From a virus, in the IMG/VR virus record IMGVR_UViG_3300037247_001689, positions 32,001 through 96,000 of that record: a stretch of 64,000 nucleotides of DNA; one strand, 5' to 3'. The notes under the pieces were generated by a model, which was given only the letters and a program-made list of their open reading frames with translations, was not told the origin of the DNA and made no database searches. The position numbers and the translations under genes were made by a program. Of this stretch, positions 1 through 64,000 are shown in pieces (position 1 is the first letter of the stretch; every line of letters starts with the position of its first letter).

Positions 1-830
1 AGTGGATGAATCTCTAATTTCTTCCAATTGAATTCTGTTGTTTTAGGTTTCTCATGTGTTTGGTAAAATTCAGCTTTGGCTTTGGCTATTTGTAGAAGTT
101 CAGTATTTTCTTTTTTCTTCTCAGTTGCAGGTTCAACTCTGTGATTTTCTCTCTTTGAAATTTTACTGCTTGGTTCCCATTTTCCTTTTTTAGACCATTC
201 TCCTTTTACCCATGCGTTTTTTACATAGTCGTATACTTCATTTAAAATTATCCAATTTCGTCTCGGCTTGTTCGGATTTTTAAGGTGGAATATGATACTA
301 ATCTTTCCTTCATCTTCTTTTGGGCAACAAACAAAATAATGAGCGTCCTTATCAAGTTCAGCAATAATTCCAGTTTCTGATTCAGCTTGTTTCCTATTTT
401 TGTCCAATGAAAAACCAACTCTATCAAAATATTCTTCAGTGAGTACTTTTGAATAACATCTGAGTTTGTAAATGATTTCATTCCATGGCGGGTTTTCTTG
501 CGGCAGTATTGTGTAAGTATTTATATATTCAAGGATATCGTCACTCGACATTATCTTTTCAGGGACATTCACAATTTGCTGTCTAATTTCACCAATCCTA
601 TTGTAAATTGGGTAAACACCATCTTCAATAAATAGAGGTTTTAAATAATCCAATAATGTACTTTGAAGTCTCATATCTCGTTCTATCACTTCCAGTTTTT
701 TATACTTTTCATCCTCAACCGAAGTTGCATAAAAAACCATACTCACACTTTCAGGGGGTATCGAGTCACAATTTAGAGACGATATTGCATATGATCCTTT
801 GTTACTTTTCCAGATTTGGTGCTTTTTCAA
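1..830 (-). CDS. hypothetical protein, >=276 aa, runs off the left edge (not in ORF track)
   Basis: Manually translated open frame from TTG at 830 (AGGAG SD, overlapping the stop of 827..1111): MKKHQIWKSNKGSYAISS...; no stop before position 1. Confidence 0.75.
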   Translation of the reverse strand, partial: MKKHQIWKSNKGSYAISSLNCDSIPPESVSMVFYATSVEDEKYKKLEVIERDMRLQSTLLDYLKPLFIEDGVYPIYNRIGEIRQQIVNVPEKIMSSDDILEYINTYTILPQENPPWNEIIYKLRCYSKVLTEEYFDRVGFSLDKNRKQAESETGIIAELDKDAHYFVCCPKEDEGKISIIFHLKNPNKPRRNWIILNEVYDYVKNAWVKGEWSKKGKWEPSSKISKRENHRVEPATEKKKENTELLQIAKAKAEFYQTHEKPKTTEFNWKKLEIHP

Positions 831-1111
831 ATTGTCTCCTTTAAAATCATCTCAGATATGTCATCATAAACTTCTTGGCTCATTTCTGCATAATATCCTG
901 TTTTACCGCCAGGGATCATTCCATTTTTAACTAAGTTTTCAGCTACTTCCCTGAAAACATCTATGGGCATAAACTCAGAATCACACATTGTAATTGCATT
1001 AGGCACACAACTATCAAGATTAACCATTGCTATCCCGTCAATTTTATTTATCACAGGAGCAGTGCAAACGAAAGCTATTGCTTGTATGAATTTTCTTCTG
1101 GTGAATTTCAA
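827..1111 (-). CDS. hypothetical protein with twin-arginine-like N-terminus
   Basis: ORF track; MKFTRRKFIQAIAF resembles a Tat-like signal; tightly packed in a minus-strand operon. Confidence 0.6.
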   Translation of the reverse strand: MKFTRRKFIQAIAFVCTAPVINKIDGIAMVNLDSCVPNAITMCDSEFMPIDVFREVAENLVKNGMIPGGKTGYYAEMSQEVYDDISEMILKETI

Positions 1112-1112
1112 T

Positions 1113-1493
1113 TTAGCCTCTTGATTTATAAAATACTACAGTTGTGTAAAAACCACTTCTAAAACCTTTGTCTAAAACGTAGCAATGTTTAAATTCTTCA
1201 CTTATGATAACATGTTTTTTAATTTCTTCAGATGTATCTGTTTCAGAAAAGAAACTAACCGTGTCACACCCATCTTCAGGCCCGAAAGAAAAGTCAATCA
1301 TTGTCACATGATCTGTTAGATAATTTAGTAGAAAACCGACACTTACACATCTTTCTTTTGAGGGTAGAACGCAACCAAACCCTCCTGGAATAACTTTTTC
1401 AATTTTGCTGGGTTGAAGATTTATTTTGCAGAGTTCTTTAAGTGCATTTTTCTTTTCATTCGCAGGTGCCATTTCAGCTTTGAAGTTTTTCAT
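1113..1493 (-). CDS. hypothetical protein
   Basis: 126-aa ORF, AGGAG SD just upstream, abuts the next gene. Confidence 0.65.
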   Translation of the reverse strand: MKNFKAEMAPANEKKNALKELCKINLQPSKIEKVIPGGFGCVLPSKERCVSVGFLLNYLTDHVTMIDFSFGPEDGCDTVSFFSETDTSEEIKKHVIISEEFKHCYVLDKGFRSGFYTTVVFYKSRG

Positions 1494-1533
1494 GGTCTCC
1501 TAATCAATATATTCAATTGGTGTTAATGGTTGG

Positions 1534-1812
1534 TTAAGTCTTTTTATAATTTAAAAGAGATTTATGTATTGCTTGGCGTGAAACACCATATATATTCGCT
1601 ATGTAAGAAAAAGTTTTGCCTTGTTTCCTGAGAGTGTATATTGCTTTTATGTTCTTACCTTTTTTACTGCCACGCCTTCGTAAAATAATCTTTTCCTTTA
1701 GTAGCCTGTTACGTATTGGGGATATTGAACAGTTAAATATTTTTGCTATTTTAAATATCCCTGTGCCAGATTCGTACATCTTTTTAATCAGTTTTGAATC
1801 AAGATTTAGCAT
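1534..1812 (-). CDS. tandem helix-turn-helix DNA-binding protein
   Basis: Two HTH-like segments: GIFKIAKIFNCSISPIRNRL and TFSYIANIYGVSRQAIHKSL. Confidence 0.75.
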   Translation of the reverse strand: MLNLDSKLIKKMYESGTGIFKIAKIFNCSISPIRNRLLKEKIILRRRGSKKGKNIKAIYTLRKQGKTFSYIANIYGVSRQAIHKSLLNYKKT

Positions 1813-1864
1813 TTTATATTCTTTATAATTAAACAGCCAACAACATGTTAACTGTTTTTATGGT

Positions 1865-2179
1865 TTATTTATCGGCAATTGTTCCCGCAACTTTTTCTGC
1901 CTGTTCAAAAGTCATCGTCATCAATGCAAAAGCTTGCGGTTTGGTGAATCCTTTTTTAACTAAATCTTCATACATCCGCCAGTATAGATCGGTTAAAACA
2001 TCACTAATCTTGTTGGTAATCTTTGATTCTTTCACGACATCCAGAACAATATTACCTATGTCAATAACAGTTTTAATTTCCAGTCTTTGTCGTTCTACCT
2101 GTTGAGTAGAATAGTCTTCTTGTGCAAAACAAAAAGTTGATGCGAGAAGTAATATTAACAGTAAAATTAACTTTTTCAA
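1865..2179 (-). CDS. secreted hypothetical protein
   Basis: MKKLILLLILLLASTFCFA signal peptide; CAGGAGACGA SD upstream of TTG. Confidence 0.75.
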   Translation of the reverse strand: MKKLILLLILLLASTFCFAQEDYSTQQVERQRLEIKTVIDIGNIVLDVVKESKITNKISDVLTDLYWRMYEDLVKKGFTKPQAFALMTMTFEQAEKVAGTIADK

Positions 2180-2224
2180 TTCGTCTCCTGATTAAATTTA
2201 ATAAAAAAATAACATCCAGACTTT

Positions 2225-2253
2225 AAAATAATAAATAACTTATAACCTGTCAA
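2225..2253 (-). promoter_or_regulatory. sigma70-type promoter of the leftward operon, with ATAAGTTAT box in the spacer
   Basis: Minus strand TTGACA-17 nt-TATTTT; ATAACTTAT at 2235-2243. Confidence 0.6.
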
Positions 2254-2343
2254 GATAATAAATTACATCTTTGCTAAGTCCTCCTATATATGCAACTATA
2301 AACGCAAAACAGACTATTATCTACATATTCCCACGGAAAAGCT

Positions 2344-5300
2344 ATGCCAAAAGCAATCACAGTAAGCAGCCTATCGAATTACACCCCCATGTTTAAAGCG
2401 ATCAAAACCAAGATAAAAGAACCCACATTTAAGTTACAAGGCAGTTATATCTTCCAAGGATTACCTATTTCAGTTGAAAATAAAGCCGGTTCAATGCGTC
2501 GAAGTATGCCAGGAGAAAAACCGGTCTGGTCGACTAAAATGGGTTATGATTATGGTTATATCCGCAATACTGAAGCAAAAGACAAAGAAGCGGTTGATGT
2601 TTATGTGAGACGGAAGTCAAAAGGTAAAAAACCTCCTTATCATGACATTTCGGGCGGGGAACTCGTTGACCAAGCGGTTTACGTCATCCATCAAAAACAA
2701 ATCTGGAAAACCTCAAAATGGCATAATGGTATCTGTCCTGATTGTCATAAGCACCATACAGAATGTAAACACGCTTACGATGAAGATAAAGTGATGTTGG
2801 GTTTCGATTCTAAAGAAGATGCTATTAAAGCATATCTTGGTCAATACGATTCATCACGCTTTTTAGGTCCAGTGTCCACTTACACACTATCTGAATTCAA
2901 AGCTTCTCTAAAAAATTCATGGGGTAAGAAATTACCCTATAAAAATAGTAAACATGAACATTGGGTGGGCGTTGATTTAGACGGGACATCAGCAATTGAC
3001 GATGGATGGAAAGGGAAAGAACACATTGGCGAACCGATTGAGAAAATATGGAAAAGAATAGATAAGATACTTAGTCAAGGCGGGAAAGTTAAAATTCTTA
3101 CTGCCAGGGCATGGGATAAAAAAGCAATCAAACCGATTCAAGATTGGATGAAGTTGAACAACAAACCCATATTAGAAATCACCAACAAAAAAGATCCCGG
3201 CATGGTTGAAATTTGGGATGATCGAGCGAGAAGAATTGGGAAGAATACCGGAAATTTAGTGAAAAGCTTTTACGTTGATTTAGACAAATCATATCTTGGA
3301 CAATCAGGAGATAAATTCGGGAGTACAGCAATGTTACAGGAAAACCTAAGCAAGAAAAATTCAAAGGCTGTTATTGTTTCAATGGGTGATAATAAAAAAG
3401 ATAGAATGGAATGGATACGGCAACATAATGCAAGAATGTTAGGTGTTAAACTTGATAAAGGTTGCATGAAGAAAATGTTTGTTAGTAATCAAATGAAAGA
3501 TGAAGACCAGTATGATTACGATGTTTGTTCAAAATATGCAGCTTTTCAAGCCGAAATTGAGGATAAATACCACAAAAATAAATTCCCCAACGAAACCAAA
3601 CACGAATACATTGAGCGCACTAAAAAAGAAACCATCGCCAAACAAAACCAAATGATAACCGGTTATATGCAGAAAGCCGTTATCATCAAACGTGAGGACA
3701 TGGAAAAAGGATTTGTTAAGCAGCATACCCGGAAAGGAAAAGTTGTCGCTTCCTATTTCACTAAAACAAAAAAGAAAATTGCCGGTGTAAAACACAAAAG
3801 ATTGCACCGCTTGGACATGAGCGAAAAGCAAGCTCAGGAGAAAATAAAACTAATCGAGAAAGCCAAAACATTACACGATGATCATATCAGACTTGCAAAG
3901 GACCATAAAAAGGAAGCTGAAGCGGCCAAATCTGACGGTAAAGAACACTATGAAAAGCATGGCAGGAAGTATCTGATTGATCCAGCAATCAGTCACCTAA
4001 ACGACCACATCAAACATCATGAGAATAAACTTGAATCCCATAACAATCATATCAAAAAGATTGAACAACGCCACGAAACAGATGCAGCGTATTTTGATAA
4101 AAAACGGGAAAAGTCCAAGGCCAAAAAGCAAGAGAAAGCCCCTAAAAAGGATGGATTAACTTTCTCTGATCAAAAAGAATACATGTCATGGTACCGTAAG
4201 CAATCAAAACACGATCAAGAAAATCATAAGTTAGATAGGAAGGACGGTAAGCTGGTTGTTACAATGACAGGTAAAGAACCGGTTAAGAAAGAGGAACCAG
4301 TTAAGAAAGTTGTGGTTGCCAAAAAAGAAGAAAAGCGCCTTCCCAAAAAAGCAGTTATTGTTAAACGGGAAATCATCGACGTTCCAACGAAGTATACTGA
4401 TAATAGTAACAGGAATAATTCAGATGTAAATAGATCTAAAGAATCAATAAATGAAGGCTTAATGATATTGAAAGCTGGAAAATTGCCGCCAGGAAAACAG
4501 GAATCTATTGAACGGGCCATTAAAAATTCAATGGATAGGATTGATGGTATTCTTGAACCTAAAAAAGATAGCATTGGAGAATTGGAGAACCGCAATAAAA
4601 CCCTGATTGAAACAATGAAAAATTTGTCTTCTGAAAGTGCGTTCAGAGGCGGGAAAGTAACTGAAGAAGGTGAAAAGTTAAAGGATGAATGGCGAGCAGC
4701 ACAACAGGAAAGTGCTGGGATAGTAAAAAAGATTAATGAGTTGAAAGATAAAAAAATAAAAACCGAAAAGGATAGCAAGGGTAGTTTGATATCAAGATCG
4801 GCACTAAAAACGCTAAGTACCGCAGAGGAAGATTTAAAAGAACACAGTTATAAACTTGGAACAATTCATTTAGATAGGATATCAAGCCATCTTAAGTTTG
4901 CAAAAGAGAAAAAATTACTTCCTGAATCCAAATTGGAAAATATAGAAAATGCATTAAATGATGCTAAAAGAAGCCGTTCCGAAGCCCTAAAAGGAAACAA
5001 GAACGCTTACAAGGGCGGTCCAAAAGAAGAGGCTAAAAAAGTAATTGTCAAAAAAGAAGAAGATAAGAAGCCGATTTCTAAAAAAGCGGTGATTGTTCCT
5101 CGTGAGAAGATCACTGATTTTGGAGAGAAAATTGGTGGTGCGAGAAAGGATGAGTGGAAGAATAAATACCTAAAAGGGAAAGACATTTTTGAGTTAAATG
5201 ATCGTGAAATTGTAAAACATGTTAAGAAGGATAAAATTTGGCCAAAACCCGATTACGAGAAAATGATAAAAGAAGGAAAAGATCCAGTTGTAGCACATCT

Positions 5301-7266
5301 GATTAAAAAAGTCAGAGATGGATTACCCGCAAAATTAAATCTTCCTTCTTATAAAGAATCTCAATTAAAAGAATATGCCCAAAAATATGTTCAATTTATA
5401 CAGGATGCCAGAGAAACATTGTTGAAAGTAAAAACTGTTGATGATTTCAAAGATGTCATATCTAAAATATTTCATGATGAATATGAAAAAGGAAAAGGCT
5501 GGACTGTGACGGGTGCAGATCCAAGCAAGGCGTATTTCTATAATAGTAGAGTTAGAAAAGCTATGAGTATTTCAACTTGGGATATAAGTAGGTCTAAAAA
5601 AGAAGTTGATAAAGGGTGGGGTCTGTCCGAACCATGGATGAAAGACCTTACTATAAAAGAATATCCAATTAATCTTGCCACAATGAAACGTGATGATCCA
5701 CACACATTCATGGTAAAAGGCGAAGGCGTGACCAGCCCTTATTTTGAGTCAGAAAAAGAAGCAACAGATTGGGCAAAAACAAGACACGAGGCATTAAAGG
5801 ATCACAAAGTAACGCATGGTGAAGTCTCCAAGAAAAATAAGGAAACAGGCGAATGGGAAAAGAAAAGCGGGTGGTTTGCTACAAAAGGTAGCACAATCAT
5901 GTCAGAAGTAATGGGAACCAAAAAAGCAGTTGAAGATTATTTAATGCTCCAGCATACACTAAAACCAGAAGCAGGAAAGAAAAAGCAAAAACCTAAATTT
6001 ATCAGACCCCAATTAAGAACCATTGAAAGAACTGGCAAGGAACACCGGAAAGGTGAAAGTACAACCACTAAAGATTTTCATGAAACGTTCGGATTTAAAG
6101 GTGGTGAATTTGGAAATTGGAATACTCAGTCCGATAGACAGCAAACGATGGACCATGCCAGTGATGCAATGAATGATTTAGCTGATGCTATCGGCATTGA
6201 TCCAAAAGAGATATCATTCAACGGCGACCTGTCAATTGCCTTTGGCGCAAGAGGTCAGGGTTTTAGTGGTGCTTCTGCTCATTATGAACCGGATAGAAAA
6301 GTAATTAATCTTACTAAAATGAAAGGGGCAGGTTCACTCGCGCATGAGTGGGGGCATGGTTTAGATGATTATATTAGAAAAGTATCCGGCACCCAAACTG
6401 TAAAAAGTAAAATGGCGACTGATGCATTACACCCTAAAGAGGGGGGATTGTCGGCGGAGCAGGTAAAAGCCTTTAATAATATAGTTGAAACTATGACGAG
6501 AAAAAAACTTCCATTATCAGAGCATCAAGAAAACCTTAAAAAAGAGATTGAGAAGCATACTAAAGGATTAAAAAGCACTCTTGCGGGGATAAGAGAAGAT
6601 TTAGTAAAAAGTAAAGAGTCTGGTAACAAGTTAATCACTGATGCAGGTTTAAAAGAATTTGATAAAGAAATCGTCCCAAATATTCTAAAAGGGCCATCTA
6701 AAGGTGACAAACAAATTCAAGATGGTAAGAAAAAATATGATTTTATCCATGAAAAATTGCATTATTTAACAAATGAATTCTACAAAGATAGAATAGGCAG
6801 GAACGAAAGCCGGTATAAAAATAACCTTCAATATTATTACAACAATATAGGCTATTCAAAAGAAAGCCTGGCTAAAGGTAGTGATGTCACACTTCCAAAA
6901 AGAGATAGCAATTTCAAGAAAGGCGCAAGGAAAATGGGTGACCTTTTCGGGAAATCTTCATACTGGCCAAGCAATGTTGAAATGTTCGGGAGAGCATTTG
7001 AATCATATGTTCATGACAAGGTGAAAGCTAAAGGTAATAAATCAGATTATCTTGTTCACAGTACCAGTAATGATAATTATCAAGTGTATACTGATCCAAA
7101 AACAGGTGAATATCCACAACCATATCCTGAAGGGAAAGAAAGAGTAGAAATAAACAAAGCATTTGATAATTTTTTCAAACATTTCAAGAAAGGAAGCCAG
7201 TTTCAGAAACCTTCTAAGAATATGAAGAAGGCTTTTAAGGGGGTTATCATTAAACGAGTTAGTTAA
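2344..7266 (+). CDS. large polyvalent protein (pyrophosphatase-like, HAD phosphatase, His-rich leader module, LPD5-like, zincin metallopeptidase, LPD1-like)
   Basis: GLPISVEN..YDYGYI..DKEAVDVYV..YDEDKVMLGF (polyvalent InPase-type); VDLDGT/TAR/WDDRA (HAD); ITDFGEKIGGARKD (LPD5-like); FGFKGGEFGNW..AHYEP..GSLAHEWGH (zincin); YW..EMFGRAFESYV..YPEGKER..INKAFD (LPD1-like). Confidence 0.85.
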   Translation: MPKAITVSSLSNYTPMFKAIKTKIKEPTFKLQGSYIFQGLPISVENKAGSMRRSMPGEKPVWSTKMGYDYGYIRNTEAKDKEAVDVYVRRKSKGKKPPYHDISGGELVDQAVYVIHQKQIWKTSKWHNGICPDCHKHHTECKHAYDEDKVMLGFDSKEDAIKAYLGQYDSSRFLGPVSTYTLSEFKASLKNSWGKKLPYKNSKHEHWVGVDLDGTSAIDDGWKGKEHIGEPIEKIWKRIDKILSQGGKVKILTARAWDKKAIKPIQDWMKLNNKPILEITNKKDPGMVEIWDDRARRIGKNTGNLVKSFYVDLDKSYLGQSGDKFGSTAMLQENLSKKNSKAVIVSMGDNKKDRMEWIRQHNARMLGVKLDKGCMKKMFVSNQMKDEDQYDYDVCSKYAAFQAEIEDKYHKNKFPNETKHEYIERTKKETIAKQNQMITGYMQKAVIIKREDMEKGFVKQHTRKGKVVASYFTKTKKKIAGVKHKRLHRLDMSEKQAQEKIKLIEKAKTLHDDHIRLAKDHKKEAEAAKSDGKEHYEKHGRKYLIDPAISHLNDHIKHHENKLESHNNHIKKIEQRHETDAAYFDKKREKSKAKKQEKAPKKDGLTFSDQKEYMSWYRKQSKHDQENHKLDRKDGKLVVTMTGKEPVKKEEPVKKVVVAKKEEKRLPKKAVIVKREIIDVPTKYTDNSNRNNSDVNRSKESINEGLMILKAGKLPPGKQESIERAIKNSMDRIDGILEPKKDSIGELENRNKTLIETMKNLSSESAFRGGKVTEEGEKLKDEWRAAQQESAGIVKKINELKDKKIKTEKDSKGSLISRSALKTLSTAEEDLKEHSYKLGTIHLDRISSHLKFAKEKKLLPESKLENIENALNDAKRSRSEALKGNKNAYKGGPKEEAKKVIVKKEEDKKPISKKAVIVPREKITDFGEKIGGARKDEWKNKYLKGKDIFELNDREIVKHVKKDKIWPKPDYEKMIKEGKDPVVAHLIKKVRDGLPAKLNLPSYKESQLKEYAQKYVQFIQDARETLLKVKTVDDFKDVISKIFHDEYEKGKGWTVTGADPSKAYFYNSRVRKAMSISTWDISRSKKEVDKGWGLSEPWMKDLTIKEYPINLATMKRDDPHTFMVKGEGVTSPYFESEKEATDWAKTRHEALKDHKVTHGEVSKKNKETGEWEKKSGWFATKGSTIMSEVMGTKKAVEDYLMLQHTLKPEAGKKKQKPKFIRPQLRTIERTGKEHRKGESTTTKDFHETFGFKGGEFGNWNTQSDRQQTMDHASDAMNDLADAIGIDPKEISFNGDLSIAFGARGQGFSGASAHYEPDRKVINLTKMKGAGSLAHEWGHGLDDYIRKVSGTQTVKSKMATDALHPKEGGLSAEQVKAFNNIVETMTRKKLPLSEHQENLKKEIEKHTKGLKSTLAGIREDLVKSKESGNKLITDAGLKEFDKEIVPNILKGPSKGDKQIQDGKKKYDFIHEKLHYLTNEFYKDRIGRNESRYKNNLQYYYNNIGYSKESLAKGSDVTLPKRDSNFKKGARKMGDLFGKSSYWPSNVEMFGRAFESYVHDKVKAKGNKSDYLVHSTSNDNYQVYTDPKTGEYPQPYPEGKERVEINKAFDNFFKHFKKGSQFQKPSKNMKKAFKGVIIKRVS

Positions 7267-7269
7267 TAA

Positions 7270-7580
7270 TTAAATATCATTTTGGCAGGAATGATCTCCA
7301 CATTTACACTTTTCAAAAGGGAAAAGAATTGGTTGTAAAAACGAAATACTCATCCCATTATCGAAGAACATAAGATGGTTAGTTTCTAAAACTTCTCTGC
7401 CAGTATTAACTTTACTGACATCAACTTCTGGTTTCCAATCTAAACCGGTTAAAGAAGCAATCTGGACCTTATCAGAATCAATATTGTACTCACCATATGA
7501 GATATTAATGTTCCAAAATGTTCTTCATAATCGCCATTAAATTGTGTTCCTTCATAATAAAATTTATAAGTTGCATCCAT
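7270..7580 (-). pseudogene. frameshifted small gene, about 103 codons if repaired
   Basis: ATG 7580 after GGGGAATTAAG SD reads MDATYKFYYEGTQFNGDYEEHFGTL; the -1 frame is open from about 7527 to TAA at 7270 (SYGEYNIDSDKVQ...CGDHSCQNDI) and fills the gap to the 1640-aa gene. Confidence 0.55.
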
Positions 7581-7630
7581 CTTAATTCCCCAATTTTGAT
7601 GTTATGGTTTAATTCCGATTTCTTGATCCA

Positions 7631-7679
7631 AATATATTTTATCTGTCGGAATCCGTCAAGTAAATAATAACTTATTTTA
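7631..7679 (-). promoter_or_regulatory. repeated promoter/operator cassette, copy 1
   Basis: TTGACG-17-TATATT on the minus strand; 36 bp (7644-7679) identical to 15863-15898. Confidence 0.8.
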
Positions 7680-7752
7680 TTAAACACCCAAACGTTTGCC
7701 ATTCCCCTACATAAATAGTACCTTTCAATAAACCACTATCAAAAGGAACCAA

Positions 7753-7992
7753 ATGAAAAACTACACAATCACAATCTTAGGCAAAGAAACAATTGTCATT
7801 TCAAAGACTAAAAAACTGGAAATCGTCAACGGCGAAATCGGTCATGCCATTAAAATCATCGAATCACCGATTTTAACAAGATACATCCCCCTTATAAACA
7901 TTACCTCAATGGTCATTGAAGACTTAGATAAAAAGTCAGATATGGCGAAGAAGCAACAAAAACACATTGATAAATTGAAAGGGAAAAAATAA
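7753..7992 (+). CDS. hypothetical protein
   Basis: AAGGA SD; stop overlaps the next ATG. Confidence 0.7.
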   Translation: MKNYTITILGKETIVISKTKKLEIVNGEIGHAIKIIESPILTRYIPLINITSMVIEDLDKKSDMAKKQQKHIDKLKGKK

Positions 7993-9005
7993 TGTGCGAA
8001 GCTTGCGGAGATTCAGAACACCAAAAAGTTGAGATAATGAAAGCCGGAATACAAACCGGAATTTATCACATGGATTCATATTCAGATTACTACCCGGGAT
8101 TAAATATCTACGACATAGAATATGACAGCATGGCTAAGGCAATCAACATCTCAACTCAAATCACGCAACACGGTGAAGCCTCATTCGATGACTATATGCA
8201 GGAACTACTGCTGGATTTAAGCACAGAAATGCGCACGAATCCAAAAGAGCATATAAGCATGATATTAAGGCGTTTTAGCGAGAGGAAATTTAAAGACAAG
8301 GATTGGTGGGGCAATCTCACTAAAGATGAAATAAACGAGCTTTTGAGTGGAATCAGGGAATATTATGCGACTCACACGCTACTTTTAGAAAGCGGGTTAG
8401 CTGAAGCCTATAAATTCGGAAAGTTTCACACGCTTTTAACAGAATCAATGACCTTAAAGCAAGCAAAGAATAAGGTTAAAACCCTTAAATTAAACCCTTA
8501 TGATAAAGCGAGATTAGACACAATTCAACAAACATCCGGTCTATTTATGGATCGGGTTATCCAGAGACAAGTCGATACTGCAGCGATAAAAATTCTGGAA
8601 CGTAACAGAGATTTTATCACAAAAGTACTTGTAAATAATGATGAAAAATCATGGCGCTCACTGGCAAGTGATATCTACCATGGAATGGAAAGAGACGCTA
8701 AAGTCGTAGTGAGGGATATTGACCGGATTACCAGGACAGAGATTGCTCATTCTCAGAATTATGCTATCTTAATGGATGGCAAAGATCGAGGGAAGAAATA
8801 CGCAATTGTCAGAGTGAGAGATACGGCCTGTCCACTTTGTAAAGGGATGTATTTGAATAAGGATGGAACCCCAAAGAAGTTTTTGCTGGATGATTTAATT
8901 GGCGTTCCGAGGGATGTTAATTGGGGTAAGAAGCCTAAAGATTTCAAGCTACAAGCACCGGTTTTGCATCCATATTGCTTCTGTGTTCTTTTAGTTTTAG
9001 CTTAA
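7992..9005 (+). CDS. MuF/SPP1 gp7-like head morphogenesis protein
   Basis: RITRTE, D..ACPLC and PVLHPYCFC motifs typical of MuF C-terminal domains. Confidence 0.8.
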   Translation: MCEACGDSEHQKVEIMKAGIQTGIYHMDSYSDYYPGLNIYDIEYDSMAKAINISTQITQHGEASFDDYMQELLLDLSTEMRTNPKEHISMILRRFSERKFKDKDWWGNLTKDEINELLSGIREYYATHTLLLESGLAEAYKFGKFHTLLTESMTLKQAKNKVKTLKLNPYDKARLDTIQQTSGLFMDRVIQRQVDTAAIKILERNRDFITKVLVNNDEKSWRSLASDIYHGMERDAKVVVRDIDRITRTEIAHSQNYAILMDGKDRGKKYAIVRVRDTACPLCKGMYLNKDGTPKKFLLDDLIGVPRDVNWGKKPKDFKLQAPVLHPYCFCVLLVLA

Positions 9006-9460
9006 TGATATCAAGTACTTGCAACATTTGATTGATTAGTTCACGAAATCACTACATTATTGTTTATTGAATACCCTCTTTACATTCCCACTTGAATCTG
9101 TTTCAAATTTGTACCAAATATTCGATTATATACAAATAACATCATTAATTTTGTTAAATGCTTCTATCATTAAACCCTCTAAAACTCCAGTTGTTCTCAA
9201 TACTGATTGTTTGTGCTGCAATTTCCAGTCTTTGATAATTGCTTCAATCAACTTAACCTTTTCTTTATCTTCCATATTATTCCTTTACGAAATCACTAAT
9301 CTACAAATTCCCTTGAACAAATCCCAACCGGATAGATTGACCTGCGATAAATTCGAGTGATTGTTCCTTGATCTTTCTCTTATCAATTGGAATTGTACTT
9401 GCAACCCCATTTTCGATTAGAACCGTACTCCAAAATATTCCAGGTACGGTTGCAATGTTT

Positions 9461-9814
9461 TTAGTTTTTGTCATAGAATTTCTCCGCCATTTCAGGGTTT
9501 TCGTATTTATTACCTATTTCAGTCCAATTTTCAACACCTTTATCAAGAGCGATAGAAACACCACCCGTAAAAATTCGCCAATCTGGACCATGTTTTGTGA
9601 TTATTCCGTTAATAGCTCCATTAGTTATGATATCACCTTGGTAAAGTTCTGTTTTGTCCTTGTCGTGCCTTTCTGAGGATAGGATTAGGATTAAATGTTT
9701 ATCAGCTTTTTCAATCCACCCCCTTAAGTCAAAATGCATTAATTCGCCGATTTCATTAATATAAAAATCAAGATTACTTAATCTATTCTTTTTATCATCC
9801 CAAACCTTAAACAT
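9461..9814 (-). CDS. YopX family protein
   Basis: FKVWD...DKDKTELYQGDII...EIGNKYENPE; start moved to the ATG behind an AGGAG SD. Confidence 0.85.
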   Translation of the reverse strand: MFKVWDDKKNRLSNLDFYINEIGELMHFDLRGWIEKADKHLILILSSERHDKDKTELYQGDIITNGAINGIITKHGPDWRIFTGGVSIALDKGVENWTEIGNKYENPEMAEKFYDKN

Positions 9815-9824
9815 CTTTTCTCCT

Positions 9825-10298
9825 TTATTGACTGAGACTCCTATAGCATGTCTCAATATATTTACTTCCTATGTTTACCCTAACAACCATATTATTAAAC
9901 ACATAATTGACAAATTCAGCGCCCATAATTAGAACGAGCTTCCCGTTCAATATTGTTTTTTCAATATCTTTGACGGTTATTTCTCTTTGACACATTCTTA
10001 ATACGCAGTGCCTATGTAATTTATATTGAGAATGTTCTTTTCTGTCAGGCGAAGATTTTCTTAGTACCAAATCATGTCCAGTGTTGATATGCTCTGTTGG
10101 TATTTTAATTTTAACAGACCTCAATGGTACTACATGATTGCATTTTATACACCATTTGAACCCTTTATTAATTATTTCATATTCATGTTCACATGCGTCA
10201 CTTAATGATATCGCGTGGTCACATTTTAGGCATCTATAATAAAAATTACCTTTCTTTTTTCTTGATGGTGTTAATTTGTAATCATGCTCGCATTCCAT
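9825..10298 (-). CDS. Zn-ribbon repeat plus DUF4258-like (RelE/BrnT-fold) protein
   Basis: Two CEHxY..CxKCxH units; C-terminal HCVLRMCQREITVKDIEKTILNG..Y..VRVN. Confidence 0.6.
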   Translation of the reverse strand: MECEHDYKLTPSRKKKGNFYYRCLKCDHAISLSDACEHEYEIINKGFKWCIKCNHVVPLRSVKIKIPTEHINTGHDLVLRKSSPDRKEHSQYKLHRHCVLRMCQREITVKDIEKTILNGKLVLIMGAEFVNYVFNNMVVRVNIGSKYIETCYRSLSQ

Positions 10299-10306
10299 AA
10301 TCCCTC

Positions 10307-10495
10307 TTATCCTTTTGCCACAATTTCGGTTTTATTAACCTCAACCATGCAATCGTTGACGAATTCCATATCAGAAGCCAATTGTTCCTGATTATCTGGC
10401 TCTTCATCCCATCGTTGGTCAAATCTCTCACGGGCATGAGTCAGCATATTTTTAAACGCCATGAACTCAGATACTGTGTCACATTGAATTTTCAT
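10307..10495 (-). CDS. hypothetical protein
   Basis: Acidic 62-aa ORF packed in a minus-strand operon. Confidence 0.6.
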   Translation of the reverse strand: MKIQCDTVSEFMAFKNMLTHARERFDQRWDEEPDNQEQLASDMEFVNDCMVEVNKTEIVAKG

Positions 10496-10503
10496 AATTT
10501 CTT

Positions 10504-10719
10504 TTATTCTTTTAGTGAATCATTAACACTTTTTATTTCATCGAATACATTGGAATTAACATCTTTTTTACACAACTTGTAATCTTCAAGCGGACAATCA
10601 GGATGTATTTTATCAATGTTAAATTTTGGATCTGCTGGGATTGGACAGCCTTCTATTTTTAAATACAGCTCAATATAAATACACTCCCTGCAAAATTCTA
10701 TTTTTAATGCTCTAGCCAT
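10504..10719 (-). CDS. small Cys-rich hypothetical protein (start uncertain)
   Basis: CxECxY..CP..IHPDCPL pattern. Confidence 0.55.
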   Translation of the reverse strand: MARALKIEFCRECIYIELYLKIEGCPIPADPKFNIDKIHPDCPLEDYKLCKKDVNSNVFDEIKSVNDSLKE

Positions 10720-10787
10720 AATAAACCAAATATAAAGTATGTTATCCACCCCTATCTTTTTAATTACAGAGGTAGTGGATGGGGTTA

Positions 10788-10964
10788 TTAATAGTCTGGG
10801 TGCATTACTATAAAAATATGAGGGCAATAGTCACATTCGACTGTTTGAACTTGTTTTTTATCTTTGTTGAACTCAAAATTATCCACATCAATGTCAAAAT
10901 AATCATGACATTTTGGACATTCAACCTCAAATGTTTCTACTTTTTCGCATTTCACTGTTTCCAT
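10788..10964 (-). CDS. zinc-ribbon protein
   Basis: ECPKC and ECDYC pairs; GAGAGGGG SD. Confidence 0.65.
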   Translation of the reverse strand: METVKCEKVETFEVECPKCHDYFDIDVDNFEFNKDKKQVQTVECDYCPHIFIVMHPDY

Positions 10965-11009
10965 AACACCCCTCTCAAATAATATATATAGTATATTCAG
11001 CAATGAATT

Positions 11010-11228
11010 TTAATTAAAACCTTCGATAAAATTACGCATTTTATCCTGAGTATCCAAATTGTTTGTTATCAATAATTGCATACCCATTTGAATCGCAATA
11101 TGCCCTGCTGTTTCGGGATGATTGCCTAAGTCAGAAGCCATTGAAGTGTACGCTCCTGTCGTATCTCCTGTGTCTAAAATCTCAATAGCTCTTTTCTTGC
11201 TCCAATCTAAATGCTCTTGCCTTGTCAT
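11010..11228 (-). CDS. phage hypothetical protein
   Basis: CAGGAGACGA SD then MTRQEHLDWSKKRAIE... Confidence 0.7.
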   Translation of the reverse strand: MTRQEHLDWSKKRAIEILDTGDTTGAYTSMASDLGNHPETAGHIAIQMGMQLLITNNLDTQDKMRNFIEGFN

Positions 11229-11303
11229 TATTTCGTCTCCTGAAGTTAAAATACTATATTCACCCACGACTCCGATTTTTTGAAAGCCGTGGGAGCGATG
11301 TTT

Positions 11304-11579
11304 TTAGATATTTCTTGTCTTAACCGAGTTAGCAATATAGCAAAACCGGATTGCTTTTTTAACGCTTGTATATTTTCTTAAAATAAAACCAACCTGACCG
11401 GCTCTATTAGCCCCGATTAAAACAACATTTGTCTTTAGTCCCATGGATGGTACAATTCTGCACTTGTTAATTTTACCAGTTACCGTTCTCTTTTTCCTGT
11501 TAACCGGCTTTTGATGATCAGTTGGATTTGTTTGTCCGATCATGTTATTTTTGTGTTTTTTTGATTGCAAAGTAAACAT
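11304..11579 (-). CDS. basic hypothetical protein
   Basis: GAGAGGG SD; first gene after the promoter at about 11700. Confidence 0.55.
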   Translation of the reverse strand: MFTLQSKKHKNNMIGQTNPTDHQKPVNRKKRTVTGKINKCRIVPSMGLKTNVVLIGANRAGQVGFILRKYTSVKKAIRFCYIANSVKTRNI

Positions 11580-11675
11580 TTTCCCTCTCAAAATAAGTTT
11601 CAAATTCCTACGATATCCAACCTCTAACAGTGACCTTTTGACCCATGCGGGTAGGTATGTTTTAGTTGTTGATTG

Positions 11676-11705
11676 AATATATAACTTATATTAATTAAAT
11701 GTCAA
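11676..11705 (-). promoter_or_regulatory. sigma70-type promoter with ATAAGTTAT box
   Basis: TTGACA at 11705-11700, AT-rich -10 region; ATAACTTAT at 11681-11689. Confidence 0.55.
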
Positions 11706-11734
11706 GTATTTATTTTCCCTGATAAATTTTGGAC

Positions 11735-11771
11735 AAAAAAAATGCGTACCGTTTTACCGATACGCATTTTT
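11735..11771 (-). terminator. intrinsic terminator after the OMP gene
   Basis: ATGCGTATCG/CGGTACGCAT stem followed by a T run on the minus strand. Confidence 0.75.
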
Positions 11772-11833
11772 AAATCTTAATGCCGATTCAATTGCAAAAA
11801 CTATATACTTAACTAAGTTGGATAATTTGTCAA

Positions 11834-12580
11834 CTAATAATCTGATTGGCTAAATGGAATTCTAATACCGATTGAAATCATATTGGCACTCATATTCCCG
11901 TGAGTGTATTCAATCCCCTTTCTTTTATTAGGAGCATTAATATTTTTATATTCAAGCGAAATCATCATTCCTTCAGGATGACTTTGATCCCAAGATATAT
12001 CTATTTTAGCCCCTTTAATAGTGGCTTGATCAATCTTAGCCTTGTTACCGTTTTTATCCTCAGCCTCTACCATTCCAAATCCCCCAAATATAGCAAAATT
12101 CCAATCTGATCTTGTTGTCAGATACAGCCCTGCTAAAAGAGAGTACATTTGGACCTCCCATTCATGGTGAAAAGCCGACCCTTCGAGTTTTCTTTTCTGT
12201 ATTTTTGTAAAATTAGAATATTGGAATTGCAAATAAACCCATTTATTAAAGTTTGTTCTGATTCCAAGCTCATAGTTTGTCATCTCAAACTGTTCTTCAC
12301 CGTTAGAAGGTGTCATGATCATAGGAAACATAATTTCGCCTTCCCAATTAGATCTCTCATAATCAATATTAGATTGAGTACCTGCTTCACATGTAAAATC
12401 ACATGTTTTACATACAGGACATGCCTTTTGTGTATCTTCACAAACAAATGATTCAGATTCAACAGGCGCAGGGCAAAACTTTTCCTGAACAAAATTAAGT
12501 TTTTTTGGTGCTGGCGGTTCTGCAAGACAAATCCCCGAAACAAAAAACATCATCGTAAATAAAATCAATAACTTTTTCAT
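11834..12580 (-). CDS. outer-membrane beta-barrel protein with Cys-rich N-terminal segment
   Basis: Signal peptide; alternating amphipathic strands (YELGIRTNF, VYLQFQY, FAIFGGFG, ISLEYK, ISIGIRIPF). Confidence 0.65.
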   Translation of the reverse strand: MKKLLILFTMMFFVSGICLAEPPAPKKLNFVQEKFCPAPVESESFVCEDTQKACPVCKTCDFTCEAGTQSNIDYERSNWEGEIMFPMIMTPSNGEEQFEMTNYELGIRTNFNKWVYLQFQYSNFTKIQKRKLEGSAFHHEWEVQMYSLLAGLYLTTRSDWNFAIFGGFGMVEAEDKNGNKAKIDQATIKGAKIDISWDQSHPEGMMISLEYKNINAPNKRKGIEYTHGNMSANMISIGIRIPFSQSDY

Positions 12581-12712
12581 ACTTTCTCCAAATGGAATTT
12601 AAAATTAACTAGTTGAAATATTATTAAAAATGACAGGTATTAAGTCAAATAGCCCTGTTTGACCATAAAACAGCTTTCAATTAGGATAAAATTAAATTTA
12701 AACGAGGTTATT

Positions 12713-12868
12713 ATGTTCGAGAAAGGCATTTACGCCCTTTTCTTCCTGATCGGTCTATATTATATGATTGGTGTGACATGCTTTAGTACAGATGAGAATA
12801 TCGTATGGCTTAGAGATTTTGTCGGAGTAGAAGAAAAGTGCTCAATTGTGCTTAAAAATAAATTATAA
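12713..12868 (+). CDS. small membrane protein
   Basis: GAGG SD; one hydrophobic segment. Confidence 0.55.
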   Translation: MFEKGIYALFFLIGLYYMIGVTCFSTDENIVWLRDFVGVEEKCSIVLKNKL

Positions 12869-12876
12869 AGGTTAAA

Positions 12877-13302
12877 ATGGCAAATAACGATCAAAAATTG
12901 AAGAAAGATTTTGAAGAACTGAAGATAACAAATACCGATCTTGGCAAAAAATTGGGTGTTGTTTCAGGTGAGTTGACAAAGGCGAATAAGAAAATTGAAG
13001 AAGATTCAAAACTGTCAGATCAGCTAAAAACAGCAAATGAAAAAATCCAGGCTTTGGAATCTGAAAAATCAAAACTTGAAAAAGTAGTTGGTAAAGTTTC
13101 TGGTACATTTCCAAAATTACCACTTATAAAAGACCAAATCACAGAAAATATCAAAATTTGTGAAGCCGGTTTCGGGCAAAATGATGACATGAGAAAAGTA
13201 GTCTTTCTTTTGACTACTAAAAAAGAAGGGAAAATAATGATGACAGCAACATACAAAGACGGAAAATGTGTTGATGTTAATTTCCAACCGATACTAAAAT
13301 AA
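12877..13302 (+). CDS. coiled-coil protein
   Basis: Heptad-rich N-terminal half with repeated V(V)GxVSG; overlaps the next start. Confidence 0.7.
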   Translation: MANNDQKLKKDFEELKITNTDLGKKLGVVSGELTKANKKIEEDSKLSDQLKTANEKIQALESEKSKLEKVVGKVSGTFPKLPLIKDQITENIKICEAGFGQNDDMRKVVFLLTTKKEGKIMMTATYKDGKCVDVNFQPILK

Positions 13303-13829
13303 TGGAAGCAGAAGAAATTTTTGAACGGGAACATGGGCCAAAAAAACCTGTAAAAGAAGAACATAAATCGCCAATTGTGGATGGACGGATATTGGCTGTT
13401 GATGAGAAACTTACAAAGATTCAGGTTTTTGCAACAAAGTGGCAACGTCAGTTAGTTAAAAATGAAACATTGCTATCCTTTGTCTGTTTTTTTTTAGGTG
13501 TCATATACTCCTACGCCATAAATAAATGCACAGGGGATTTTAATGTTGCTTGGTATACATATGTTTTAGCTATTGGATGGGGGATATCGTTTTCTCTTTT
13601 ACTTATCAGAGAGGGCAGTCTCCCACTTTCAATTATTGCTAAATTTATATTAATATTCCTTGTTGGACATGTATCGTTAATGTTTTTTGTTGCGGCTGAT
13701 TCCCAAACATTTCATTTATTCACTGTTAATGTTTGTCGCATCCCTTTCGGGTGGAATGAATTAACATGGTGGACTTTGGGATTATTAAGCGGGTACTTAA
13801 TAATTAATTTATACAGAATTAAAAGATGA
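13302..13829 (+). CDS. integral membrane protein (about 4 TM, possible holin-like)
   Basis: Four hydrophobic segments, basic C-terminus. Confidence 0.65.
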   Translation: MEAEEIFEREHGPKKPVKEEHKSPIVDGRILAVDEKLTKIQVFATKWQRQLVKNETLLSFVCFFLGVIYSYAINKCTGDFNVAWYTYVLAIGWGISFSLLLIREGSLPLSIIAKFILIFLVGHVSLMFFVAADSQTFHLFTVNVCRIPFGWNELTWWTLGLLSGYLIINLYRIKR

Positions 13830-14266
13830 AGTATATTTTTATATTATTGATATTATCAGCATGTAGTGGGGAACTTAAAAACCCTGAAAAAGTTGAAAAG
13901 TTCGAATTCCCAGAAAAGCCAGTGATAGAAATAATTCCAGCTTTAGTTCTAAGTGATGTCATTGGTGATGATGTCGAAATGATCACAGAGCCGAAAGGTG
14001 ATAATGATGAATTGTTAAAAAAGATTGATCAACTGGTTTTAGATATGAAAGATATCCAAGAAAAATCAGTTTCCAAAATTGAACACAAGAAGCAGATACC
14101 AATTTCAGAAGTATTAAAAGACAAAAGCATCAAGCATACTGGACATTACGGCGGTGGAACGAATTGCAGGGGTAAGATATATCGAAAAGAATATTATGAA
14201 TCGTGGTTGTATTTTCATGTTGATTGCAACGGAAATTATACAGAACAACAAGTAAGGAGAAGATAA
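13826..14266 (+). CDS. lipoprotein
   Basis: MKYIFILLILSA-C lipobox; ATGA overlap. Confidence 0.7.
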   Translation: MKYIFILLILSACSGELKNPEKVEKFEFPEKPVIEIIPALVLSDVIGDDVEMITEPKGDNDELLKKIDQLVLDMKDIQEKSVSKIEHKKQIPISEVLKDKSIKHTGHYGGGTNCRGKIYRKEYYESWLYFHVDCNGNYTEQQVRRR

Positions 14267-14547
14267 TGTTTTTTGGATGGGAGGAGGTAGTTGCATTTTG
14301 GTTGGCTTTCGGAGGAATATGGTCAGTAGCTTTAATTGCGTTATTGATGGTGGTAGGCCAATTGTCTTTAAACAAATTAAAAACACCTACTGATATTGTT
14401 CAGAGAAGGAATTATAAAGACAGCATTTCCAACGCAAATTTGGGGAAAACGAATCTAAGAAGGTTTGCTGAAGCATCAAGGATGTTAGTTATAAATTTTA
14501 TTATTGTCGTCTCATTTTTAGTAATTCTGTATAAGATTTTTTCATGA
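14266..14547 (+). CDS. 2-TM membrane protein
   Basis: AAGGAG SD, TAATG overlap, two hydrophobic segments. Confidence 0.65.
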   Translation: MFFGWEEVVAFWLAFGGIWSVALIALLMVVGQLSLNKLKTPTDIVQRRNYKDSISNANLGKTNLRRFAEASRMLVINFIIVVSFLVILYKIFS

Positions 14548-15467
14548 ATCAAATAATTATCCCTCGCAGCGAATTCTTCCAGAAAGGATTCGTGAAAGCG
14601 CACACGAGAAAGGGCAAGCAAGTCGCCTCGTACTTCACTAAAACCAAGAAAAACGTAGCCATTGTTCGCCACAAAACCAAGACCAGAATGGATTTAAGCG
14701 GTGACCAAGCGAAGGCGAAAATCAAAGCTTTGGAATCGAAAAAACAGCGCCATTCAGAGCATATCGACCACGCCACGATTTTAAAAGCAGAGGTTGAAAA
14801 GCACAAAGCACAAGGAAATACCCATTTTAAAGTAGGGAAAACAGAGCATCATGTGGATAAAGTCTTGAAAGATTTAAAAGACCATATCGACCATCATTCC
14901 AATGAAAAAAAGTCCCATGATAATCATATAAATAAAATCAAAGATCGGCACGAAACGGAGGCGAAACACTGGGAGAAGAAAGCGGTGGTAATTGAGTCTA
15001 AGAAAAAGCTTCCTAAGAAGGCAGTGACGATCTCTGGTAAAAAAATTAAGGGTAACAGCGGGAAAACAAAAACATATGAAATAAGTACAAGAGAAAAGGT
15101 GAGTCAAACAACTGGGAATTTAGATTATACTCTTGAAAAACTAAAAGGTAATGAAATAATTGATATCAAAGATGTTAAGGAATATGGTGAGACTTTAAAA
15201 CTTGTAAAATACTGGAAAACAAGATCAGCCATAGTTGAATCAAAAACCAAAGAAGATGCAATCAGTAAGATAGAATCAAATAGGTTCGGACTCGGAGCAT
15301 CTACTATTGAAATTGTAAGCGTAAAAGAGATTGATAGCAAAAGAAGTAAACAGAGTAAACAACCTATTATTGAAGCTGAGGAAATACTTTATGAAATGGA
15401 TGCAAAAGGGGTAGATAGATATTTGGGGTACACAAGAAAAGAGCTTATGGACAGCCTTGGTTTGTAA
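14544..15467 (+). CDS. polyvalent-family protein with shared FxKGFVxxHTRKGK leader
   Basis: First ~160 aa homologous to residues ~445-600 of the 1640-aa protein and to the N-terminus of 15981. Confidence 0.8.
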   Translation: MNQIIIPRSEFFQKGFVKAHTRKGKQVASYFTKTKKNVAIVRHKTKTRMDLSGDQAKAKIKALESKKQRHSEHIDHATILKAEVEKHKAQGNTHFKVGKTEHHVDKVLKDLKDHIDHHSNEKKSHDNHINKIKDRHETEAKHWEKKAVVIESKKKLPKKAVTISGKKIKGNSGKTKTYEISTREKVSQTTGNLDYTLEKLKGNEIIDIKDVKEYGETLKLVKYWKTRSAIVESKTKEDAISKIESNRFGLGASTIEIVSVKEIDSKRSKQSKQPIIEAEEILYEMDAKGVDRYLGYTRKELMDSLGL

Positions 15468-15492
15468 AGCCTGTAAGGAAAACAGGCTTTAC
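15464..15492. terminator. hairpin between convergent genes
   Basis: GTAAAGCCTGT / ACAGGCTTTAC perfect 11-bp stem. Confidence 0.7.
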
Positions 15493-15498
15493 TTACTA

Positions 15499-15801
15499 CT
15501 ATTCCCAATCATTGAGAGCGCTTTTAAGATAATTTATCTCAGATTCAAAAAATGCCTTTGCAGTTTTATTTTCCACGAAAGTTTCTTGATCAGCGTCAAC
15601 TTTGTCTAACAGAATATAATGCAAATATCTATCAGCACAAGCGTCTGACATATTTGAATAAGCTTTTTGGATTTCGACCAACTCAACGTCCCATTGCCCA
15701 TCTTTAAAAAGATATTCGCTATCGGACGGGATAAAGTTTTCAATAAGCTCATATCTTTCTTCATCTGATAAATTCACTTCCATGTTTGTTGTTGTTTCCA
15801 T
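15499..15801 (-). CDS. acidic hypothetical protein
   Basis: AAGGAGACGA SD; lies downstream of promoter copy 2. Confidence 0.75.
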   Translation of the reverse strand: METTTNMEVNLSDEERYELIENFIPSDSEYLFKDGQWDVELVEIQKAYSNMSDACADRYLHYILLDKVDADQETFVENKTAKAFFESEINYLKSALNDWE

Positions 15802-15849
15802 TTCGTCTCCTTAAAGTTTCAATTAAAAATACCCTCACTCGTTAAATTT

Positions 15850-15898
15850 AGAATCACAAACTTGTCGGAATCCGTCAAGTAAATAATAACTTATTTTA
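15850..15898 (-). promoter_or_regulatory. repeated promoter/operator cassette, copy 2
   Basis: TGTCGGAATCCGTCAAGTAAATAATAACTTATTTTA at 15863-15898. Confidence 0.8.
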
Positions 15899-15980
15899 AA
15901 ATAAAAACAAATCACCCCCTGTTTGCCTTTCTACTACCTTTAATAGTATAGATAAACAAACCCATATACTATAGATAAAA

Positions 15981-18881
15981 ATGCAAATAGTCATTCCAAG
16001 ATCAGAATTTTTCCAAAAAGGTTTTGTCCATCAGCATACACGTAAAGGCAAAACTGTTGGTCCTTATTTCACTAAAAGATTACCCGGCAAGGTTAAGGAA
16101 AAACATACCCGTGAACGATTCCATGATCATGATAAAGCGAGCGCAAAAAAAGCCCATGACGAACTTGAATCTAAAAAAGAAAAATCTAAACTAATCCTTC
16201 AAGCCCTGAAAACGGAGCATAAAAAGCTTACTAAAGAAGGACCAATCAAAGATGAAAAAATTCCCCATGGTGATAAATTATCGCATTTAAAACAGCATAT
16301 CAAAAACGAAGAACAACACATAGATAACCATTCTCGCAAGCAAGGACATATTAAAAACCGCTATGTAATCGCAGGAAAACAGCACGAAGCCAAACGGGCT
16401 AAATCCGAACTTGAAAAGAAGATAGAACCACATTCTGAGGCTCAAAAAGAAACGATTCGAAAAATCCATGAACATGGGAAAGATACCCACGAAACCGGCA
16501 GAGTCTTATCAGGAAAAGATAAAGATCATGTCTACCTTGAACGAAAAAACAAAGAGACCGGTGAAACCAAACATATTGCCATTCATAAAGATGGTGAGAT
16601 TAAAGACCCTAATATTTTACATGAAGGGAAGTTTGATTCTAAAACGTTGACCGATAAACAAGCACAGGCAGAAAAGAAACAAGTAGTCGTCAAAATGCCT
16701 GAGAAAAAAGAAGCTAAAACATCAAAAGATCATAAAGTATTCCCTAAAAAAATGACATTCCCCGCAATCCAAAAATACTTTCATGAAAACGATGTCAAAA
16801 AAGGAATGACATTTCAATTAGGCGATGCAAAGGGAACTAAAATAAACAAGGTGGTATCCGTTGACGATAATAAAGTCGTTATTCAGATGGAAAACGGGAT
16901 TAAGCACGAAATCAAAGTTGACCCGAAAGTAAAGAAGGAAATTAAATCCACCAGTGAAAAAGTAGCTCAGATTAAAAAAGAAATTGAGACGGTTAAGAAA
17001 ACTGAAGCCGAGGAAAAAGAAAATCGGTCTCAGGCGATGAAAGGCAATAAGAACGCTTACAAAGGAGGACCGGAAGATAGGGAAATTACAAAAGCTATCA
17101 AGAAAGAGTTAAAGATTAAGCCCGTCTTAAAAGGAATGGCAATAAGCACTGATTTACTGGATAATGGTCGGGCTGAATTAATGGGTAGAAGTATTAAGGA
17201 TTCAAGAGAAATGGCTGCTATCGCCCAAGTGTTCCGTGATCCAAGATATGAAACAATACGGTATGTTTTAACAAAAAAAGATAAAGTAGTTGCTCATTTA
17301 GCCGTTACCAGTAAAATGCCAGCTTTAGCGTTAGTGTCTCCCAAAAAACCTGGCGAAAAACAAACAAGCGCAGTAGATTTTTTAAGTGGAAAGATGAAAG
17401 AGCATTCAGCTGATGGATATTATCTAATACACAATCATCCATCAGGGGATCCGAATGCATCAGATGCGGATATAAACATAACAGGAGTTTTAGCTTCAGC
17501 CGTTCTGGGGTTCAAAGATCATATAATTATAAATTCTAACAAATATGCCAGTATTAAAAGAGGAAAAGGTGGTAGATTTATGCAAGAAATCAATGATCTA
17601 AATGGAGGCAAAGATGAGATATTAAAACCATCGTTAGATCATCCATTATTAGGACAATTAGTAAATAGCCAACAATCTCTTGCAGAAATTTCAAAAGATT
17701 TTCAAAATAGTGATAAATATTTTACCTTAGTCGGCGCTGATAATAAGTTAAAAACACGAACAATTCTTGAAATGCCAATGGATATGACTAAAAATAACCC
17801 AGCATCCAGAAAAGCATTTGAAAGTTTTTTAAGAACACACACAAGGGAAACTGGATCAAATCATTTCTTTATTGCAGGACTTGATAATAACGCGAGTAAT
17901 AGAAAGTTTTTAGCTAATGCAGAACATCATGGGTTGATATTGGATGCACATTTTAATGACAATAAAATTCTTTCTGAAATGGGTCAGGAGAAACATACGC
18001 TTATTGATGGGGATAAAACATTTTCCGATTTACCAGAAAAAGAAGTAACTGGTTATTTAACTGAAGAAAAACCGAAAGAACCTAAAAAAGTAACAGTGCA
18101 GAAACAAGTTAAGAGTGAGAAAAAGTCAGGAAACATATTTGATAAGGAATTTTCTGAAATTAAAGAGTTAGCCGAATCAAAAAAAATCACTCCAGAGCAA
18201 ATAGCGGAGGATCAAAAAAAATCGTCATATGACCATAAGGGATATAAAATATATCCATCTTTGTACCGTGACGGTATAAAATGGGTCGCTCAATCAACTG
18301 ATCATAAAGAAAAAAATACCCCTGTTGGCGAAGGGATGGGGGACTCTGTTCATAAATCAAAAAAAGAAGCAGAGGAACAAATCGATTGGAATATAAAAAG
18401 CTCAAAATCTAAGAAAAAAGCAGAGGAATCATTAAATGATCAAGAAAAAAAACAGATCGAAAGGGAAAAAGAATATAAAAACATTGATGGATTTGCCGAT
18501 AAGGAAGAAAAATTAAAAAAAGGTAGAATTTTAAAATACTTAAATGAAAGTATGAATTATCAAGGAAAGCCGTATATCAGGAAAGAGCTTATCAGGGAAA
18601 AGATAAAAAAAGGATGGAAAATAGGCAAGTCACAAAGGCATGGAAAAATATTAGAGGATGAAGAAGGAAGCTCATTTTTGACAAAAAAAGATATTACAAA
18701 AACGGCTATTGATTATGCTGAATATCTAATTAGTAGAAAAGACTTGGAAAAATCTATAAAACAAAAATCACCCCAACTAAAATCCCTAGAACAAAAAGAA
18801 GAACTATCAAAATCACTAGAAAAACAAAAAGCGTTAAAGGAAAAACGAAAACGTAGGAAAAAACGTAAAGGTAAAAAATAA
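15981..18881 (+). CDS. large polyvalent protein with RadC-like JAB/MPN domain
   Basis: Shared leader; YET..IHNHPSGDPNASDAD..DHIII JAB motif; K/R-rich C-terminal tail. Confidence 0.85.
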   Translation: MQIVIPRSEFFQKGFVHQHTRKGKTVGPYFTKRLPGKVKEKHTRERFHDHDKASAKKAHDELESKKEKSKLILQALKTEHKKLTKEGPIKDEKIPHGDKLSHLKQHIKNEEQHIDNHSRKQGHIKNRYVIAGKQHEAKRAKSELEKKIEPHSEAQKETIRKIHEHGKDTHETGRVLSGKDKDHVYLERKNKETGETKHIAIHKDGEIKDPNILHEGKFDSKTLTDKQAQAEKKQVVVKMPEKKEAKTSKDHKVFPKKMTFPAIQKYFHENDVKKGMTFQLGDAKGTKINKVVSVDDNKVVIQMENGIKHEIKVDPKVKKEIKSTSEKVAQIKKEIETVKKTEAEEKENRSQAMKGNKNAYKGGPEDREITKAIKKELKIKPVLKGMAISTDLLDNGRAELMGRSIKDSREMAAIAQVFRDPRYETIRYVLTKKDKVVAHLAVTSKMPALALVSPKKPGEKQTSAVDFLSGKMKEHSADGYYLIHNHPSGDPNASDADINITGVLASAVLGFKDHIIINSNKYASIKRGKGGRFMQEINDLNGGKDEILKPSLDHPLLGQLVNSQQSLAEISKDFQNSDKYFTLVGADNKLKTRTILEMPMDMTKNNPASRKAFESFLRTHTRETGSNHFFIAGLDNNASNRKFLANAEHHGLILDAHFNDNKILSEMGQEKHTLIDGDKTFSDLPEKEVTGYLTEEKPKEPKKVTVQKQVKSEKKSGNIFDKEFSEIKELAESKKITPEQIAEDQKKSSYDHKGYKIYPSLYRDGIKWVAQSTDHKEKNTPVGEGMGDSVHKSKKEAEEQIDWNIKSSKSKKKAEESLNDQEKKQIEREKEYKNIDGFADKEEKLKKGRILKYLNESMNYQGKPYIRKELIREKIKKGWKIGKSQRHGKILEDEEGSSFLTKKDITKTAIDYAEYLISRKDLEKSIKQKSPQLKSLEQKEELSKSLEKQKALKEKRKRRKKRKGKK

Positions 18882-20383
18882 TGGCTGAAATAACAATCAA
18901 ATTTCTAAAATCAGAGTTCTGCAGATTCGAACCAGGATTTAAAGATCTAAAAGTAAGAATCAAAATAACTGACGTCTGGGATATCGGGGAAGATAATATT
19001 TTTACTGCCAAAATAACAGATATTCACGGCATGGAATACCCGATAACTGACTGGACTGAAACAATCGTAGAATCCACAACAAAACTAACAAAAGAGTACG
19101 ATCTAAATCTGGTAGGGTTTACAGAAAATGATATCCAAGAAAACTCAGGTAAGACAGGCAGCTATGATAATGAAAGATTTTGTATCCCCTTAAATATCGG
19201 AAAAAACACACTCACGGTCCAAATAAACGATACCATAGCCAGCGCAGAATTTGATTTAGTCCCGATTACCGTGGCATCAATTAAAAATCAATACCTTTTA
19301 GGGGTCGATTTACAGTCCAGAACGCAGCTTACTATCCAGCAGGAATTAAGAGAGATAACAGGTGTTGAATTCACTGAAATTTCAAATGATACGACTGTAG
19401 GTGCTAAAGATCTTGTCTGGGATGCAACGGCTAAAACTTTGCAGTGGGATAACGGAAAACCAATTAAAATTGTAGATGCTGAAATTGAGTACCTTTTACC
19501 ATCATACCTTATGATAGCGGGACTTGGAGGTGGCGATTACGTAAGAATCATAGTGGAAGATGTTGACGATTTGCCGAGTTTGAACGTTACGGAAGAATTG
19601 ATTGTGGACGTTAAGCAATTCGGAAACTCTGATTTTCAATATTGGATCAACAATGGATATCAAGTAGCACTTCAGACAATCGCTATGGTCGATTTGGAAC
19701 CAACTCTTTATACATCTGATAAACTACTGGTTGAGAATAACAATTATAAATACCTTGATCCAATTCAACTAGTCACAAAAAGGCAGACCAGAACTCAAAA
19801 CTTTTCCTTTGAGACCCCTATTAATATGCTTCAAAAGGTTATAGAACTTTGGGGGCACTATTCAGGAGAAAACAGGGTTGTTATTGATAATGAAAGGATA
19901 GAAATTGGAACGGACGGAAACATTGTAATTCGCGGTTTTCCTTTGGGTTTTGGTAGCCGTGGTGGTTTTTCTGCTATCGGATTTGCGGGATTAATCGATA
20001 GAACAATTAACGCTGAAACTTACCCGGGATCGAGAAATCCGACTAATAATTTTTGGCAAATGACCGGTACTTTTGGGGTAATCGACAAAGGAATCCGAGA
20101 TTTATTTATCTCAGTAGCAGGAAAAATTGCATCTATCGATCTACTTCTAATAGCAGGAGTCTCTAAAGGACAAGGAATCGCAAGCCAGTCATTCAGTGTT
20201 GACGGGGTGTCCAGCGCATACACAACAACCGAGTCAGCCGAGAACTCGCTGTACAGTGGGGTCTTGACCGATTTACAAAGAGGACTTGGTGTTGGAAAAG
20301 CAACCAAAGAGGAACGAGAAACCGGTTTAGTTAATAAATTAAGAAAAAAGATTGAGGGTGGGTCTCTCGTATTTAAGTTTTAA
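18881..20383 (+). CDS. head-tail adaptor/neck protein (SPO1-like) with N-terminal extension
   Basis: C-terminal GQGIASQSFSVDGVSSAYTTTESAENSLYSG resembles the G.GIA..S.S.DG.S....TT.SA motif of Herelleviridae-type neck proteins. Confidence 0.65.
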   Translation: MAEITIKFLKSEFCRFEPGFKDLKVRIKITDVWDIGEDNIFTAKITDIHGMEYPITDWTETIVESTTKLTKEYDLNLVGFTENDIQENSGKTGSYDNERFCIPLNIGKNTLTVQINDTIASAEFDLVPITVASIKNQYLLGVDLQSRTQLTIQQELREITGVEFTEISNDTTVGAKDLVWDATAKTLQWDNGKPIKIVDAEIEYLLPSYLMIAGLGGGDYVRIIVEDVDDLPSLNVTEELIVDVKQFGNSDFQYWINNGYQVALQTIAMVDLEPTLYTSDKLLVENNNYKYLDPIQLVTKRQTRTQNFSFETPINMLQKVIELWGHYSGENRVVIDNERIEIGTDGNIVIRGFPLGFGSRGGFSAIGFAGLIDRTINAETYPGSRNPTNNFWQMTGTFGVIDKGIRDLFISVAGKIASIDLLLIAGVSKGQGIASQSFSVDGVSSAYTTTESAENSLYSGVLTDLQRGLGVGKATKEERETGLVNKLRKKIEGGSLVFKF

Positions 20384-20664
20384 TCCAATGCCATGTATTC
20401 TTTCCATGGCATATTTGTAAAAAAATCTATACTCCCAACGGGGACACTAACTCCGTCATTTGAATGGCCGTAAAATGTTTCTTCTATCTCATACCCATAA
20501 AGTTTTAATATCTCTCTTAGTAAAATTTTCTCAATGTTGGCCGTTTTTAAATCACAAACAAAACAAGCCTTATCACCATCACCAAAGATCATATCTCTTC
20601 CATATACTGTATGCCCGATATTCTTAATATCTGATTTATAAACAGATATATATTTCGATTCCAT
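20380..20664 (-). CDS. hypothetical protein
   Basis: AAGGAG SD; divergent promoter upstream. Confidence 0.7.
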   Translation of the reverse strand: MESKYISVYKSDIKNIGHTVYGRDMIFGDGDKACFVCDLKTANIEKILLREILKLYGYEIEETFYGHSNDGVSVPVGSIDFFTNMPWKEYMALD

Positions 20665-20686
20665 TCTTAATCTCCTTTTTTAATAG

Positions 20687-20735
20687 TTGACTTTATAATT
20701 TAATATAAGTTATAAATAATTAAAGATATAGTCAA
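20687..20735. promoter_or_regulatory. overlapping divergent sigma70-type promoters around an ATAAGTTAT box
   Basis: TTGACT at 20687-20692 (+) and 20735-20730 (-); ATAAGTTAT at 20705-20713. Confidence 0.6.
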
Positions 20736-20759
20736 TGTTTAATTTATAGAGAGGGTTAT

Positions 20760-21047
20760 ATGTCTGAATTAGAAGTAGGGTGTAAGGCTATTGTGATTGG
20801 TGGTATGCCTGATAATGTTGGTAAAATAGTAACCATTTTATTGTTTATTGGGACTGACGACAAAGAAGATGGGATCAAAGGCAACGATATCTGGGAAACG
20901 GACACCAAACTAACGGTTGGTCATTTTGATAATATAAATATACCTGATGGTAAATCAGTTTTGGAAAATGCCGTAAATATGCGTCGAATCGACGACCACA
21001 ACACAGACGAATATTTCCAAAAAGAATTAAGTCTAACAACACATTAA
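20760..21047 (+). CDS. hypothetical protein (KOW/SH3-like N-terminus)
   Basis: ELEVGCKAIVIGG..NVGKIVTI; GAGAGGG SD. Confidence 0.7.
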   Translation: MSELEVGCKAIVIGGMPDNVGKIVTILLFIGTDDKEDGIKGNDIWETDTKLTVGHFDNINIPDGKSVLENAVNMRRIDDHNTDEYFQKELSLTTH

Positions 21048-21054
21048 GGATATT

Positions 21055-21174
21055 ATGAACAAATACGCAATTGCTTTTTATGTGATTATAATTGGCGTGA
21101 TGTTGTATTTCCTGCCTGATTTGATAAGATTAAGAATAAAATTTGACACATGGATTTTAGGATTTTTTAGCTAA
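21055..21174 (+). CDS. 39-aa membrane peptide (not in ORF track)
   Basis: AAGGA SD; MNKYAIAFYVIIIGVMLYFL... Confidence 0.55.
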   Translation: MNKYAIAFYVIIIGVMLYFLPDLIRLRIKFDTWILGFFS

Positions 21175-21192
21175 CAATACATTAAAAAACAA

Positions 21193-21426
21193 ATGGCACT
21201 TATCGAAATTGGAAAATACAATAAACTGCCCCATTACGAATTAATCGGGAAAGGAACGGATTTTTATGTATGGATTAATGAAGACGGTAGAGGTGAATCT
21301 TCAAAGTGGATTAAGGGGAGAACAGCGTCAAAAGAATACTATAAAATAAAGAATGAAAAAGATAAAAATAAACAGATTCAAATGATAAAAGAACTTTACG
21401 CTCGGTATGAAAAAATAACACACTAA
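21193..21426 (+). CDS. hypothetical protein
   Basis: ORF track; operon packing. Confidence 0.6.
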   Translation: MALIEIGKYNKLPHYELIGKGTDFYVWINEDGRGESSKWIKGRTASKEYYKIKNEKDKNKQIQMIKELYARYEKITH

Positions 21427-21439
21427 TAAAGGATGATAT

Positions 21440-21697
21440 ATGAGAACAGTATGGAAATGTGACTTCTGTCATAAAACAAATGATGATTCAAATTATATGG
21501 CTGATCATGAGGAAGAATGTAGTTACAACCCTAAAAATAAACTATGTTGGACGTGTTATCACGCGAAAGATAATCCAAATCAATACCCTTTCGGTGGCAC
21601 ACTGTTTCTATGCCTGAATAAAAAAGTCGAGTCCGATTATATGCACGATGTTATTGAAGAAAATAAACCATGTAATTATTGGGAGACTAAGCAATGA
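21440..21697 (+). CDS. Cys/His zinc-finger protein
   Basis: CDFC..HEEEC..NP..CWTC..C..C.YW; paralog at 58859. Confidence 0.75.
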   Translation: MRTVWKCDFCHKTNDDSNYMADHEEECSYNPKNKLCWTCYHAKDNPNQYPFGGTLFLCLNKKVESDYMHDVIEENKPCNYWETKQ

Positions 21698-21867
21698 AAA
21701 GTCAGACAATAACACTTATTATATTACAACTAGTTTTAATCTTTATCGGGGCTTGTAGACCAGATGAGCTAAAAATATATGATTATTACATAGGTTCTTT
21801 GCTTGGGGCAGTGCTATCCTTCTCAAATATGGCTATTTATAAAATTCAAAACAGGGCGGGTAAATGA
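21694..21867 (+). CDS. 57-aa membrane protein (not in ORF track)
   Basis: ATGA overlaps at both ends; MKSQTITLIILQLVLIFIGAC... Confidence 0.6.
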   Translation: MKSQTITLIILQLVLIFIGACRPDELKIYDYYIGSLLGAVLSFSNMAIYKIQNRAGK

Positions 21868-22139
21868 AAAAACTCTTAATTTTAATTATTATATTAATGG
21901 TTCCTTTGGTTGGATTTGGAAATTGCGGGACAATAGAACATAATTACAAAAAGTATACTAGCGTCATTTCAGTCTATTGGGTTAGGGCAATCAATATGGA
22001 GAAAGGTAAGAAAACCATTAATGTGTTTACTACGGACACGATGTCTAGTTGGGTAAGGCTCGATTTCAAAACAAAAAAAGAGACAGTGGCGTATTTTGAT
22101 AATTTGGTGATAAAAATGAATCAGTGCAAATTCAAATAA
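21864..22139 (+). CDS. secreted hypothetical protein
   Basis: MKKLLILIIILMVPLVGFG signal peptide. Confidence 0.7.
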   Translation: MKKLLILIIILMVPLVGFGNCGTIEHNYKKYTSVISVYWVRAINMEKGKKTINVFTTDTMSSWVRLDFKTKKETVAYFDNLVIKMNQCKFK

Positions 22140-22149
22140 AAGGATAACT

Positions 22150-22320
22150 ATGAGAATGTGTATAATAATATCATGTATTTTATATTGGTTTATTGGTGGG
22201 TTTGACAGCCAGATTTACAATAATGATTTTTATAACGCTTTTAAGCCCGCTACGTTGATATATTGCTTTGTCTGTTTCATTCAAGCTATTGAAAAAGATT
22301 TCTCACAAATAAAAGGATAA
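22150..22320 (+). CDS. 56-aa membrane protein (not in ORF track)
   Basis: AAAAGGATAACT-ATG SD; hydrophobic segments. Confidence 0.6.
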   Translation: MRMCIIISCILYWFIGGFDSQIYNNDFYNAFKPATLIYCFVCFIQAIEKDFSQIKG

Positions 22321-22322
22321 CT

Positions 22323-22454
22323 ATGTCACAAAGTAAATTAGTAAAAGCGATTGATATTCTAGCGTGTAAATGGATGGCGTTTGGATTTATGACAGGTATG
22401 TCCTGTGGTGGCATGTTGGTATTTATTGCTATCCATTATTTAGGAAAAGGATAA
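22323..22454 (+). CDS. 43-aa membrane peptide (not in ORF track)
   Basis: AAAAGGATAACT-ATG SD; MSQSKLVKAIDILACKWMAFGF... Confidence 0.55.
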   Translation: MSQSKLVKAIDILACKWMAFGFMTGMSCGGMLVFIAIHYLGKG

Positions 22455-22456
22455 AT

Positions 22457-22735
22457 ATGGATAAATCAAAAATAGGTGTTAACGAAAGGCCAATGCCGAC
22501 AACAAAATGTCCAACGTCAAGACCAAATAAAACTATGGATAAATGGATTAAAGAATCAGAAAACAATGCAAGGGTATACGGCCCGATATATGATGAAGGT
22601 GATTTAATAAGCAGAAAACCTTCCGTTGTTTACGCAGTGAGTGATAGTACAAACGAAATAGACTTAAAGGGAGAATTTACAATTGAACATCTAGAGGCTT
22701 TAGTTTCACACATGAAAAAATATAATAAGGAGTGA
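22457..22735 (+). CDS. hypothetical protein
   Basis: Start moved to the ATG behind AAAAGGATAAAT. Confidence 0.6.
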   Translation: MDKSKIGVNERPMPTTKCPTSRPNKTMDKWIKESENNARVYGPIYDEGDLISRKPSVVYAVSDSTNEIDLKGEFTIEHLEALVSHMKKYNKE

Positions 22736-22884
22736 GTATATTTTTAAAACGAAAATTATAATCACGGTGCAGTAAGCGAGACTTATTTTACGGCGCTACC
22801 CAATTGAACTAGTCGAGCCTATGTTGGTATAAAAAATTGCTTTGGGGACTGCACTTAATTATTAAATGTAAACAGTGGATATTT

Positions 22885-23679
22885 ATGAAAACAATCCTAA
22901 CAATAATCATAATACTAATTTCAAGTAGTTCATCAGCCTTTGAAATCCCCAAAAATAAAAGAATTGATCATTGGGTTAATTATTTCCAAGGCAGACATTT
23001 CTTCCAAAAAGCATTGAATAAATCAGCACTATACCGTCCTAAAATCGTCTCTATTTTCGAGAAAAAAGGATTACCTAGCGAATTATCGTGGTTACCACTT
23101 ATCGAATCAGTTTATGATTGTTCGGCACTTAGTGAAGCGAAAGCGGCGGGATGTTGGCAAATTATGGATAAAACAGGCAAGTCGCTTGGTTTAAAAAATG
23201 GTCCGTGGGAAGACCAGAGATACAACTTTGAAAAGTCCACCAACGCAGCGGCAGTCTATTTAAAAAAATTACACAGACGATTCGGAAGGTGGGAATTAGC
23301 AATTGCAGCTTACAACTATGGGCCGACAGCATTACATAAGAAAGTAAAAAAGATTGGCAACGATTTCTGGGAATTGAAATTACCACAAGAGACAATGGAT
23401 TATGTACCGAAATTTTACGCAGTGATCGTGATTGTTTCGGATTTACAAAAATACGGATTTACAAAACCAAAGAACCGGTTCGTCACGGTAAAATTAAAGA
23501 AAGGCTCTCATAATTTACGGTATATTGCAAAACTTTTGAGGGTTAAATATAGAGATTTTGAGAACTTAAATCCAGGTTTTAAGGTCGGGTATACTTCACC
23601 AGATAGGCAGATAACTCTGTTTTTACGGAAGGATTGGAATTATAAGGTGCTTAATAATTTCGGGTTTTTGGAGAATTAA
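22885..23679 (+). CDS. MltD-like lytic murein transglycosylase with signal peptide
   Basis: LPLIES, AAGCWQIM, AAYNYGP and ETMDYVPK SLT motifs; LysM-like C-terminus (IAKLL..FENLNP). Confidence 0.9.
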   Translation: MKTILTIIIILISSSSSAFEIPKNKRIDHWVNYFQGRHFFQKALNKSALYRPKIVSIFEKKGLPSELSWLPLIESVYDCSALSEAKAAGCWQIMDKTGKSLGLKNGPWEDQRYNFEKSTNAAAVYLKKLHRRFGRWELAIAAYNYGPTALHKKVKKIGNDFWELKLPQETMDYVPKFYAVIVIVSDLQKYGFTKPKNRFVTVKLKKGSHNLRYIAKLLRVKYRDFENLNPGFKVGYTSPDRQITLFLRKDWNYKVLNNFGFLEN

Positions 23680-23683
23680 AATT

Positions 23684-23730
23684 AAATAACTTATTATTTA
23701 CTTGACGGATTCCGACAAATTAAATAATAT
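23684..23730 (+). promoter_or_regulatory. repeated promoter/operator cassette, copy 3
   Basis: ATAACTTAT 23686-23694; TTGACG (23702) -17- TAATAT (23725). Confidence 0.85.
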
Positions 23731-23782
23731 TGAGACAAGTTAAACGAATTAAACCAAAAACACTTAATTGGGGAATTAAGAA

Positions 23783-24058
23783 ATGACTAAAAAAATAAGA
23801 ATTTATGTAAGCCAGTATGGAAGTATTTACTCTCTAAAAATAAATGAATGGGTTAGTATTGTAAAAGAAGCTGTTAAGACTGGAAGTTATGAATTAACAA
23901 GTAAAAGATTAAAGTCAAAGCCAGCTTGTTTAAGAATTGATGGATATGGTCATTATTATTCTATACAATCGGATAAAGAATTAATTGAACCGCTTGACTG
24001 GGATTGTGAAGATTTTAAAAACTGGGCGGAGTCACACTATGAAGAAATGGCTGCTTAG
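23783..24058 (+). CDS. hypothetical early protein
   Basis: GGGGAATTAAG SD shared with the 7580 gene. Confidence 0.75.
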   Translation: MTKKIRIYVSQYGSIYSLKINEWVSIVKEAVKTGSYELTSKRLKSKPACLRIDGYGHYYSIQSDKELIEPLDWDCEDFKNWAESHYEEMAA

Positions 24059-24075
24059 CTTAACCGGCAACGAAA

Positions 24076-24114
24076 AACCGCTGAAAATAGTAGGCGGTTT
24101 AACTTTTAAAATTG
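24076..24114 (+). repeat. 39-bp intergenic stem-loop repeat, copy 1
   Basis: 35/39 identical to 24611-24649; AACCGC..GCGGTT stem. Confidence 0.8.
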
Positions 24115-24122
24115 AGAATAAA

Positions 24123-24341
24123 ATGATTAAAGATGATAAAAACGAAAAGACAACACCAAAGAAAAAAGCTCAGGATATTTTAATGGACAAGGTTTCTGTG
24201 GCACTTGGATATTGGACAGAAGGCGATTATGATTCAGAAGTCATGACAGTAAAAGAAAGGGTTGAGGTACAAAGGCAAATGAAAATTCAGGCTGACAGAA
24301 TAGCTAAAATGTTTGGTTTTGACGAAGCGTGGGAAAGCTAA
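24123..24341 (+). CDS. hypothetical protein
   Basis: ATG 8 nt after repeat copy 1. Confidence 0.7.
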   Translation: MIKDDKNEKTTPKKKAQDILMDKVSVALGYWTEGDYDSEVMTVKERVEVQRQMKIQADRIAKMFGFDEAWES

Positions 24342-24580
24342 TGATAAAATTAAAAAAATATAAAACATGTAAATTTACATCTGGGTCTTATCATTGTTGG
24401 GAATATAAAGTATGTTCTGGTGAAGATGAAAAAGAAGAAAAAAGGGCATGCATATTGATGAAATTAATTAAAAAAAATAAAATTATTGGGCTAAGTCTCC
24501 GTGAATGGAAATATTTTAAACATCAAAATTTCATGTATCATATTTCAGGAATGGAAATGAGGGAATTGTCAAAATGGTAG
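24341..24580 (+). CDS. hypothetical protein
   Basis: TAATG overlap with the previous gene. Confidence 0.55.
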   Translation: MIKLKKYKTCKFTSGSYHCWEYKVCSGEDEKEEKRACILMKLIKKNKIIGLSLREWKYFKHQNFMYHISGMEMRELSKW

Positions 24581-24610
24581 AATGGATTAATGAAATTATA
24601 AACAACAACC

Positions 24611-24649
24611 AACCGCTGAATATAGTTGGCGGCTTAACTTTTAAAACTG
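24611..24649 (+). repeat. 39-bp intergenic stem-loop repeat, copy 2
   Basis: AACCGCTGAATATAGTTGGCGGCTTAACTTTTAAAACTG. Confidence 0.8.
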
Positions 24650-24657
24650 GGTGTAAA

Positions 24658-24867
24658 ATGGCTATAGTATTTAAGAAAACATCAAAAGGATATGAATACA
24701 GAACAAGCTACAAAAAGCATATTACGTCAGAGTGGAAACTTGATATTTATAAATCGAGTGATTTAAAAGGGTGGATAGTTTATTTTTACAAGTATGGAGA
24801 ATTTTTTAAAAAACAGCCATTAAATAAACTGACAGCAGTAAAAGAATTTATAAAAAATAATATCTAA
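24658..24867 (+). CDS. hypothetical protein
   Basis: ATG 8 nt after repeat copy 2. Confidence 0.65.
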   Translation: MAIVFKKTSKGYEYRTSYKKHITSEWKLDIYKSSDLKGWIVYFYKYGEFFKKQPLNKLTAVKEFIKNNI

Positions 24868-24873
24868 CAATTC

Positions 24874-24905
24874 CCCTACGGTAACGGATAAAGCCGACCG
24901 TAGGG
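24874..24905. terminator. hairpin between convergent transcription units
   Basis: CCCTACGGT / ACCGTAGGG stem. Confidence 0.65.
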
Positions 24906-24916
24906 TTCTAATCTAA

Positions 24917-25597
24917 TTAAGGACCAATCTTAATCGCCGACTGCTCAGTAAAACCAATTTTCTTCCTAACAGTTGGCGTTTGAACAATATCATTTGAAGT
25001 CTTAACCGATATCTTTAAATCCATAAATCTAGATCCAAAGCTTTCCGTTTCGGTTCCAGATACAAGCAACCTAAAATATTGAAAAGTATCCATCTCAGCC
25101 AGTAACAATATTTGATCATCCCCGCCAGCTTCTCCATCGCCTCTGTCAGTCACATTTGAAGTTGCTTTATAGATCGTGGTCGTTCCATCTGTTAATTCAA
25201 TGGAAACTTTTAAGCCGGACGAGTTAGAATCAATTCTGAATTCTGGTTGCCAGTCATCTGCTTTATTTACTGTTTGCTCCCAGATATTAATATCGAAAGG
25301 AATTTGTAGGAATGTGCTTGGTATACTTGCGAAGGAATCAATATCAATTTGTTTTGCATTCAACTGATTTGTCATTGTCCAAGTATACTCTTCATATCCT
25401 ACTGGAAATGAATCAAGGTTAGCATAGGGCCATTGAAAAATACCCGTTGTTCCAAATTGTACGCATACCGTGTCTGCTAATAATGCTGGGGTAACATCAT
25501 TCCTTTCTTTATCAAATAATTGAATAGTCACGGTGTCCCCATTTGCGAACAAAGCTTGAGCATGTGCATCTTGAATGTCTTTTAGATTGAGTTCCAT
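24917..25597 (-). CDS. putative virion structural protein (beta-rich)
   Basis: Acidic, T/S-rich; directly downstream of the fibre gene. Confidence 0.6.
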   Translation of the reverse strand: MELNLKDIQDAHAQALFANGDTVTIQLFDKERNDVTPALLADTVCVQFGTTGIFQWPYANLDSFPVGYEEYTWTMTNQLNAKQIDIDSFASIPSTFLQIPFDINIWEQTVNKADDWQPEFRIDSNSSGLKVSIELTDGTTTIYKATSNVTDRGDGEAGGDDQILLLAEMDTFQYFRLLVSGTETESFGSRFMDLKISVKTSNDIVQTPTVRKKIGFTEQSAIKIGP

Positions 25598-25606
25598 TGT
25601 TTCCTT

Positions 25607-28600
25607 TTAGGTTGTCACTTTACTGGTTCTTATGATTGGGTGATCAGCGCTATCAGTGATATCTTCCCAATCTTCCCCGACGAATAAACCGCTTGGTGGT
25701 GTAATCAAAGTTCCTGTTTTTCTAGATACAAATTCCATGGCTGTTTCAGATTCGTTAACATATAAAACCTTCCCTTTTTGCCCTGTATAACTTGATGGCG
25801 TATCGGTTAACCCTGGTAATGTTAAAACTCCTGTTCCTCCAGCACCGCCTCCTGCTGTCGTATTCGGTATTTTCCCCCTGAGATCTTCAGTGTCATATAA
25901 TGACCATGATGTCCCGCCTGGCTGTAATACAAATGTAAACCTTGCGATTAAAAACCCGACACCTCTAAAACCGATAGGGATATCATAAACGGAAAAATTA
26001 GAAGCGTCTGATACTGCATTTGCAGGTATATTTTTTGAATAAGACCCAACGGGCAAATTTAACATTAAATGGGATGTTTGTCCTGTTCTGTTTTGGACTC
26101 CCCACACCACAAAACTAAAACTTGAATTTGATAATGTTGCGCCTAACGCATCTAAAATTTCACTGTTAAGATTATTTATGGTTAAATAAGGTGTCACAGA
26201 ATGATTAATAACATGCATGTCGTCACCTGTCTGCATGTCAAAAGATGGAAAATCTTGTTTATGAATTTGGTATGCCTTCCCAGATGTGGTCGAAACCCAA
26301 ACGTCATCTGGAGTAGAACCTTCGTCAATCGTAACTGATCCTTCTACACCGCTATGGTAAACAGATTGCATTTGGCGCATTCTTTCTGTGATATGTGAAA
26401 GATGGCCTTGAAAAGAAGTAGTGCTTTCTATGTGATCATTCCAATTGTGATTTTTCAGAGCATCATCAGTTTGAGTTGTCGCGGCAGTTCTTAAGATAAC
26501 AGAAGCTACTTTTATGTGTTCTGCTGTCGGCCAGTCAGATGTGCTGGTCGTTAAAACCTTTGTGCTTTTAGGAATGTATATAAAATTCTCTTGTGGTATG
26601 TCATCTGTACCAGGAGTTAAAACTATTGTTGCAGAAGGGGTCGCGGTAAACATCGTAAACCCGTCACTAAATATCATAGTTATATCAGGGTGCCCGTTTT
26701 CAGGGGAAAGACTACCCGTGATGACTGCACCATTGCTTGAGACTGTAAAATTAATTGCCTCTCTGAATGTTCCGTTCCAAAAATTTACTACTGTATCCTC
26801 TGGCTCTCCGTTGGCATTAATAAAGAAAGATCCAGTCACAGCGTCAGTCTTAGTTACTCCCCCCATCATGATTGAATAATCTGGGAATTCTGGCTTTGTG
26901 TCCGTTAAGTCACCCGCGACTGTAGAGCTTACCCAAATTGGCGAACCCTCAGTTAGCGATGATGTATCAACGCCACGAACTCTCCCAAAACGTGTTGCTA
27001 ATCCGAAAGATTCATCTGGAATATCCATGGTTGTAACATATTTTGAAACAGATATGGTTTCGTGAGTGTCTGATATCATTTTTTCAATCGAAGGGCGTTC
27101 CATAAAAGTAGTAACTGGATATACAGCCTTCCCATTTTCAATCAAACTTCCAGAATCGTTATAGACAATAGTGTATAATTCTTGACCGACTTGAAGAACC
27201 GGACCTAACCCTGTTATTATATCAATCGTGAAATCGTCAGAATTCCATGATAATACGTCATCAGGAGCACCTGTTAATTTTACAGAATCAAAAACATGTG
27301 CTTCAACTTTTTCTTCTGTATAATACTTATTTATTCCTTCCGTTATATCGTCAGTATCGAGGGTTATGATACCTGTTTTGCCGGATACGCTTTGAACCAG
27401 ATCTTCACTTGGTATTTTTTCCCAAATTAACCCTGAGTAAATCAAGGCATCGCCAGGTGCGACTTTAATATTTCCAGACCCGAAATCATGCGTACCGGAA
27501 ACTGAGTTTTTATAAAAATCTCCTAAATCGCCTGTTCCATCAATTAAAGTTGGCGTATTTGTAATGATATTATAGGCACCTTTATAATCCATTACTGAAG
27601 CTGGTAATTGTGCAGCTGGGATTTTACTTCCAGAATCTAAAGTTGCCACACCATTTGCGGATCCTTTTTGTGAAAGTGGTATTTGCTGAACGTTGTCAAC
27701 ATTCCCAAGGTCGACTTGTGTTTTCGTAACATTGTGGGGATCGTCGGTCGCGATTCTATGTGCGTTATTTAACACCACGTCAGAGTGGTTTTTACCATCA
27801 GAAGTACGATGCGTATCATTTAGAGCGACATTAGTATGGTCAGACCCATTCCCTGCTCTATGAGAATTATTTAGAACAACATCAGAGTGATCTTTACCAT
27901 CACTTCCTGTGTGGGTCGTGTTTAATGCGACATTAGTATGGTCAGACCCATTCCCATTGCGGTGAGTATTGTTTAACACAACATCACCATGACTTTTTCC
28001 GTCTGCGTCTCTGTGAAGGGTATTTGAGTTAACATTCGTATTGCTGTTAACCCGTGATTCTGTATAATAAAGATTAACATTTTCATCGATATCATTTGTG
28101 TCGAGGACAACCGCCCCTGTTTGTTCATTAACTGATTGAACAGATGCAGGAGAAGGGATGTCTTCCCAAATCAAACCATTGTATATTAATGAATCACCTT
28201 CTGATACTGCAACATTACCTGACCCAAAGTCTCTTGTACCTGCGACACTACAGATAAAATAGTCCCCGTTAGTTCCTGTTCCATCTATAACAGTAGGTGT
28301 GTTCGTGACAATATTATATGTACCTAAATAAGTCTGTGGGGATGTCGGTAGTAATGCGATTGGAACCTTGCCGTCTCCACCAAGAGGTGTATATCCGTTT
28401 GCTTGACCTTTTTCAGCTAGATTCTCAGCAGTATATCCAAGTGCATCTTGTTTACCATTCCAAGTTGATTTCTCAGAATCTGAGACGAACCGGTTATTTA
28501 AATCTTGAGTGATAATTGCAGGGGGATGGTTAACGGGGTGAGAATAATTATTAGCATTTTCATCAATATCTGCCAGTTTAGTTTCTTCTTCAGTCGTATA

Positions 28601-28759
28601 ACTTGCAGTGTCGCCGTCCAATATCGCTTTATTTGTGTGTGAATGCCCTAATGCTTCCTCCCATGCAACATCGCCGGGATTTGATGATTGTTTGACCAAA
28701 TGCTCACCAGTATTCCCGTCTTGGGGTAGTTCTTTTGATCCTAACGTCGGTCTACTCAT
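25607..28759 (-). CDS. long fibre-like virion protein with internal repeats
   Basis: Duplicated KG.ANG...L...KVP..LP/YLGTYNI.TNTPT.IDGTG/VQSV..TG...LDTDDI module; His repeats; PHNVTKTQVDLGNVDN and LTDTPSSY fibre motifs. Confidence 0.8.
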   Translation of the reverse strand: MSRPTLGSKELPQDGNTGEHLVKQSSNPGDVAWEEALGHSHTNKAILDGDTASYTTEEETKLADIDENANNYSHPVNHPPAIITQDLNNRFVSDSEKSTWNGKQDALGYTAENLAEKGQANGYTPLGGDGKVPIALLPTSPQTYLGTYNIVTNTPTVIDGTGTNGDYFICSVAGTRDFGSGNVAVSEGDSLIYNGLIWEDIPSPASVQSVNEQTGAVVLDTNDIDENVNLYYTESRVNSNTNVNSNTLHRDADGKSHGDVVLNNTHRNGNGSDHTNVALNTTHTGSDGKDHSDVVLNNSHRAGNGSDHTNVALNDTHRTSDGKNHSDVVLNNAHRIATDDPHNVTKTQVDLGNVDNVQQIPLSQKGSANGVATLDSGSKIPAAQLPASVMDYKGAYNIITNTPTLIDGTGDLGDFYKNSVSGTHDFGSGNIKVAPGDALIYSGLIWEKIPSEDLVQSVSGKTGIITLDTDDITEGINKYYTEEKVEAHVFDSVKLTGAPDDVLSWNSDDFTIDIITGLGPVLQVGQELYTIVYNDSGSLIENGKAVYPVTTFMERPSIEKMISDTHETISVSKYVTTMDIPDESFGLATRFGRVRGVDTSSLTEGSPIWVSSTVAGDLTDTKPEFPDYSIMMGGVTKTDAVTGSFFINANGEPEDTVVNFWNGTFREAINFTVSSNGAVITGSLSPENGHPDITMIFSDGFTMFTATPSATIVLTPGTDDIPQENFIYIPKSTKVLTTSTSDWPTAEHIKVASVILRTAATTQTDDALKNHNWNDHIESTTSFQGHLSHITERMRQMQSVYHSGVEGSVTIDEGSTPDDVWVSTTSGKAYQIHKQDFPSFDMQTGDDMHVINHSVTPYLTINNLNSEILDALGATLSNSSFSFVVWGVQNRTGQTSHLMLNLPVGSYSKNIPANAVSDASNFSVYDIPIGFRGVGFLIARFTFVLQPGGTSWSLYDTEDLRGKIPNTTAGGGAGGTGVLTLPGLTDTPSSYTGQKGKVLYVNESETAMEFVSRKTGTLITPPSGLFVGEDWEDITDSADHPIIRTSKVTT
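27734..28033 (-). repeat. six 17-aa His-containing tandem repeats (102-bp super-period)
   Basis: (S/G)DVVLNNxHRxGNGSDH alternating with TNVALNxTHxxSDGKxH; DNA repeat at 27825 and 27927. Confidence 0.9.
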
Positions 28760-28831
28760 GTCGTATATATATAGAAGGTTAACGATTTAGTTTTCTTCTA
28801 ATATTTCACTACATATATATAGAATCAAACG

Positions 28832-29032
28832 CTATATCGATTCTAATTTAGATAAAACCCTCTGATCACTACTTTTTAACCTCGTTTTTACCCACGAAAG
28901 GGAACGTGGTTCCTTTGTTTCCGAATTTATAAAAACATTGTCGTTTAAAGCTTTCCTGATCAATTTCTCTAAAGACATATCCTTTTTGACTGCTAATATT
29001 TTTGCTTTTTGATGTACGCTTAATTCATCCAT
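28832..29032 (-). CDS. small putative regulator (ribbon-helix-helix-like)
   Basis: VHQKAKILAVKKDMSLEKLIRKAL resembles RHH helices. Confidence 0.55.
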   Translation of the reverse strand: MDELSVHQKAKILAVKKDMSLEKLIRKALNDNVFINSETKEPRSLSWVKTRLKSSDQRVLSKLESI

Positions 29033-29155
29033 AAATATCTGTGTTTGCGGTTAGTGTTACGTTTACGTTTTAAATAATCCAAATTTACCGCTTATCCGTT
29101 TGCATTTCAAACAGCATTTATAGATATAATACAGAAAAACTTAACAGATAGGACT

Positions 29156-29875
29156 ATGAACAAATTAAACATCATACCGAGAAGAGACCAGCAACGGTTT
29201 ATAAAGGATACAAAGGGAATCGTTTTGCATTATGCGATTCGGTCCTGTCCTTGTGACGGTGTTAATTGTTCTGTTTGTGGCGGTAAAATGAAATATTATG
29301 ATGACCCTGTTCCGATTAATGCCGCAATTTTAGCTGGTAACAATTCTAGCAAAAAAGAAGCGAGAATGGCAAATATTGATATGGGGAATTATCAGTTAAT
29401 TGTAGAAGGTAGATTTGCACTTGCGAAACATGATCGTGTTAAACCATTTGGAACCAGAGAATTTGAACAATTGGATGAGATATTATTGGTCGAACAATCC
29501 ATTTTAACATTCACCCCAATTCATCCACGATTAGTAACAATTAGTTTTGTAAATCAGAGTAGCGGTGTTTTAAGCTATGAAGGTGATAAAGATTTTACAT
29601 TTGATCTTGAGTCAAAAAATGGTGGACCACCTGTCTATTCGAAAGAAATTAAATGGTTAACGGATCCGGCAATTGGTCAGAAAAAATTCTCAGTTAGATA
29701 TCAACATTATCCTGAATATGAAATTCAAGAGATTCCTTCAGCGAGATTTAGCGAAGGCCAAAAATTAATGCAAAAAATACCACTGTCAAAAATAACGCTG
29801 ACGGGGAATATAAAAACAAAATCAAATGAGAAGTCAGTAGATGCAGTTATCGGCGGGGGTATGAAATATGTTTGA
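29156..29875 (+). CDS. head closure/completion protein (SPO1-like)
   Basis: SCPC..CSVCGG motif and FSVRYQHYPEY C-terminal motif; first gene of the structural operon. Confidence 0.6.
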   Translation: MNKLNIIPRRDQQRFIKDTKGIVLHYAIRSCPCDGVNCSVCGGKMKYYDDPVPINAAILAGNNSSKKEARMANIDMGNYQLIVEGRFALAKHDRVKPFGTREFEQLDEILLVEQSILTFTPIHPRLVTISFVNQSSGVLSYEGDKDFTFDLESKNGGPPVYSKEIKWLTDPAIGQKKFSVRYQHYPEYEIQEIPSARFSEGQKLMQKIPLSKITLTGNIKTKSNEKSVDAVIGGGMKYV

Positions 29876-30572
29876 TGATAGCAATGTTATGCTTAATTTC
29901 TGGATTACAGATATCGGGGATTTAGAACTTGAAAAAAGTCTTGGAAGCGGTGCAAGGATACTTGGTGGTTACGCAGCTGGAACCACGAAAGATTTTCAAG
30001 ATGAACAAATGATAATGAAAGGGATGGATTTTAATTATTTGAAATCTAATCAGGGCGTTATTAACTGGGATCATCAAAAACGAATGATCATTGGAAAGCC
30101 AATACCTTCGTTCGTCGGGATGGTAGCAGGAAAAGGACTGTATGTAAAAGGTATTTTATCTCAAAAATCTGATTATCCAAATCCAAACCATCCAGATACA
30201 CAAAAAGCATTAGAGCAAGCTGAGTGGGCATGGGATCATGCAATGAGATATAAAAGCAATCCTAATTCAGTACCACCCTTGGCATGGTCAATCGAAGGTC
30301 AGATGGTTAAAAAAGGTAACATGATTTATAAGTCAATGGCAACAGCAGTCGCTTTGACCGATAAAGCGATTAACCCTCATGATTGTACAGTAACAGCACT
30401 TGCGAAATCATTTGCTGAACAGGAAAAAGAGGACACGACGAACATTTTAGTTTCAAAAGGTTTTGATCCTTCGGATATTACAAACCATAGAAAATATCAA
30501 TTATTTTGTAAAAGCATCGGCTTGTCAGTCGATCAATCAGAAATCCTTTTATTTAAAATAAGGAGTTTATAA
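29868..30572 (+). CDS. prohead protease
   Basis: GYA..DFQDE..INWDH..IGKP..GLYVKG..WSIEG..VALT..AINP. Confidence 0.85.
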   Translation: MFDDSNVMLNFWITDIGDLELEKSLGSGARILGGYAAGTTKDFQDEQMIMKGMDFNYLKSNQGVINWDHQKRMIIGKPIPSFVGMVAGKGLYVKGILSQKSDYPNPNHPDTQKALEQAEWAWDHAMRYKSNPNSVPPLAWSIEGQMVKKGNMIYKSMATAVALTDKAINPHDCTVTALAKSFAEQEKEDTTNILVSKGFDPSDITNHRKYQLFCKSIGLSVDQSEILLFKIRSL

Positions 30573-31393
30573 TGGCTGATAAGTTAACAGCAGAAGAAGA
30601 AGCAAAGGCTAGAGAGCTTAAGCAAAAAACGAGTACGGAAAAGTCAAAACTGGATCAAATCGTTGATGGTGTTTCTGAAATGACAGACCTGTTAAAATCA
30701 CAGGCCGGTGAAAAAAAGCCTGACGAAGATCCAAAAAAAGATGATTTGGACATGGATTTAAGTGTTGAGGATATGGCTAAAGCGATTATGGCTTCTGAAG
30801 ATCCTAACAAAATGTTCAAAAGTTTGCTGGAGCATTGTGATGTTGGTCTTGAAAACATTTTGGATGAGAATCAAGAACGATATTACAGTGATGAAATGCT
30901 GAAATCGCTGGAAGATTCTACTGAAAAAACCGACTTAGTGTTAAATGGCGTTATTCAGGCTGGCAAGGCTGCAAATGAAAGATACGCGAAAGCGTATTCT
31001 GTGAACGCAAAGATAATGCTGAGTATGATGAAGTCTTTTGGCGGCATGGTCTCAGAAATGTCCGAAATGAAAAAATCAATGACCCCTCCCGTAGCAGCAG
31101 ATCCGGTCATTGAAAAAGAAATTGACACACCGTTAGGTGATGGAGCGGCAGTGCCTCCAAAATCACTTGATACTGATCTAAATGCAACAGGGGCGAAGTA
31201 CACAACGGATCAGATGACATCTGCATTGAAAAAATCTTTCCAAGATACGGATCCTGTAAAGTATCACACGTATACCAAGCAGCTGCGTAAACTTGGCGGT
31301 GATGCAGATTTATTTTATTCACATCTGGATGGATCTAACAGTCCATCAATCAGAGACGATGCATCAACGATGTTCATACATCTAATTAATTAA
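30572..31393 (+). CDS. capsid scaffolding protein
   Basis: Acidic helical protein between protease and MCP; repeated [LM]xK[SA]. Confidence 0.7.
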   Translation: MADKLTAEEEAKARELKQKTSTEKSKLDQIVDGVSEMTDLLKSQAGEKKPDEDPKKDDLDMDLSVEDMAKAIMASEDPNKMFKSLLEHCDVGLENILDENQERYYSDEMLKSLEDSTEKTDLVLNGVIQAGKAANERYAKAYSVNAKIMLSMMKSFGGMVSEMSEMKKSMTPPVAADPVIEKEIDTPLGDGAAVPPKSLDTDLNATGAKYTTDQMTSALKKSFQDTDPVKYHTYTKQLRKLGGDADLFYSHLDGSNSPSIRDDASTMFIHLIN

Positions 31394-31405
31394 AAAGAGG
31401 AAGAT

Positions 31406-33310
31406 ATGGCACCAACTCCACAAGTGCAAAAAACCCCTGATGTTGTTACCAGAGAAGAGTTTGAATTTCAAGCAAATCAGCTTAGTAGCTTAATGAAGGC
31501 TAATAAGCTACAGGGTAGTCAGATTGAGTTCATGAAACATTCTCATGAAATGCAAAAAGGGATGAAACCATCATTTATAATGCCAGAAACATCAAAAACA
31601 TTTGATGATATGTTGGCAGAGAGTGGCTTCACCAGTGAAGAATGGTTTAACGAAGTTTCAGAAAACCTTGCTCGTGAAAAAGGCGTTCAGGGTCCGGCAT
31701 TACATTCGATGCAAAAGTCCTTATCTGAATCAGCACGTTTAAAAACAGCTGAAAAGGACATGATGACTAATCATCCTGAGATATCAGCACAGCTTGCGAA
31801 ATCATGGGGAACACCTGAATATGAAAATGTGTTAAGCATGAACAAAGCAATTTTGGGTGATCCAGCAGATCCAAGCGCACCTGGTTCATGGTTTACATTT
31901 TTAGAAGAAAACCTTTCTCCTGACATTCAGCGTATTATCTTTGAGAGACAAGATGCAACCGCGATGATGAGCGTCCCGACTGCCATTACTACTTCAGTTA
32001 ACCCTGAAGTTGGAAAATTGGTGAGTGGTGGTTCTGGTTGGGGTAAGCATAGTCTTGGTTTTCCAGAAGGCGATACCGCTGATTTCGGAGGACAGGAAGT
32101 TTCTGAACGGATCTTCAGCAAGCTGTATCAAAAAGGTGTTAGAGCCAGAGTTACTGAATATTTAATCGGTAACCAACAGAAAATGCTGACTCGTGACCCT
32201 ATTGCTTACGAGCGTGAGTTAAGATTGCTGGAATTCGTTTTAGGCTGTAACCATCAGATCATGTATGGTGATCCAACGATTAATAAACGTGGCTCAGTCG
32301 AGCTTGAAATGCCTGGTATTTTATATCAAATGGATCGTGACGAATCAGATAATGGATATCGCCCACATGTTCAGGATTGGAATGGAAAAACATTTAGCGA
32401 CACTCCTGCTAATAACCCACTGAATATTTTCAGACAAGTTGGCGAAGATCTGTGCATTAACGGTCGTATCGCAGGTAATAATATTACTGGGCGTTACAAG
32501 GTTTTAATTGACCTTTCAACTTCAAACCTGATCAGTACCCTTGTTGATGATAAACAGCGTATTATGATTGAAAATTACGCTAAAATTGCTCAAGAATGGG
32601 GTCAAAGTTTCACTGGCTTCGTGACTGATGTCGGTACATTCAACTGGCAACGATCTAAAACAATGGATCTGACAGAGAATGATACTTGGACACCAACCGA
32701 AAGAATTTCTGATTTTGCCATCGTTTGGCCAACAATCACAGAAACAGCAGTTCCAACATCTCCATCAGGTGAGCCTAAAACACTTCCTAACGCGAATTAT
32801 GTTTACAAAGTGACAGCTGTTAATGATCAAGCTGAAAGTAATGTTTCAAATTCATTCACAAATGCAGTTGCGACATCAACACAGCAAATAACGATTAACA
32901 TCCCGTATGATGCAGCATTTGCAGGTGGTGTGGTTGGTGGTAAAGTGATTACCCCGTGTCGACATTTTAACCTTTATCGGTTAAGAGCAGGTGAAGCAGA
33001 TGTTACAGAGAACTATTCATGCATCGCCAAGATTGCAATCAATGGAACAAGTACCACAACTTATGTTGATTACAATCAGAAAATGCCTGGTATGGCTGAT
33101 ATGTTCTTTATCTCAAATGATCCACGAGATATTGCTTACACTTCATTAGTTCCTGAATTTGAAATCCCTCTGTATGATATTTCAAAAGGTTCTACACGTC
33201 AGTGGATGCTGTATTGTATTAAGGGGCTTAACCTTTGGAATCCAAAACGTTGTTATGTTGTGCGTAACGTTCCTAAGTTCAGTACAAGTTCAATCAATCC
33301 TTGGGCTTAA
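31406..33310 (+). CDS. major capsid protein precursor (SPO1-like, with Ig/FN3-like insertion)
   Basis: EENL, IMYGD..LEMPGI; YVYKVTAVNDQAES..YRL..TYVDYNQKMPG insertion; position in module. Confidence 0.85.
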   Translation: MAPTPQVQKTPDVVTREEFEFQANQLSSLMKANKLQGSQIEFMKHSHEMQKGMKPSFIMPETSKTFDDMLAESGFTSEEWFNEVSENLAREKGVQGPALHSMQKSLSESARLKTAEKDMMTNHPEISAQLAKSWGTPEYENVLSMNKAILGDPADPSAPGSWFTFLEENLSPDIQRIIFERQDATAMMSVPTAITTSVNPEVGKLVSGGSGWGKHSLGFPEGDTADFGGQEVSERIFSKLYQKGVRARVTEYLIGNQQKMLTRDPIAYERELRLLEFVLGCNHQIMYGDPTINKRGSVELEMPGILYQMDRDESDNGYRPHVQDWNGKTFSDTPANNPLNIFRQVGEDLCINGRIAGNNITGRYKVLIDLSTSNLISTLVDDKQRIMIENYAKIAQEWGQSFTGFVTDVGTFNWQRSKTMDLTENDTWTPTERISDFAIVWPTITETAVPTSPSGEPKTLPNANYVYKVTAVNDQAESNVSNSFTNAVATSTQQITINIPYDAAFAGGVVGGKVITPCRHFNLYRLRAGEADVTENYSCIAKIAINGTSTTTYVDYNQKMPGMADMFFISNDPRDIAYTSLVPEFEIPLYDISKGSTRQWMLYCIKGLNLWNPKRCYVVRNVPKFSTSSINPWA

Positions 33311-33922
33311 ATGAAGTCGGAAGTCATCATTAGAAATTGGTTAATGGGGTGGTTTAGGCCGGAAGAAGAAACGGAACTAAACACCCCTGATAAATTGCGG
33401 CCAAAATTAGATAAAAGCTACTATGATTCTTTCATGGACCAATTTGTCGATAGCAAAAAAAAGCCTGTTTTTAGTGAGGATGAAAAGGAAGCGGTAAAAA
33501 AAATTATTGTGCAACCGCTTACTTTTGCAACCGGACATCCGCTTAATATTTCTGAAAAGCCGAAAGTCGGACATATATATATTACTGAAGCTGATTACTC
33601 AGAGACGAGTCATTATATCGGGTCAAGAATACTTTATGGGAAAACACCAACCAGTATTGTCGTCGTAGGGTCAACTGTTGGTAGTCTCTTAAATATGGCA
33701 GAACCAAGCATATTGATTAGGATAATTTCAATTTTGCTTTGGGCAGGTAGGAACTATTTTACATCTCAGCATCTTGAAGAACCGACTATTAACGAAACGA
33801 ATTTAGCGCAAGACGAAACTAACTCATTCGACAAAGGCATTGCGATGAGAAGTCTTATAATGTCATACAAAACAGAGATATCAAGCCCAATCACAAACTT
33901 TGGAGTTCTGGAAGATGGCTAA
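33311..33922 (+). CDS. putative tail terminator/completion protein
   Basis: Position between MCP and sheath; C-terminal RSLIMSY. Confidence 0.5.
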   Translation: MKSEVIIRNWLMGWFRPEEETELNTPDKLRPKLDKSYYDSFMDQFVDSKKKPVFSEDEKEAVKKIIVQPLTFATGHPLNISEKPKVGHIYITEADYSETSHYIGSRILYGKTPTSIVVVGSTVGSLLNMAEPSILIRIISILLWAGRNYFTSQHLEEPTINETNLAQDETNSFDKGIAMRSLIMSYKTEISSPITNFGVLEDG

Positions 33923-34151
33923 AAATAAAAAAGACACTGATCAACCACAGAATGAAGAAAAACCAGTTGAACAGCCAAATCCCAAACAATCATATATTTC
34001 AGCCAAGAATTTTGCTAAAAAACTAAGGTTGGAATTAAAAGAAAAAAACATATCAGAAACAGTATTTGTAGCATTCGAGCGAACGGTAAAATCTATCGAT
34101 TCTGAAGAAAATTTCAGAAAGGTCTGGAAATCAACTTTTTATAGGTCATAA
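33915..34151 (+). CDS. small protein preceding the sheath
   Basis: GGAG SD; typical synteny of SPO1-like modules. Confidence 0.65.
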   Translation: MAKNKKDTDQPQNEEKPVEQPNPKQSYISAKNFAKKLRLELKEKNISETVFVAFERTVKSIDSEENFRKVWKSTFYRS

Positions 34152-34153
34152 TC

Positions 34154-35911
34154 ATGGCAAAAGTATTTCAATTTTTCGGTGCTACGGTATATAAACCGGG
34201 TGTCTATTCAAAGATATTAACGATTGGTGCGGGAACGCCAACTCCTGATGGTAATAACGCATTATTGATTATCGCTGAAGCTCCCAACGGTCCGGCTTTC
34301 GGTGAGACGGTTTCCGGTGGGAATGTGAACGATTTTAAAATTGTCTTAGGCGAACAAGGACCAGCAATTGAAGCTGCATTTGGCGCTTTCAATGCTTCCC
34401 CAATCGGCGGCGCTCAGGATGTTAGGATATTTAACCCAAGGGCATTAGTTCAGGCAACTGATACTATTCACGTCACAGAGCCATCAACAACCCCATCCAT
34501 TGATATAGCTAGTCGAATATATGGACCTATTGGAAACGGAGTTACTGTTAGTCTTGCTTCAACAATCGCTTCCGTAAAATTTCCATGGGCAGATGACGCG
34601 ATCACACAGGTTATTGATAATCCGATTTTTGACATTACATTAGCACTTGGTTTTATACAAGTTGACGCTACGAAAATATCAGTTGGACCAACGGGAAGTT
34701 TAATAGATTTTAAATTCACAGAGTACCTAAAATTAATTGACCTAATTAACGCTATTGAATTTCAAACCGGCGCTACTATCGTAAAAGATACTAATACTTC
34801 TGACAACGAATCAACAGTAGACCTTTTTGATCACATAGTTGCTGAACTTGATATAGCGACAGTAGTAACAATAAAGGGTGATTTATCTCAGTTATTTACA
34901 TTTCTTGACCAGGGTGTTCCTGATCTTGAAGCTACTAAGCTTGCAACTGCAACGATAATGGTGGATGATTTTGATCTTACTTTATCCGGTGGCACTTCCG
35001 GTGTCGATCCAGATGCGACACAGTGGGGTAAGGTTTATGATGAACTTGAAAATCAAAAAATTGCTGTCACATGCCCAATCACTGACGGGTTACCAACTCC
35101 TTACGCTGACACTTTAACAGCCGCAATTAATGCACTAGATGAGCAACATGCCGTTAAAATGGCGGGTGTCAAATATAAGGGACGAAAACGACATTCATTT
35201 ATTTCAGCTCACGGTGGGTTCGGGTGGTCAGGACAATTTGTCGCTAAACCCTCAGATGCCGATGCAATTGTAACACTCGCGAAAACGCATAATTCAGAAT
35301 GGTCCTGCTTTTTCGGGGATGGGTTGAACGCTTTTAACGAAGCTGGTATTGAGTATGCTCAACTACCTTGTTATTTCGCAGTCAGAGCAGCATCAATGTT
35401 CTTAGGCGGATTAGCAGCTAGAGTTATCACAGGTCAAACAGTAAACGCGATTCGTGCAAGTTCTCCATATTCAGGATCAAAAGAGCATTATACTGAAGCA
35501 GATGCTATCAAACTGCATAGAGCTTCTGTAATTATCGCTGAAACGGATGAAGAAGGAACCAGAATTAGGCAGATGTACACCACTTGGACTCAAACTGATG
35601 ATGCAAGGAAAACGGTACCATCCAGAGTTCGTTGTGCAGCCTTATCTGATAATGATCTTGCTAGAAAAATTGAAAGCAGAATTTCAGAATTTCAGCTAGA
35701 CGGTATTACACCTGCAAACTCTGTAATGATCCGTTTCATGAAAAACGTTCTGAACTCTCATATTGGTAAAACTATTAAATGGGTGACCAGTTACGGAACA
35801 GTTACCTATTCACAAAAAGGAATTGAATTCCAATACAACATTGCTGAACTTAATGTTCCAGAAATTCCAGAAATTGGGTTCGGAACAGTTGAATTTACTA
35901 ATGCATCTTAA
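34154..35911 (+). CDS. contractile tail sheath protein
   Basis: N-terminal YKPGVYS motif, LSGGTSG, size 585 aa. Confidence 0.9.
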   Translation: MAKVFQFFGATVYKPGVYSKILTIGAGTPTPDGNNALLIIAEAPNGPAFGETVSGGNVNDFKIVLGEQGPAIEAAFGAFNASPIGGAQDVRIFNPRALVQATDTIHVTEPSTTPSIDIASRIYGPIGNGVTVSLASTIASVKFPWADDAITQVIDNPIFDITLALGFIQVDATKISVGPTGSLIDFKFTEYLKLIDLINAIEFQTGATIVKDTNTSDNESTVDLFDHIVAELDIATVVTIKGDLSQLFTFLDQGVPDLEATKLATATIMVDDFDLTLSGGTSGVDPDATQWGKVYDELENQKIAVTCPITDGLPTPYADTLTAAINALDEQHAVKMAGVKYKGRKRHSFISAHGGFGWSGQFVAKPSDADAIVTLAKTHNSEWSCFFGDGLNAFNEAGIEYAQLPCYFAVRAASMFLGGLAARVITGQTVNAIRASSPYSGSKEHYTEADAIKLHRASVIIAETDEEGTRIRQMYTTWTQTDDARKTVPSRVRCAALSDNDLARKIESRISEFQLDGITPANSVMIRFMKNVLNSHIGKTIKWVTSYGTVTYSQKGIEFQYNIAELNVPEIPEIGFGTVEFTNAS

Positions 35912-35925
35912 TTTTAAGGCGAAAA

Positions 35926-36483
35926 ATGGCAGACACTATTAAAAAGAATTATGAACCGCCACAATGGTACCAAGACGGGATGGACGGTGCTGACGAAGCC
36001 GGTGATTTAAGATTCGTTCATTCCAGTGCAGCAATTGTCAGAATCGGTGAAGTCCCTATCGTGGCGCTTGAAAATGTATCGATCACTGTATCTATCGTCA
36101 GAAATCCAATTATGGTAATCGGATCACCTGTTGCTATAGGATTTGACTTCGGCGGTTATAATGCTAACATCTCAGGTCAGATAGTGATGAACGCAGCATC
36201 GACACTTAATAAGAGCCAATTTTTCGCTAAAAGTGTTAATGATCTGGTGGCAAATATCAATACAGTATTTGATATTGATATTCTTGCGCAAGACGCGAAT
36301 GCTGAAAATGTTGATGAACGATTAACAGAACCGTTTATTATATTGAAAAATTGCCAGAACACAGGTGAAACAATTAATTTATCAACAAATGCCAACATTA
36401 GGCAATCGTTCACCGCTGTAGCAACATTCATGGAAAGGGATATTGCAGACGCACTGAAAGATTTCAATAAAATAGCAGCGTAG
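35926..36483 (+). CDS. tail tube protein
   Basis: Follows the sheath; beta-rich, VRIG..I..L, PIMVIGS. Confidence 0.8.
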   Translation: MADTIKKNYEPPQWYQDGMDGADEAGDLRFVHSSAAIVRIGEVPIVALENVSITVSIVRNPIMVIGSPVAIGFDFGGYNANISGQIVMNAASTLNKSQFFAKSVNDLVANINTVFDIDILAQDANAENVDERLTEPFIILKNCQNTGETINLSTNANIRQSFTAVATFMERDIADALKDFNKIAA

Positions 36484-36514
36484 TATTAAATGTTAACAAA
36501 TCAGGAGACGAATT

Positions 36515-36964
36515 ATGGCAGACAAAAAGAAAGACACAAAACCTATTGACAAAAAAACCGCAGCAGCAAAAAAGAAATGGGATGCATATGTCGGTAAAAA
36601 GCTAAAAAAAGCTAATTATCAAGATAGTGAAAGCACCTATGTTTTTGAATTTGATAATAAAGCATTTGAGTTTAGAATCCCCACCATATTTGAAAAGACA
36701 AAAATCAAAGCTATTCTAGCAAGCATCACACGTTTTCCAGGCGCAAATCTAACCACATCTTCACAGTTTGATATTTACAGTTCGGGTGATCTGGATCTGA
36801 TGTATTCGACAAAGGCAATAACGCATACATCTGTATTAATGAACAACCCCACCGAATTTGATCCTGAAACATTTGGCGAAGAAAAAATATATGGATTAGG
36901 GGAATTGATCACATTCGCTGAAAATAAATTTCATGAGAATAAAAAAAAACAATCTACCAAATAG
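36515..36964 (+). CDS. tail assembly chaperone (short form)
   Basis: Between tube and TMP; FEFRIPT; ends after an A9 slippery run. Confidence 0.75.
   Translation: MADKKKDTKPIDKKTAAAKKKWDAYVGKKLKKANYQDSESTYVFEFDNKAFEFRIPTIFEKTKIKAILASITRFPGANLTTSSQFDIYSSGDLDLMYSTKAITHTSVLMNNPTEFDPETFGEEKIYGLGELITFAENKFHENKKKQSTK
36941..36949 (+). other. programmed -1 ribosomal frameshift site (A AAA AAA)
   Basis: The -1 frame opens right after TAA at 36940-36942 and stays open to 37599. Confidence 0.8.
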
Positions 36965-37599
36965 CAGTAGATGAAGTTTTTTCGATTGATTTTCTTTACC
37001 GTGAACATTTCAAGCTGACGAAAAATAGTGATGACTATCTTAATGCAACTGATTATGATATTGAACTCTGGTATCATTCATATCAGGCTAAAAATAATCT
37101 CAAAACATTATCAAAAGGTTATGATTTAGAAGATTCGAGCGCAACCAGTGCTGAATTAGGGGTCAAATATAAAGGTGATGTTTTAGAACAAAAAGCATTA
37201 GAATTTTGCGGTTTGAAAATTGAAGCACAAAAGGATATCCTGTTTTCATCGCTAATCGGTAAAAAAAGCAATGTACTTCAACAAAAAGACGATGCAGCTA
37301 CAAGCACAATGGCAGTTGCTTTTGTTCAGTACATGCTAAATAATCTTGATAAGATTGGCAAAAAAGAAGCATGGTTAAATAGAACAGAATATCATAGTTT
37401 CAAAATTTTCATGAAACTTTCTGTCAAAGGGAAAACTCAATATCATAACGAATTGCAAAAATATCACGATACCGAAATGGGAAAACACAAACAGCCCCCA
37501 CTCACACTCACTGAACCGGTGAAGGCTTCGTCTCCTGAGCCACACGTTCAGGGGGGCTGTCCCGATTTTAATGATCCTAAGAAGTGGGAGAAGATTTAA
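36943..37599 (+). CDS. frameshift extension of the tail assembly chaperone (G-T fusion, about 361 aa in total)
   Basis: KTIYQIAVDEVFSIDFLYREHFKLTKNSDDYLNATDYDIELWY... continues in frame into track ORF 37213. Confidence 0.75.
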   Translation, partial: KKTIYQIAVDEVFSIDFLYREHFKLTKNSDDYLNATDYDIELWYHSYQAKNNLKTLSKGYDLEDSSATSAELGVKYKGDVLEQKALEFCGLKIEAQKDILFSSLIGKKSNVLQQKDDAATSTMAVAFVQYMLNNLDKIGKKEAWLNRTEYHSFKIFMKLSVKGKTQYHNELQKYHDTEMGKHKQPPLTLTEPVKASSPEPHVQGGCPDFNDPKKWEKI

Positions 37600-39608
37600 T
37601 GAGTGATGTCAGTATTCAAATAGATGCCCAAACAGGGGATATCTCAGGTCTTCAAAAAATAGAAGCTGGTTATACTTCAGTACTCACCAAAGCACGTCAA
37701 CTATTCCAAGAAATATCATCCCCCATTACAGCACTTGCAGACAGGTCAAAACAAGCGAGAGGTCTTGAAGATTTAAGCCGGAAAGCCACTGAAATTGAGC
37801 AAAAACTAGCAAGGACAAGACTTGATCAACTGCAAGGCGTTGCTGGACCAATAACAGGTCCAGGATATATGCAAAGTTTAAAAGATGATCTTGAAGCGAC
37901 AAATATTCAAAGGCAGATGGGGCAACAAGCAATGGCACGACCTCAAATGGGGGGATTTGGCCAAAGAGCTTTAAGAATGGGCCGTTTTGCTGGTGGAAAA
38001 GCTTTAAGATATGGCGGTGCAATTGCTGGTATTGCAGGGGCTTATAGTTTATTCTCTGGAATCGCCGAAAACATGGGATTTGCAAAACAATCTGAAGAAG
38101 ATTATGCAATGGCATTGTCACAAGGTCGAGGAATGATCGGTGGTGATTTTGGCGGGAAAGGTGGATTTTTTGCAATACGAGAAATATTGAATGATTTGGG
38201 TGATGTAGCACTGGCAACCTCAAAAGATATGTTGCCTCTTTTGGGAACCGCAAAAGAATTAGGAAATTTATCAGGTGGAAAAGGGGGATTTACCGGTCAA
38301 TTTGCCGGTACTGTAAATTTAGCTAAAATGTTGGGCGTTGATACTGCCACGCTCAATCAATTATTCCAAGGTGGAATTCGCGGTGGTGGTTTTGGCGATA
38401 CTGAACAAATGCGATTAATGAGCCAAGGGTTAATGTTGAATCCCGCTATGAGATTTCGTGGCACAGAAGCGATACAATCATTTCAACAAATGATGGAAGG
38501 AAATGTTGGCGGTACTCAGCAACTTGGCGGGTTCGGAATGTTTAATCTCATGAACACGTTGAATGCATCCCCATTTTTAGCTTATCGTGGGGCTGGTGGT
38601 GCTCAAAGAATGTCAGGAATTAATCAGGCATTTACCCAAGGCGGCAACGAGAACATGCAATATTTTCAAGCGATGGCATTAAGCCCAGCTTTTCAATCAG
38701 CAAATAATAGAAGATTGGCGGCATATAATGCGACACAAGGCGGTCCAACTGATTTTGGTTCGGGTAGATATGATCAGATAATAGCTGATGTTTTTCAGGA
38801 ATTAGGAGCATTTGCAACCGCTGGAGATGTCCAAAAACAATTGTCGAGTTTAGGCTTTACCGGTGCGGCTAAATATGTTGGTGAACAGTACAAAGGGAAC
38901 ATGGGCAAAATGGGTATCCAAAATTTATTTGAACGATACCAGACAGCATACGGAAAAGGAGAAGGTAACGAACTATTGATGACAGCACAGATGGCAAAAG
39001 ATATGGGTGTTAGTTTTGCAGATGTCGGCGTTTTAAGAAAATCATTTCAAGATCCTGAATTTATCCGTTTAGCAAAAGAGGGAAAACTTGACCCTAAAGA
39101 AATGGCTGGTGCCTATGGAGCGTTTGAAAGTAAAGGTGCTGAAGGAATGACGGCTTATCTATCAACAAAAAGAAAGTCTGACCAAGCAATGCAGAAAATG
39201 GCAGAACACATCCAGACAATGGTTACAGATTTATTGCCAGCATTGATACCAGCACTTGAGACGATGGCAGAGTATTTGCCTGTTTTTACTAAAAACATAG
39301 TGAAAGTAGCAGATTTTATTTTTGGTGGTACACCTGAAACAGACCAGTCAACACAAAAAAGAGCGACGATACAAGCAGCTATAGAGATAACAAGAGAACC
39401 ATCTGTTTTTTCGGAACATAAAAGAAGACTGGAAAAACAAAATATTCTTTATCCTGTAAGTGACGCACAAAGAGCAGCTGCAATCGCATCTGAGGAAATG
39501 TACAGAGGGGCTGGACCGCAAGGTGAAAATGCAGTCGGTGTACTAAAACAGATATTAAAAAAGATTGAAACGCCCACACTTAATCAAGGTGAGGTAGAAT
39601 TAGAATGA
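37599..39608 (+). CDS. tape measure protein
   Basis: Gly/Ala/Met/Gln-rich helical protein after the chaperone; TAATG overlap start. Confidence 0.8.
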   Translation: MSDVSIQIDAQTGDISGLQKIEAGYTSVLTKARQLFQEISSPITALADRSKQARGLEDLSRKATEIEQKLARTRLDQLQGVAGPITGPGYMQSLKDDLEATNIQRQMGQQAMARPQMGGFGQRALRMGRFAGGKALRYGGAIAGIAGAYSLFSGIAENMGFAKQSEEDYAMALSQGRGMIGGDFGGKGGFFAIREILNDLGDVALATSKDMLPLLGTAKELGNLSGGKGGFTGQFAGTVNLAKMLGVDTATLNQLFQGGIRGGGFGDTEQMRLMSQGLMLNPAMRFRGTEAIQSFQQMMEGNVGGTQQLGGFGMFNLMNTLNASPFLAYRGAGGAQRMSGINQAFTQGGNENMQYFQAMALSPAFQSANNRRLAAYNATQGGPTDFGSGRYDQIIADVFQELGAFATAGDVQKQLSSLGFTGAAKYVGEQYKGNMGKMGIQNLFERYQTAYGKGEGNELLMTAQMAKDMGVSFADVGVLRKSFQDPEFIRLAKEGKLDPKEMAGAYGAFESKGAEGMTAYLSTKRKSDQAMQKMAEHIQTMVTDLLPALIPALETMAEYLPVFTKNIVKVADFIFGGTPETDQSTQKRATIQAAIEITREPSVFSEHKRRLEKQNILYPVSDAQRAAAIASEEMYRGAGPQGENAVGVLKQILKKIETPTLNQGEVELE

Positions 39609-41167
39609 CATCACCTAAAATAACGATATATTTTACGCCTGACGTTAAAGAAATTAACAGGATACCAATATCTGACATAAAATTCCCAGCTTCTGAAGAA
39701 TTAAAGAGAGGTAGATTTCAGATCGATATCAGTTCTCCATGTATTATTAACGCTGATTGTACGTCTCATAGGGCATCGATAAAAAGCACAGCTACCTTAA
39801 ATTTTATCGGGAAATGTTTTGGTGAGCGTTCGGAATATGTGTTTAAAAACAATGATTATTTTGAGATTTGGAATACTGCTGACACTCGTAATCCTTGGTG
39901 TTATTTTCGTGGTGTGGTTACTCAAACAGCGAGAACATGGACAGCTAATAAAAGATCATTTTCACTCACTTTAGATAATTCAGGCGGGTGGTTATTAGGT
40001 GATAATGCTATTTATTATTTAGGACAATTGATAATCACTCAGCAACATGTCACAAATAATTTTTTCAATGCAATAAAGGTGAGATATGGTTGGGCAACTA
40101 CGGCTGGAAAAGAAACCGACAAAGGAAAAGCATTAGGACTATTAAAAGTAAAATCACCATCTCAATTACTTGAAACGCTGATAAATAGAATCGCAAATGA
40201 AAGAGTTAAATTATTAAAATCAGATTTCTACGAGAATCAGGATTCGATAAAACCGATTGATTATGAGACGGGGAATGAAGTTGACGAGGGGGGGAAAAGG
40301 AATGTTTTTGTCGTAGATAAATTATCCGAAATGGAAGGATCCATATTAGAAATCCTGAAACAATTTGAAGGTAGACCGTTTGCTGAGATTTTCATTGTCG
40401 AAACAAAAGAGAAATCAAAATTAATATGGAGAAATAGCAGATGGCATGATTCAGATGATATTTTATGCATGGGGGATAGATCTGGGAAAGCTGAGAATAT
40501 TGTTTCAATATATACGGATCCATCTGTAAATTTTACAAACACCACAATCAAATCTGAATTTTCTGCACAAAATAATTACATTTCCGAAAAACAGTTTTCA
40601 GGATTTCTTAAAGAAGATGAGAAAACGACAAGTGACGATGTTGTGAATGCTTTTTATATTTATCCTGTTGGATTTGATACCAAACAAAATATTCCATCTG
40701 TAATTATCACTCAAACTGCATACGATAAGGAAGGAGCAAGGCAAATACTTGATGAAAGTTCTGTAATTAGACATGGATACCGACCGATTACGATAAAATT
40801 ACCTTTTATCCCTGATTTTGGGGAAGCCTCTGATTTTAGTGAAAAGGATGTAGAAACAAGAAGTACTGATATTAAAGCTAACAGAAGCGCACAAGCAAGG
40901 ATAATGCTTGAATATACAGGGTACGCTTCAAAAATGTATAGGAATATCCAAAATTCGGGGAACGGGCAAACAGTTATGCAAAATAATTTAGAATGCACCG
41001 TTGCCGATGATTTTAGAGTATTTAGGACTGAACAAGAGTCCCCATTTTTTGTGAATGTTCATCAAATGACGTGGTATTTTGACGCAAAAACTCCAAGAAC
41101 AGTCTTGCAATGGGATAGAGGATTTGAAAGGCCATTAGGTTCTGACAAGGTATCAAATATAAGGTAG
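39605..41167 (+). CDS. baseplate hub protein
   Basis: Follows TMP; FRGVV, PFAEIFI, RHGYR motifs. Confidence 0.65.
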   Translation: MTSPKITIYFTPDVKEINRIPISDIKFPASEELKRGRFQIDISSPCIINADCTSHRASIKSTATLNFIGKCFGERSEYVFKNNDYFEIWNTADTRNPWCYFRGVVTQTARTWTANKRSFSLTLDNSGGWLLGDNAIYYLGQLIITQQHVTNNFFNAIKVRYGWATTAGKETDKGKALGLLKVKSPSQLLETLINRIANERVKLLKSDFYENQDSIKPIDYETGNEVDEGGKRNVFVVDKLSEMEGSILEILKQFEGRPFAEIFIVETKEKSKLIWRNSRWHDSDDILCMGDRSGKAENIVSIYTDPSVNFTNTTIKSEFSAQNNYISEKQFSGFLKEDEKTTSDDVVNAFYIYPVGFDTKQNIPSVIITQTAYDKEGARQILDESSVIRHGYRPITIKLPFIPDFGEASDFSEKDVETRSTDIKANRSAQARIMLEYTGYASKMYRNIQNSGNGQTVMQNNLECTVADDFRVFRTEQESPFFVNVHQMTWYFDAKTPRTVLQWDRGFERPLGSDKVSNIR

Positions 41168-41169
41168 CC

Positions 41170-42063
41170 ATGAAACATAAAGGAAGAACAGATGAAGAAG
41201 GTAATTTTAGGGACCAATCCAGAGAAAAAGACGGGTATATCAATAAGAAATGGAATGAAAAGTTACCGTTTGAAGCACTTGTCACAGCATGGTTCCCAGG
41301 TTCACAAACTATAAATGTTAGTTATTGGACTCCGTTTGGTCAAAAAGAAATTGAACATGTCAGTGTTTATGGTAATTTTATGGAAGCGGTTGGTACTATT
41401 AAAACGCCAAGAATAGCAACTGCAAAAGGGACTGACACCGAAAATAGTTGGCAAATATACAAAAATCCATCACAAGATGACCCTAATAGTGACCAATATG
41501 TTTTAGATAATCATATTGGCGCTTTTATCTACAAAACAAATACAGGCTATGTCGCCAATGGATTTAGATTCGTCACTCCTGATTCCCCACTTCTAAAAAA
41601 TGCGAAGTATGGCCGGACATTAACCAGATATGATGATGGTTCTTACCGTATCCATGATGATGATGGAAATATGCAATTTAAACATCCATCCGGCTTAAGT
41701 ATAAAAATTGGAAAAACAGGGGATGATATCGATCTCGATTCTCCTCTTCCTAATCATGCAAAAAACGTTCAGGATTATGATAATTCAGTCGTTATAAAAT
41801 ATACAATTCCATCTGATGAAGGCGAGATAACAATTGAAGCTGACGGATTAGGGAACATTAAATTAACGCATCCCAACAATAGTTTTGAATTTAATATTGA
41901 TAAGGACGGGAAACTAGAGGCTAAAAACGCGACAACGAGTTTAAAAAAATTACATGACGATATGAACGATATCGTTGCAGCAATTGTCGTCAATGATGGG
42001 GTTGGCCCGAATACCGGAAATTTAACAACTTTAAAAACAGCAACCGATACCCTTTTAAAATAA
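41170..42063 (+). CDS. baseplate central spike-like protein
   Basis: OB-like N-terminus; HPSGLSIKI and beta-strand repeats (IEADGLG, NIDKDG). Confidence 0.6.
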   Translation: MKHKGRTDEEGNFRDQSREKDGYINKKWNEKLPFEALVTAWFPGSQTINVSYWTPFGQKEIEHVSVYGNFMEAVGTIKTPRIATAKGTDTENSWQIYKNPSQDDPNSDQYVLDNHIGAFIYKTNTGYVANGFRFVTPDSPLLKNAKYGRTLTRYDDGSYRIHDDDGNMQFKHPSGLSIKIGKTGDDIDLDSPLPNHAKNVQDYDNSVVIKYTIPSDEGEITIEADGLGNIKLTHPNNSFEFNIDKDGKLEAKNATTSLKKLHDDMNDIVAAIVVNDGVGPNTGNLTTLKTATDTLLK

Positions 42064-42836
42064 TGTCTAATTACACCTACGAAGAATTAGAAAGGATTGC
42101 TGATGCTGTGAGAGGTGTCTGGCAAGATTGCTACCGTGGCGGATTTCTGCCAGGGATGAGAGCAAAAATTGGCGATACTGGAGTGAGAGCTTTTCAGGGA
42201 TTAATTGGCGATGTTATTGTTATGCAGGGAGGATCTTTACTCTCAGGACCACTTAAAGCTATTATCGGGATGCAAGGGGTCAAAGCCGCTGAAGAAGCTT
42301 TAAGGATTGAGGACGGGTACGCACCATATGATATGAAGCCAGGATTTTTACGATCCCCAAAAGCACTTGTTTACCAAAGTGGACCAAAAGCCGGACAAAC
42401 TAAAAAAACCCCTCATCTTATAATTTCTTTTCGCCATGTCACACCGGGATCAACAAGCACTCTTGGAAGTCCAATGACAACTTCATTACATAGGGCAGCT
42501 AAAAAAGGTATTAATTTTCAGGAGCAATTAGGGACCGCTGAAGATCCAAGCGATTATGGACTTGTAAATTCAAAGGGCTATGAATGGCAAAATGGCGCTC
42601 ATGCAGGGATGACAAACGTAGGCGGGAAAGGACATTCTCAATATCGAACATTTAGAATTGTCTCTGCTAATTCAGCGCCGAATTCGTGGTGGAATCCCGG
42701 GCAACAACCTAATAAAGTAATTGACGCCACTATTAAATATGCAGAACCTTATATTAAAGAAGGGTTAAAACGGGCTGCGAAAGCTGAAGTGATTGAGCAT
42801 ATTCAGGGTATTTTTAATAAGCCTGTTAGGATGTAA
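42063..42836 (+). CDS. neck/tail completion protein (SPO1-like)
   Basis: IEDGYAPYDMKPGFL..LIISFRH..YRTFRIVSANS.PNSWWNPG. Confidence 0.65.
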   Translation: MSNYTYEELERIADAVRGVWQDCYRGGFLPGMRAKIGDTGVRAFQGLIGDVIVMQGGSLLSGPLKAIIGMQGVKAAEEALRIEDGYAPYDMKPGFLRSPKALVYQSGPKAGQTKKTPHLIISFRHVTPGSTSTLGSPMTTSLHRAAKKGINFQEQLGTAEDPSDYGLVNSKGYEWQNGAHAGMTNVGGKGHSQYRTFRIVSANSAPNSWWNPGQQPNKVIDATIKYAEPYIKEGLKRAAKAEVIEHIQGIFNKPVRM

Positions 42837-42915
42837 AATATCGTTTCCATCCCTTTGACTAAAACCTATTTTTAGCCAAATAATAAGAATAAATTAACTA
42901 TAATTTGGCGACTAA

Positions 42916-43908
42916 ATGGCATTAGAAGATCTCACCACATTTGACCAATTAATCATTAGAATTGTTGAGCGAAAAGATTTCGGACGACAGGCTGAAACTA
43001 ATTTAGATGAAGGCGTTACACCAAAATTAAATGATAGGTTCGATACCCAAAGAGAATCTGTTCGTGATCAGACCAAAATAGCAGAATTTAAATTCCCTAT
43101 TAATTTTGAAGGAAAAACATTCTATTATCAACAATACGCTGCAACCAATAATTATCGGCAAAATACTGAAAATGGGATTACTGGTATTGTTTCAGAAATG
43201 TATGGGAAAGGGCTTACTGATGTAGTAATGAACGGAATTTTTCCGACAGCAGCAGAAGTTAATATCATAGCCTCAACGACTGGTAATGATTTTTTATCGC
43301 AATTCAAACCCCGGGATTTTGCTGATAATATAAAACGGTTTTTTGGTTTCTATGCTGATCTACACGACCCTTATTCTAAAATCTGGACTGAAGGGAATTA
43401 TTATATAGACTCAAATATATCAATAAGTGATTTGGTTAGAAGTGGCGGAAGCGTTAGAAAAATAGGTGTCGGAAAAACCCCGAACAAAGCCGGTTATGAA
43501 ATGATTGTTGTGGATGAATACGCCAGATCAATTCAAGGAATTCAGCCTAAAGATTTACAGATTTTCGCGGGAAAAGAATCACCGTTTACATTCGGTTGGC
43601 GACTAAATGCAACAGTCATTGAAGATAAACTTGACGCTAATTTTAAGCCAATCCCAGATGATTTATTACAATTTTTAGCTTCATTTAGATTGCCCGCAAT
43701 ATCTGAAATCCCTTTAATCGGTCCATTTTCACAGACCTTTAATAAACTAATTGCAATTAATAATGCCATTTTAAATGTGATGAACACGATTGAATCTTAT
43801 ATTGATTTACCAAACCAAACCATTCAGGATTTAAATAGATATCTGTCATCCTATCAGCGGATATTCAACAAAGCAAATGCAATCGGTCAGCAAATACAGG
43901 ATATTTAA
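42916..43908 (+). CDS. putative baseplate/tube initiator protein
   Basis: FKFPIN, YGKGL, SPFTFGW; baseplate context. Confidence 0.5.
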   Translation: MALEDLTTFDQLIIRIVERKDFGRQAETNLDEGVTPKLNDRFDTQRESVRDQTKIAEFKFPINFEGKTFYYQQYAATNNYRQNTENGITGIVSEMYGKGLTDVVMNGIFPTAAEVNIIASTTGNDFLSQFKPRDFADNIKRFFGFYADLHDPYSKIWTEGNYYIDSNISISDLVRSGGSVRKIGVGKTPNKAGYEMIVVDEYARSIQGIQPKDLQIFAGKESPFTFGWRLNATVIEDKLDANFKPIPDDLLQFLASFRLPAISEIPLIGPFSQTFNKLIAINNAILNVMNTIESYIDLPNQTIQDLNRYLSSYQRIFNKANAIGQQIQDI

Positions 43909-44798
43909 TGACAAAAGAAACGGATGAACTAGCGAGTGATTACACAGAAGCTTCTTTGATTTTAGCTGAACAGACAACACAGGTGGGAAGTGGGCTTTAT
44001 CAACTAAACGATAAAATCGATTATGAAGAAAATTATCCGAACGGCGTGATTGAATTTTTAAAAACAGATGAAGTGAAACAAATAGCAGATTTAGCGGGTG
44101 TAATTCCTGAATCTATTCAACCGCCAATCGTAATCACTGATGCATTAATAGACCGTGTTAACGAGATATTCGAAGTCGATATTCTAAATCTAAGCAGTGT
44201 TGAAAAAACATTATTGAGTTCAGAAATCCAAAACATTATAAATGATATCCCCATCCCAACGCAAGATATTATCACCACATGGGCCGAAAATTACTCTAAA
44301 TTTGTTGCTGCAGCTGCAGAGGGCAGTATTATCATTCCATCAAAATTCAGAACCGTTCAAATCGCTTCAACAGATATCAGCTTAGACGCTTTTATCAAAA
44401 GAACGAATACAAGAAAAGTCGTTATTATCGGGTTAAATAAACTATCTTATCCCCACATAACAAGACGTTTTAAAGTTCCAGGTGTTTTACAAGCAACTTT
44501 AGTTTCTGCAACGGGATTAACCAGTGATGATAATATTTTATTCACTTCTCTTAGTAAAGAAATTGGTGCCGGTGAAGTTAAAAAAGGTAATTCTGTCATC
44601 ATTACCAACAACGCTCAAAGTACTGATCAATTAAAACAACAGAAAACAATTCTCGATTATGTAGATGAAGATAGCGGATTTATAAGAATTTCTAATCCAT
44701 TGCCGTTTGATTTAGATGATACATTTGATGTAAAAATACATCAATTCTCTAAAGATCAAATTCTCGCTCACCCAGAATTTATTAAAATACCGATATAA
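43908..44798 (+). CDS. putative baseplate protein (degenerate LysM-like)
   Basis: IIGLNKLSYPHI...FIKIP motif; context. Confidence 0.5.
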   Translation: MTKETDELASDYTEASLILAEQTTQVGSGLYQLNDKIDYEENYPNGVIEFLKTDEVKQIADLAGVIPESIQPPIVITDALIDRVNEIFEVDILNLSSVEKTLLSSEIQNIINDIPIPTQDIITTWAENYSKFVAAAAEGSIIIPSKFRTVQIASTDISLDAFIKRTNTRKVVIIGLNKLSYPHITRRFKVPGVLQATLVSATGLTSDDNILFTSLSKEIGAGEVKKGNSVIITNNAQSTDQLKQQKTILDYVDEDSGFIRISNPLPFDLDDTFDVKIHQFSKDQILAHPEFIKIPI

Positions 44799-44801
44799 AT
44801 T

Positions 44802-45158
44802 ATGGAAAAATCAATATTCCTTATCATTACAATTTTGTCAGTTGCTTCATGCTCTTACAATTTAGTAGATGCCCCGAAACATAAGACGGATTATATTAAA
44901 AATGTAATCAGTTGTGATGCGAGAACGACAAAATACACGCTCTTAAATCCAGATGAATTGGCGGAATATTTACAAGATGATGATCATGGCTCTTTTTGGA
45001 TAAAATACGAGATTAATAAAACGAAAGAAAAAAGGAAGATTAATATTTACAGGTTCATATTAAATGATGCATCCAATTATTCTGTGTCATTCGAAAGAAA
45101 AACATTCCCTTATTCTGAGTGTAGGAAGATTAAAACTAAACTAAAATATCTAAAATGA
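44802..45158 (+). CDS. lipoprotein
   Basis: MEKSIFLIITILSVAS-C lipobox. Confidence 0.65.
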   Translation: MEKSIFLIITILSVASCSYNLVDAPKHKTDYIKNVISCDARTTKYTLLNPDELAEYLQDDDHGSFWIKYEINKTKEKRKINIYRFILNDASNYSVSFERKTFPYSECRKIKTKLKYLK

Positions 45159-45529
45159 CAGCGGGTGCGAATTTTGAGATCGTAAATAATAGAGTTCAGT
45201 TCTGGAAAACGTTGGTAACGGGTGATAAATTAATCACCCAGGATCATGAGGCTAGATTTGGCCAGCGACAAGGCTCATATAATCCTGAGCAACAATACGG
45301 AAACCCTTATGTAAACACATTATCTGACGACTCAATCAGTGAAACAGAACGAGACTTATTGCTTGTTTCTCAAACAAAAGAATGTTCATTACAGGATGAC
45401 AGAATCATTGACGCGGTTGTCGATACAACATCAATAGTTAGAAAAGGGACAGAAATATCTTTCAAGTACAAACTTTTTAAAACTTCAGGTGGTTCAATTC
45501 AGAGAGATTTTAGCAGTGACAACAATTAG
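45155..45529 (+). CDS. gp25/GpW-like baseplate wedge protein
   Basis: GSYNPEQQYG, LQDDRI; directly before the J-like gene. Confidence 0.7.
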   Translation: MTAGANFEIVNNRVQFWKTLVTGDKLITQDHEARFGQRQGSYNPEQQYGNPYVNTLSDDSISETERDLLLVSQTKECSLQDDRIIDAVVDTTSIVRKGTEISFKYKLFKTSGGSIQRDFSSDNN

Positions 45530-46655
45530 AACAAAAGATGATTATGTAGCGAAATCAATTGAGGCGATTGAACAACGAACCCCTTCTGATATTCAAAATG
45601 AAACTGGTTTTGATTTCAGAAAAGCAGCGCCACTCCGTTCATATGTTGAGGGCCTTTCGATTGTCGTTGCGGTTTCTGATCAACAAAACGAAGCTGAAGT
45701 TAAAAAACAAGCGAGGGAGTCGTTATTTTTCTTGGCAGGGGTCGAAACATTTACCGCAAGTAAAGCAAGCGGGGCATTATCAATTACTTCGACACAGGCA
45801 ATAACAATACCAGCCGGTGAACCCGTATACTCAACAGAATTTGGTACCAGAGTTGGTGAAGTAATCATAGAAGTAGTATTCGCAAGTGCTGAAACATTAG
45901 ACGTTGATATGATTTCTGATGAAGCAGGGGCTGATGTCGTTTTTGTACAGAATGATCTTTTTATACTTGCTGATAATCAATCAGGTGGAAATCTAACAAT
46001 TATTAATAACGGAGCTGATGAAGAATCAGACTACGACAGGTCAAAACGGATAAGATCAGCACTGCTCGCAAAAACAAGTGGAACTGTTCAGGCGCTTACA
46101 GATGCGGCCAATAACACGGTATTGATCGATGGTGGCTCAGGGAACATTATTGAAAGTGTTATAAGTGTGTTTATGTCATTTCCATGGAAAGTTCTTGATC
46201 CAAATACAATTGACCCTACGAGATTAGGCGAAATTGTAATGTCGATTCAATCAAGTTTAGGTGTTCCTAGCCAAGACATGCTTGATGCAATAGAACTCAA
46301 CTTGGTCGGTACTGATGAACTTGACCCACAGGGAAGACAAGGAGCTGGTCAAAATGTATTATTATTGCCAGTTGAGACAGAAGATGTCGCTTTTTCAGTT
46401 CCTTATAAAAAAGTAGTTGGCGGTGATCATTCTCAAGTCACGCTCGATATCCAAGGTCAGATTACAACATTTGTTGATTCACTAGTACAAGGACAAGACC
46501 TTGTACCGACTAATTGGCAAGCAGCGATATCAGGTGATAATAAACCGGATGATGTTGATTATTATGATGAAGGAAATCTAACACCTTCAACAGTTTTGCC
46601 GATTGATACCGACAAGATTTGGAATATTACAGCAATAGTAGTCACGGAAATATAA
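45516..46655 (+). CDS. baseplate J-like protein
   Basis: DF..APLRSY.E, ASG, IPAG, NGADEESD...R..SGT..AL. Confidence 0.9.
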   Translation: MTTIRTKDDYVAKSIEAIEQRTPSDIQNETGFDFRKAAPLRSYVEGLSIVVAVSDQQNEAEVKKQARESLFFLAGVETFTASKASGALSITSTQAITIPAGEPVYSTEFGTRVGEVIIEVVFASAETLDVDMISDEAGADVVFVQNDLFILADNQSGGNLTIINNGADEESDYDRSKRIRSALLAKTSGTVQALTDAANNTVLIDGGSGNIIESVISVFMSFPWKVLDPNTIDPTRLGEIVMSIQSSLGVPSQDMLDAIELNLVGTDELDPQGRQGAGQNVLLLPVETEDVAFSVPYKKVVGGDHSQVTLDIQGQITTFVDSLVQGQDLVPTNWQAAISGDNKPDDVDYYDEGNLTPSTVLPIDTDKIWNITAIVVTEI

Positions 46656-47441
46656 ATGCTTGGAATTGAATTATCGATAAGAGATTATAGAGATCTTCTA
46701 ATTAAGCAAATGCCGGGATGGATGGAGCTTAATGATCCAGACTTATTAAATTATTTCTCTCTTTCCGGCTTTGATTATTTCGAAAAAGAAGGTGTAATTG
46801 TTGTTGACGGCACAGAATACGACCGGTTTGAATGGACATTAGGCGATTTTAAAACAGATTTAGGGATTGCTGGAACAGGTAATTATGATGACTGTATAAT
46901 TGATATAATAGAAAATATAGATTCAGATGATAATGTTTTTATCTATACAAATCCAAATTATATCATGCTGGATTCGATGGCGACTATCATTAAGAAAAAA
47001 GATGATAGAAGAAATCTATTGATAACAGAAATGAATCCTTATCTTGCAACAGTTGACGGATTATTATTGTTCTGGGAAGCAATGTTTCAAAGTACCAGAG
47101 GTGTAATTGATGCGGTTCCTGAAACGGATGCTGAATACATGGCAAGAGTGATATCATTATTATTCGGAGCCAGTACATCTTTAGTCGTTGTAAGAGCTGT
47201 TTTTGAAAGACTTGGTTTAATTAATTTTACAATTGAAGATTCAAGGAAGGACACTTTTAAATGGAACTTAAAAGCTGAAGCGATGTCTGTTAATTTACAC
47301 ATGCAGCAAGCAGATATCGGAAAAATACCACTGATTAAAAACGTGTTTTTAAATATCACTTTAGCTGGAATGAGATTATTTATATTTGTTGATGGAATTG
47401 GATACGCTTCATCATATGGGGCATCATACGGAAACTCATAA
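46656..47441 (+). CDS. baseplate I-like wedge protein
   Basis: ETDAEYMARV, AGMR motifs; follows J. Confidence 0.65.
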   Translation: MLGIELSIRDYRDLLIKQMPGWMELNDPDLLNYFSLSGFDYFEKEGVIVVDGTEYDRFEWTLGDFKTDLGIAGTGNYDDCIIDIIENIDSDDNVFIYTNPNYIMLDSMATIIKKKDDRRNLLITEMNPYLATVDGLLLFWEAMFQSTRGVIDAVPETDAEYMARVISLLFGASTSLVVVRAVFERLGLINFTIEDSRKDTFKWNLKAEAMSVNLHMQQADIGKIPLIKNVFLNITLAGMRLFIFVDGIGYASSYGASYGNS

Positions 47442-47453
47442 TTAAAAAATAAA

Positions 47454-49133
47454 ATGGTAGCTGATTTAAATCCTGCGGGAACAACAAGAACAACAAAATC
47501 TGGCCGTGGAAGACACTTGCCAAATCTTTTGGATTTTTGGAATCATAAATGGTTTCAGGAATACATGGATGATTTTTTAGACAAAAATGTTCTTGAAAAT
47601 AACGGTATTGTTTCAGGATGTGTTATATCTGATGGTGGTGGAAATTCAATTGATTGTACCAGTGGAGAAGCATATATCAACGGTGTACCTATTACAGTTG
47701 CGACACCAGCAAACTTCCCGACAACTGGTGATGGCTTTTATGTTGCTCATGTGAATAGTAGCGGAACGGTTGTTTATACAAAATATACGGATATAACGAT
47801 TCAAAATGCAGTTACTCCTGACAATTCCGCATTAATCGGTTTTGCAATTGTTGGACAAGCTGCTTTTACTCTGTTTAGTTATTATAATGATATTGTTAAT
47901 TTAAACGGGGCAGTTGGAAATATAACCTCACCTCTTTGCGCAATAGATTTTTCTAACGGGATCAATTTTCAGGGCTCAGGAGAAATTACACACGTAAGCC
48001 CCGCCGGTGCAACATATATCGAAGAACCAACCAAATTATTAAAAACGGTTTCCGGTGCTAATGAATTTAGAACTGAAAAAGATGGTGGAATTCGTATGGG
48101 TGCTGCAGAGAATATATGTTTGCAGAGTGAGGATTATACAACAACGTGGCAAACTCAAAGATTAACAGTCACTGCTAATGCAGCTACAGCACCAGATGGG
48201 CTAGCGACCGCTGATAAACTTCATCAAACAATAGAAGCTAGTACTCATTATATTAAACAAAATATCACTGGCGATACATCAGAAGTGCATACTGAAATGG
48301 TATTTGCAAAGGCTGATGAGGTTGATCAATTATTAGTAAGGGTTACTGATATCAGTATTGTTAATTATGTACACGCAACATTTAATTTAACTACTGGCAC
48401 AATAGTATCATCTGGTGATTTTGGAAATGGTGTTTTCAAAGCTGCTGGTATTATTCCTTTAGCTGATGGTTGGTATTTATGTATTCTGATTGGAGCACCA
48501 GAACTAGTTGATTCAGGGACTATTACAGTATATCAACAACTGGTAGGTGAAAGCGATTTGAATGCAACTGATGGTCTGTATTTGTGGGGCAATGATTTAA
48601 AACAATTACCACTCGCAACACCATATATACCTACTACTGTAGCCCCTGTTACACAAACGGCAGACTCAACACTATTGACAACGGTTGGAAATGTACCTGA
48701 TTTAAATAGTGATTTTGGTGTAAAATGGGATATGCTTCCAATGGGACAGCATGTTGGAATTGGTCCAGATAAATATGTTTTTTCGATTGCGGGTACTTTA
48801 GGTTTTGAATGCAGGTTATCCAATACGGTAGATAACAGAATCATTCTGTATTGGGACGGCGCTGAGATTGGTAATGATTTATTCCCTGCTGTAAACAATG
48901 ATTTTTTAATATTAAGAGATTATGCAATTCATAGAATTGGCGACACCTTATATGGTTACGTTGACCATATTTTATCAGGTTCAAAAGTAATTTCTGATAT
49001 AGTTAATCCAAATTATCCAACAAATATAGGTTTTGGTAATGATTCATCAGGGAATAGAGGTGCGTATTTTAGAAATAATTATTTTAAATTTTATAAAATA
49101 GGATTCGCAGGATCGGAGGAGCGTATATCATGA
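47454..49133 (+). CDS. tail fibre/receptor-binding protein
   Basis: NICLQSEDY..W..APDG..TAD..DGWY..YLWG..ATPYIPT fibre domain plus LamG-like C-terminus. Confidence 0.75.
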   Translation: MVADLNPAGTTRTTKSGRGRHLPNLLDFWNHKWFQEYMDDFLDKNVLENNGIVSGCVISDGGGNSIDCTSGEAYINGVPITVATPANFPTTGDGFYVAHVNSSGTVVYTKYTDITIQNAVTPDNSALIGFAIVGQAAFTLFSYYNDIVNLNGAVGNITSPLCAIDFSNGINFQGSGEITHVSPAGATYIEEPTKLLKTVSGANEFRTEKDGGIRMGAAENICLQSEDYTTTWQTQRLTVTANAATAPDGLATADKLHQTIEASTHYIKQNITGDTSEVHTEMVFAKADEVDQLLVRVTDISIVNYVHATFNLTTGTIVSSGDFGNGVFKAAGIIPLADGWYLCILIGAPELVDSGTITVYQQLVGESDLNATDGLYLWGNDLKQLPLATPYIPTTVAPVTQTADSTLLTTVGNVPDLNSDFGVKWDMLPMGQHVGIGPDKYVFSIAGTLGFECRLSNTVDNRIILYWDGAEIGNDLFPAVNNDFLILRDYAIHRIGDTLYGYVDHILSGSKVISDIVNPNYPTNIGFGNDSSGNRGAYFRNNYFKFYKIGFAGSEERIS

Positions 49134-49477
49134 TGACAATAACACATTGCAAAAACACTTCAGCATTAATGTCTGAAGTAAAAGAAAAGTTTCCAGAATT
49201 TGAAAACGAGGGAAGTTTTTTAATCAGGGAGAAAAAACCGCATTCAGTAAAAAAAGGTAATGAAACATTGAATCGTTGTCGGTTTTCAGAAAAAGAATTG
49301 GAAATGGTTAAACAGTTGAAAAATTTAACATTACTTGGTGATTACGAAGAATGTTTTGCTAATCCTGAATCAAAAGAAATTTATGACAGAATCTGGGAAT
49401 CTGGGAAAATAATTGATGAAGAAACAGGACAGAAAAAACCTGTTGAATTTTCAAGATTTTTAGGTGAAAAATATTAA
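49130..49477 (+). CDS. putative fibre-associated small protein
   Basis: Between the two fibre genes, GGAGGAG SD. Confidence 0.6.
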   Translation: MMTITHCKNTSALMSEVKEKFPEFENEGSFLIREKKPHSVKKGNETLNRCRFSEKELEMVKQLKNLTLLGDYEECFANPESKEIYDRIWESGKIIDEETGQKKPVEFSRFLGEKY

Positions 49478-49488
49478 AATAAAACATT

Positions 49489-50967
49489 ATGGCTAAAACA
49501 TTACCACTAGATTCATCAAAATTTCCAAGCCTTGCGACGTTGGCGGAATATGTTAAGTCAATAACGCTTACATCTTCTCAGATTAATGACGAGCCAACAA
49601 CAAGGTCTAATGCTGATATTGCTCTAGATTTAAAGATTAACACTAATGTGCCAGATATGGTTGTCTTCACTTCATCAGAATTGAATAATTATTCAGATGA
49701 TGCGCGGTATGTAAGATATGATCAAGGAACAAAAACGTTCAAACAAAAAGGTGGTTCTACTAGAACCCCAATAACAGGCGACTGGACGTTAATCAAATCA
49801 ATTGAAACGTTAACAGCTTCACTTAATTTCCCAGTAGGTTATGACCGAGGAAAAATAATAACGGATCGGCACTTTGAAATCCCCGTTGGAAATAAAGGAA
49901 GTGGGGAGCCATATGAGATATTTATAGGCGGTGATAATGCGGATTGTAATTTTATTTTAGACAAAGATTATACTGATTTAAGTTTATCATTAACGGATGA
50001 GCAAAAAAGAACGGTCAAAAACAGAGGTTCAGGCAATAGAATCATATTAAATAATAGACAGATTTTTTCAGGTAATCGACCCATAGAATTTAACAGTCCA
50101 GTTATTATTAATGATCCCTACATAATCAGCCAGAACGGCTTTAGTTATCCAGGGTTTAAATTAGGATCACCTGCTAATGATTGCCTATTTACAGACTGGT
50201 GGATTGCGTGGGGAGGACTGGATATCGTTGGCGATGGTTCAATATTAATACCCCCTGTTCATAACCCATTTTCAGGTCCATTGCAATATAAAGTGTTCTC
50301 AGATGATCCAGCGGGTAGATTTTTAAGATATAATACTCCTATCGGTGGTTCAACTGGTGTTGATCCTGATGTACATAGTAGAACTTCACCCTCGACTTTG
50401 GCGACGATAGCAACGTACACATCCAGCGCATCAAATGAAATAAGCGGGATACCAGATGTTGACACTATTAAGTTGAAGATTGGAGCAAGGGTTTTTGATG
50501 CAGGCGGCAGTATACCTCAAAAAATTTCTGGCACACCGAAAACAACAATAATAAAACAAGGTGGTATCGTCCACAACGGACCAGATAATAATTCCATTTT
50601 CCTAATTGATTCAGAAACAGGTGGTGACGTTATTGTATCGGCTACTGGTAATCTTACTATTGATATGTCTGGTAATAGTGGAATCTCTCATCAGATGGAC
50701 GCTGCACAACAAATTACAGGTAGAATGCTTTTCGGGCAGTTAAGTACCGCTGATTTTTGGGGTAAAGCAATACCGTATACCGGCGCGCTTAAAAAGGAAG
50801 CGCCCACTGGGGCCGTTGACAGAACTGCGACTAATCCAGGACAACAGGGTCTTGAAGACGATTTAGTTTTTGATAACTCTTTTTCAACTTTGCCGAACAT
50901 AGCAAAGATAAACCCAGACGAAACCAGAGTTATATCCAATCAACGACATTCATATTTAATAATGTAA
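49489..50967 (+). CDS. tail fibre protein with collar-like domain
   Basis: PAGRFLR and terminal ETRVISN motifs. Confidence 0.65.
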   Translation: MAKTLPLDSSKFPSLATLAEYVKSITLTSSQINDEPTTRSNADIALDLKINTNVPDMVVFTSSELNNYSDDARYVRYDQGTKTFKQKGGSTRTPITGDWTLIKSIETLTASLNFPVGYDRGKIITDRHFEIPVGNKGSGEPYEIFIGGDNADCNFILDKDYTDLSLSLTDEQKRTVKNRGSGNRIILNNRQIFSGNRPIEFNSPVIINDPYIISQNGFSYPGFKLGSPANDCLFTDWWIAWGGLDIVGDGSILIPPVHNPFSGPLQYKVFSDDPAGRFLRYNTPIGGSTGVDPDVHSRTSPSTLATIATYTSSASNEISGIPDVDTIKLKIGARVFDAGGSIPQKISGTPKTTIIKQGGIVHNGPDNNSIFLIDSETGGDVIVSATGNLTIDMSGNSGISHQMDAAQQITGRMLFGQLSTADFWGKAIPYTGALKKEAPTGAVDRTATNPGQQGLEDDLVFDNSFSTLPNIAKINPDETRVISNQRHSYLIM

Positions 50968-50971
50968 TACT

Positions 50972-51418
50972 ATGAAAATAAGAAAAACAGACATACCAGA
51001 GTGTGACACAAGAAAAAAAATTGAAGAGGCTTTGGAAATCTACAAAAAAGATGAAGAATATAGGAATAATATTGGAAACAGAGCACACACAGAACACCCA
51101 AAAATAAGAGAATTGTATTTAAGTGGCGGTGAGTTTGAATTTATCGATAAAACACTGGAAGAAGAAGAAGTAGACGCTATTAAAGAAGCTGAAGAAAAAT
51201 CAGAGAAATCAAAAAAAGACCGGATTATATTAGCTAAAACAGACCCAGTTGCCAGAGATTCATTAATCACTGAGTTAATGACAGAATCAGGATTTTCAGA
51301 AACAAAAACAACATTGGCTTATGTCCAAAAAATGGAAGATAAAAAAGACATGAGCCAATATTTTACTGACAGAGCTTCTAAATTATCAGAAATACAAACG
51401 ATGATTTCAGACGCTTAA
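50972..51418 (+). CDS. putative tail fibre assembly chaperone
   Basis: Charged helical ORF ending the structural operon. Confidence 0.5.
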   Translation: MKIRKTDIPECDTRKKIEEALEIYKKDEEYRNNIGNRAHTEHPKIRELYLSGGEFEFIDKTLEEEEVDAIKEAEEKSEKSKKDRIILAKTDPVARDSLITELMTESGFSETKTTLAYVQKMEDKKDMSQYFTDRASKLSEIQTMISDA

Positions 51419-52800
51419 AAAGAAACTATCTGTCCACATTCTCCTATTGTTTCTGTGGTAATTGGTGTCATTGTGTTAGCATCTGTTATTTTTAATATTA
51501 CTTGTACATTATCAATAACTCTATATGCTCCAATATCCAACGTGTCAGTATCACCTTTATTAACATCAAAACAATCAGGTATTACTTTATAATCTTCTAA
51601 TAAAGTAGTACTTACTTCATTTACAACGTCTTCTTTAGATAATCTAAAAAAATTCTCCGAACCATCATTATTATTCTTTGAATAAAAATATAATTTATTC
51701 CCTGCTTTTATCGTTAAATCAAAAATAGTATGACCTGAATAATTTAAATTTTTATTGATCATGTCGGTTGAATAATTTCCCAGTAAGTATATTTTATCTC
51801 CACAAATCATAATATCATCATCACCTACTATATGCGCTGTGCAACCTGATAATCCAGTGCTTACGTTTATTTTAGTGTAATTTGGGCCACCTTCATTTTC
51901 GTAAGCATATCTTTCTTTATATTGAGCGTATCTAGTGTTTAAGATACCATTATCACCAGACAATCTATAAAATCCTCTTTCGTCTCTAGCCTGAACAAAA
52001 AATCCTGTTTTGTGCGGTATGAAGAATTTTTTTTCATTAATAAATAATTCCTCTGAATGTTCGAAAACTTCACCGCCGTCTGTGATAACCATATCAGGAA
52101 TAATCAAATCAGAACCAGCACTTAATCTAATTTCAGCACCCGTGTCAACCATCACGTCACCGTTTTTATTAAACGATATCTGGCTAATACTACCACCAAA
52201 AACAGATAATGACATCAAACTATTTTTCCCTGAAACCGTATTCTCCTGAACAATTTCACTATCAGTCAAATAATTAATATTATCACCGATTTTTACATAA
52301 TAAGGAGAGTTTCCGAGATTTGAAAGCTTCCTTGGTTCATATAATTCAGGTGCGCATATCTGATCAACTCTGTTAACAATGCAAGTAGCAATTAAAGTGT
52401 CATCAGTGGCATCAATATAAAATGTCAGTGCGATATCATCAGAATACATTACCTTATGCATCATTTTCAACTTATGCGTATCTGGGATTTCAATTTCAAG
52501 CACGAACCCGTCATCCATAGTGAACATATTTCCACCATCGTATGACGCCATCATTATTGACAAACTAGTTGTTGAATCAGATATCGATTCTCCTGGAGGT
52601 ATAAAATCCCTTCTTATAATATTATCAACCCCGTTCAAATTAATTCTAAACGATTCTAAATTAACACTGGAATCACTCGTTTCTTCTTCACAATCACTAT
52701 ATTCACATGGGTCATAAACGTCATCACCTCGGCTACATGACATCAATAATCCGATTGACACAATAAATAATAATATTAAATTTCTCATAGTTTTCTCCAT
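51415..52800 (-). CDS. large lipoprotein (beta-rich)
   Basis: MRNLILLFIVSIGLLMS-C lipobox. Confidence 0.75.
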   Translation of the reverse strand: MEKTMRNLILLFIVSIGLLMSCSRGDDVYDPCEYSDCEEETSDSSVNLESFRINLNGVDNIIRRDFIPPGESISDSTTSLSIMMASYDGGNMFTMDDGFVLEIEIPDTHKLKMMHKVMYSDDIALTFYIDATDDTLIATCIVNRVDQICAPELYEPRKLSNLGNSPYYVKIGDNINYLTDSEIVQENTVSGKNSLMSLSVFGGSISQISFNKNGDVMVDTGAEIRLSAGSDLIIPDMVITDGGEVFEHSEELFINEKKFFIPHKTGFFVQARDERGFYRLSGDNGILNTRYAQYKERYAYENEGGPNYTKINVSTGLSGCTAHIVGDDDIMICGDKIYLLGNYSTDMINKNLNYSGHTIFDLTIKAGNKLYFYSKNNNDGSENFFRLSKEDVVNEVSTTLLEDYKVIPDCFDVNKGDTDTLDIGAYRVIDNVQVILKITDANTMTPITTETIGECGQIVSF

Positions 52801-52841
52801 TTATAAGTTTAATTATTCCTTACTACAATAAAGACTGAATG

Positions 52842-54218
52842 TCAAGATATTAACATAGACGTTTTCTCATCAAGAAAAATTTTCTCAATATCTGTCTCCT
52901 GCTGAACTTTTTCAATTAACTCTGGAATTTTATAAGACATTAATTTCTTAATTCCTGGGATAATTGTGTCTGTCAGAACATCCACATTTTTAGTTATTTC
53001 AAGCGTTTCGTTAAAATTCTTTTCCATCCTGGCTGATAATTTCTGAGCTATTTTTAAACGATTCAATTCTTTTTCTTTCTGTGCAATATACCCTTCAGAT
53101 CCGATATACTTATCAAGTGTAGCGTTAAGATCAGCTTTCTTTTCGGATATCTTTTCATAGCTGTCATCGAGATTTGATACGTTTAAATCTATTTTTTTAA
53201 TAACACCATCCGTATTCTCAAACATGTCTTTGTATCTAAGTAATTCTTCTTTATCATCTTTATGTTTTTTTATCTGATCAACAATGACCTGCTTAACTTG
53301 ATCCAGTTTAGAATTAAGATTACAGATTGTTCCGACAAATGACTCTTTTAGGAAGATTAGTTTTAGTTCTTCTTCGGTTCTGTTATTTTTAACATCGATT
53401 TTTTTTAATTCCTTCTTATCGAGCTTTGACTCCTCTATGCTATCTTTGGTTAGAAAAATAAAAAGCACTGTAGCAGCAAAATTAATAACGGACCATCCAA
53501 TTTGCCCAACTCCACTAGGCGGATAAAGTGAAATAATAAACATCAATACACAAGCAGCAAACATCCAAACGGGAACTCTTAAAATTAAATCTATGATTTT
53601 ACCAGTTTTTATATGTTTACTGACAACACTTTTCTTATTAGACTTCTTCCACTTATTAAACCTTTTCATAATATCAGATTCAATATCAAGCATTTCGTCA
53701 CATTCAAGTATTAGTTTGTCAAATGAAAGGTCTTTATATTTTCCCATATTACCTCTGAATTTTGAAGAGAGTATGGATATTATTTTTTTGTCGTACATTA
53801 ATGAACTTCTCAGTTTTTTTGTTTTATCACTGTCTGGACATCCACAATGGTCAAAGATATATTTTTTAGGCATGTTATCTTTTTCTATATAGTAATCTTT
53901 TTTATCTGAATCACACAAATCATGAACATTACCATATTTTTTGTTAAGAATAGAATACTGATAATTATCCTCATGCACCTTTAGTCTCTCGTTTATTATC
54001 ATTTGTATCTGTTGGATGTCTTCTATCTTTATATAATCAACCCCAATCTCTAATAATCTTTTATTTATTTCTTCTACTCGTTGATTATCAATTATATTCA
54101 TGTATTCCAATTTCGTCTCCTTTTTTGGTTCTAATATTTTTGGCAAATCTTCTTTTGATAACATGTTTAGTGAGTGTTTATTTGTCGGATCAAAACTAAA
54201 TGGTAAAATATTAGCCAT
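52842..54218 (-). CDS. 2-TM coiled-coil membrane protein (start 54218 or TTG 54110)
   Basis: Central TM hairpin flanked by long coiled coils; SD before both candidate starts. Confidence 0.7.
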   Translation of the reverse strand: MANILPFSFDPTNKHSLNMLSKEDLPKILEPKKETKLEYMNIIDNQRVEEINKRLLEIGVDYIKIEDIQQIQMIINERLKVHEDNYQYSILNKKYGNVHDLCDSDKKDYYIEKDNMPKKYIFDHCGCPDSDKTKKLRSSLMYDKKIISILSSKFRGNMGKYKDLSFDKLILECDEMLDIESDIMKRFNKWKKSNKKSVVSKHIKTGKIIDLILRVPVWMFAACVLMFIISLYPPSGVGQIGWSVINFAATVLFIFLTKDSIEESKLDKKELKKIDVKNNRTEEELKLIFLKESFVGTICNLNSKLDQVKQVIVDQIKKHKDDKEELLRYKDMFENTDGVIKKIDLNVSNLDDSYEKISEKKADLNATLDKYIGSEGYIAQKEKELNRLKIAQKLSARMEKNFNETLEITKNVDVLTDTIIPGIKKLMSYKIPELIEKVQQETDIEKIFLDEKTSMLIS

Positions 54219-54369
54219 TTTTACGCTTCGCCTCCAAAACTTCGAAATCAACATATTTACAAATTTCCTCATTCAGACATCTAACTATGTACGGGATATC
54301 TCTTGTCTTGACACCGTTCATATTCGCTTCTTCATTCTTGTTTTCTGGCAGTGTGAATGTCTTATCCAT
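54211..54369 (-). CDS. 52-aa hypothetical protein (not in ORF track)
   Basis: GAGG SD; MDKTFTLPENKNEEAN...; fills the gap between neighbours. Confidence 0.5.
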   Translation of the reverse strand: MDKTFTLPENKNEEANMNGVKTRDIPYIVRCLNEEICKYVDFEVLEAKRKNG

Positions 54370-54375
54370 AATTCC

Positions 54376-54738
54376 TCAGTTGATTATATTACCGGTTTCT
54401 GACATTTCCTCATGTGTTAAATCAGGATTAGAATTGATGCTGATGTTTTTCTCTTTATCGTCCCATGTTATTTGCCAGTATTGATCGTGGAGCCAAATAT
54501 TGATCTTTTTAAAATTACCTTTTTTATGATGATTTTCAATTGAACCCTGTAGTGCTATCCATAAAACAGAACCCATTCTAAGTTGAGCATCATACTGATC
54601 TGTTTTTAACTGGACCGATTTTTTTAGTTCCGCGATTAATTCTACCTGCACAGAACTTCGTTTCTGATTAATGTAGTTTTCAACAAGTAATAATATTATA
54701 AAAATTGACATCAAAATAATTACAAGTCCCATACCCAC
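54376..54738 (-). CDS. membrane-anchored hypothetical protein
   Basis: N-terminal TM segment. Confidence 0.6.
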   Translation of the reverse strand: MGMGLVIILMSIFIILLLVENYINQKRSSVQVELIAELKKSVQLKTDQYDAQLRMGSVLWIALQGSIENHHKKGNFKKINIWLHDQYWQITWDDKEKNISINSNPDLTHEEMSETGNIIN

Positions 54739-54848
54739 CTCTTAAAAGAATTTCAAACCAATCATAATAAATTCATACATAAAATAAACTGTCAGTAAAA
54801 AAGGTAGTCCTGCGTATAAAATTACTTTGATTGACTTGGTTAGTTTGT

Positions 54849-55055
54849 TCATATCATAGCTGGTAAATTAATTACTTTTGATGACTGATAAAATCCATAG
54901 TCTCGCGTTACGTTCGGTATAGAATCAATTTTTGTAATCTTACCACCTTGGTTAATATATTTTCTAACGGCAGCTTCTACAAATTTTATATCTGGATTGA
55001 ATAAAATCTGTTTTTTCTTCCTTCTCTTTGGTTTATTTTCGTATGTTAAATCCAT
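54849..55055 (-). CDS. small protein with SutA-like motif
   Basis: VEAAVRKYINQGGKITKI. Confidence 0.55.
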   Translation of the reverse strand: MDLTYENKPKRRKKKQILFNPDIKFVEAAVRKYINQGGKITKIDSIPNVTRDYGFYQSSKVINLPAMI

Positions 55056-55078
55056 TTGGTTCCTTTTGTTTGTTTAAT

Positions 55079-55360
55079 TTAATCGATCACACCTTTTTTG
55101 AAATACTGTTCGTCATCCGCACCTGAATCAGTGATACATCCCGACCTTGAAAGTTGTGGAAGAGGATTTTTATAATCCTCATTGTTATCAGCTAATGGAC
55201 ACGCTAAATCCAGTTCAAACACTTTTGCAGGATATGCGGTTATCATATTTTGCTTTCCGTAGAGTTCCAGACCTGCACTTCTGCACTTCTTAAAAGCCTT
55301 TACAAGTTCATTAAAAGCTTTTTTCTGCTTGTCTGTTATTTCGAATTCTTCTATTTTCAT
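55079..55360 (-). CDS. hypothetical protein
   Basis: GGAG SD; overlap with the upstream stop. Confidence 0.7.
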   Translation of the reverse strand: MKIEEFEITDKQKKAFNELVKAFKKCRSAGLELYGKQNMITAYPAKVFELDLACPLADNNEDYKNPLPQLSRSGCITDSGADDEQYFKKGVID

Positions 55361-56127
55361 TTCTCCAATTCCCGTAAAAGTATTTTAGTAATGGATACCT
55401 GACCTTTGCCGGTTACCATTATTTTTTGGCAAAGTTGATTTTTTGTTTCGGTTCCATTTTTGATAGGAACTTCTGTCGTGTATTCGTCGAATATAAACCA
55501 TCCGTATTTCATTACATGCTGGTAGGGTTCGTTTACATTTTTTTCATTATATCTGAAATATTTCAAATCCCTGAATTTTTGGAATAATTGCTTAGGACCA
55601 ATCTCATAACCATTTTTACTTAGGTGTTTTGCAAATGCGCCAACTGAAATTGTATCTGTTGTTTCTTCCATGTGTTTTGCAAATGCAATCTGAGGTTCAG
55701 CTTCTTTTAATTCGAGCTGAAGCTTTTCTTTTTCTTCTACTTCATGGACTAATGCGATTAGAGCTTCCTTGTAGCTTTGTGGTAGTTTTGGGATGTTTTG
55801 CTGCGCCAAACTTTTATAATGAAGAAATGAGTTCACAACTTTTTGTTTAAATTCAACTGCCTTTTCCGTGTTCCTTGAAAGAGTTCCAAGGAAAGTTGTT
55901 TGCCCTTCATTTAAGAAACAGATGTTTTCCTTCTGGCAACTGTCTGAATTTAAAGAAGGTGCGATTTCAAATCCGACCTTGCCATATCTTTCCATTCGTT
56001 CTAAATACTTTCTTACGGTTTTTACAACTGAAGAATTATCAACACCTAATCCGTCTGCAATTTGGCGTGATTCCATTTTCAATTCTCCGTCAATTTCTTC
56101 TAATGGTATTAAATCTTTTTCATTCAT
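55357..56127 (-). CDS. Rha-family / AntA-KilAC antirepressor
   Basis: ESRQIADGL..LNEGQ.TFL..RNT..VEFK (Rha); LPQSYKEAL; SVGAFAK..LFQ..PYQ..VTGKGQ (KilAC). Confidence 0.9.
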   Translation of the reverse strand: MNEKDLIPLEEIDGELKMESRQIADGLGVDNSSVVKTVRKYLERMERYGKVGFEIAPSLNSDSCQKENICFLNEGQTTFLGTLSRNTEKAVEFKQKVVNSFLHYKSLAQQNIPKLPQSYKEALIALVHEVEEKEKLQLELKEAEPQIAFAKHMEETTDTISVGAFAKHLSKNGYEIGPKQLFQKFRDLKYFRYNEKNVNEPYQHVMKYGWFIFDEYTTEVPIKNGTETKNQLCQKIMVTGKGQVSITKILLRELEK

Positions 56128-56158
56128 TTCAGTACTCCATCCTTATTAAAATCATTGG

Positions 56159-56452
56159 TTAAGTTTTAGTACCAGGAATTTTAGCCCATGCAGGACTGAA
56201 TGTAATAGCCTTCTCCCAACTCACACAATATGGAACTACTTTATCAAAGTAATTGCGCTCCGCCCCAAAATTACCGTCTTTTAATCTTTCAGACTTGTAT
56301 TCATCCCAAGATAATTCTCTCCATTTGTCGCCAGTTCGCTTTAGAATGACCATCACATTCAATGAAATTGTTTCATATTCGCTTTGATTAAAAACACAAC
56401 TCCAAGGATGTTCTTTCAAGAAATCACTTGGCTTAATCATGTTGTTGTCCAT
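56159..56452 (-). CDS. hypothetical protein
   Basis: AAGGAG SD. Confidence 0.7.
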   Translation of the reverse strand: MDNNMIKPSDFLKEHPWSCVFNQSEYETISLNVMVILKRTGDKWRELSWDEYKSERLKDGNFGAERNYFDKVVPYCVSWEKAITFSPAWAKIPGTKT

Positions 56453-56493
56453 CTAAATCTCCTTTAAAATATTATCAAAATCATTAAGTAATA

Positions 56494-56925
56494 CTACAAT
56501 ATTAATTGGATATCTTCTTTTGAAAACTCTGATCTTATTTCTTGGTATGGAAGTTTAAATTCTTCCGACAATTCTCTGCATTGATCATCTGTTAAAATCG
56601 GTAAGTCTGGAAATTCTTCAAAATCTGACATACAATATCTTTCAATAAAATTTCTTAAAGGAATCCTGTCTTCTTTACTGAACTCTATTAAATTATAAGC
56701 ATGTTTTTTCATATTATCAGTAACTGCCACCTTATATTTTTCATTACTATCAGAGATTTTTTTATTAAACTTTTTGGTTTCGATATCGTATTCAGACTTT
56801 CTTTTCTCTTGCTCTGCTGCAACCTCAAGCATGATCTCAAGCCCTTTTTTGGCCAATTCTTTACATTGCTGAATAGTGATTTTGTCATTTGTGGATATTT
56901 CTTCTAAGATGCTGTATAAATTCAT
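56494..56925 (-). CDS. hypothetical protein
   Basis: CAGGAG SD. Confidence 0.7.
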   Translation of the reverse strand: MNLYSILEEISTNDKITIQQCKELAKKGLEIMLEVAAEQEKRKSEYDIETKKFNKKISDSNEKYKVAVTDNMKKHAYNLIEFSKEDRIPLRNFIERYCMSDFEEFPDLPILTDDQCRELSEEFKLPYQEIRSEFSKEDIQLIL

Positions 56926-56993
56926 TTTGGTTCTCCTGTTGTGGTTATTAATTAATTCAAGTTAAACTAACCTAAATTAATGTTAACAAACTG

Positions 56994-57164
56994 TCAACTT
57001 TTAATTAATAAAAAATCTATTATTTTTTGTATTGACTTAGAAAACCCGTCTTTAGCCCACCTTGTAATAGTTGATTTGTCTACCTTAAGCTTTTCAGCTA
57101 GTTCAACATTGGTCTTACATCCCATTGACTGCTTTAATCTTTCAATTCTTAATTTGTTGTCCAT
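56994..57164 (-). CDS. XRE/Cro-like HTH regulator
   Basis: TNVELAEKLKVDKSTITRW; AAGGAG SD. Confidence 0.85.
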   Translation of the reverse strand: MDNKLRIERLKQSMGCKTNVELAEKLKVDKSTITRWAKDGFSKSIQKIIDFLLIKS

Positions 57165-57172
57165 GATCTCCT

Positions 57173-57673
57173 TTAAATTTCCACCACACATTCAACTACA
57201 AATTGCCCCGCAATTGAATGAATGAATTTCTGATGGATAAAATGATCCTTATCTTTTACCTGGTTGTATTTTTCTTTATCAATTAGAAACGATTTCTTAA
57301 TTAACGGTTTATTATGCGCTCCCGGGATAGAAAAAGTTCCTCGAATTTTCACCATATCCTTTTTCCCGTTCAGGAGAATATGATTATTACCGGATTCTAA
57401 ATCTTCAATGAGACTATCAGGGCAATCTTTAAACTCCTTTGTATGCCTTTTTTTGGTCAAAACATAACCTCTTTTCGGCAACAGAAGTTTTTCAAGGGTA
57501 TCGACTTTTTTAGATTTCAACCGTGACCGGATCACATCTTTATCAATTCCGCTTTCAATAGCCTCTACAGTCTGCAATAATTTGCTTTGAGTTAGCCAAC
57601 GGTTGTCAAAGTACCTGATTAAATCCCCTCTTGTTTTATCGGACTTTTGAGGTGGTTTTGTTTGGAGTTTCAT
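57173..57673 (-). CDS. hypothetical protein
   Basis: ORF track; ATGA overlap. Confidence 0.65.
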   Translation of the reverse strand: MKLQTKPPQKSDKTRGDLIRYFDNRWLTQSKLLQTVEAIESGIDKDVIRSRLKSKKVDTLEKLLLPKRGYVLTKKRHTKEFKDCPDSLIEDLESGNNHILLNGKKDMVKIRGTFSIPGAHNKPLIKKSFLIDKEKYNQVKDKDHFIHQKFIHSIAGQFVVECVVEI

Positions 57674-58176
57674 CCAGTTTCTGTCGGTATGAAGTTAATT
57701 GCAAGCTGCCGGTATGAAATTAAAACACCAATCAAGGTAAAATAATCAATCGGTCTATGAAGGAAATCACCGGTTTCACCAAGGAAAACCATTTCCGAAT
57801 CATTTATATCGATAGAAATGCATCCTTCTTTATTGAAAGTTGCAAATTCTAATGGTTCATCAGTTTTATCCTGCTCCCATCCGTTTATTCTAAGGAAATA
57901 TAGGCAGCGTTTCATTTCTTTTTGTTGATAAGTTGGTGTATTAGAGATTTTATTTTCAATTTCCCTTTTCCTGTTTGCAGCTTTCCATGACCCGTCACAT
58001 TTAGAACATTTAAAAGCTGTATTTGGTTTGTGACCAACCCCTAGAAGTTCTCCAAAAAGAGTACATCTTTTTCCTAAATAAAGATGGATGCATGTGATAT
58101 TATCATCATTGCAGTATCTGTCGTTATCAAAAATGTGCCATCCTTCTTCAATTTCTATATGTTGTTTTTCTTCCAT
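57670..58176 (-). CDS. hypothetical protein, Cys-rich N-terminus
   Basis: C..C..CTLF..CSKC. Confidence 0.65.
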   Translation of the reverse strand: MEEKQHIEIEEGWHIFDNDRYCNDDNITCIHLYLGKRCTLFGELLGVGHKPNTAFKCSKCDGSWKAANRKREIENKISNTPTYQQKEMKRCLYFLRINGWEQDKTDEPLEFATFNKEGCISIDINDSEMVFLGETGDFLHRPIDYFTLIGVLISYRQLAINFIPTETG

Positions 58177-58196
58177 TTTTAGTTATTAGTTAAAGT

Positions 58197-58598
58197 TTAA
58201 AAACAAGTTTGCCCTGATTTAATTAAATTATCATCCTTCTTTTGATTAAGTTCTTTTTCGTGATCTTCAGAAGATTGAAAAGCTGTGCAAGTAGGTTTTT
58301 TATCAACATAACACCATTCATCGCGTTGGGTATCGGTCATCATGTCACCCCAAATCATACAATGTGGGGGATTACCATCCTTTCCCATTTTAGCGCAAAC
58401 TTCACAGAACTGGTCTTCAAAAAACATTTGCTCAGTTCCGTTTGATGGCTGGTAGTGTTCTATTTTTATCAAATTAAGATTGATCTCAAAATAATTAACC
58501 CACCCTTTGATACAATCAAACGTTCGTTTATTATCTCGTTTACAATTTCCATCTGATTCTAAATTGTAGTGTCTGCATTGTTCTTTGTCGCATTTCAT
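58197..58598 (-). CDS. Cys-rich hypothetical protein
   Basis: YQPSNGTE..FCEVC..PTCTAF; start at ATG 58598. Confidence 0.65.
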   Translation of the reverse strand: MKCDKEQCRHYNLESDGNCKRDNKRTFDCIKGWVNYFEINLNLIKIEHYQPSNGTEQMFFEDQFCEVCAKMGKDGNPPHCMIWGDMMTDTQRDEWCYVDKKPTCTAFQSSEDHEKELNQKKDDNLIKSGQTCF

Positions 58599-58599
58599 C

Positions 58600-58859
58600 T
58601 TAAGCCTCAATTTTTGGATTCACCTTTTCTAATTTCCACCCTTCACAATTCTTCATATTCCCGTGGTTGTCCCAATCAGTAATATTTTTTTACACCCTAC
58701 GATAGAAAGCCAATCTTCATATTCTCCCATGATTTTATCCCCACATGTACTACATGATTTAGTCGCTGGATTATTCGGGCATTTACTCTCATGATCTATC
58801 ATTATTGCTTTATACTTATCAAACTTACCGCAAAAACTACATTTGTATCCTTCTATCAT
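58600..58859 (-). pseudogene. zinc-finger gene frameshifted in an A7 run
   Basis: Paralog of 21440; the -1 frame after 58685-58691 gives NITDWDNHGNMKNCEGWK.. ending at 58600. Confidence 0.55.
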
Positions 58860-58870
58860 TTTATTTCTCT

Positions 58871-59314
58871 TTAAGGTTTAACTAATTCAGTGTGCTGGTT
58901 TGAATTTCCGACCACTTTCTTTTTAAACTCGTTAATCCAGCTTTGCTTAATGCTGCAACCTGTAACAAATTCTCTACGAGGTATAAATTCAGCAGTAAAA
59001 CATGCATCATGGTCGTCATATGAAATAACATGCCGATTGTTTTCTTCTGATTCGATTACGTCATTTTCATAGATATGAACCCCTTTCCATTCTGAAGGAA
59101 AATTGCCCCTTAAAGTCCAATCCCCTCTCTGTTTTTCGGTTATTTCCTGCCAAGTAGTAGTGTCATGAAGCCCTGTCCATTGTTCCAATATCGAGCTGTT
59201 CCCACCATCAACTGAAAGCTGATATTCAGCGAAAAAACCGGCTAAATATTCAAACTTATCAGAAAACGTATAAACATCGTTGAATGGATCGTAGTATCTA
59301 AATTTCTTTTTCAT
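58871..59314 (-). CDS. YopX family protein
   Basis: KFRYYD..EQWTGLHD..IYENDVI..VVGN. Confidence 0.85.
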   Translation of the reverse strand: MKKKFRYYDPFNDVYTFSDKFEYLAGFFAEYQLSVDGGNSSILEQWTGLHDTTTWQEITEKQRGDWTLRGNFPSEWKGVHIYENDVIESEENNRHVISYDDHDACFTAEFIPRREFVTGCSIKQSWINEFKKKVVGNSNQHTELVKP

Positions 59315-59328
59315 AATATGTTTAATGG

Positions 59329-59643
59329 TTAGTGTTTAACTTCATGACAATCAATATTATATCCTGTTATATGCACCCTTTCAATCACAGTAACTCCTTT
59401 ATTATAACGCATTGAAAACGATTTACTTTGTGTCCTGCAATGATACCATTTTATGAATCCCCTGAAAATTTTGTATTTATCTTTTGGTGATTGAACTCCA
59501 CTTACATCCCATGAGAAATATTCACGCTTAAAAACTTTTCGATTTACATAAATCGATATTGTGGCTATGTACTCTTTTTTAATTTTTGACGGGTTTTTTA
59601 AATTATCAGGTTCTCGTTTTTTCTTCTTAAAAAAAATAAACAT
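59329..59643 (-). CDS. hypothetical protein
   Basis: ORF track; GAGAG SD. Confidence 0.6.
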   Translation of the reverse strand: MFIFFKKKKREPDNLKNPSKIKKEYIATISIYVNRKVFKREYFSWDVSGVQSPKDKYKIFRGFIKWYHCRTQSKSFSMRYNKGVTVIERVHITGYNIDCHEVKH

Positions 59644-59670
59644 AATCTATCTCTCTATTAATGGTTGGTT

Positions 59671-59907
59671 TTATTTACCGTAATTTCTGCCTTTAGTACA
59701 AATTAAATGTGAAATATCTCTTGTTATTCCATGATGAGTTGGTCTTAAATAATCTAACGGGCATTTATCACAATATTCATGTCCACATTTCACACCTGAT
59801 AATTTGACAATTATTTCCCTCGCTACTTCTAAAGCCTCAGCCTTTTTTTCTAATTCTATCACAGGTGCTAACGCTTCATACTCGTCCTTTGTTAAAATAA
59901 ATTGCAT
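59671..59907 (-). CDS. hypothetical protein
   Basis: AAGGAGG SD; C..YCDKCP..C. Confidence 0.7.
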   Translation of the reverse strand: MQFILTKDEYEALAPVIELEKKAEALEVAREIIVKLSGVKCGHEYCDKCPLDYLRPTHHGITRDISHLICTKGRNYGK

Positions 59908-59936
59908 AATCCTCCTTAATGGTTAATTGAAGTATC

Positions 59937-60467
59937 CTATTGTTTGCATTTTTCGCATGATTGAAATGGTTCGCAGTTACATTCTTTTATATTGTCTCTA
60001 AATTCATTAAATATTTTTTGTTTTTCAACAAACTCTTCCAAAATAATTCTATTATCTCTGTTCTTTAACCCAGAAATAGCAAAATCAAAACAAATTTTTA
60101 TGTTTGATAATACTTTATCAACAGTATCATTAGTAAAACCATTTTTGATTGATTTATGATATTTATTGTATATTTTATAAATATACATAATGAACTTTGA
60201 CTTATCTACTTTTGTGACTATTATTTTTGGTTTGTCTTTATCATTAATCATCTTATGACATCTTTCACAAACTGTTATAAAATAATTGTCTGGATAGTCC
60301 CACGGTTCACGACCATGAATGTATCCTTTATGGTGAAGCTGTATATTCATGTTCGTGGTGTCATTGCATACCCTGCATAAACTATCATCGCGTTTGAATA
60401 TTTCGAGCCTTTTCATCTGCCAACGTTTATCTTTAAATTTATTTGCGTACCAATCTTTTCCTTCCAT
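59937..60467 (-). CDS. HNH endonuclease-like protein
   Basis: RWQ.KR..IFKRD..CRVC..LHH..VCERCH. Confidence 0.85.
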   Translation of the reverse strand: MEGKDWYANKFKDKRWQMKRLEIFKRDDSLCRVCNDTTNMNIQLHHKGYIHGREPWDYPDNYFITVCERCHKMINDKDKPKIIVTKVDKSKFIMYIYKIYNKYHKSIKNGFTNDTVDKVLSNIKICFDFAISGLKNRDNRIILEEFVEKQKIFNEFRDNIKECNCEPFQSCEKCKQ

Positions 60468-61774
60468 TAATAATCTCCATAAGGTTCAAAAAGTGTATAC
60501 TCAGGTATAAATTTCTGCTTAAACATTCCAGTTCCACTTTCCCTTGATTTTCCAATAATTATTTCTGCTAAGTCAGGGGTTTCAGTTTTAGGGTTGTAAA
60601 CAATATCCCGATAAATAAACATGATAATGTCAGCATCTTGCTCAAATGATCCTGTACCTTTTAAATCTGACATTATAGGTCTTTTATTTGGTCTTTTTTC
60701 AAGGTCCCTATTCAATTGGGCTAATGCTATGACTGGGCAATTTATAGTCCTGGCTAAGCCTTTAAGACCCCTTGAAACGTCCTCAAGTGCTTCTAGTTTG
60801 TTTTTTTTAGGGTCCAGCCCGATTAATTGAGCGTAATCTATGCAAACCAGATCTAGTTTATTTTGTGAATTTAAATATATTGCCGATGAAATTAACTTAT
60901 CAAATTTCATATTTGGTTCATCAATGAAAGTTATATTATAATCTGACAATTCAGCAGCTGATCCATAAAATTTATCAAGTTCATATCTTTGAAGCTCTTT
61001 CCCTGATAAAAGATCACGGGTGTTGATTCTCGATTTTTGTGCCACCATTCTATTTATTAATTTTTCTTTACTACTTTCCAGTGAATTTACAAGAATATTT
61101 GGCTTGTTACTATGCAACGAACATCCATTTATTATATTCAATAAAAATGCGGTTTTTCCCATTGATGGCCTCGCGCCTATTATTATAAAGTCATCATCCT
61201 GTAAACCACCTGTTAAATTATCAAACTTTGCTATTCCGGTTTTTAAACCAGTATTTGTATTTGGGTTTTTTGCCCTTTCTTCAATATCTAGAACATATTC
61301 TGCTATAGCATCTTTTATTTTTGAATATTTTATCCCTTTTATGTTATAATTTTTAAGACCATCGTTTAATTTTAGAAGTATATCATCAGGGTCTGCGGAA
61401 AGTTGAGAACATTCCTTAGATATTTCATCTGTCAGCCTTATCAAATATCTAAGCTTATATTTAGATATCAATTCATTACAATATTTTGGGACTCCTGAGA
61501 TAGCAGGAAACGATTCTTGTAATTCAAGAATGTACGTCAGTGATGTGTCTCCACCCCTTTTGATTATTTCCTCATGTATTATAACTTCCTCTACAAATAT
61601 TTTCCCTGAAAATAAATATTTTATAACCTCAAATATTATCCTATTATCTGGAATAAAAAAACACTCTGGAGATAATAAATCCAAAACCTCTGGTATAATT
61701 TCGTTATTATAAATCATTGCTCCTAACACAGCCTCTTCTATTTCGATAGAATATGGTACTTGATTAACTTTCAT
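60467..61774 (-). CDS. dnaB: replicative DNA helicase
   Basis: PYSIEIEEAVLG; GARPSMGKT Walker A; SLE; IDYAQL; LAQLNR; DLKGTGSFEQDAD. Confidence 0.97.
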   Translation of the reverse strand: MKVNQVPYSIEIEEAVLGAMIYNNEIIPEVLDLLSPECFFIPDNRIIFEVIKYLFSGKIFVEEVIIHEEIIKRGGDTSLTYILELQESFPAISGVPKYCNELISKYKLRYLIRLTDEISKECSQLSADPDDILLKLNDGLKNYNIKGIKYSKIKDAIAEYVLDIEERAKNPNTNTGLKTGIAKFDNLTGGLQDDDFIIIGARPSMGKTAFLLNIINGCSLHSNKPNILVNSLESSKEKLINRMVAQKSRINTRDLLSGKELQRYELDKFYGSAAELSDYNITFIDEPNMKFDKLISSAIYLNSQNKLDLVCIDYAQLIGLDPKKNKLEALEDVSRGLKGLARTINCPVIALAQLNRDLEKRPNKRPIMSDLKGTGSFEQDADIIMFIYRDIVYNPKTETPDLAEIIIGKSRESGTGMFKQKFIPEYTLFEPYGDY

Positions 61775-62562
61775 AATTCCCTATGTGAGGGGTGTGTTAT
61801 TGTTTCAGTAATAGGTACATGTTCACTACTTTGCAATATTATTGAAGTGAAATGTTCCCTTATTTTCTTTGGACTTCTTAAGTTTGGTATCCATGAAAAT
61901 TTGTCCGTGCTATTAATCGGATTATGAGCAAAGTTTATCACTTTCTGAATATCAGAAGCTGATCTTTTATCTATCCTCATAGTATAATCAAAATCTAAAC
62001 ACCATTTTTGATAATTAGGTTCAGGATTATTTTCATCTGATTTTAATAAAACCTTGTATAAATATTTTGATAATTTCATTTCTAAACAATCGTCCGAAAA
62101 TTTGTTTTCTGACTTGTTAGTTAATTCTTTTTTATTATTAGTTGTTTTCTTTCTTCTTGTTTGTGGTTCACCTGATGGTTCACTAGGTAGTTCACTAGAC
62201 TGTCCGTTAGATGGTTCATCGTCATTTATGCTTGACTGAAATCTATCATAATTACAGATAGTTATAATAGAAGTTAGATGGTTCGGTTTATGACCAATCA
62301 TGTTGTCGTCCTCAAGCCGTTTTAGAAAACGTTTTACTTTATTTCTTGACCACTTCCAATCATCTGCCAATGTCTCTATTGATCTACCAGATTGACCACG
62401 TTCAAGTGTTATACGCTGGCCGTTCTTTTCAAAATATCCAGGTGAATGATTCGCATTTCCAAATAAATCAATCCAAGCTTGACCTTTTGTAAATTTCTCA
62501 GATTTCCACATTGAATTTTTAAACAAACTCCTATTAACAGCAAAAAAGTTTTTATTTGCCAC
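61771..62562 (-). CDS. phage replication initiator protein
   Basis: AWIDL..ANH..LERGQ..LADDWKWSR..V.RFL..L; ITICNYD; C-terminal MRIDKR..W..NLRSP.K.R; precedes DnaB; GTG start after the 62564 stop. Confidence 0.8.
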   Translation of the reverse strand: MANKNFFAVNRSLFKNSMWKSEKFTKGQAWIDLFGNANHSPGYFEKNGQRITLERGQSGRSIETLADDWKWSRNKVKRFLKRLEDDNMIGHKPNHLTSIITICNYDRFQSSINDDEPSNGQSSELPSEPSGEPQTRRKKTTNNKKELTNKSENKFSDDCLEMKLSKYLYKVLLKSDENNPEPNYQKWCLDFDYTMRIDKRSASDIQKVINFAHNPINSTDKFSWIPNLRSPKKIREHFTSIILQSSEHVPITETITHPSHREL

Positions 62563-62563
62563 A

Positions 62564-62749
62564 TTATCTACCCGTATATTTTTTAATTTCTTCCTTGGCT
62601 GAATCAGATAAAGGGGAATACCCATTTAATTGACCAGCAAAACCAGCATATGTAATATTGATGTCGGTTTTATCTTTAATAAAAGTGTTATAAAACCACT
62701 TCAAACTCTGTCCGTTTTCTTTTAATTTTTCTTTGAATTTCTTTTCCAT
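62564..62749 (-). CDS. small HTH-like protein
   Basis: GQSLKWF..ITYAGFAGQLNG; position upstream of the initiator. Confidence 0.55.
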   Translation of the reverse strand: MEKKFKEKLKENGQSLKWFYNTFIKDKTDINITYAGFAGQLNGYSPLSDSAKEEIKKYTGR

Positions 62750-62873
62750 AATAATATATTATTATCCTTAGACACGTTTAGTCAAATAAAAATCAAACAT
62801 TCTTACTATGAATAATATTCAAAAATAAAAACGTTTGAATGAATTAAATTAATAGTTCAATAATATCAGGTAC

Positions 62874-63182
62874 TTACGAACATCCCTGGGACGATGAGCA
62901 ATTTCTGCACACGAAACAAGTACCTGTGCGTAGAAAATCTGTACTCCCGCAAGTTCCACACGGTTCATGATCGCTAGAAGCAACCGGTTTAATTTCTTCA
63001 ACTTTATTCACTTTACCTTTTTTCGTCATAAAATCCGAAAGAGTTATAAAAGCTGTATCAATATTCCTTCTAAAAACTTCTTTCGTTAATTCTATGTCAT
63101 GCGTCTTACAGGATATAAATAAGCTTTCACTCTGAGCCATCGCTGTTGAAGAATTATCTTTAATATAATAATCATTAACCAT
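62874..63182 (-). CDS. small protein ending in an NrdJ-type C-terminal zinc ribbon
   Basis: CGTCGS..RTGTCFVCRNCSSSQGCS terminal motif. Confidence 0.65.
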   Translation of the reverse strand: MVNDYYIKDNSSTAMAQSESLFISCKTHDIELTKEVFRRNIDTAFITLSDFMTKKGKVNKVEEIKPVASSDHEPCGTCGSTDFLRTGTCFVCRNCSSSQGCS

Positions 63183-63189
63183 AAAATCC

Positions 63190-63248
63190 TTTGTTTGATA
63201 GTTACCAGCTAAATTTTTGAAAAGCGTAACCGAATCTTATCAAACAAA
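63190..63248 (-). promoter_or_regulatory. leader hairpin overlapping the RBS of 63182
   Basis: TTTGTTTGATA/TATCAAACAAA 11-bp stem plus GTTAC/GTAAC inner stem. Confidence 0.55.
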
Positions 63249-63364
63249 AGCCATAATCTGAAATTAATAACGTGCATGTTGTTTACTGTTTATTAGAAAA
63301 CTTTTCATTCTACGTTAAATAGTATTGGAATCATTACACATTTGAGCATTATTTAAACCGTTAC

Positions 63365-63847
63365 TTAAGAAACTGTTTGACAATTTCTTTTCCTGTTATT
63401 GCTTTTATTATTATTTTGTTCTGTGCTTGTTGCCCATTTGCAGTTCGATGGTTCATAATTTCCATCGTTATTCATTCTTTCTAACGAATATTTTCTAGAA
63501 GGTCTTTTACCCATATCCTTGTAAAAATTAATAAAGGAATTTACCCACCTGCCACACATTTGTATTCCTCTTCCTCCATATCGTTTATAGCTTTGGTTTT
63601 TCTTATTAGTGCACCTTTGCTTTGCACTCTTCCAAATAGCATATTCTGGCTTTCCAGAGTTGTTTGTGGTGTTTTTTCTATCATGGTCTTCAATAATTTT
63701 TCTGGTCAGTGGCCAGAAAAATTGGCATTCACCATCTTTTAAATCATAATCCTCATACAACTGTTCATCAATTGGTACTTCCTCGTGACGCCTGCATTCA
63801 CCAGATTTTATACAGTCATCATTTTTACACATTGTCATTCCAATCAT
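63365..63847 (-). CDS. HNH homing endonuclease fused to an N-terminal Cys domain
   Basis: EY.IW..KQRC.N..YGGRGI..C.RW..F..FYKDMG.RP..SLER.NNDGNYEPSNCKWAT..EQ.NN. Confidence 0.9.
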   Translation of the reverse strand: MIGMTMCKNDDCIKSGECRRHEEVPIDEQLYEDYDLKDGECQFFWPLTRKIIEDHDRKNTTNNSGKPEYAIWKSAKQRCTNKKNQSYKRYGGRGIQMCGRWVNSFINFYKDMGKRPSRKYSLERMNNDGNYEPSNCKWATSTEQNNNKSNNRKRNCQTVS

Positions 63848-64000
63848 GCTCTACCCGTTCTGTATAATTAGTATTTATTTCTTATCAATTTTAGGTAAAA
63901 CGGTAATTGTAAACTTTTTCTCGCCTTTTCTTTTAATGCCGAACATTACTAATTTCATTTTTATAACTCCTTGAAATATTTTGTTTCCATAATATCATCA

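Follow-up and report, generated by a model that had tools for sequence, protein, structure and literature searches.

A constant front module in a clade-restricted family of phage polyvalent-type effectors, and its possible role in loading them into the virion

Three genes of an uncultured phage belong to a clade-restricted family of polyvalent-type effectors in which the front module is constant. Neither the family nor its module previously had a name. We suggest, in a judgement that falls just on the doubtful side of balanced, that the module is a common adaptor by which polyvalent-type effectors are loaded into the virion and ride on its DNA. The genes lie in a window of 64,000 nucleotides (positions 32,001 to 96,000 of IMG/VR record IMGVR_UViG_3300037247_001689). 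The phage genome is 116,332 bp, and a profile search of the genome found only three copies of the module, in P0001 (2344-7266), P0002 (14544-15467) and P0003 (15981-18881). Features of the window are given in Table 1.

Table 1. Features of the window that bear on the module family (nucleotide positions are those of the window)
Feature	Position	Strand	Evidence
P0001 polyvalent protein, 1640 aa	2344..7266	+	ORF, translation, Pfam, PHROG matches
InPase domain, P0001 residues 32-118	2437..2697	+	Pfam PF18823, E 2e-23
HAD-like region, P0001 residues 200-300	2941..3243	+	phrog_1238 E 1e-5; DLDGT at residue 211
Internal type A module, P0001 residues 442-611	3667..4176	+	BLASTP to P0002 E 3e-35; profile E 1.2e-79
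VIIKR strand motif, the first of P0001's four	3679..3693	+	Others at 4354-4368, 5089-5103, 7243-7257
Conserved linker motif RSEALKGNKNAYKGGP in P0001	4975..5022	+	Full motif in 9/37 family proteins
HEWGH, candidate zincin metal site, P0001 residue 1334	6343..6357	+	Motif only
LPD1 domain, P0001 residues 1538-1616	6955..7191	+	Pfam PF18796, E 1e-19
Conserved 337-aa protein downstream of P0001	7992..9005	+	phrog_115 minor head protein E 5e-4, weak
Small two-TM protein, stop overlaps P0002 start (ATGA)	14224..14547	+	
P0002 type A module, N-terminal, residues 1-167	14544..15044	+	BLASTP, profile, AlphaFold pLDDT 80.5
P0002 cargo, 140 aa, without known family	15045..15464	+	
P0003 type B module, N-terminal, residues 1-160	15981..16460	+	BLASTP, profile
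Type B-specific extension, about 75 aa, common to type B proteins	16461..16685	+	All-against-all BLAST after module; A3 consensus
RSQAMKGNKNAYKGGP motif in P0003	17025..17072	+	
RadC-like JAB domain of P0003, intact JAMM motif at residue 484	17400..17561	+	Pfam PF04002 E 1.8e-10
P0003 polybasic C-terminal tail KEKRKRRKKRKGKK	18822..18878	+	
500-aa protein, start overlaps P0003 stop (TAATG)	18881..20383	+	
Head protease, scaffold-position gene, major capsid protein	29868..33310	+	phrog_1028 E 7e-17, phrog_752 E 8e-21

The three open reading frames and their N-terminal and internal sequences are as an earlier note on this DNA gave them, as is the start of the internal unit of P0001 at nt 3676, and BLASTP confirms that a module of about 160 aa is common to all three. 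Residues 1-167 of P0002 are 44% identical to residues 442-611 of P0001 over 170 aa (E 3e-35); P0003 aligns with P0002 over 157 aa (39% identity, E 7e-16) and with P0001 over 139 aa (37% identity, E 4e-9). The modules of P0001 and P0002 are of type A, and that of P0003 is a type B variant, 7 residues shorter and with part of the tip region absent. The His/Lys-rich coil of about 120 aa that had been described after the leader is real, with 9-10% His, a net charge of +17 to +22 and a pI of about 10. The first 32 codons of P0002 and P0003 specify 25 identical residues, and as 16 of the 25 have different codons the likeness has been maintained at the protein level. Recent gene conversion among the copies is ruled out, since synonymous sites differ. 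The module has no match in Pfam, PHROG or NCBIfam.

A profile built from the three copies and searched against 1.84 billion (1.84e9) representative proteins gave 35 matches, making 37 proteins once P0001 and P0003 were added. The prediction that such a profile would hit mostly N-terminal leaders on diverse cargo held, as the module is N-terminal in 26 of the 37 and internal in 11, and the cargo is diverse and of polyvalent type. By Pfam the family carries ART-PolyVal (4), ADPrib_exo_Tox (1), ddrB-ParB (3), RadC (2), Peptidase_Mx (1), LPD1 (4) and InPase (10), with no Pfam family in the cargo of 16 proteins that have the module at the N-terminus. All ten complete proteins with an internal module begin with an InPase domain (10/10). 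P0004, the closest homologue of P0002, is 68% identical to it across the leader only, and has unrelated sequence in place of the P0002 cargo. All family members come from uncultured samples and none has a functional name, which counts against delivery in the virion. The module was not found by tblastn in INPHARED phages, nor with alignment A1 in viral contigs, nor in the ESM Atlas, and its sole match among PDB sequences was a designed TIM barrel, which we read as chance. A search of 185,579 bacterial and archaeal species, each represented by one genome, gave no relative, and the phages thus look lytic. For related loci the sub-alignments A3 and A4 were used in place of the more diverse A2.

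With regard to the cargo of the three proteins, the earlier note called it unrelated, and gave it as LPD5, zincin and LPD1 in P0001 and JAB in P0003. The cargos do differ, yet P0001 and P0003 have RS-x-A-[LM]-KGNKNAYKGGP in common. P0001 runs from InPase through a HAD-like region, the module, a coiled coil and the HExxH region to LPD1. LPD1 has a Pfam match, the LPD5 match is below threshold (E 0.09, 9.6 bits), and the zincin is a candidate named from its HEWGH motif, because the MPTase-PolyVal model (PF18818) has no match in P0001. The JAB of P0003 stands as a RadC-JAB with an intact H-x-H...S-x-x-D motif. If a polyvalent protein is one with at least two domains of the repertoire on one polypeptide, P0001 alone qualifies (InPase, LPD1 and the HExxH motif), since RadC-JAB is the one such domain in P0003 and none is known in P0002.

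The junction of InPase and module in P0001 is a gene boundary in the related phage G001, where an InPase ORF and a leader ORF overlap by 4 nt at the site of the P0001 fusion. P0001 is a fusion of an InPase protein with a leader-bearing protein, and its leader, being internal, cannot serve there as an N-terminal tag. InPase proteins have at their own N-terminus a peptide that by eye is similar to that of the leaders, for example LLLFSPLQKA compared with ILLFSPFQKG. The pattern [IV][IV][IV][KP]R occurs six times, all within P0001, P0002 and P0003 and never in the other 316 ORFs of at least 60 aa; 0.03 occurrences are expected in shuffled versions of the three proteins, and 0 of 2000 shuffles reach six. 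The strand motifs that recur at the domain borders of P0001 may be processing sites, which is the weakest step of the mechanism that we propose, and the finding that no other head protein of the phage has the motif counts against delivery.

Among N-terminal copies 24 of 25 have a hydrophobic run ahead of the module, compared with 1 of 11 internal copies (Fisher p 5e-7, a value that is too small because the rows are related). The peptides are MNQIIIPRSEFFQ in P0002, MQIVIPRSEFFQ in P0003 and IPSILLFSPFQ in relatives, and we thus have a short N-terminal peptide common to otherwise unrelated proteins of one phage, which is the mark of a T4-type tag. The consensus of the T4 gp21-type prohead protease is (L/I)-x-E. 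The leader peptides have no such end site and read ...PRSE/FF or ...SPFQ/KG, which counts against delivery. N-termini of the form QLLLF or SILLF could presumably be taken for a sliding-clamp-binding motif, to which we give low weight. A likeness of the peptide to the capsid protein, seen by eye in a stretch of the G001 protein near residue 57, was dropped after an ungapped PSSM from 23 leader peptides was scanned over the 582 ORFs of G000, G001 and G002, as the capsid proteins ranked 10th in G001, 176th in G000 and 73rd in G002.

The leader genes lie among virion and packaging (late) genes, as is expected of phage-type polyvalent proteins. A portal gene (phrog_11117, E 1.4e-7) is 3.5 kb upstream of P0001. 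Five genomic contexts were examined (G000, G001, G002, L010 and L011), all of the same phage clade. There are three leader genes between the portal gene and the protease, scaffold and capsid genes in G000, four in G001 and two in G002, where the stretch from portal to capsid is nearly a single co-directional block of about 19 kb. The expectation that leaders would keep company with the same type of protease and major capsid protein is borne out for these three, in which the protease, scaffold and capsid genes are homologous; L010 and L011 are short contigs that end before those genes. At the same locus the cargo is JAB in G000, ADPrib_exo_Tox in G001, ART-PolyVal in G002 and RadC with ddrB-ParB in L010.

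It could be argued that the module has no targeting role, and that the paralogues are ordinary cytoplasmic enzymes which retain an ancestral structural or linker domain after fission and shuffling. The fusion and fission seen between G000 and G001, the restriction of the family to one phage clade and the many low-complexity Lys-rich linkers would all agree with this. However the module is strongly conserved at the protein level in 37 proteins with synonymous sites saturated, its hydrophobic peptide depends on position, and cargo has been replaced repeatedly at a fixed locus beside head genes, and we consider this explanation rather improbable.

The immediate neighbours of the leader genes are in part conserved. 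The 337-aa protein downstream of P0001 has a homologue directly downstream of the polyvalent gene in G002. It had been named as MuF, and we take its C-terminal Cys/His motif to resemble that of MuF, but the name is not upheld: the protein has no Pfam match at E <= 1, and a search of the genome with PF04233 gave no match at E <= 10. A profile of 21 sequences of this protein gave a probability of 0.3 against SPP1 gp7 in hhalign, and among the query and its 34 listed homologues, 35 proteins in all, not one has a precomputed Pfam domain. The 500-aa protein that follows P0003 is conserved 3' of the type B leader gene in G001, G002 and L010. Its description as a head-tail adaptor found no adaptor match in Pfam, PHROG or NCBIfam; the N-terminal two-thirds are rich in beta-strand (AlphaFold pLDDT 74), and Foldseek places it closest to complement C3b macroglobulin-type and Ig-domain proteins (E 7e-6, low TM). 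It is also unlike a small immunity protein. Both names, MuF and adaptor, had been offered in support of packaging, and that neither was confirmed counts against delivery. In the case of P0002, the genes directly 5' encode membrane and lipoprotein-like products and not head proteins, which counts against delivery; a homologue of the two-TM protein immediately precedes a leader gene in G001, G002, L010 and L011. A scan of 1500-21000 was uninformative, with 80 promoter-like sites where 71 are expected and 15 terminator-like sites where 13 are expected.

AlphaFold predicts the module to be a basic beta-hairpin with a long basic His-rich antiparallel helical hairpin. The first 10 residues of the P0002 model are of low confidence (pLDDT 52), which counts against delivery. 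The best Foldseek rows were prefoldin beta subunits (E 0.22, probability 1.0, TM 0.66 of target), which the module is like in topology, and nothing in BFVD or the PDB was found at E <= 1e-3. In a VIA search prefoldin had a Z of 9.2, level with ESCRT-III, Rad50 and numerous further helical hairpins, and a wide search gave only generic helical hairpins at Z about 10; according to the tool, Z below about 13 is common for long helices. One could imagine from the prefoldin rows that the module is an assembly hub, in which the helix-hairpin-helix units of paralogues pair as in prefoldin, type A with type B, to form one multi-enzyme complex, and each of the phage records G000, G001 and G002 does have at least one copy of each type. 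We regard this as highly unlikely, as the fold matches are not significant and type B is without part of the tip region. A complex prediction for the P0002 module (A4, 1-165) with the P0003 module (A3, 1-160) scored 0.00, which gives no verdict either way.

The basic character of the module raises another explanation, that it is a tether for DNA or other nucleic acid and not a packaging tag, and brings the enzymes to phage or host DNA whatever their route into the cell, as has been proposed for ArdC-N in conjugative polyvalent proteins. This ArdC-N domain likewise has a preference for the N-terminus in the available part of its source (PMC5512222). In addition to the conserved basic hairpin, 8 of the 37 proteins have by eye polybasic C-terminal tails similar to that of P0003, and long helical hairpins of Rad50/SMC type are among the structural look-alikes. 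Those matches, however, are generic helical hairpins below a meaningful level, and the module matches no known DNA-binding family in Pfam, PDB sequences or NCBIfam. A tether also leaves unexplained the near-restriction of the hydrophobic peptide to N-terminal copies and why the genes keep a fixed place among those of the head, and we think it unlikely.

In the reading that we prefer, that of a virion-loading and DNA-riding adaptor, the module has three parts: a hydrophobic peptide of about 12 aa, almost only on modules at the very N-terminus, a conserved basic beta-hairpin (KGFVxxHTRKGKxVxxYFTK), and the long basic His-rich antiparallel helical hairpin. Lys-rich linkers that contain conserved short motifs follow, and after them the enzyme cargo that varies among paralogues and related phages. 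Recruitment to the assembling head would fall to the N-terminal peptide, as it does to the capsid-targeting sequence of T4 and to the first 30 residues of P1 DarB. The basic hairpin would keep the protein on the packaged DNA, and the enzymes would thereby exit the virion together with the genome to act early in the host. What the sequences show is homology, a bias of the module to the N-terminus, diverse cargo, synteny with head genes, and genes that have fused or split; that the proteins may be packaged, bind DNA, be ejected and be processed is what we infer. In a more specific form, which we put forward as possible if doubtful, a folded basic domain, 160-235 aa long and thus no short peptide, is an adaptor dedicated to capsid loading and to co-ejection with DNA, and belongs to an effector system that swaps cassettes within a myovirus-like clade with genomes of about 115 kb, and P0001 is a packaged polyprotein cut at its strand motifs.

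Among large polyvalent effectors, P1 DarB is in the sources available the one case in which the means of recruitment to the head is known, namely a signal of about 30 residues at the N-terminus. Here many different enzymes of a single phage clade have one recognisable conserved module ahead of them. Should the module be a loading handle, it provides a sequence signature for predicting virion-delivered proteins in metagenomes, a list of new candidate early effectors, and possibly a natural scaffold for packaging foreign proteins. If the more specific form of the adaptor reading is right, the module also offers a way to search for injected anti-defence enzymes, among them many of the 16 Pfam-less proteins with an N-terminal module. 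Even as nothing more than a DNA tether, it would be a new domain family among polyvalent proteins.

Comparison with known systems can begin with the MuF polymorphic toxins and polymorphic toxin systems, which in the available parts of the sources (PMC5576092, PMC3482391, PMC12226406) likewise have a constant N-terminal trafficking part and an exchanged C-terminal enzyme domain. The module family has the same arrangement, with C-terminal domains exchanged among relatives, but its constant part is not MuF, there being no Pfam match.

T4 IPI-III and Alt, and P1 DarB, also have a constant N-terminal element on otherwise unrelated proteins of one phage. In the available parts of the papers, the T4 internal proteins have the capsid-targeting sequence alone in common (PMC3012670), the first 30 residues of DarB are enough for packaging (PMC9024508), and both elements were shown to load cargo into heads (PMC3012670, PMC9024508). 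These tags are peptides of 10-30 aa, and that of T4 ends in a protease site, whereas in this family the constant part consists of a folded basic domain, 160-235 aa in length, and a short hydrophobic peptide, without an (L/I)-x-E site. The authors found no consensus among the N-termini of the P1 Dar proteins, as given in the same partial source (PMC9024508), in contrast to the strong consensus in this module family.

Finally, the polyvalent proteins of Iyer, Burroughs, Anand, de Souza and Aravind (2017), with P1 DarB and DdrB as prototypes, have in the available text the same repertoire of InPase, LPD1, ART-PolyVal, ddrB-ParB, RadC-JAB and HExxH peptidase. They too are encoded beside portal and head genes and have the same proposed role as effectors delivered with DNA, and virion delivery is predicted for them in the available part of PMC5512222. 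The module differs from their LPDs in that it matches no Pfam LPD model, a distinction drawn by Pfam models alone. Unlike in the prototypes, the repertoire is here split over 2-4 proteins per genome, each of which begins with the same module of about 160 aa.

The earlier note had observed that three proteins encoded in the window share a leader and differ in the cargo that follows it, and this observation is confirmed. The three open reading frames (P0001, P0002 and P0003) have the sequences quoted there, and BLASTP aligns their common module, a front unit of about 160 residues: P0001 residues 442-611 with P0002 residues 1-167 at 44% identity (E 3e-35), P0002 with P0003 at 39% identity (E 7e-16), and P0003 with P0001 at E 4e-9. 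A three-copy profile matches just these three sites in G000, an IMG/VR virus record of 116,332 bp that has direct terminal repeats and whose bases 32001-96000 are the window. With a pI of 9.9-10.1 and a net charge of +17 to +22 the modules are strongly basic, and they contain 9-10% His. In the first 32 codons P0002 and P0003 have 25 identical residues, 16 of them encoded by different codons, and the likeness has thus been kept by selection on the protein and not by a recent DNA copy.

Features of G000 in window coordinates, or in residues where stated
Feature	Position	Detail
P0001	2344-7266	1640 aa
InPase domain	residues 32-118	P0001
LPD1 domain	residues 1538-1616	P0001
[IV][IV][IV][KP]R sites	residues 446, 671, 916, 1634	P0001; last is seven residues from C-terminus
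Genes 5' of P0002	12877-14547	four, overlapping or abutting
P0002	14544-15467	307 aa
[IV][IV][IV][KP]R site	residue 4	P0002
P0003	15981-18881	966 aa
[IV][IV][IV][KP]R site	residue 3	P0003
RadC-like JAB domain	17400-17561	P0003
Polybasic tail	18822-18878	P0003; KRKRRKKRK type
18881 protein	18881-20383	500 aa
Portal	-3000 to -1132	just 5' of window; phrog_11117, E 1.4e-7
Head protease	29868-30572	phrog_1028, E 7e-17
Major capsid protein	31406-33310	phrog_752, E 8e-21
Baseplate wedge protein	45489-46655	
HNH endonuclease genes	59937-60467; 63365-63847	two genes

G000 is a tailed phage that is not T4-like, and between its capsid protein and those of Bacillus SPO1-like phages identity is only 22-26%. 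The N-terminus of the capsid protein is extended by a long stretch, and near residues 65-75 a stretch K-[ST]-FDD-x-L-x-E, kept in the related phage records G001 and G002, is on sequence a possible maturation cleavage site. Elsewhere in the window the two HNH endonuclease genes flank genes for a DnaB-like helicase and a DnaD-like loader on the minus strand.

The module has no Pfam match at E <= 1 except sub-threshold coiled-coil noise and no NCBIfam match, the whole of P0002, module included, has no PHROG match, and the module is absent from the bacterial and archaeal genomes searched (one for each of 185,579 species). A profile search of 1.84 billion representative proteins (cut-off E <= 1e-3) gave 35 matches, 32 of them at E <= 1e-10, and with P0001 and P0003 these make up the 37 proteins of the family as analysed. 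All ten members looked up were metagenomic, and any names were "hypothetical protein". There are two subtypes, type A being P0002- and P0001-like, and type B P0003-like, with the second helix 7 residues shorter and an extra conserved stretch of about 75 residues after the module. In 26 proteins the module begins no later than residue 26, and in 11 it is internal; one of the latter (P0017) is a fragment, and the other ten all have an InPase domain at the N-terminus. Cargo of the 26 N-terminal modules is ART-PolyVal (three), ADPrib_exo_Tox (one), ddrB-ParB (three, one with RadC), RadC alone (one), Peptidase_Mx (one) or LPD1 (one), and 16 have no Pfam family. In P0004, the closest homologue of P0002, the leader is 68% identical and the rest unrelated.

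With regard to cargo domains proposed earlier, LPD1 in P0001 was recovered, as was JAB in P0003, which is RadC-like with its JAMM motif intact. The zincin of P0001 rests on a HEWGH motif at residue 1334, the MPTase-PolyVal model giving no match, and LPD5 is unconfirmed (9.6 bits, E 0.09). P0001 also has a HAD-like stretch containing DLDGT, and the last 140 residues of P0002 match nothing in Pfam, PHROG or NCBIfam. A RadC-like JAB domain within a polyvalent-type phage protein is found too in the product of 614-4387 of L010, a short related contig.

Genomic context was compared in five records, G000, G001, G002, L010 and the short contig L011. G001 (79,459 bp, 68% complete), syntenic with G000, has four leader genes, for proteins of 314, 585, 431 and 635 aa, the last with ADPrib_exo_Tox. 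The 585-aa protein (136-1893 of the G001 locus L013) has a divergent leader and DUF3560 cargo (E 2e-35); its C-terminus, …IPLMLLFKAV, resembles the N-terminal leader peptide of G001. InPase in G001 is a separate 424-aa ORF, its stop overlapping the start of the 314-aa leader ORF by 4 nt, and P0001 is thus a fusion exactly at the front edge of the module. In G002 (73,894 bp, 64% complete) about 19 kb form an almost co-directional block, comprising in order a polyvalent protein of at least 1759 aa (contig end) with ART-PolyVal and an internal module, a gene like that at 7992, homologues of genes 12877 and 13302, a small two-TM protein, a type-B leader protein with ART-PolyVal, a homologue of the 18881 protein, an SLT enzyme, protease, scaffold-position gene and capsid protein. 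In L010 a small TM protein is followed by a 1257-aa type-B protein (RadC and ddrB-ParB) and then by an 18881-protein homologue, and in L011 a small TM protein is followed by a type-B leader gene that is cut off at the contig end. G000, G001, G002 and L010 therefore present one locus with differing cargo: JAB, exotoxin-type ART, polyvalent-type ART, and JAB with ParB. Several family members come from contigs whose lengths (116,557, 47,897, 16,427 and 10,935 bp) match those given for 7992- or 18881-protein homologues, which suggests that they may lie on the same contigs.

The earlier note read the leader as belonging to packaged effectors, and this interpretation is partly supported: the mostly N-terminal module, varied cargo and head-gene neighbourhood stand, and the arguments from two neighbours find no support. 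The 7992 protein, taken to be MuF, has no Pfam match at E <= 1, nor have its 34 listed homologues any Pfam domain; PF04233 (MuF) has no match in the G000 genome at E <= 10, the profile gave no alignment with SPP1 gp7 (probability 0.3), and the one match is to phrog_115 "minor head protein" (E 5e-4). A MuF identity is conceivable but not supported. The supposed head-tail adaptor, the 18881 protein, is indeed translationally coupled to P0003, its start overlapping the P0003 stop, and the pairing is conserved in G001, G002 and L010. However its predicted structure, beta-strand-rich in the N-terminal two-thirds and helical at the C-terminus, best matches Ig- and macroglobulin-type proteins in Foldseek (E 7e-6), which suggests an exposed structural virion protein and not an adaptor. 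It is conserved across 37 clusters of uncultured sequences.

A constant front with variable enzymatic cargo from the polyvalent repertoire, several paralogues per genome and a position fixed within the head-gene region form the pattern of a trafficking domain. Mere paralogy would also give a shared module, and we think it a rather poor candidate. The module is a new domain family, the constant front of swappable effectors that are probably delivered by the virion. Our tentative preference, still doubtful, is that module and peptide form a delivery adaptor, in which the N-terminal peptide would recruit the protein to the head, and the DNA would carry it there by way of the basic hairpin.

The peptide, which the earlier note does not describe, is a hydrophobic strand directly before a conserved K-G/A-F-V in N-terminal module copies. 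It reads IPSILLFSPFQ in the majority; G000 and its closest relatives have QIIIPRSEFFQ instead. A hydrophobic run of at least 3 residues precedes 24 of 25 N-terminal and 1 of 11 internal copies (Fisher p 5e-7, too small as the sequences are related; P0036 was left out, its anchor pattern being unmatched). By eye, a similar peptide is present at the N-terminus of the InPase proteins whose module is internal, e.g. MSTQLLLFSPLQKA, and the peptide thus tracks the N-terminus and not the module. Against the delivery adaptor, the peptide has no T4-type cleavage site.

The strand motif [IV][IV][IV][KP]R has six occurrences among the 319 G000 ORFs of at least 60 aa, always within the three leader proteins; shuffling these gives 0.03 expected sites, and six were reached in none of 2000 shuffles. 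That no other head protein of G000 has it again counts against the adaptor. Relatives have KKVVVKKE-like strings in linkers, and the G001 InPase protein ends ...KKIIVPTEKQVI. A second motif, RS-x-AM-KGNKNA-x-KGGP, is in 9 of the 37 proteins, 30-45 residues ahead of the Pfam cargo domain in P0019, P0020 and P0022 and twice in the L010 protein. Polybasic C-terminal tails (KRKRRKKRK type) were seen by eye in 8 of the 37; besides P0003 they end P0008, P0019, P0025, P0029, P0033, P0036 and P0037, a subset of type-B proteins. These short motifs may be processing or docking sites, judging by sequence.

The module model (AlphaFold2, 23-sequence alignment, mean pLDDT 80.5) has a small hairpin of short paired strands at about residues 16-31, a helix at 53-89, a small hairpin at 94-103 and a second helix at 104-154, with pLDDT at least 88 across 51-140 and residues 1-10 uncertain (52). 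Foldseek gave no match at E <= 1e-3 (top, prefoldin beta subunits, E 0.22), and a wide VIA search gave Z of about 10 for ESCRT-III, prefoldin, Rad50 and many helical hairpins, a level common for long helices. The modelled fold, a basic helical hairpin of generic type, implies no function. An oligomerisation hub seems to us the least probable role. A pure DNA tether is unlikely, if the best of the alternatives. A point against the adaptor is that preference for the N-terminus is also seen in a DNA-binding domain, ArdC-N (PMC5512222).

A further point against the delivery adaptor is the set of genes just 5' of P0002, whose products are a coiled-coil protein, a multi-TM protein, one with a lipoprotein-like signal (…LILSAC) and a two-TM protein. 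In G001, G002, L010 and L011 too, the two-TM gene directly precedes a leader gene. The four may form a lysis- or spanin-like cassette, or provide the effectors with a membrane partner.

It is the trafficking-domain pattern together with published precedents that leads us to the delivery adaptor. Iyer et al. 2017 (PMC5512222) argue that polyvalent proteins enter the virion and are injected, and that DdrB of P1 undergoes processing and incorporation into heads. For the Dar proteins of P1, PMC9024508 gives no consensus among the N-termini by BLAST, and the first 30 residues of DarB are enough for loading of a reporter.
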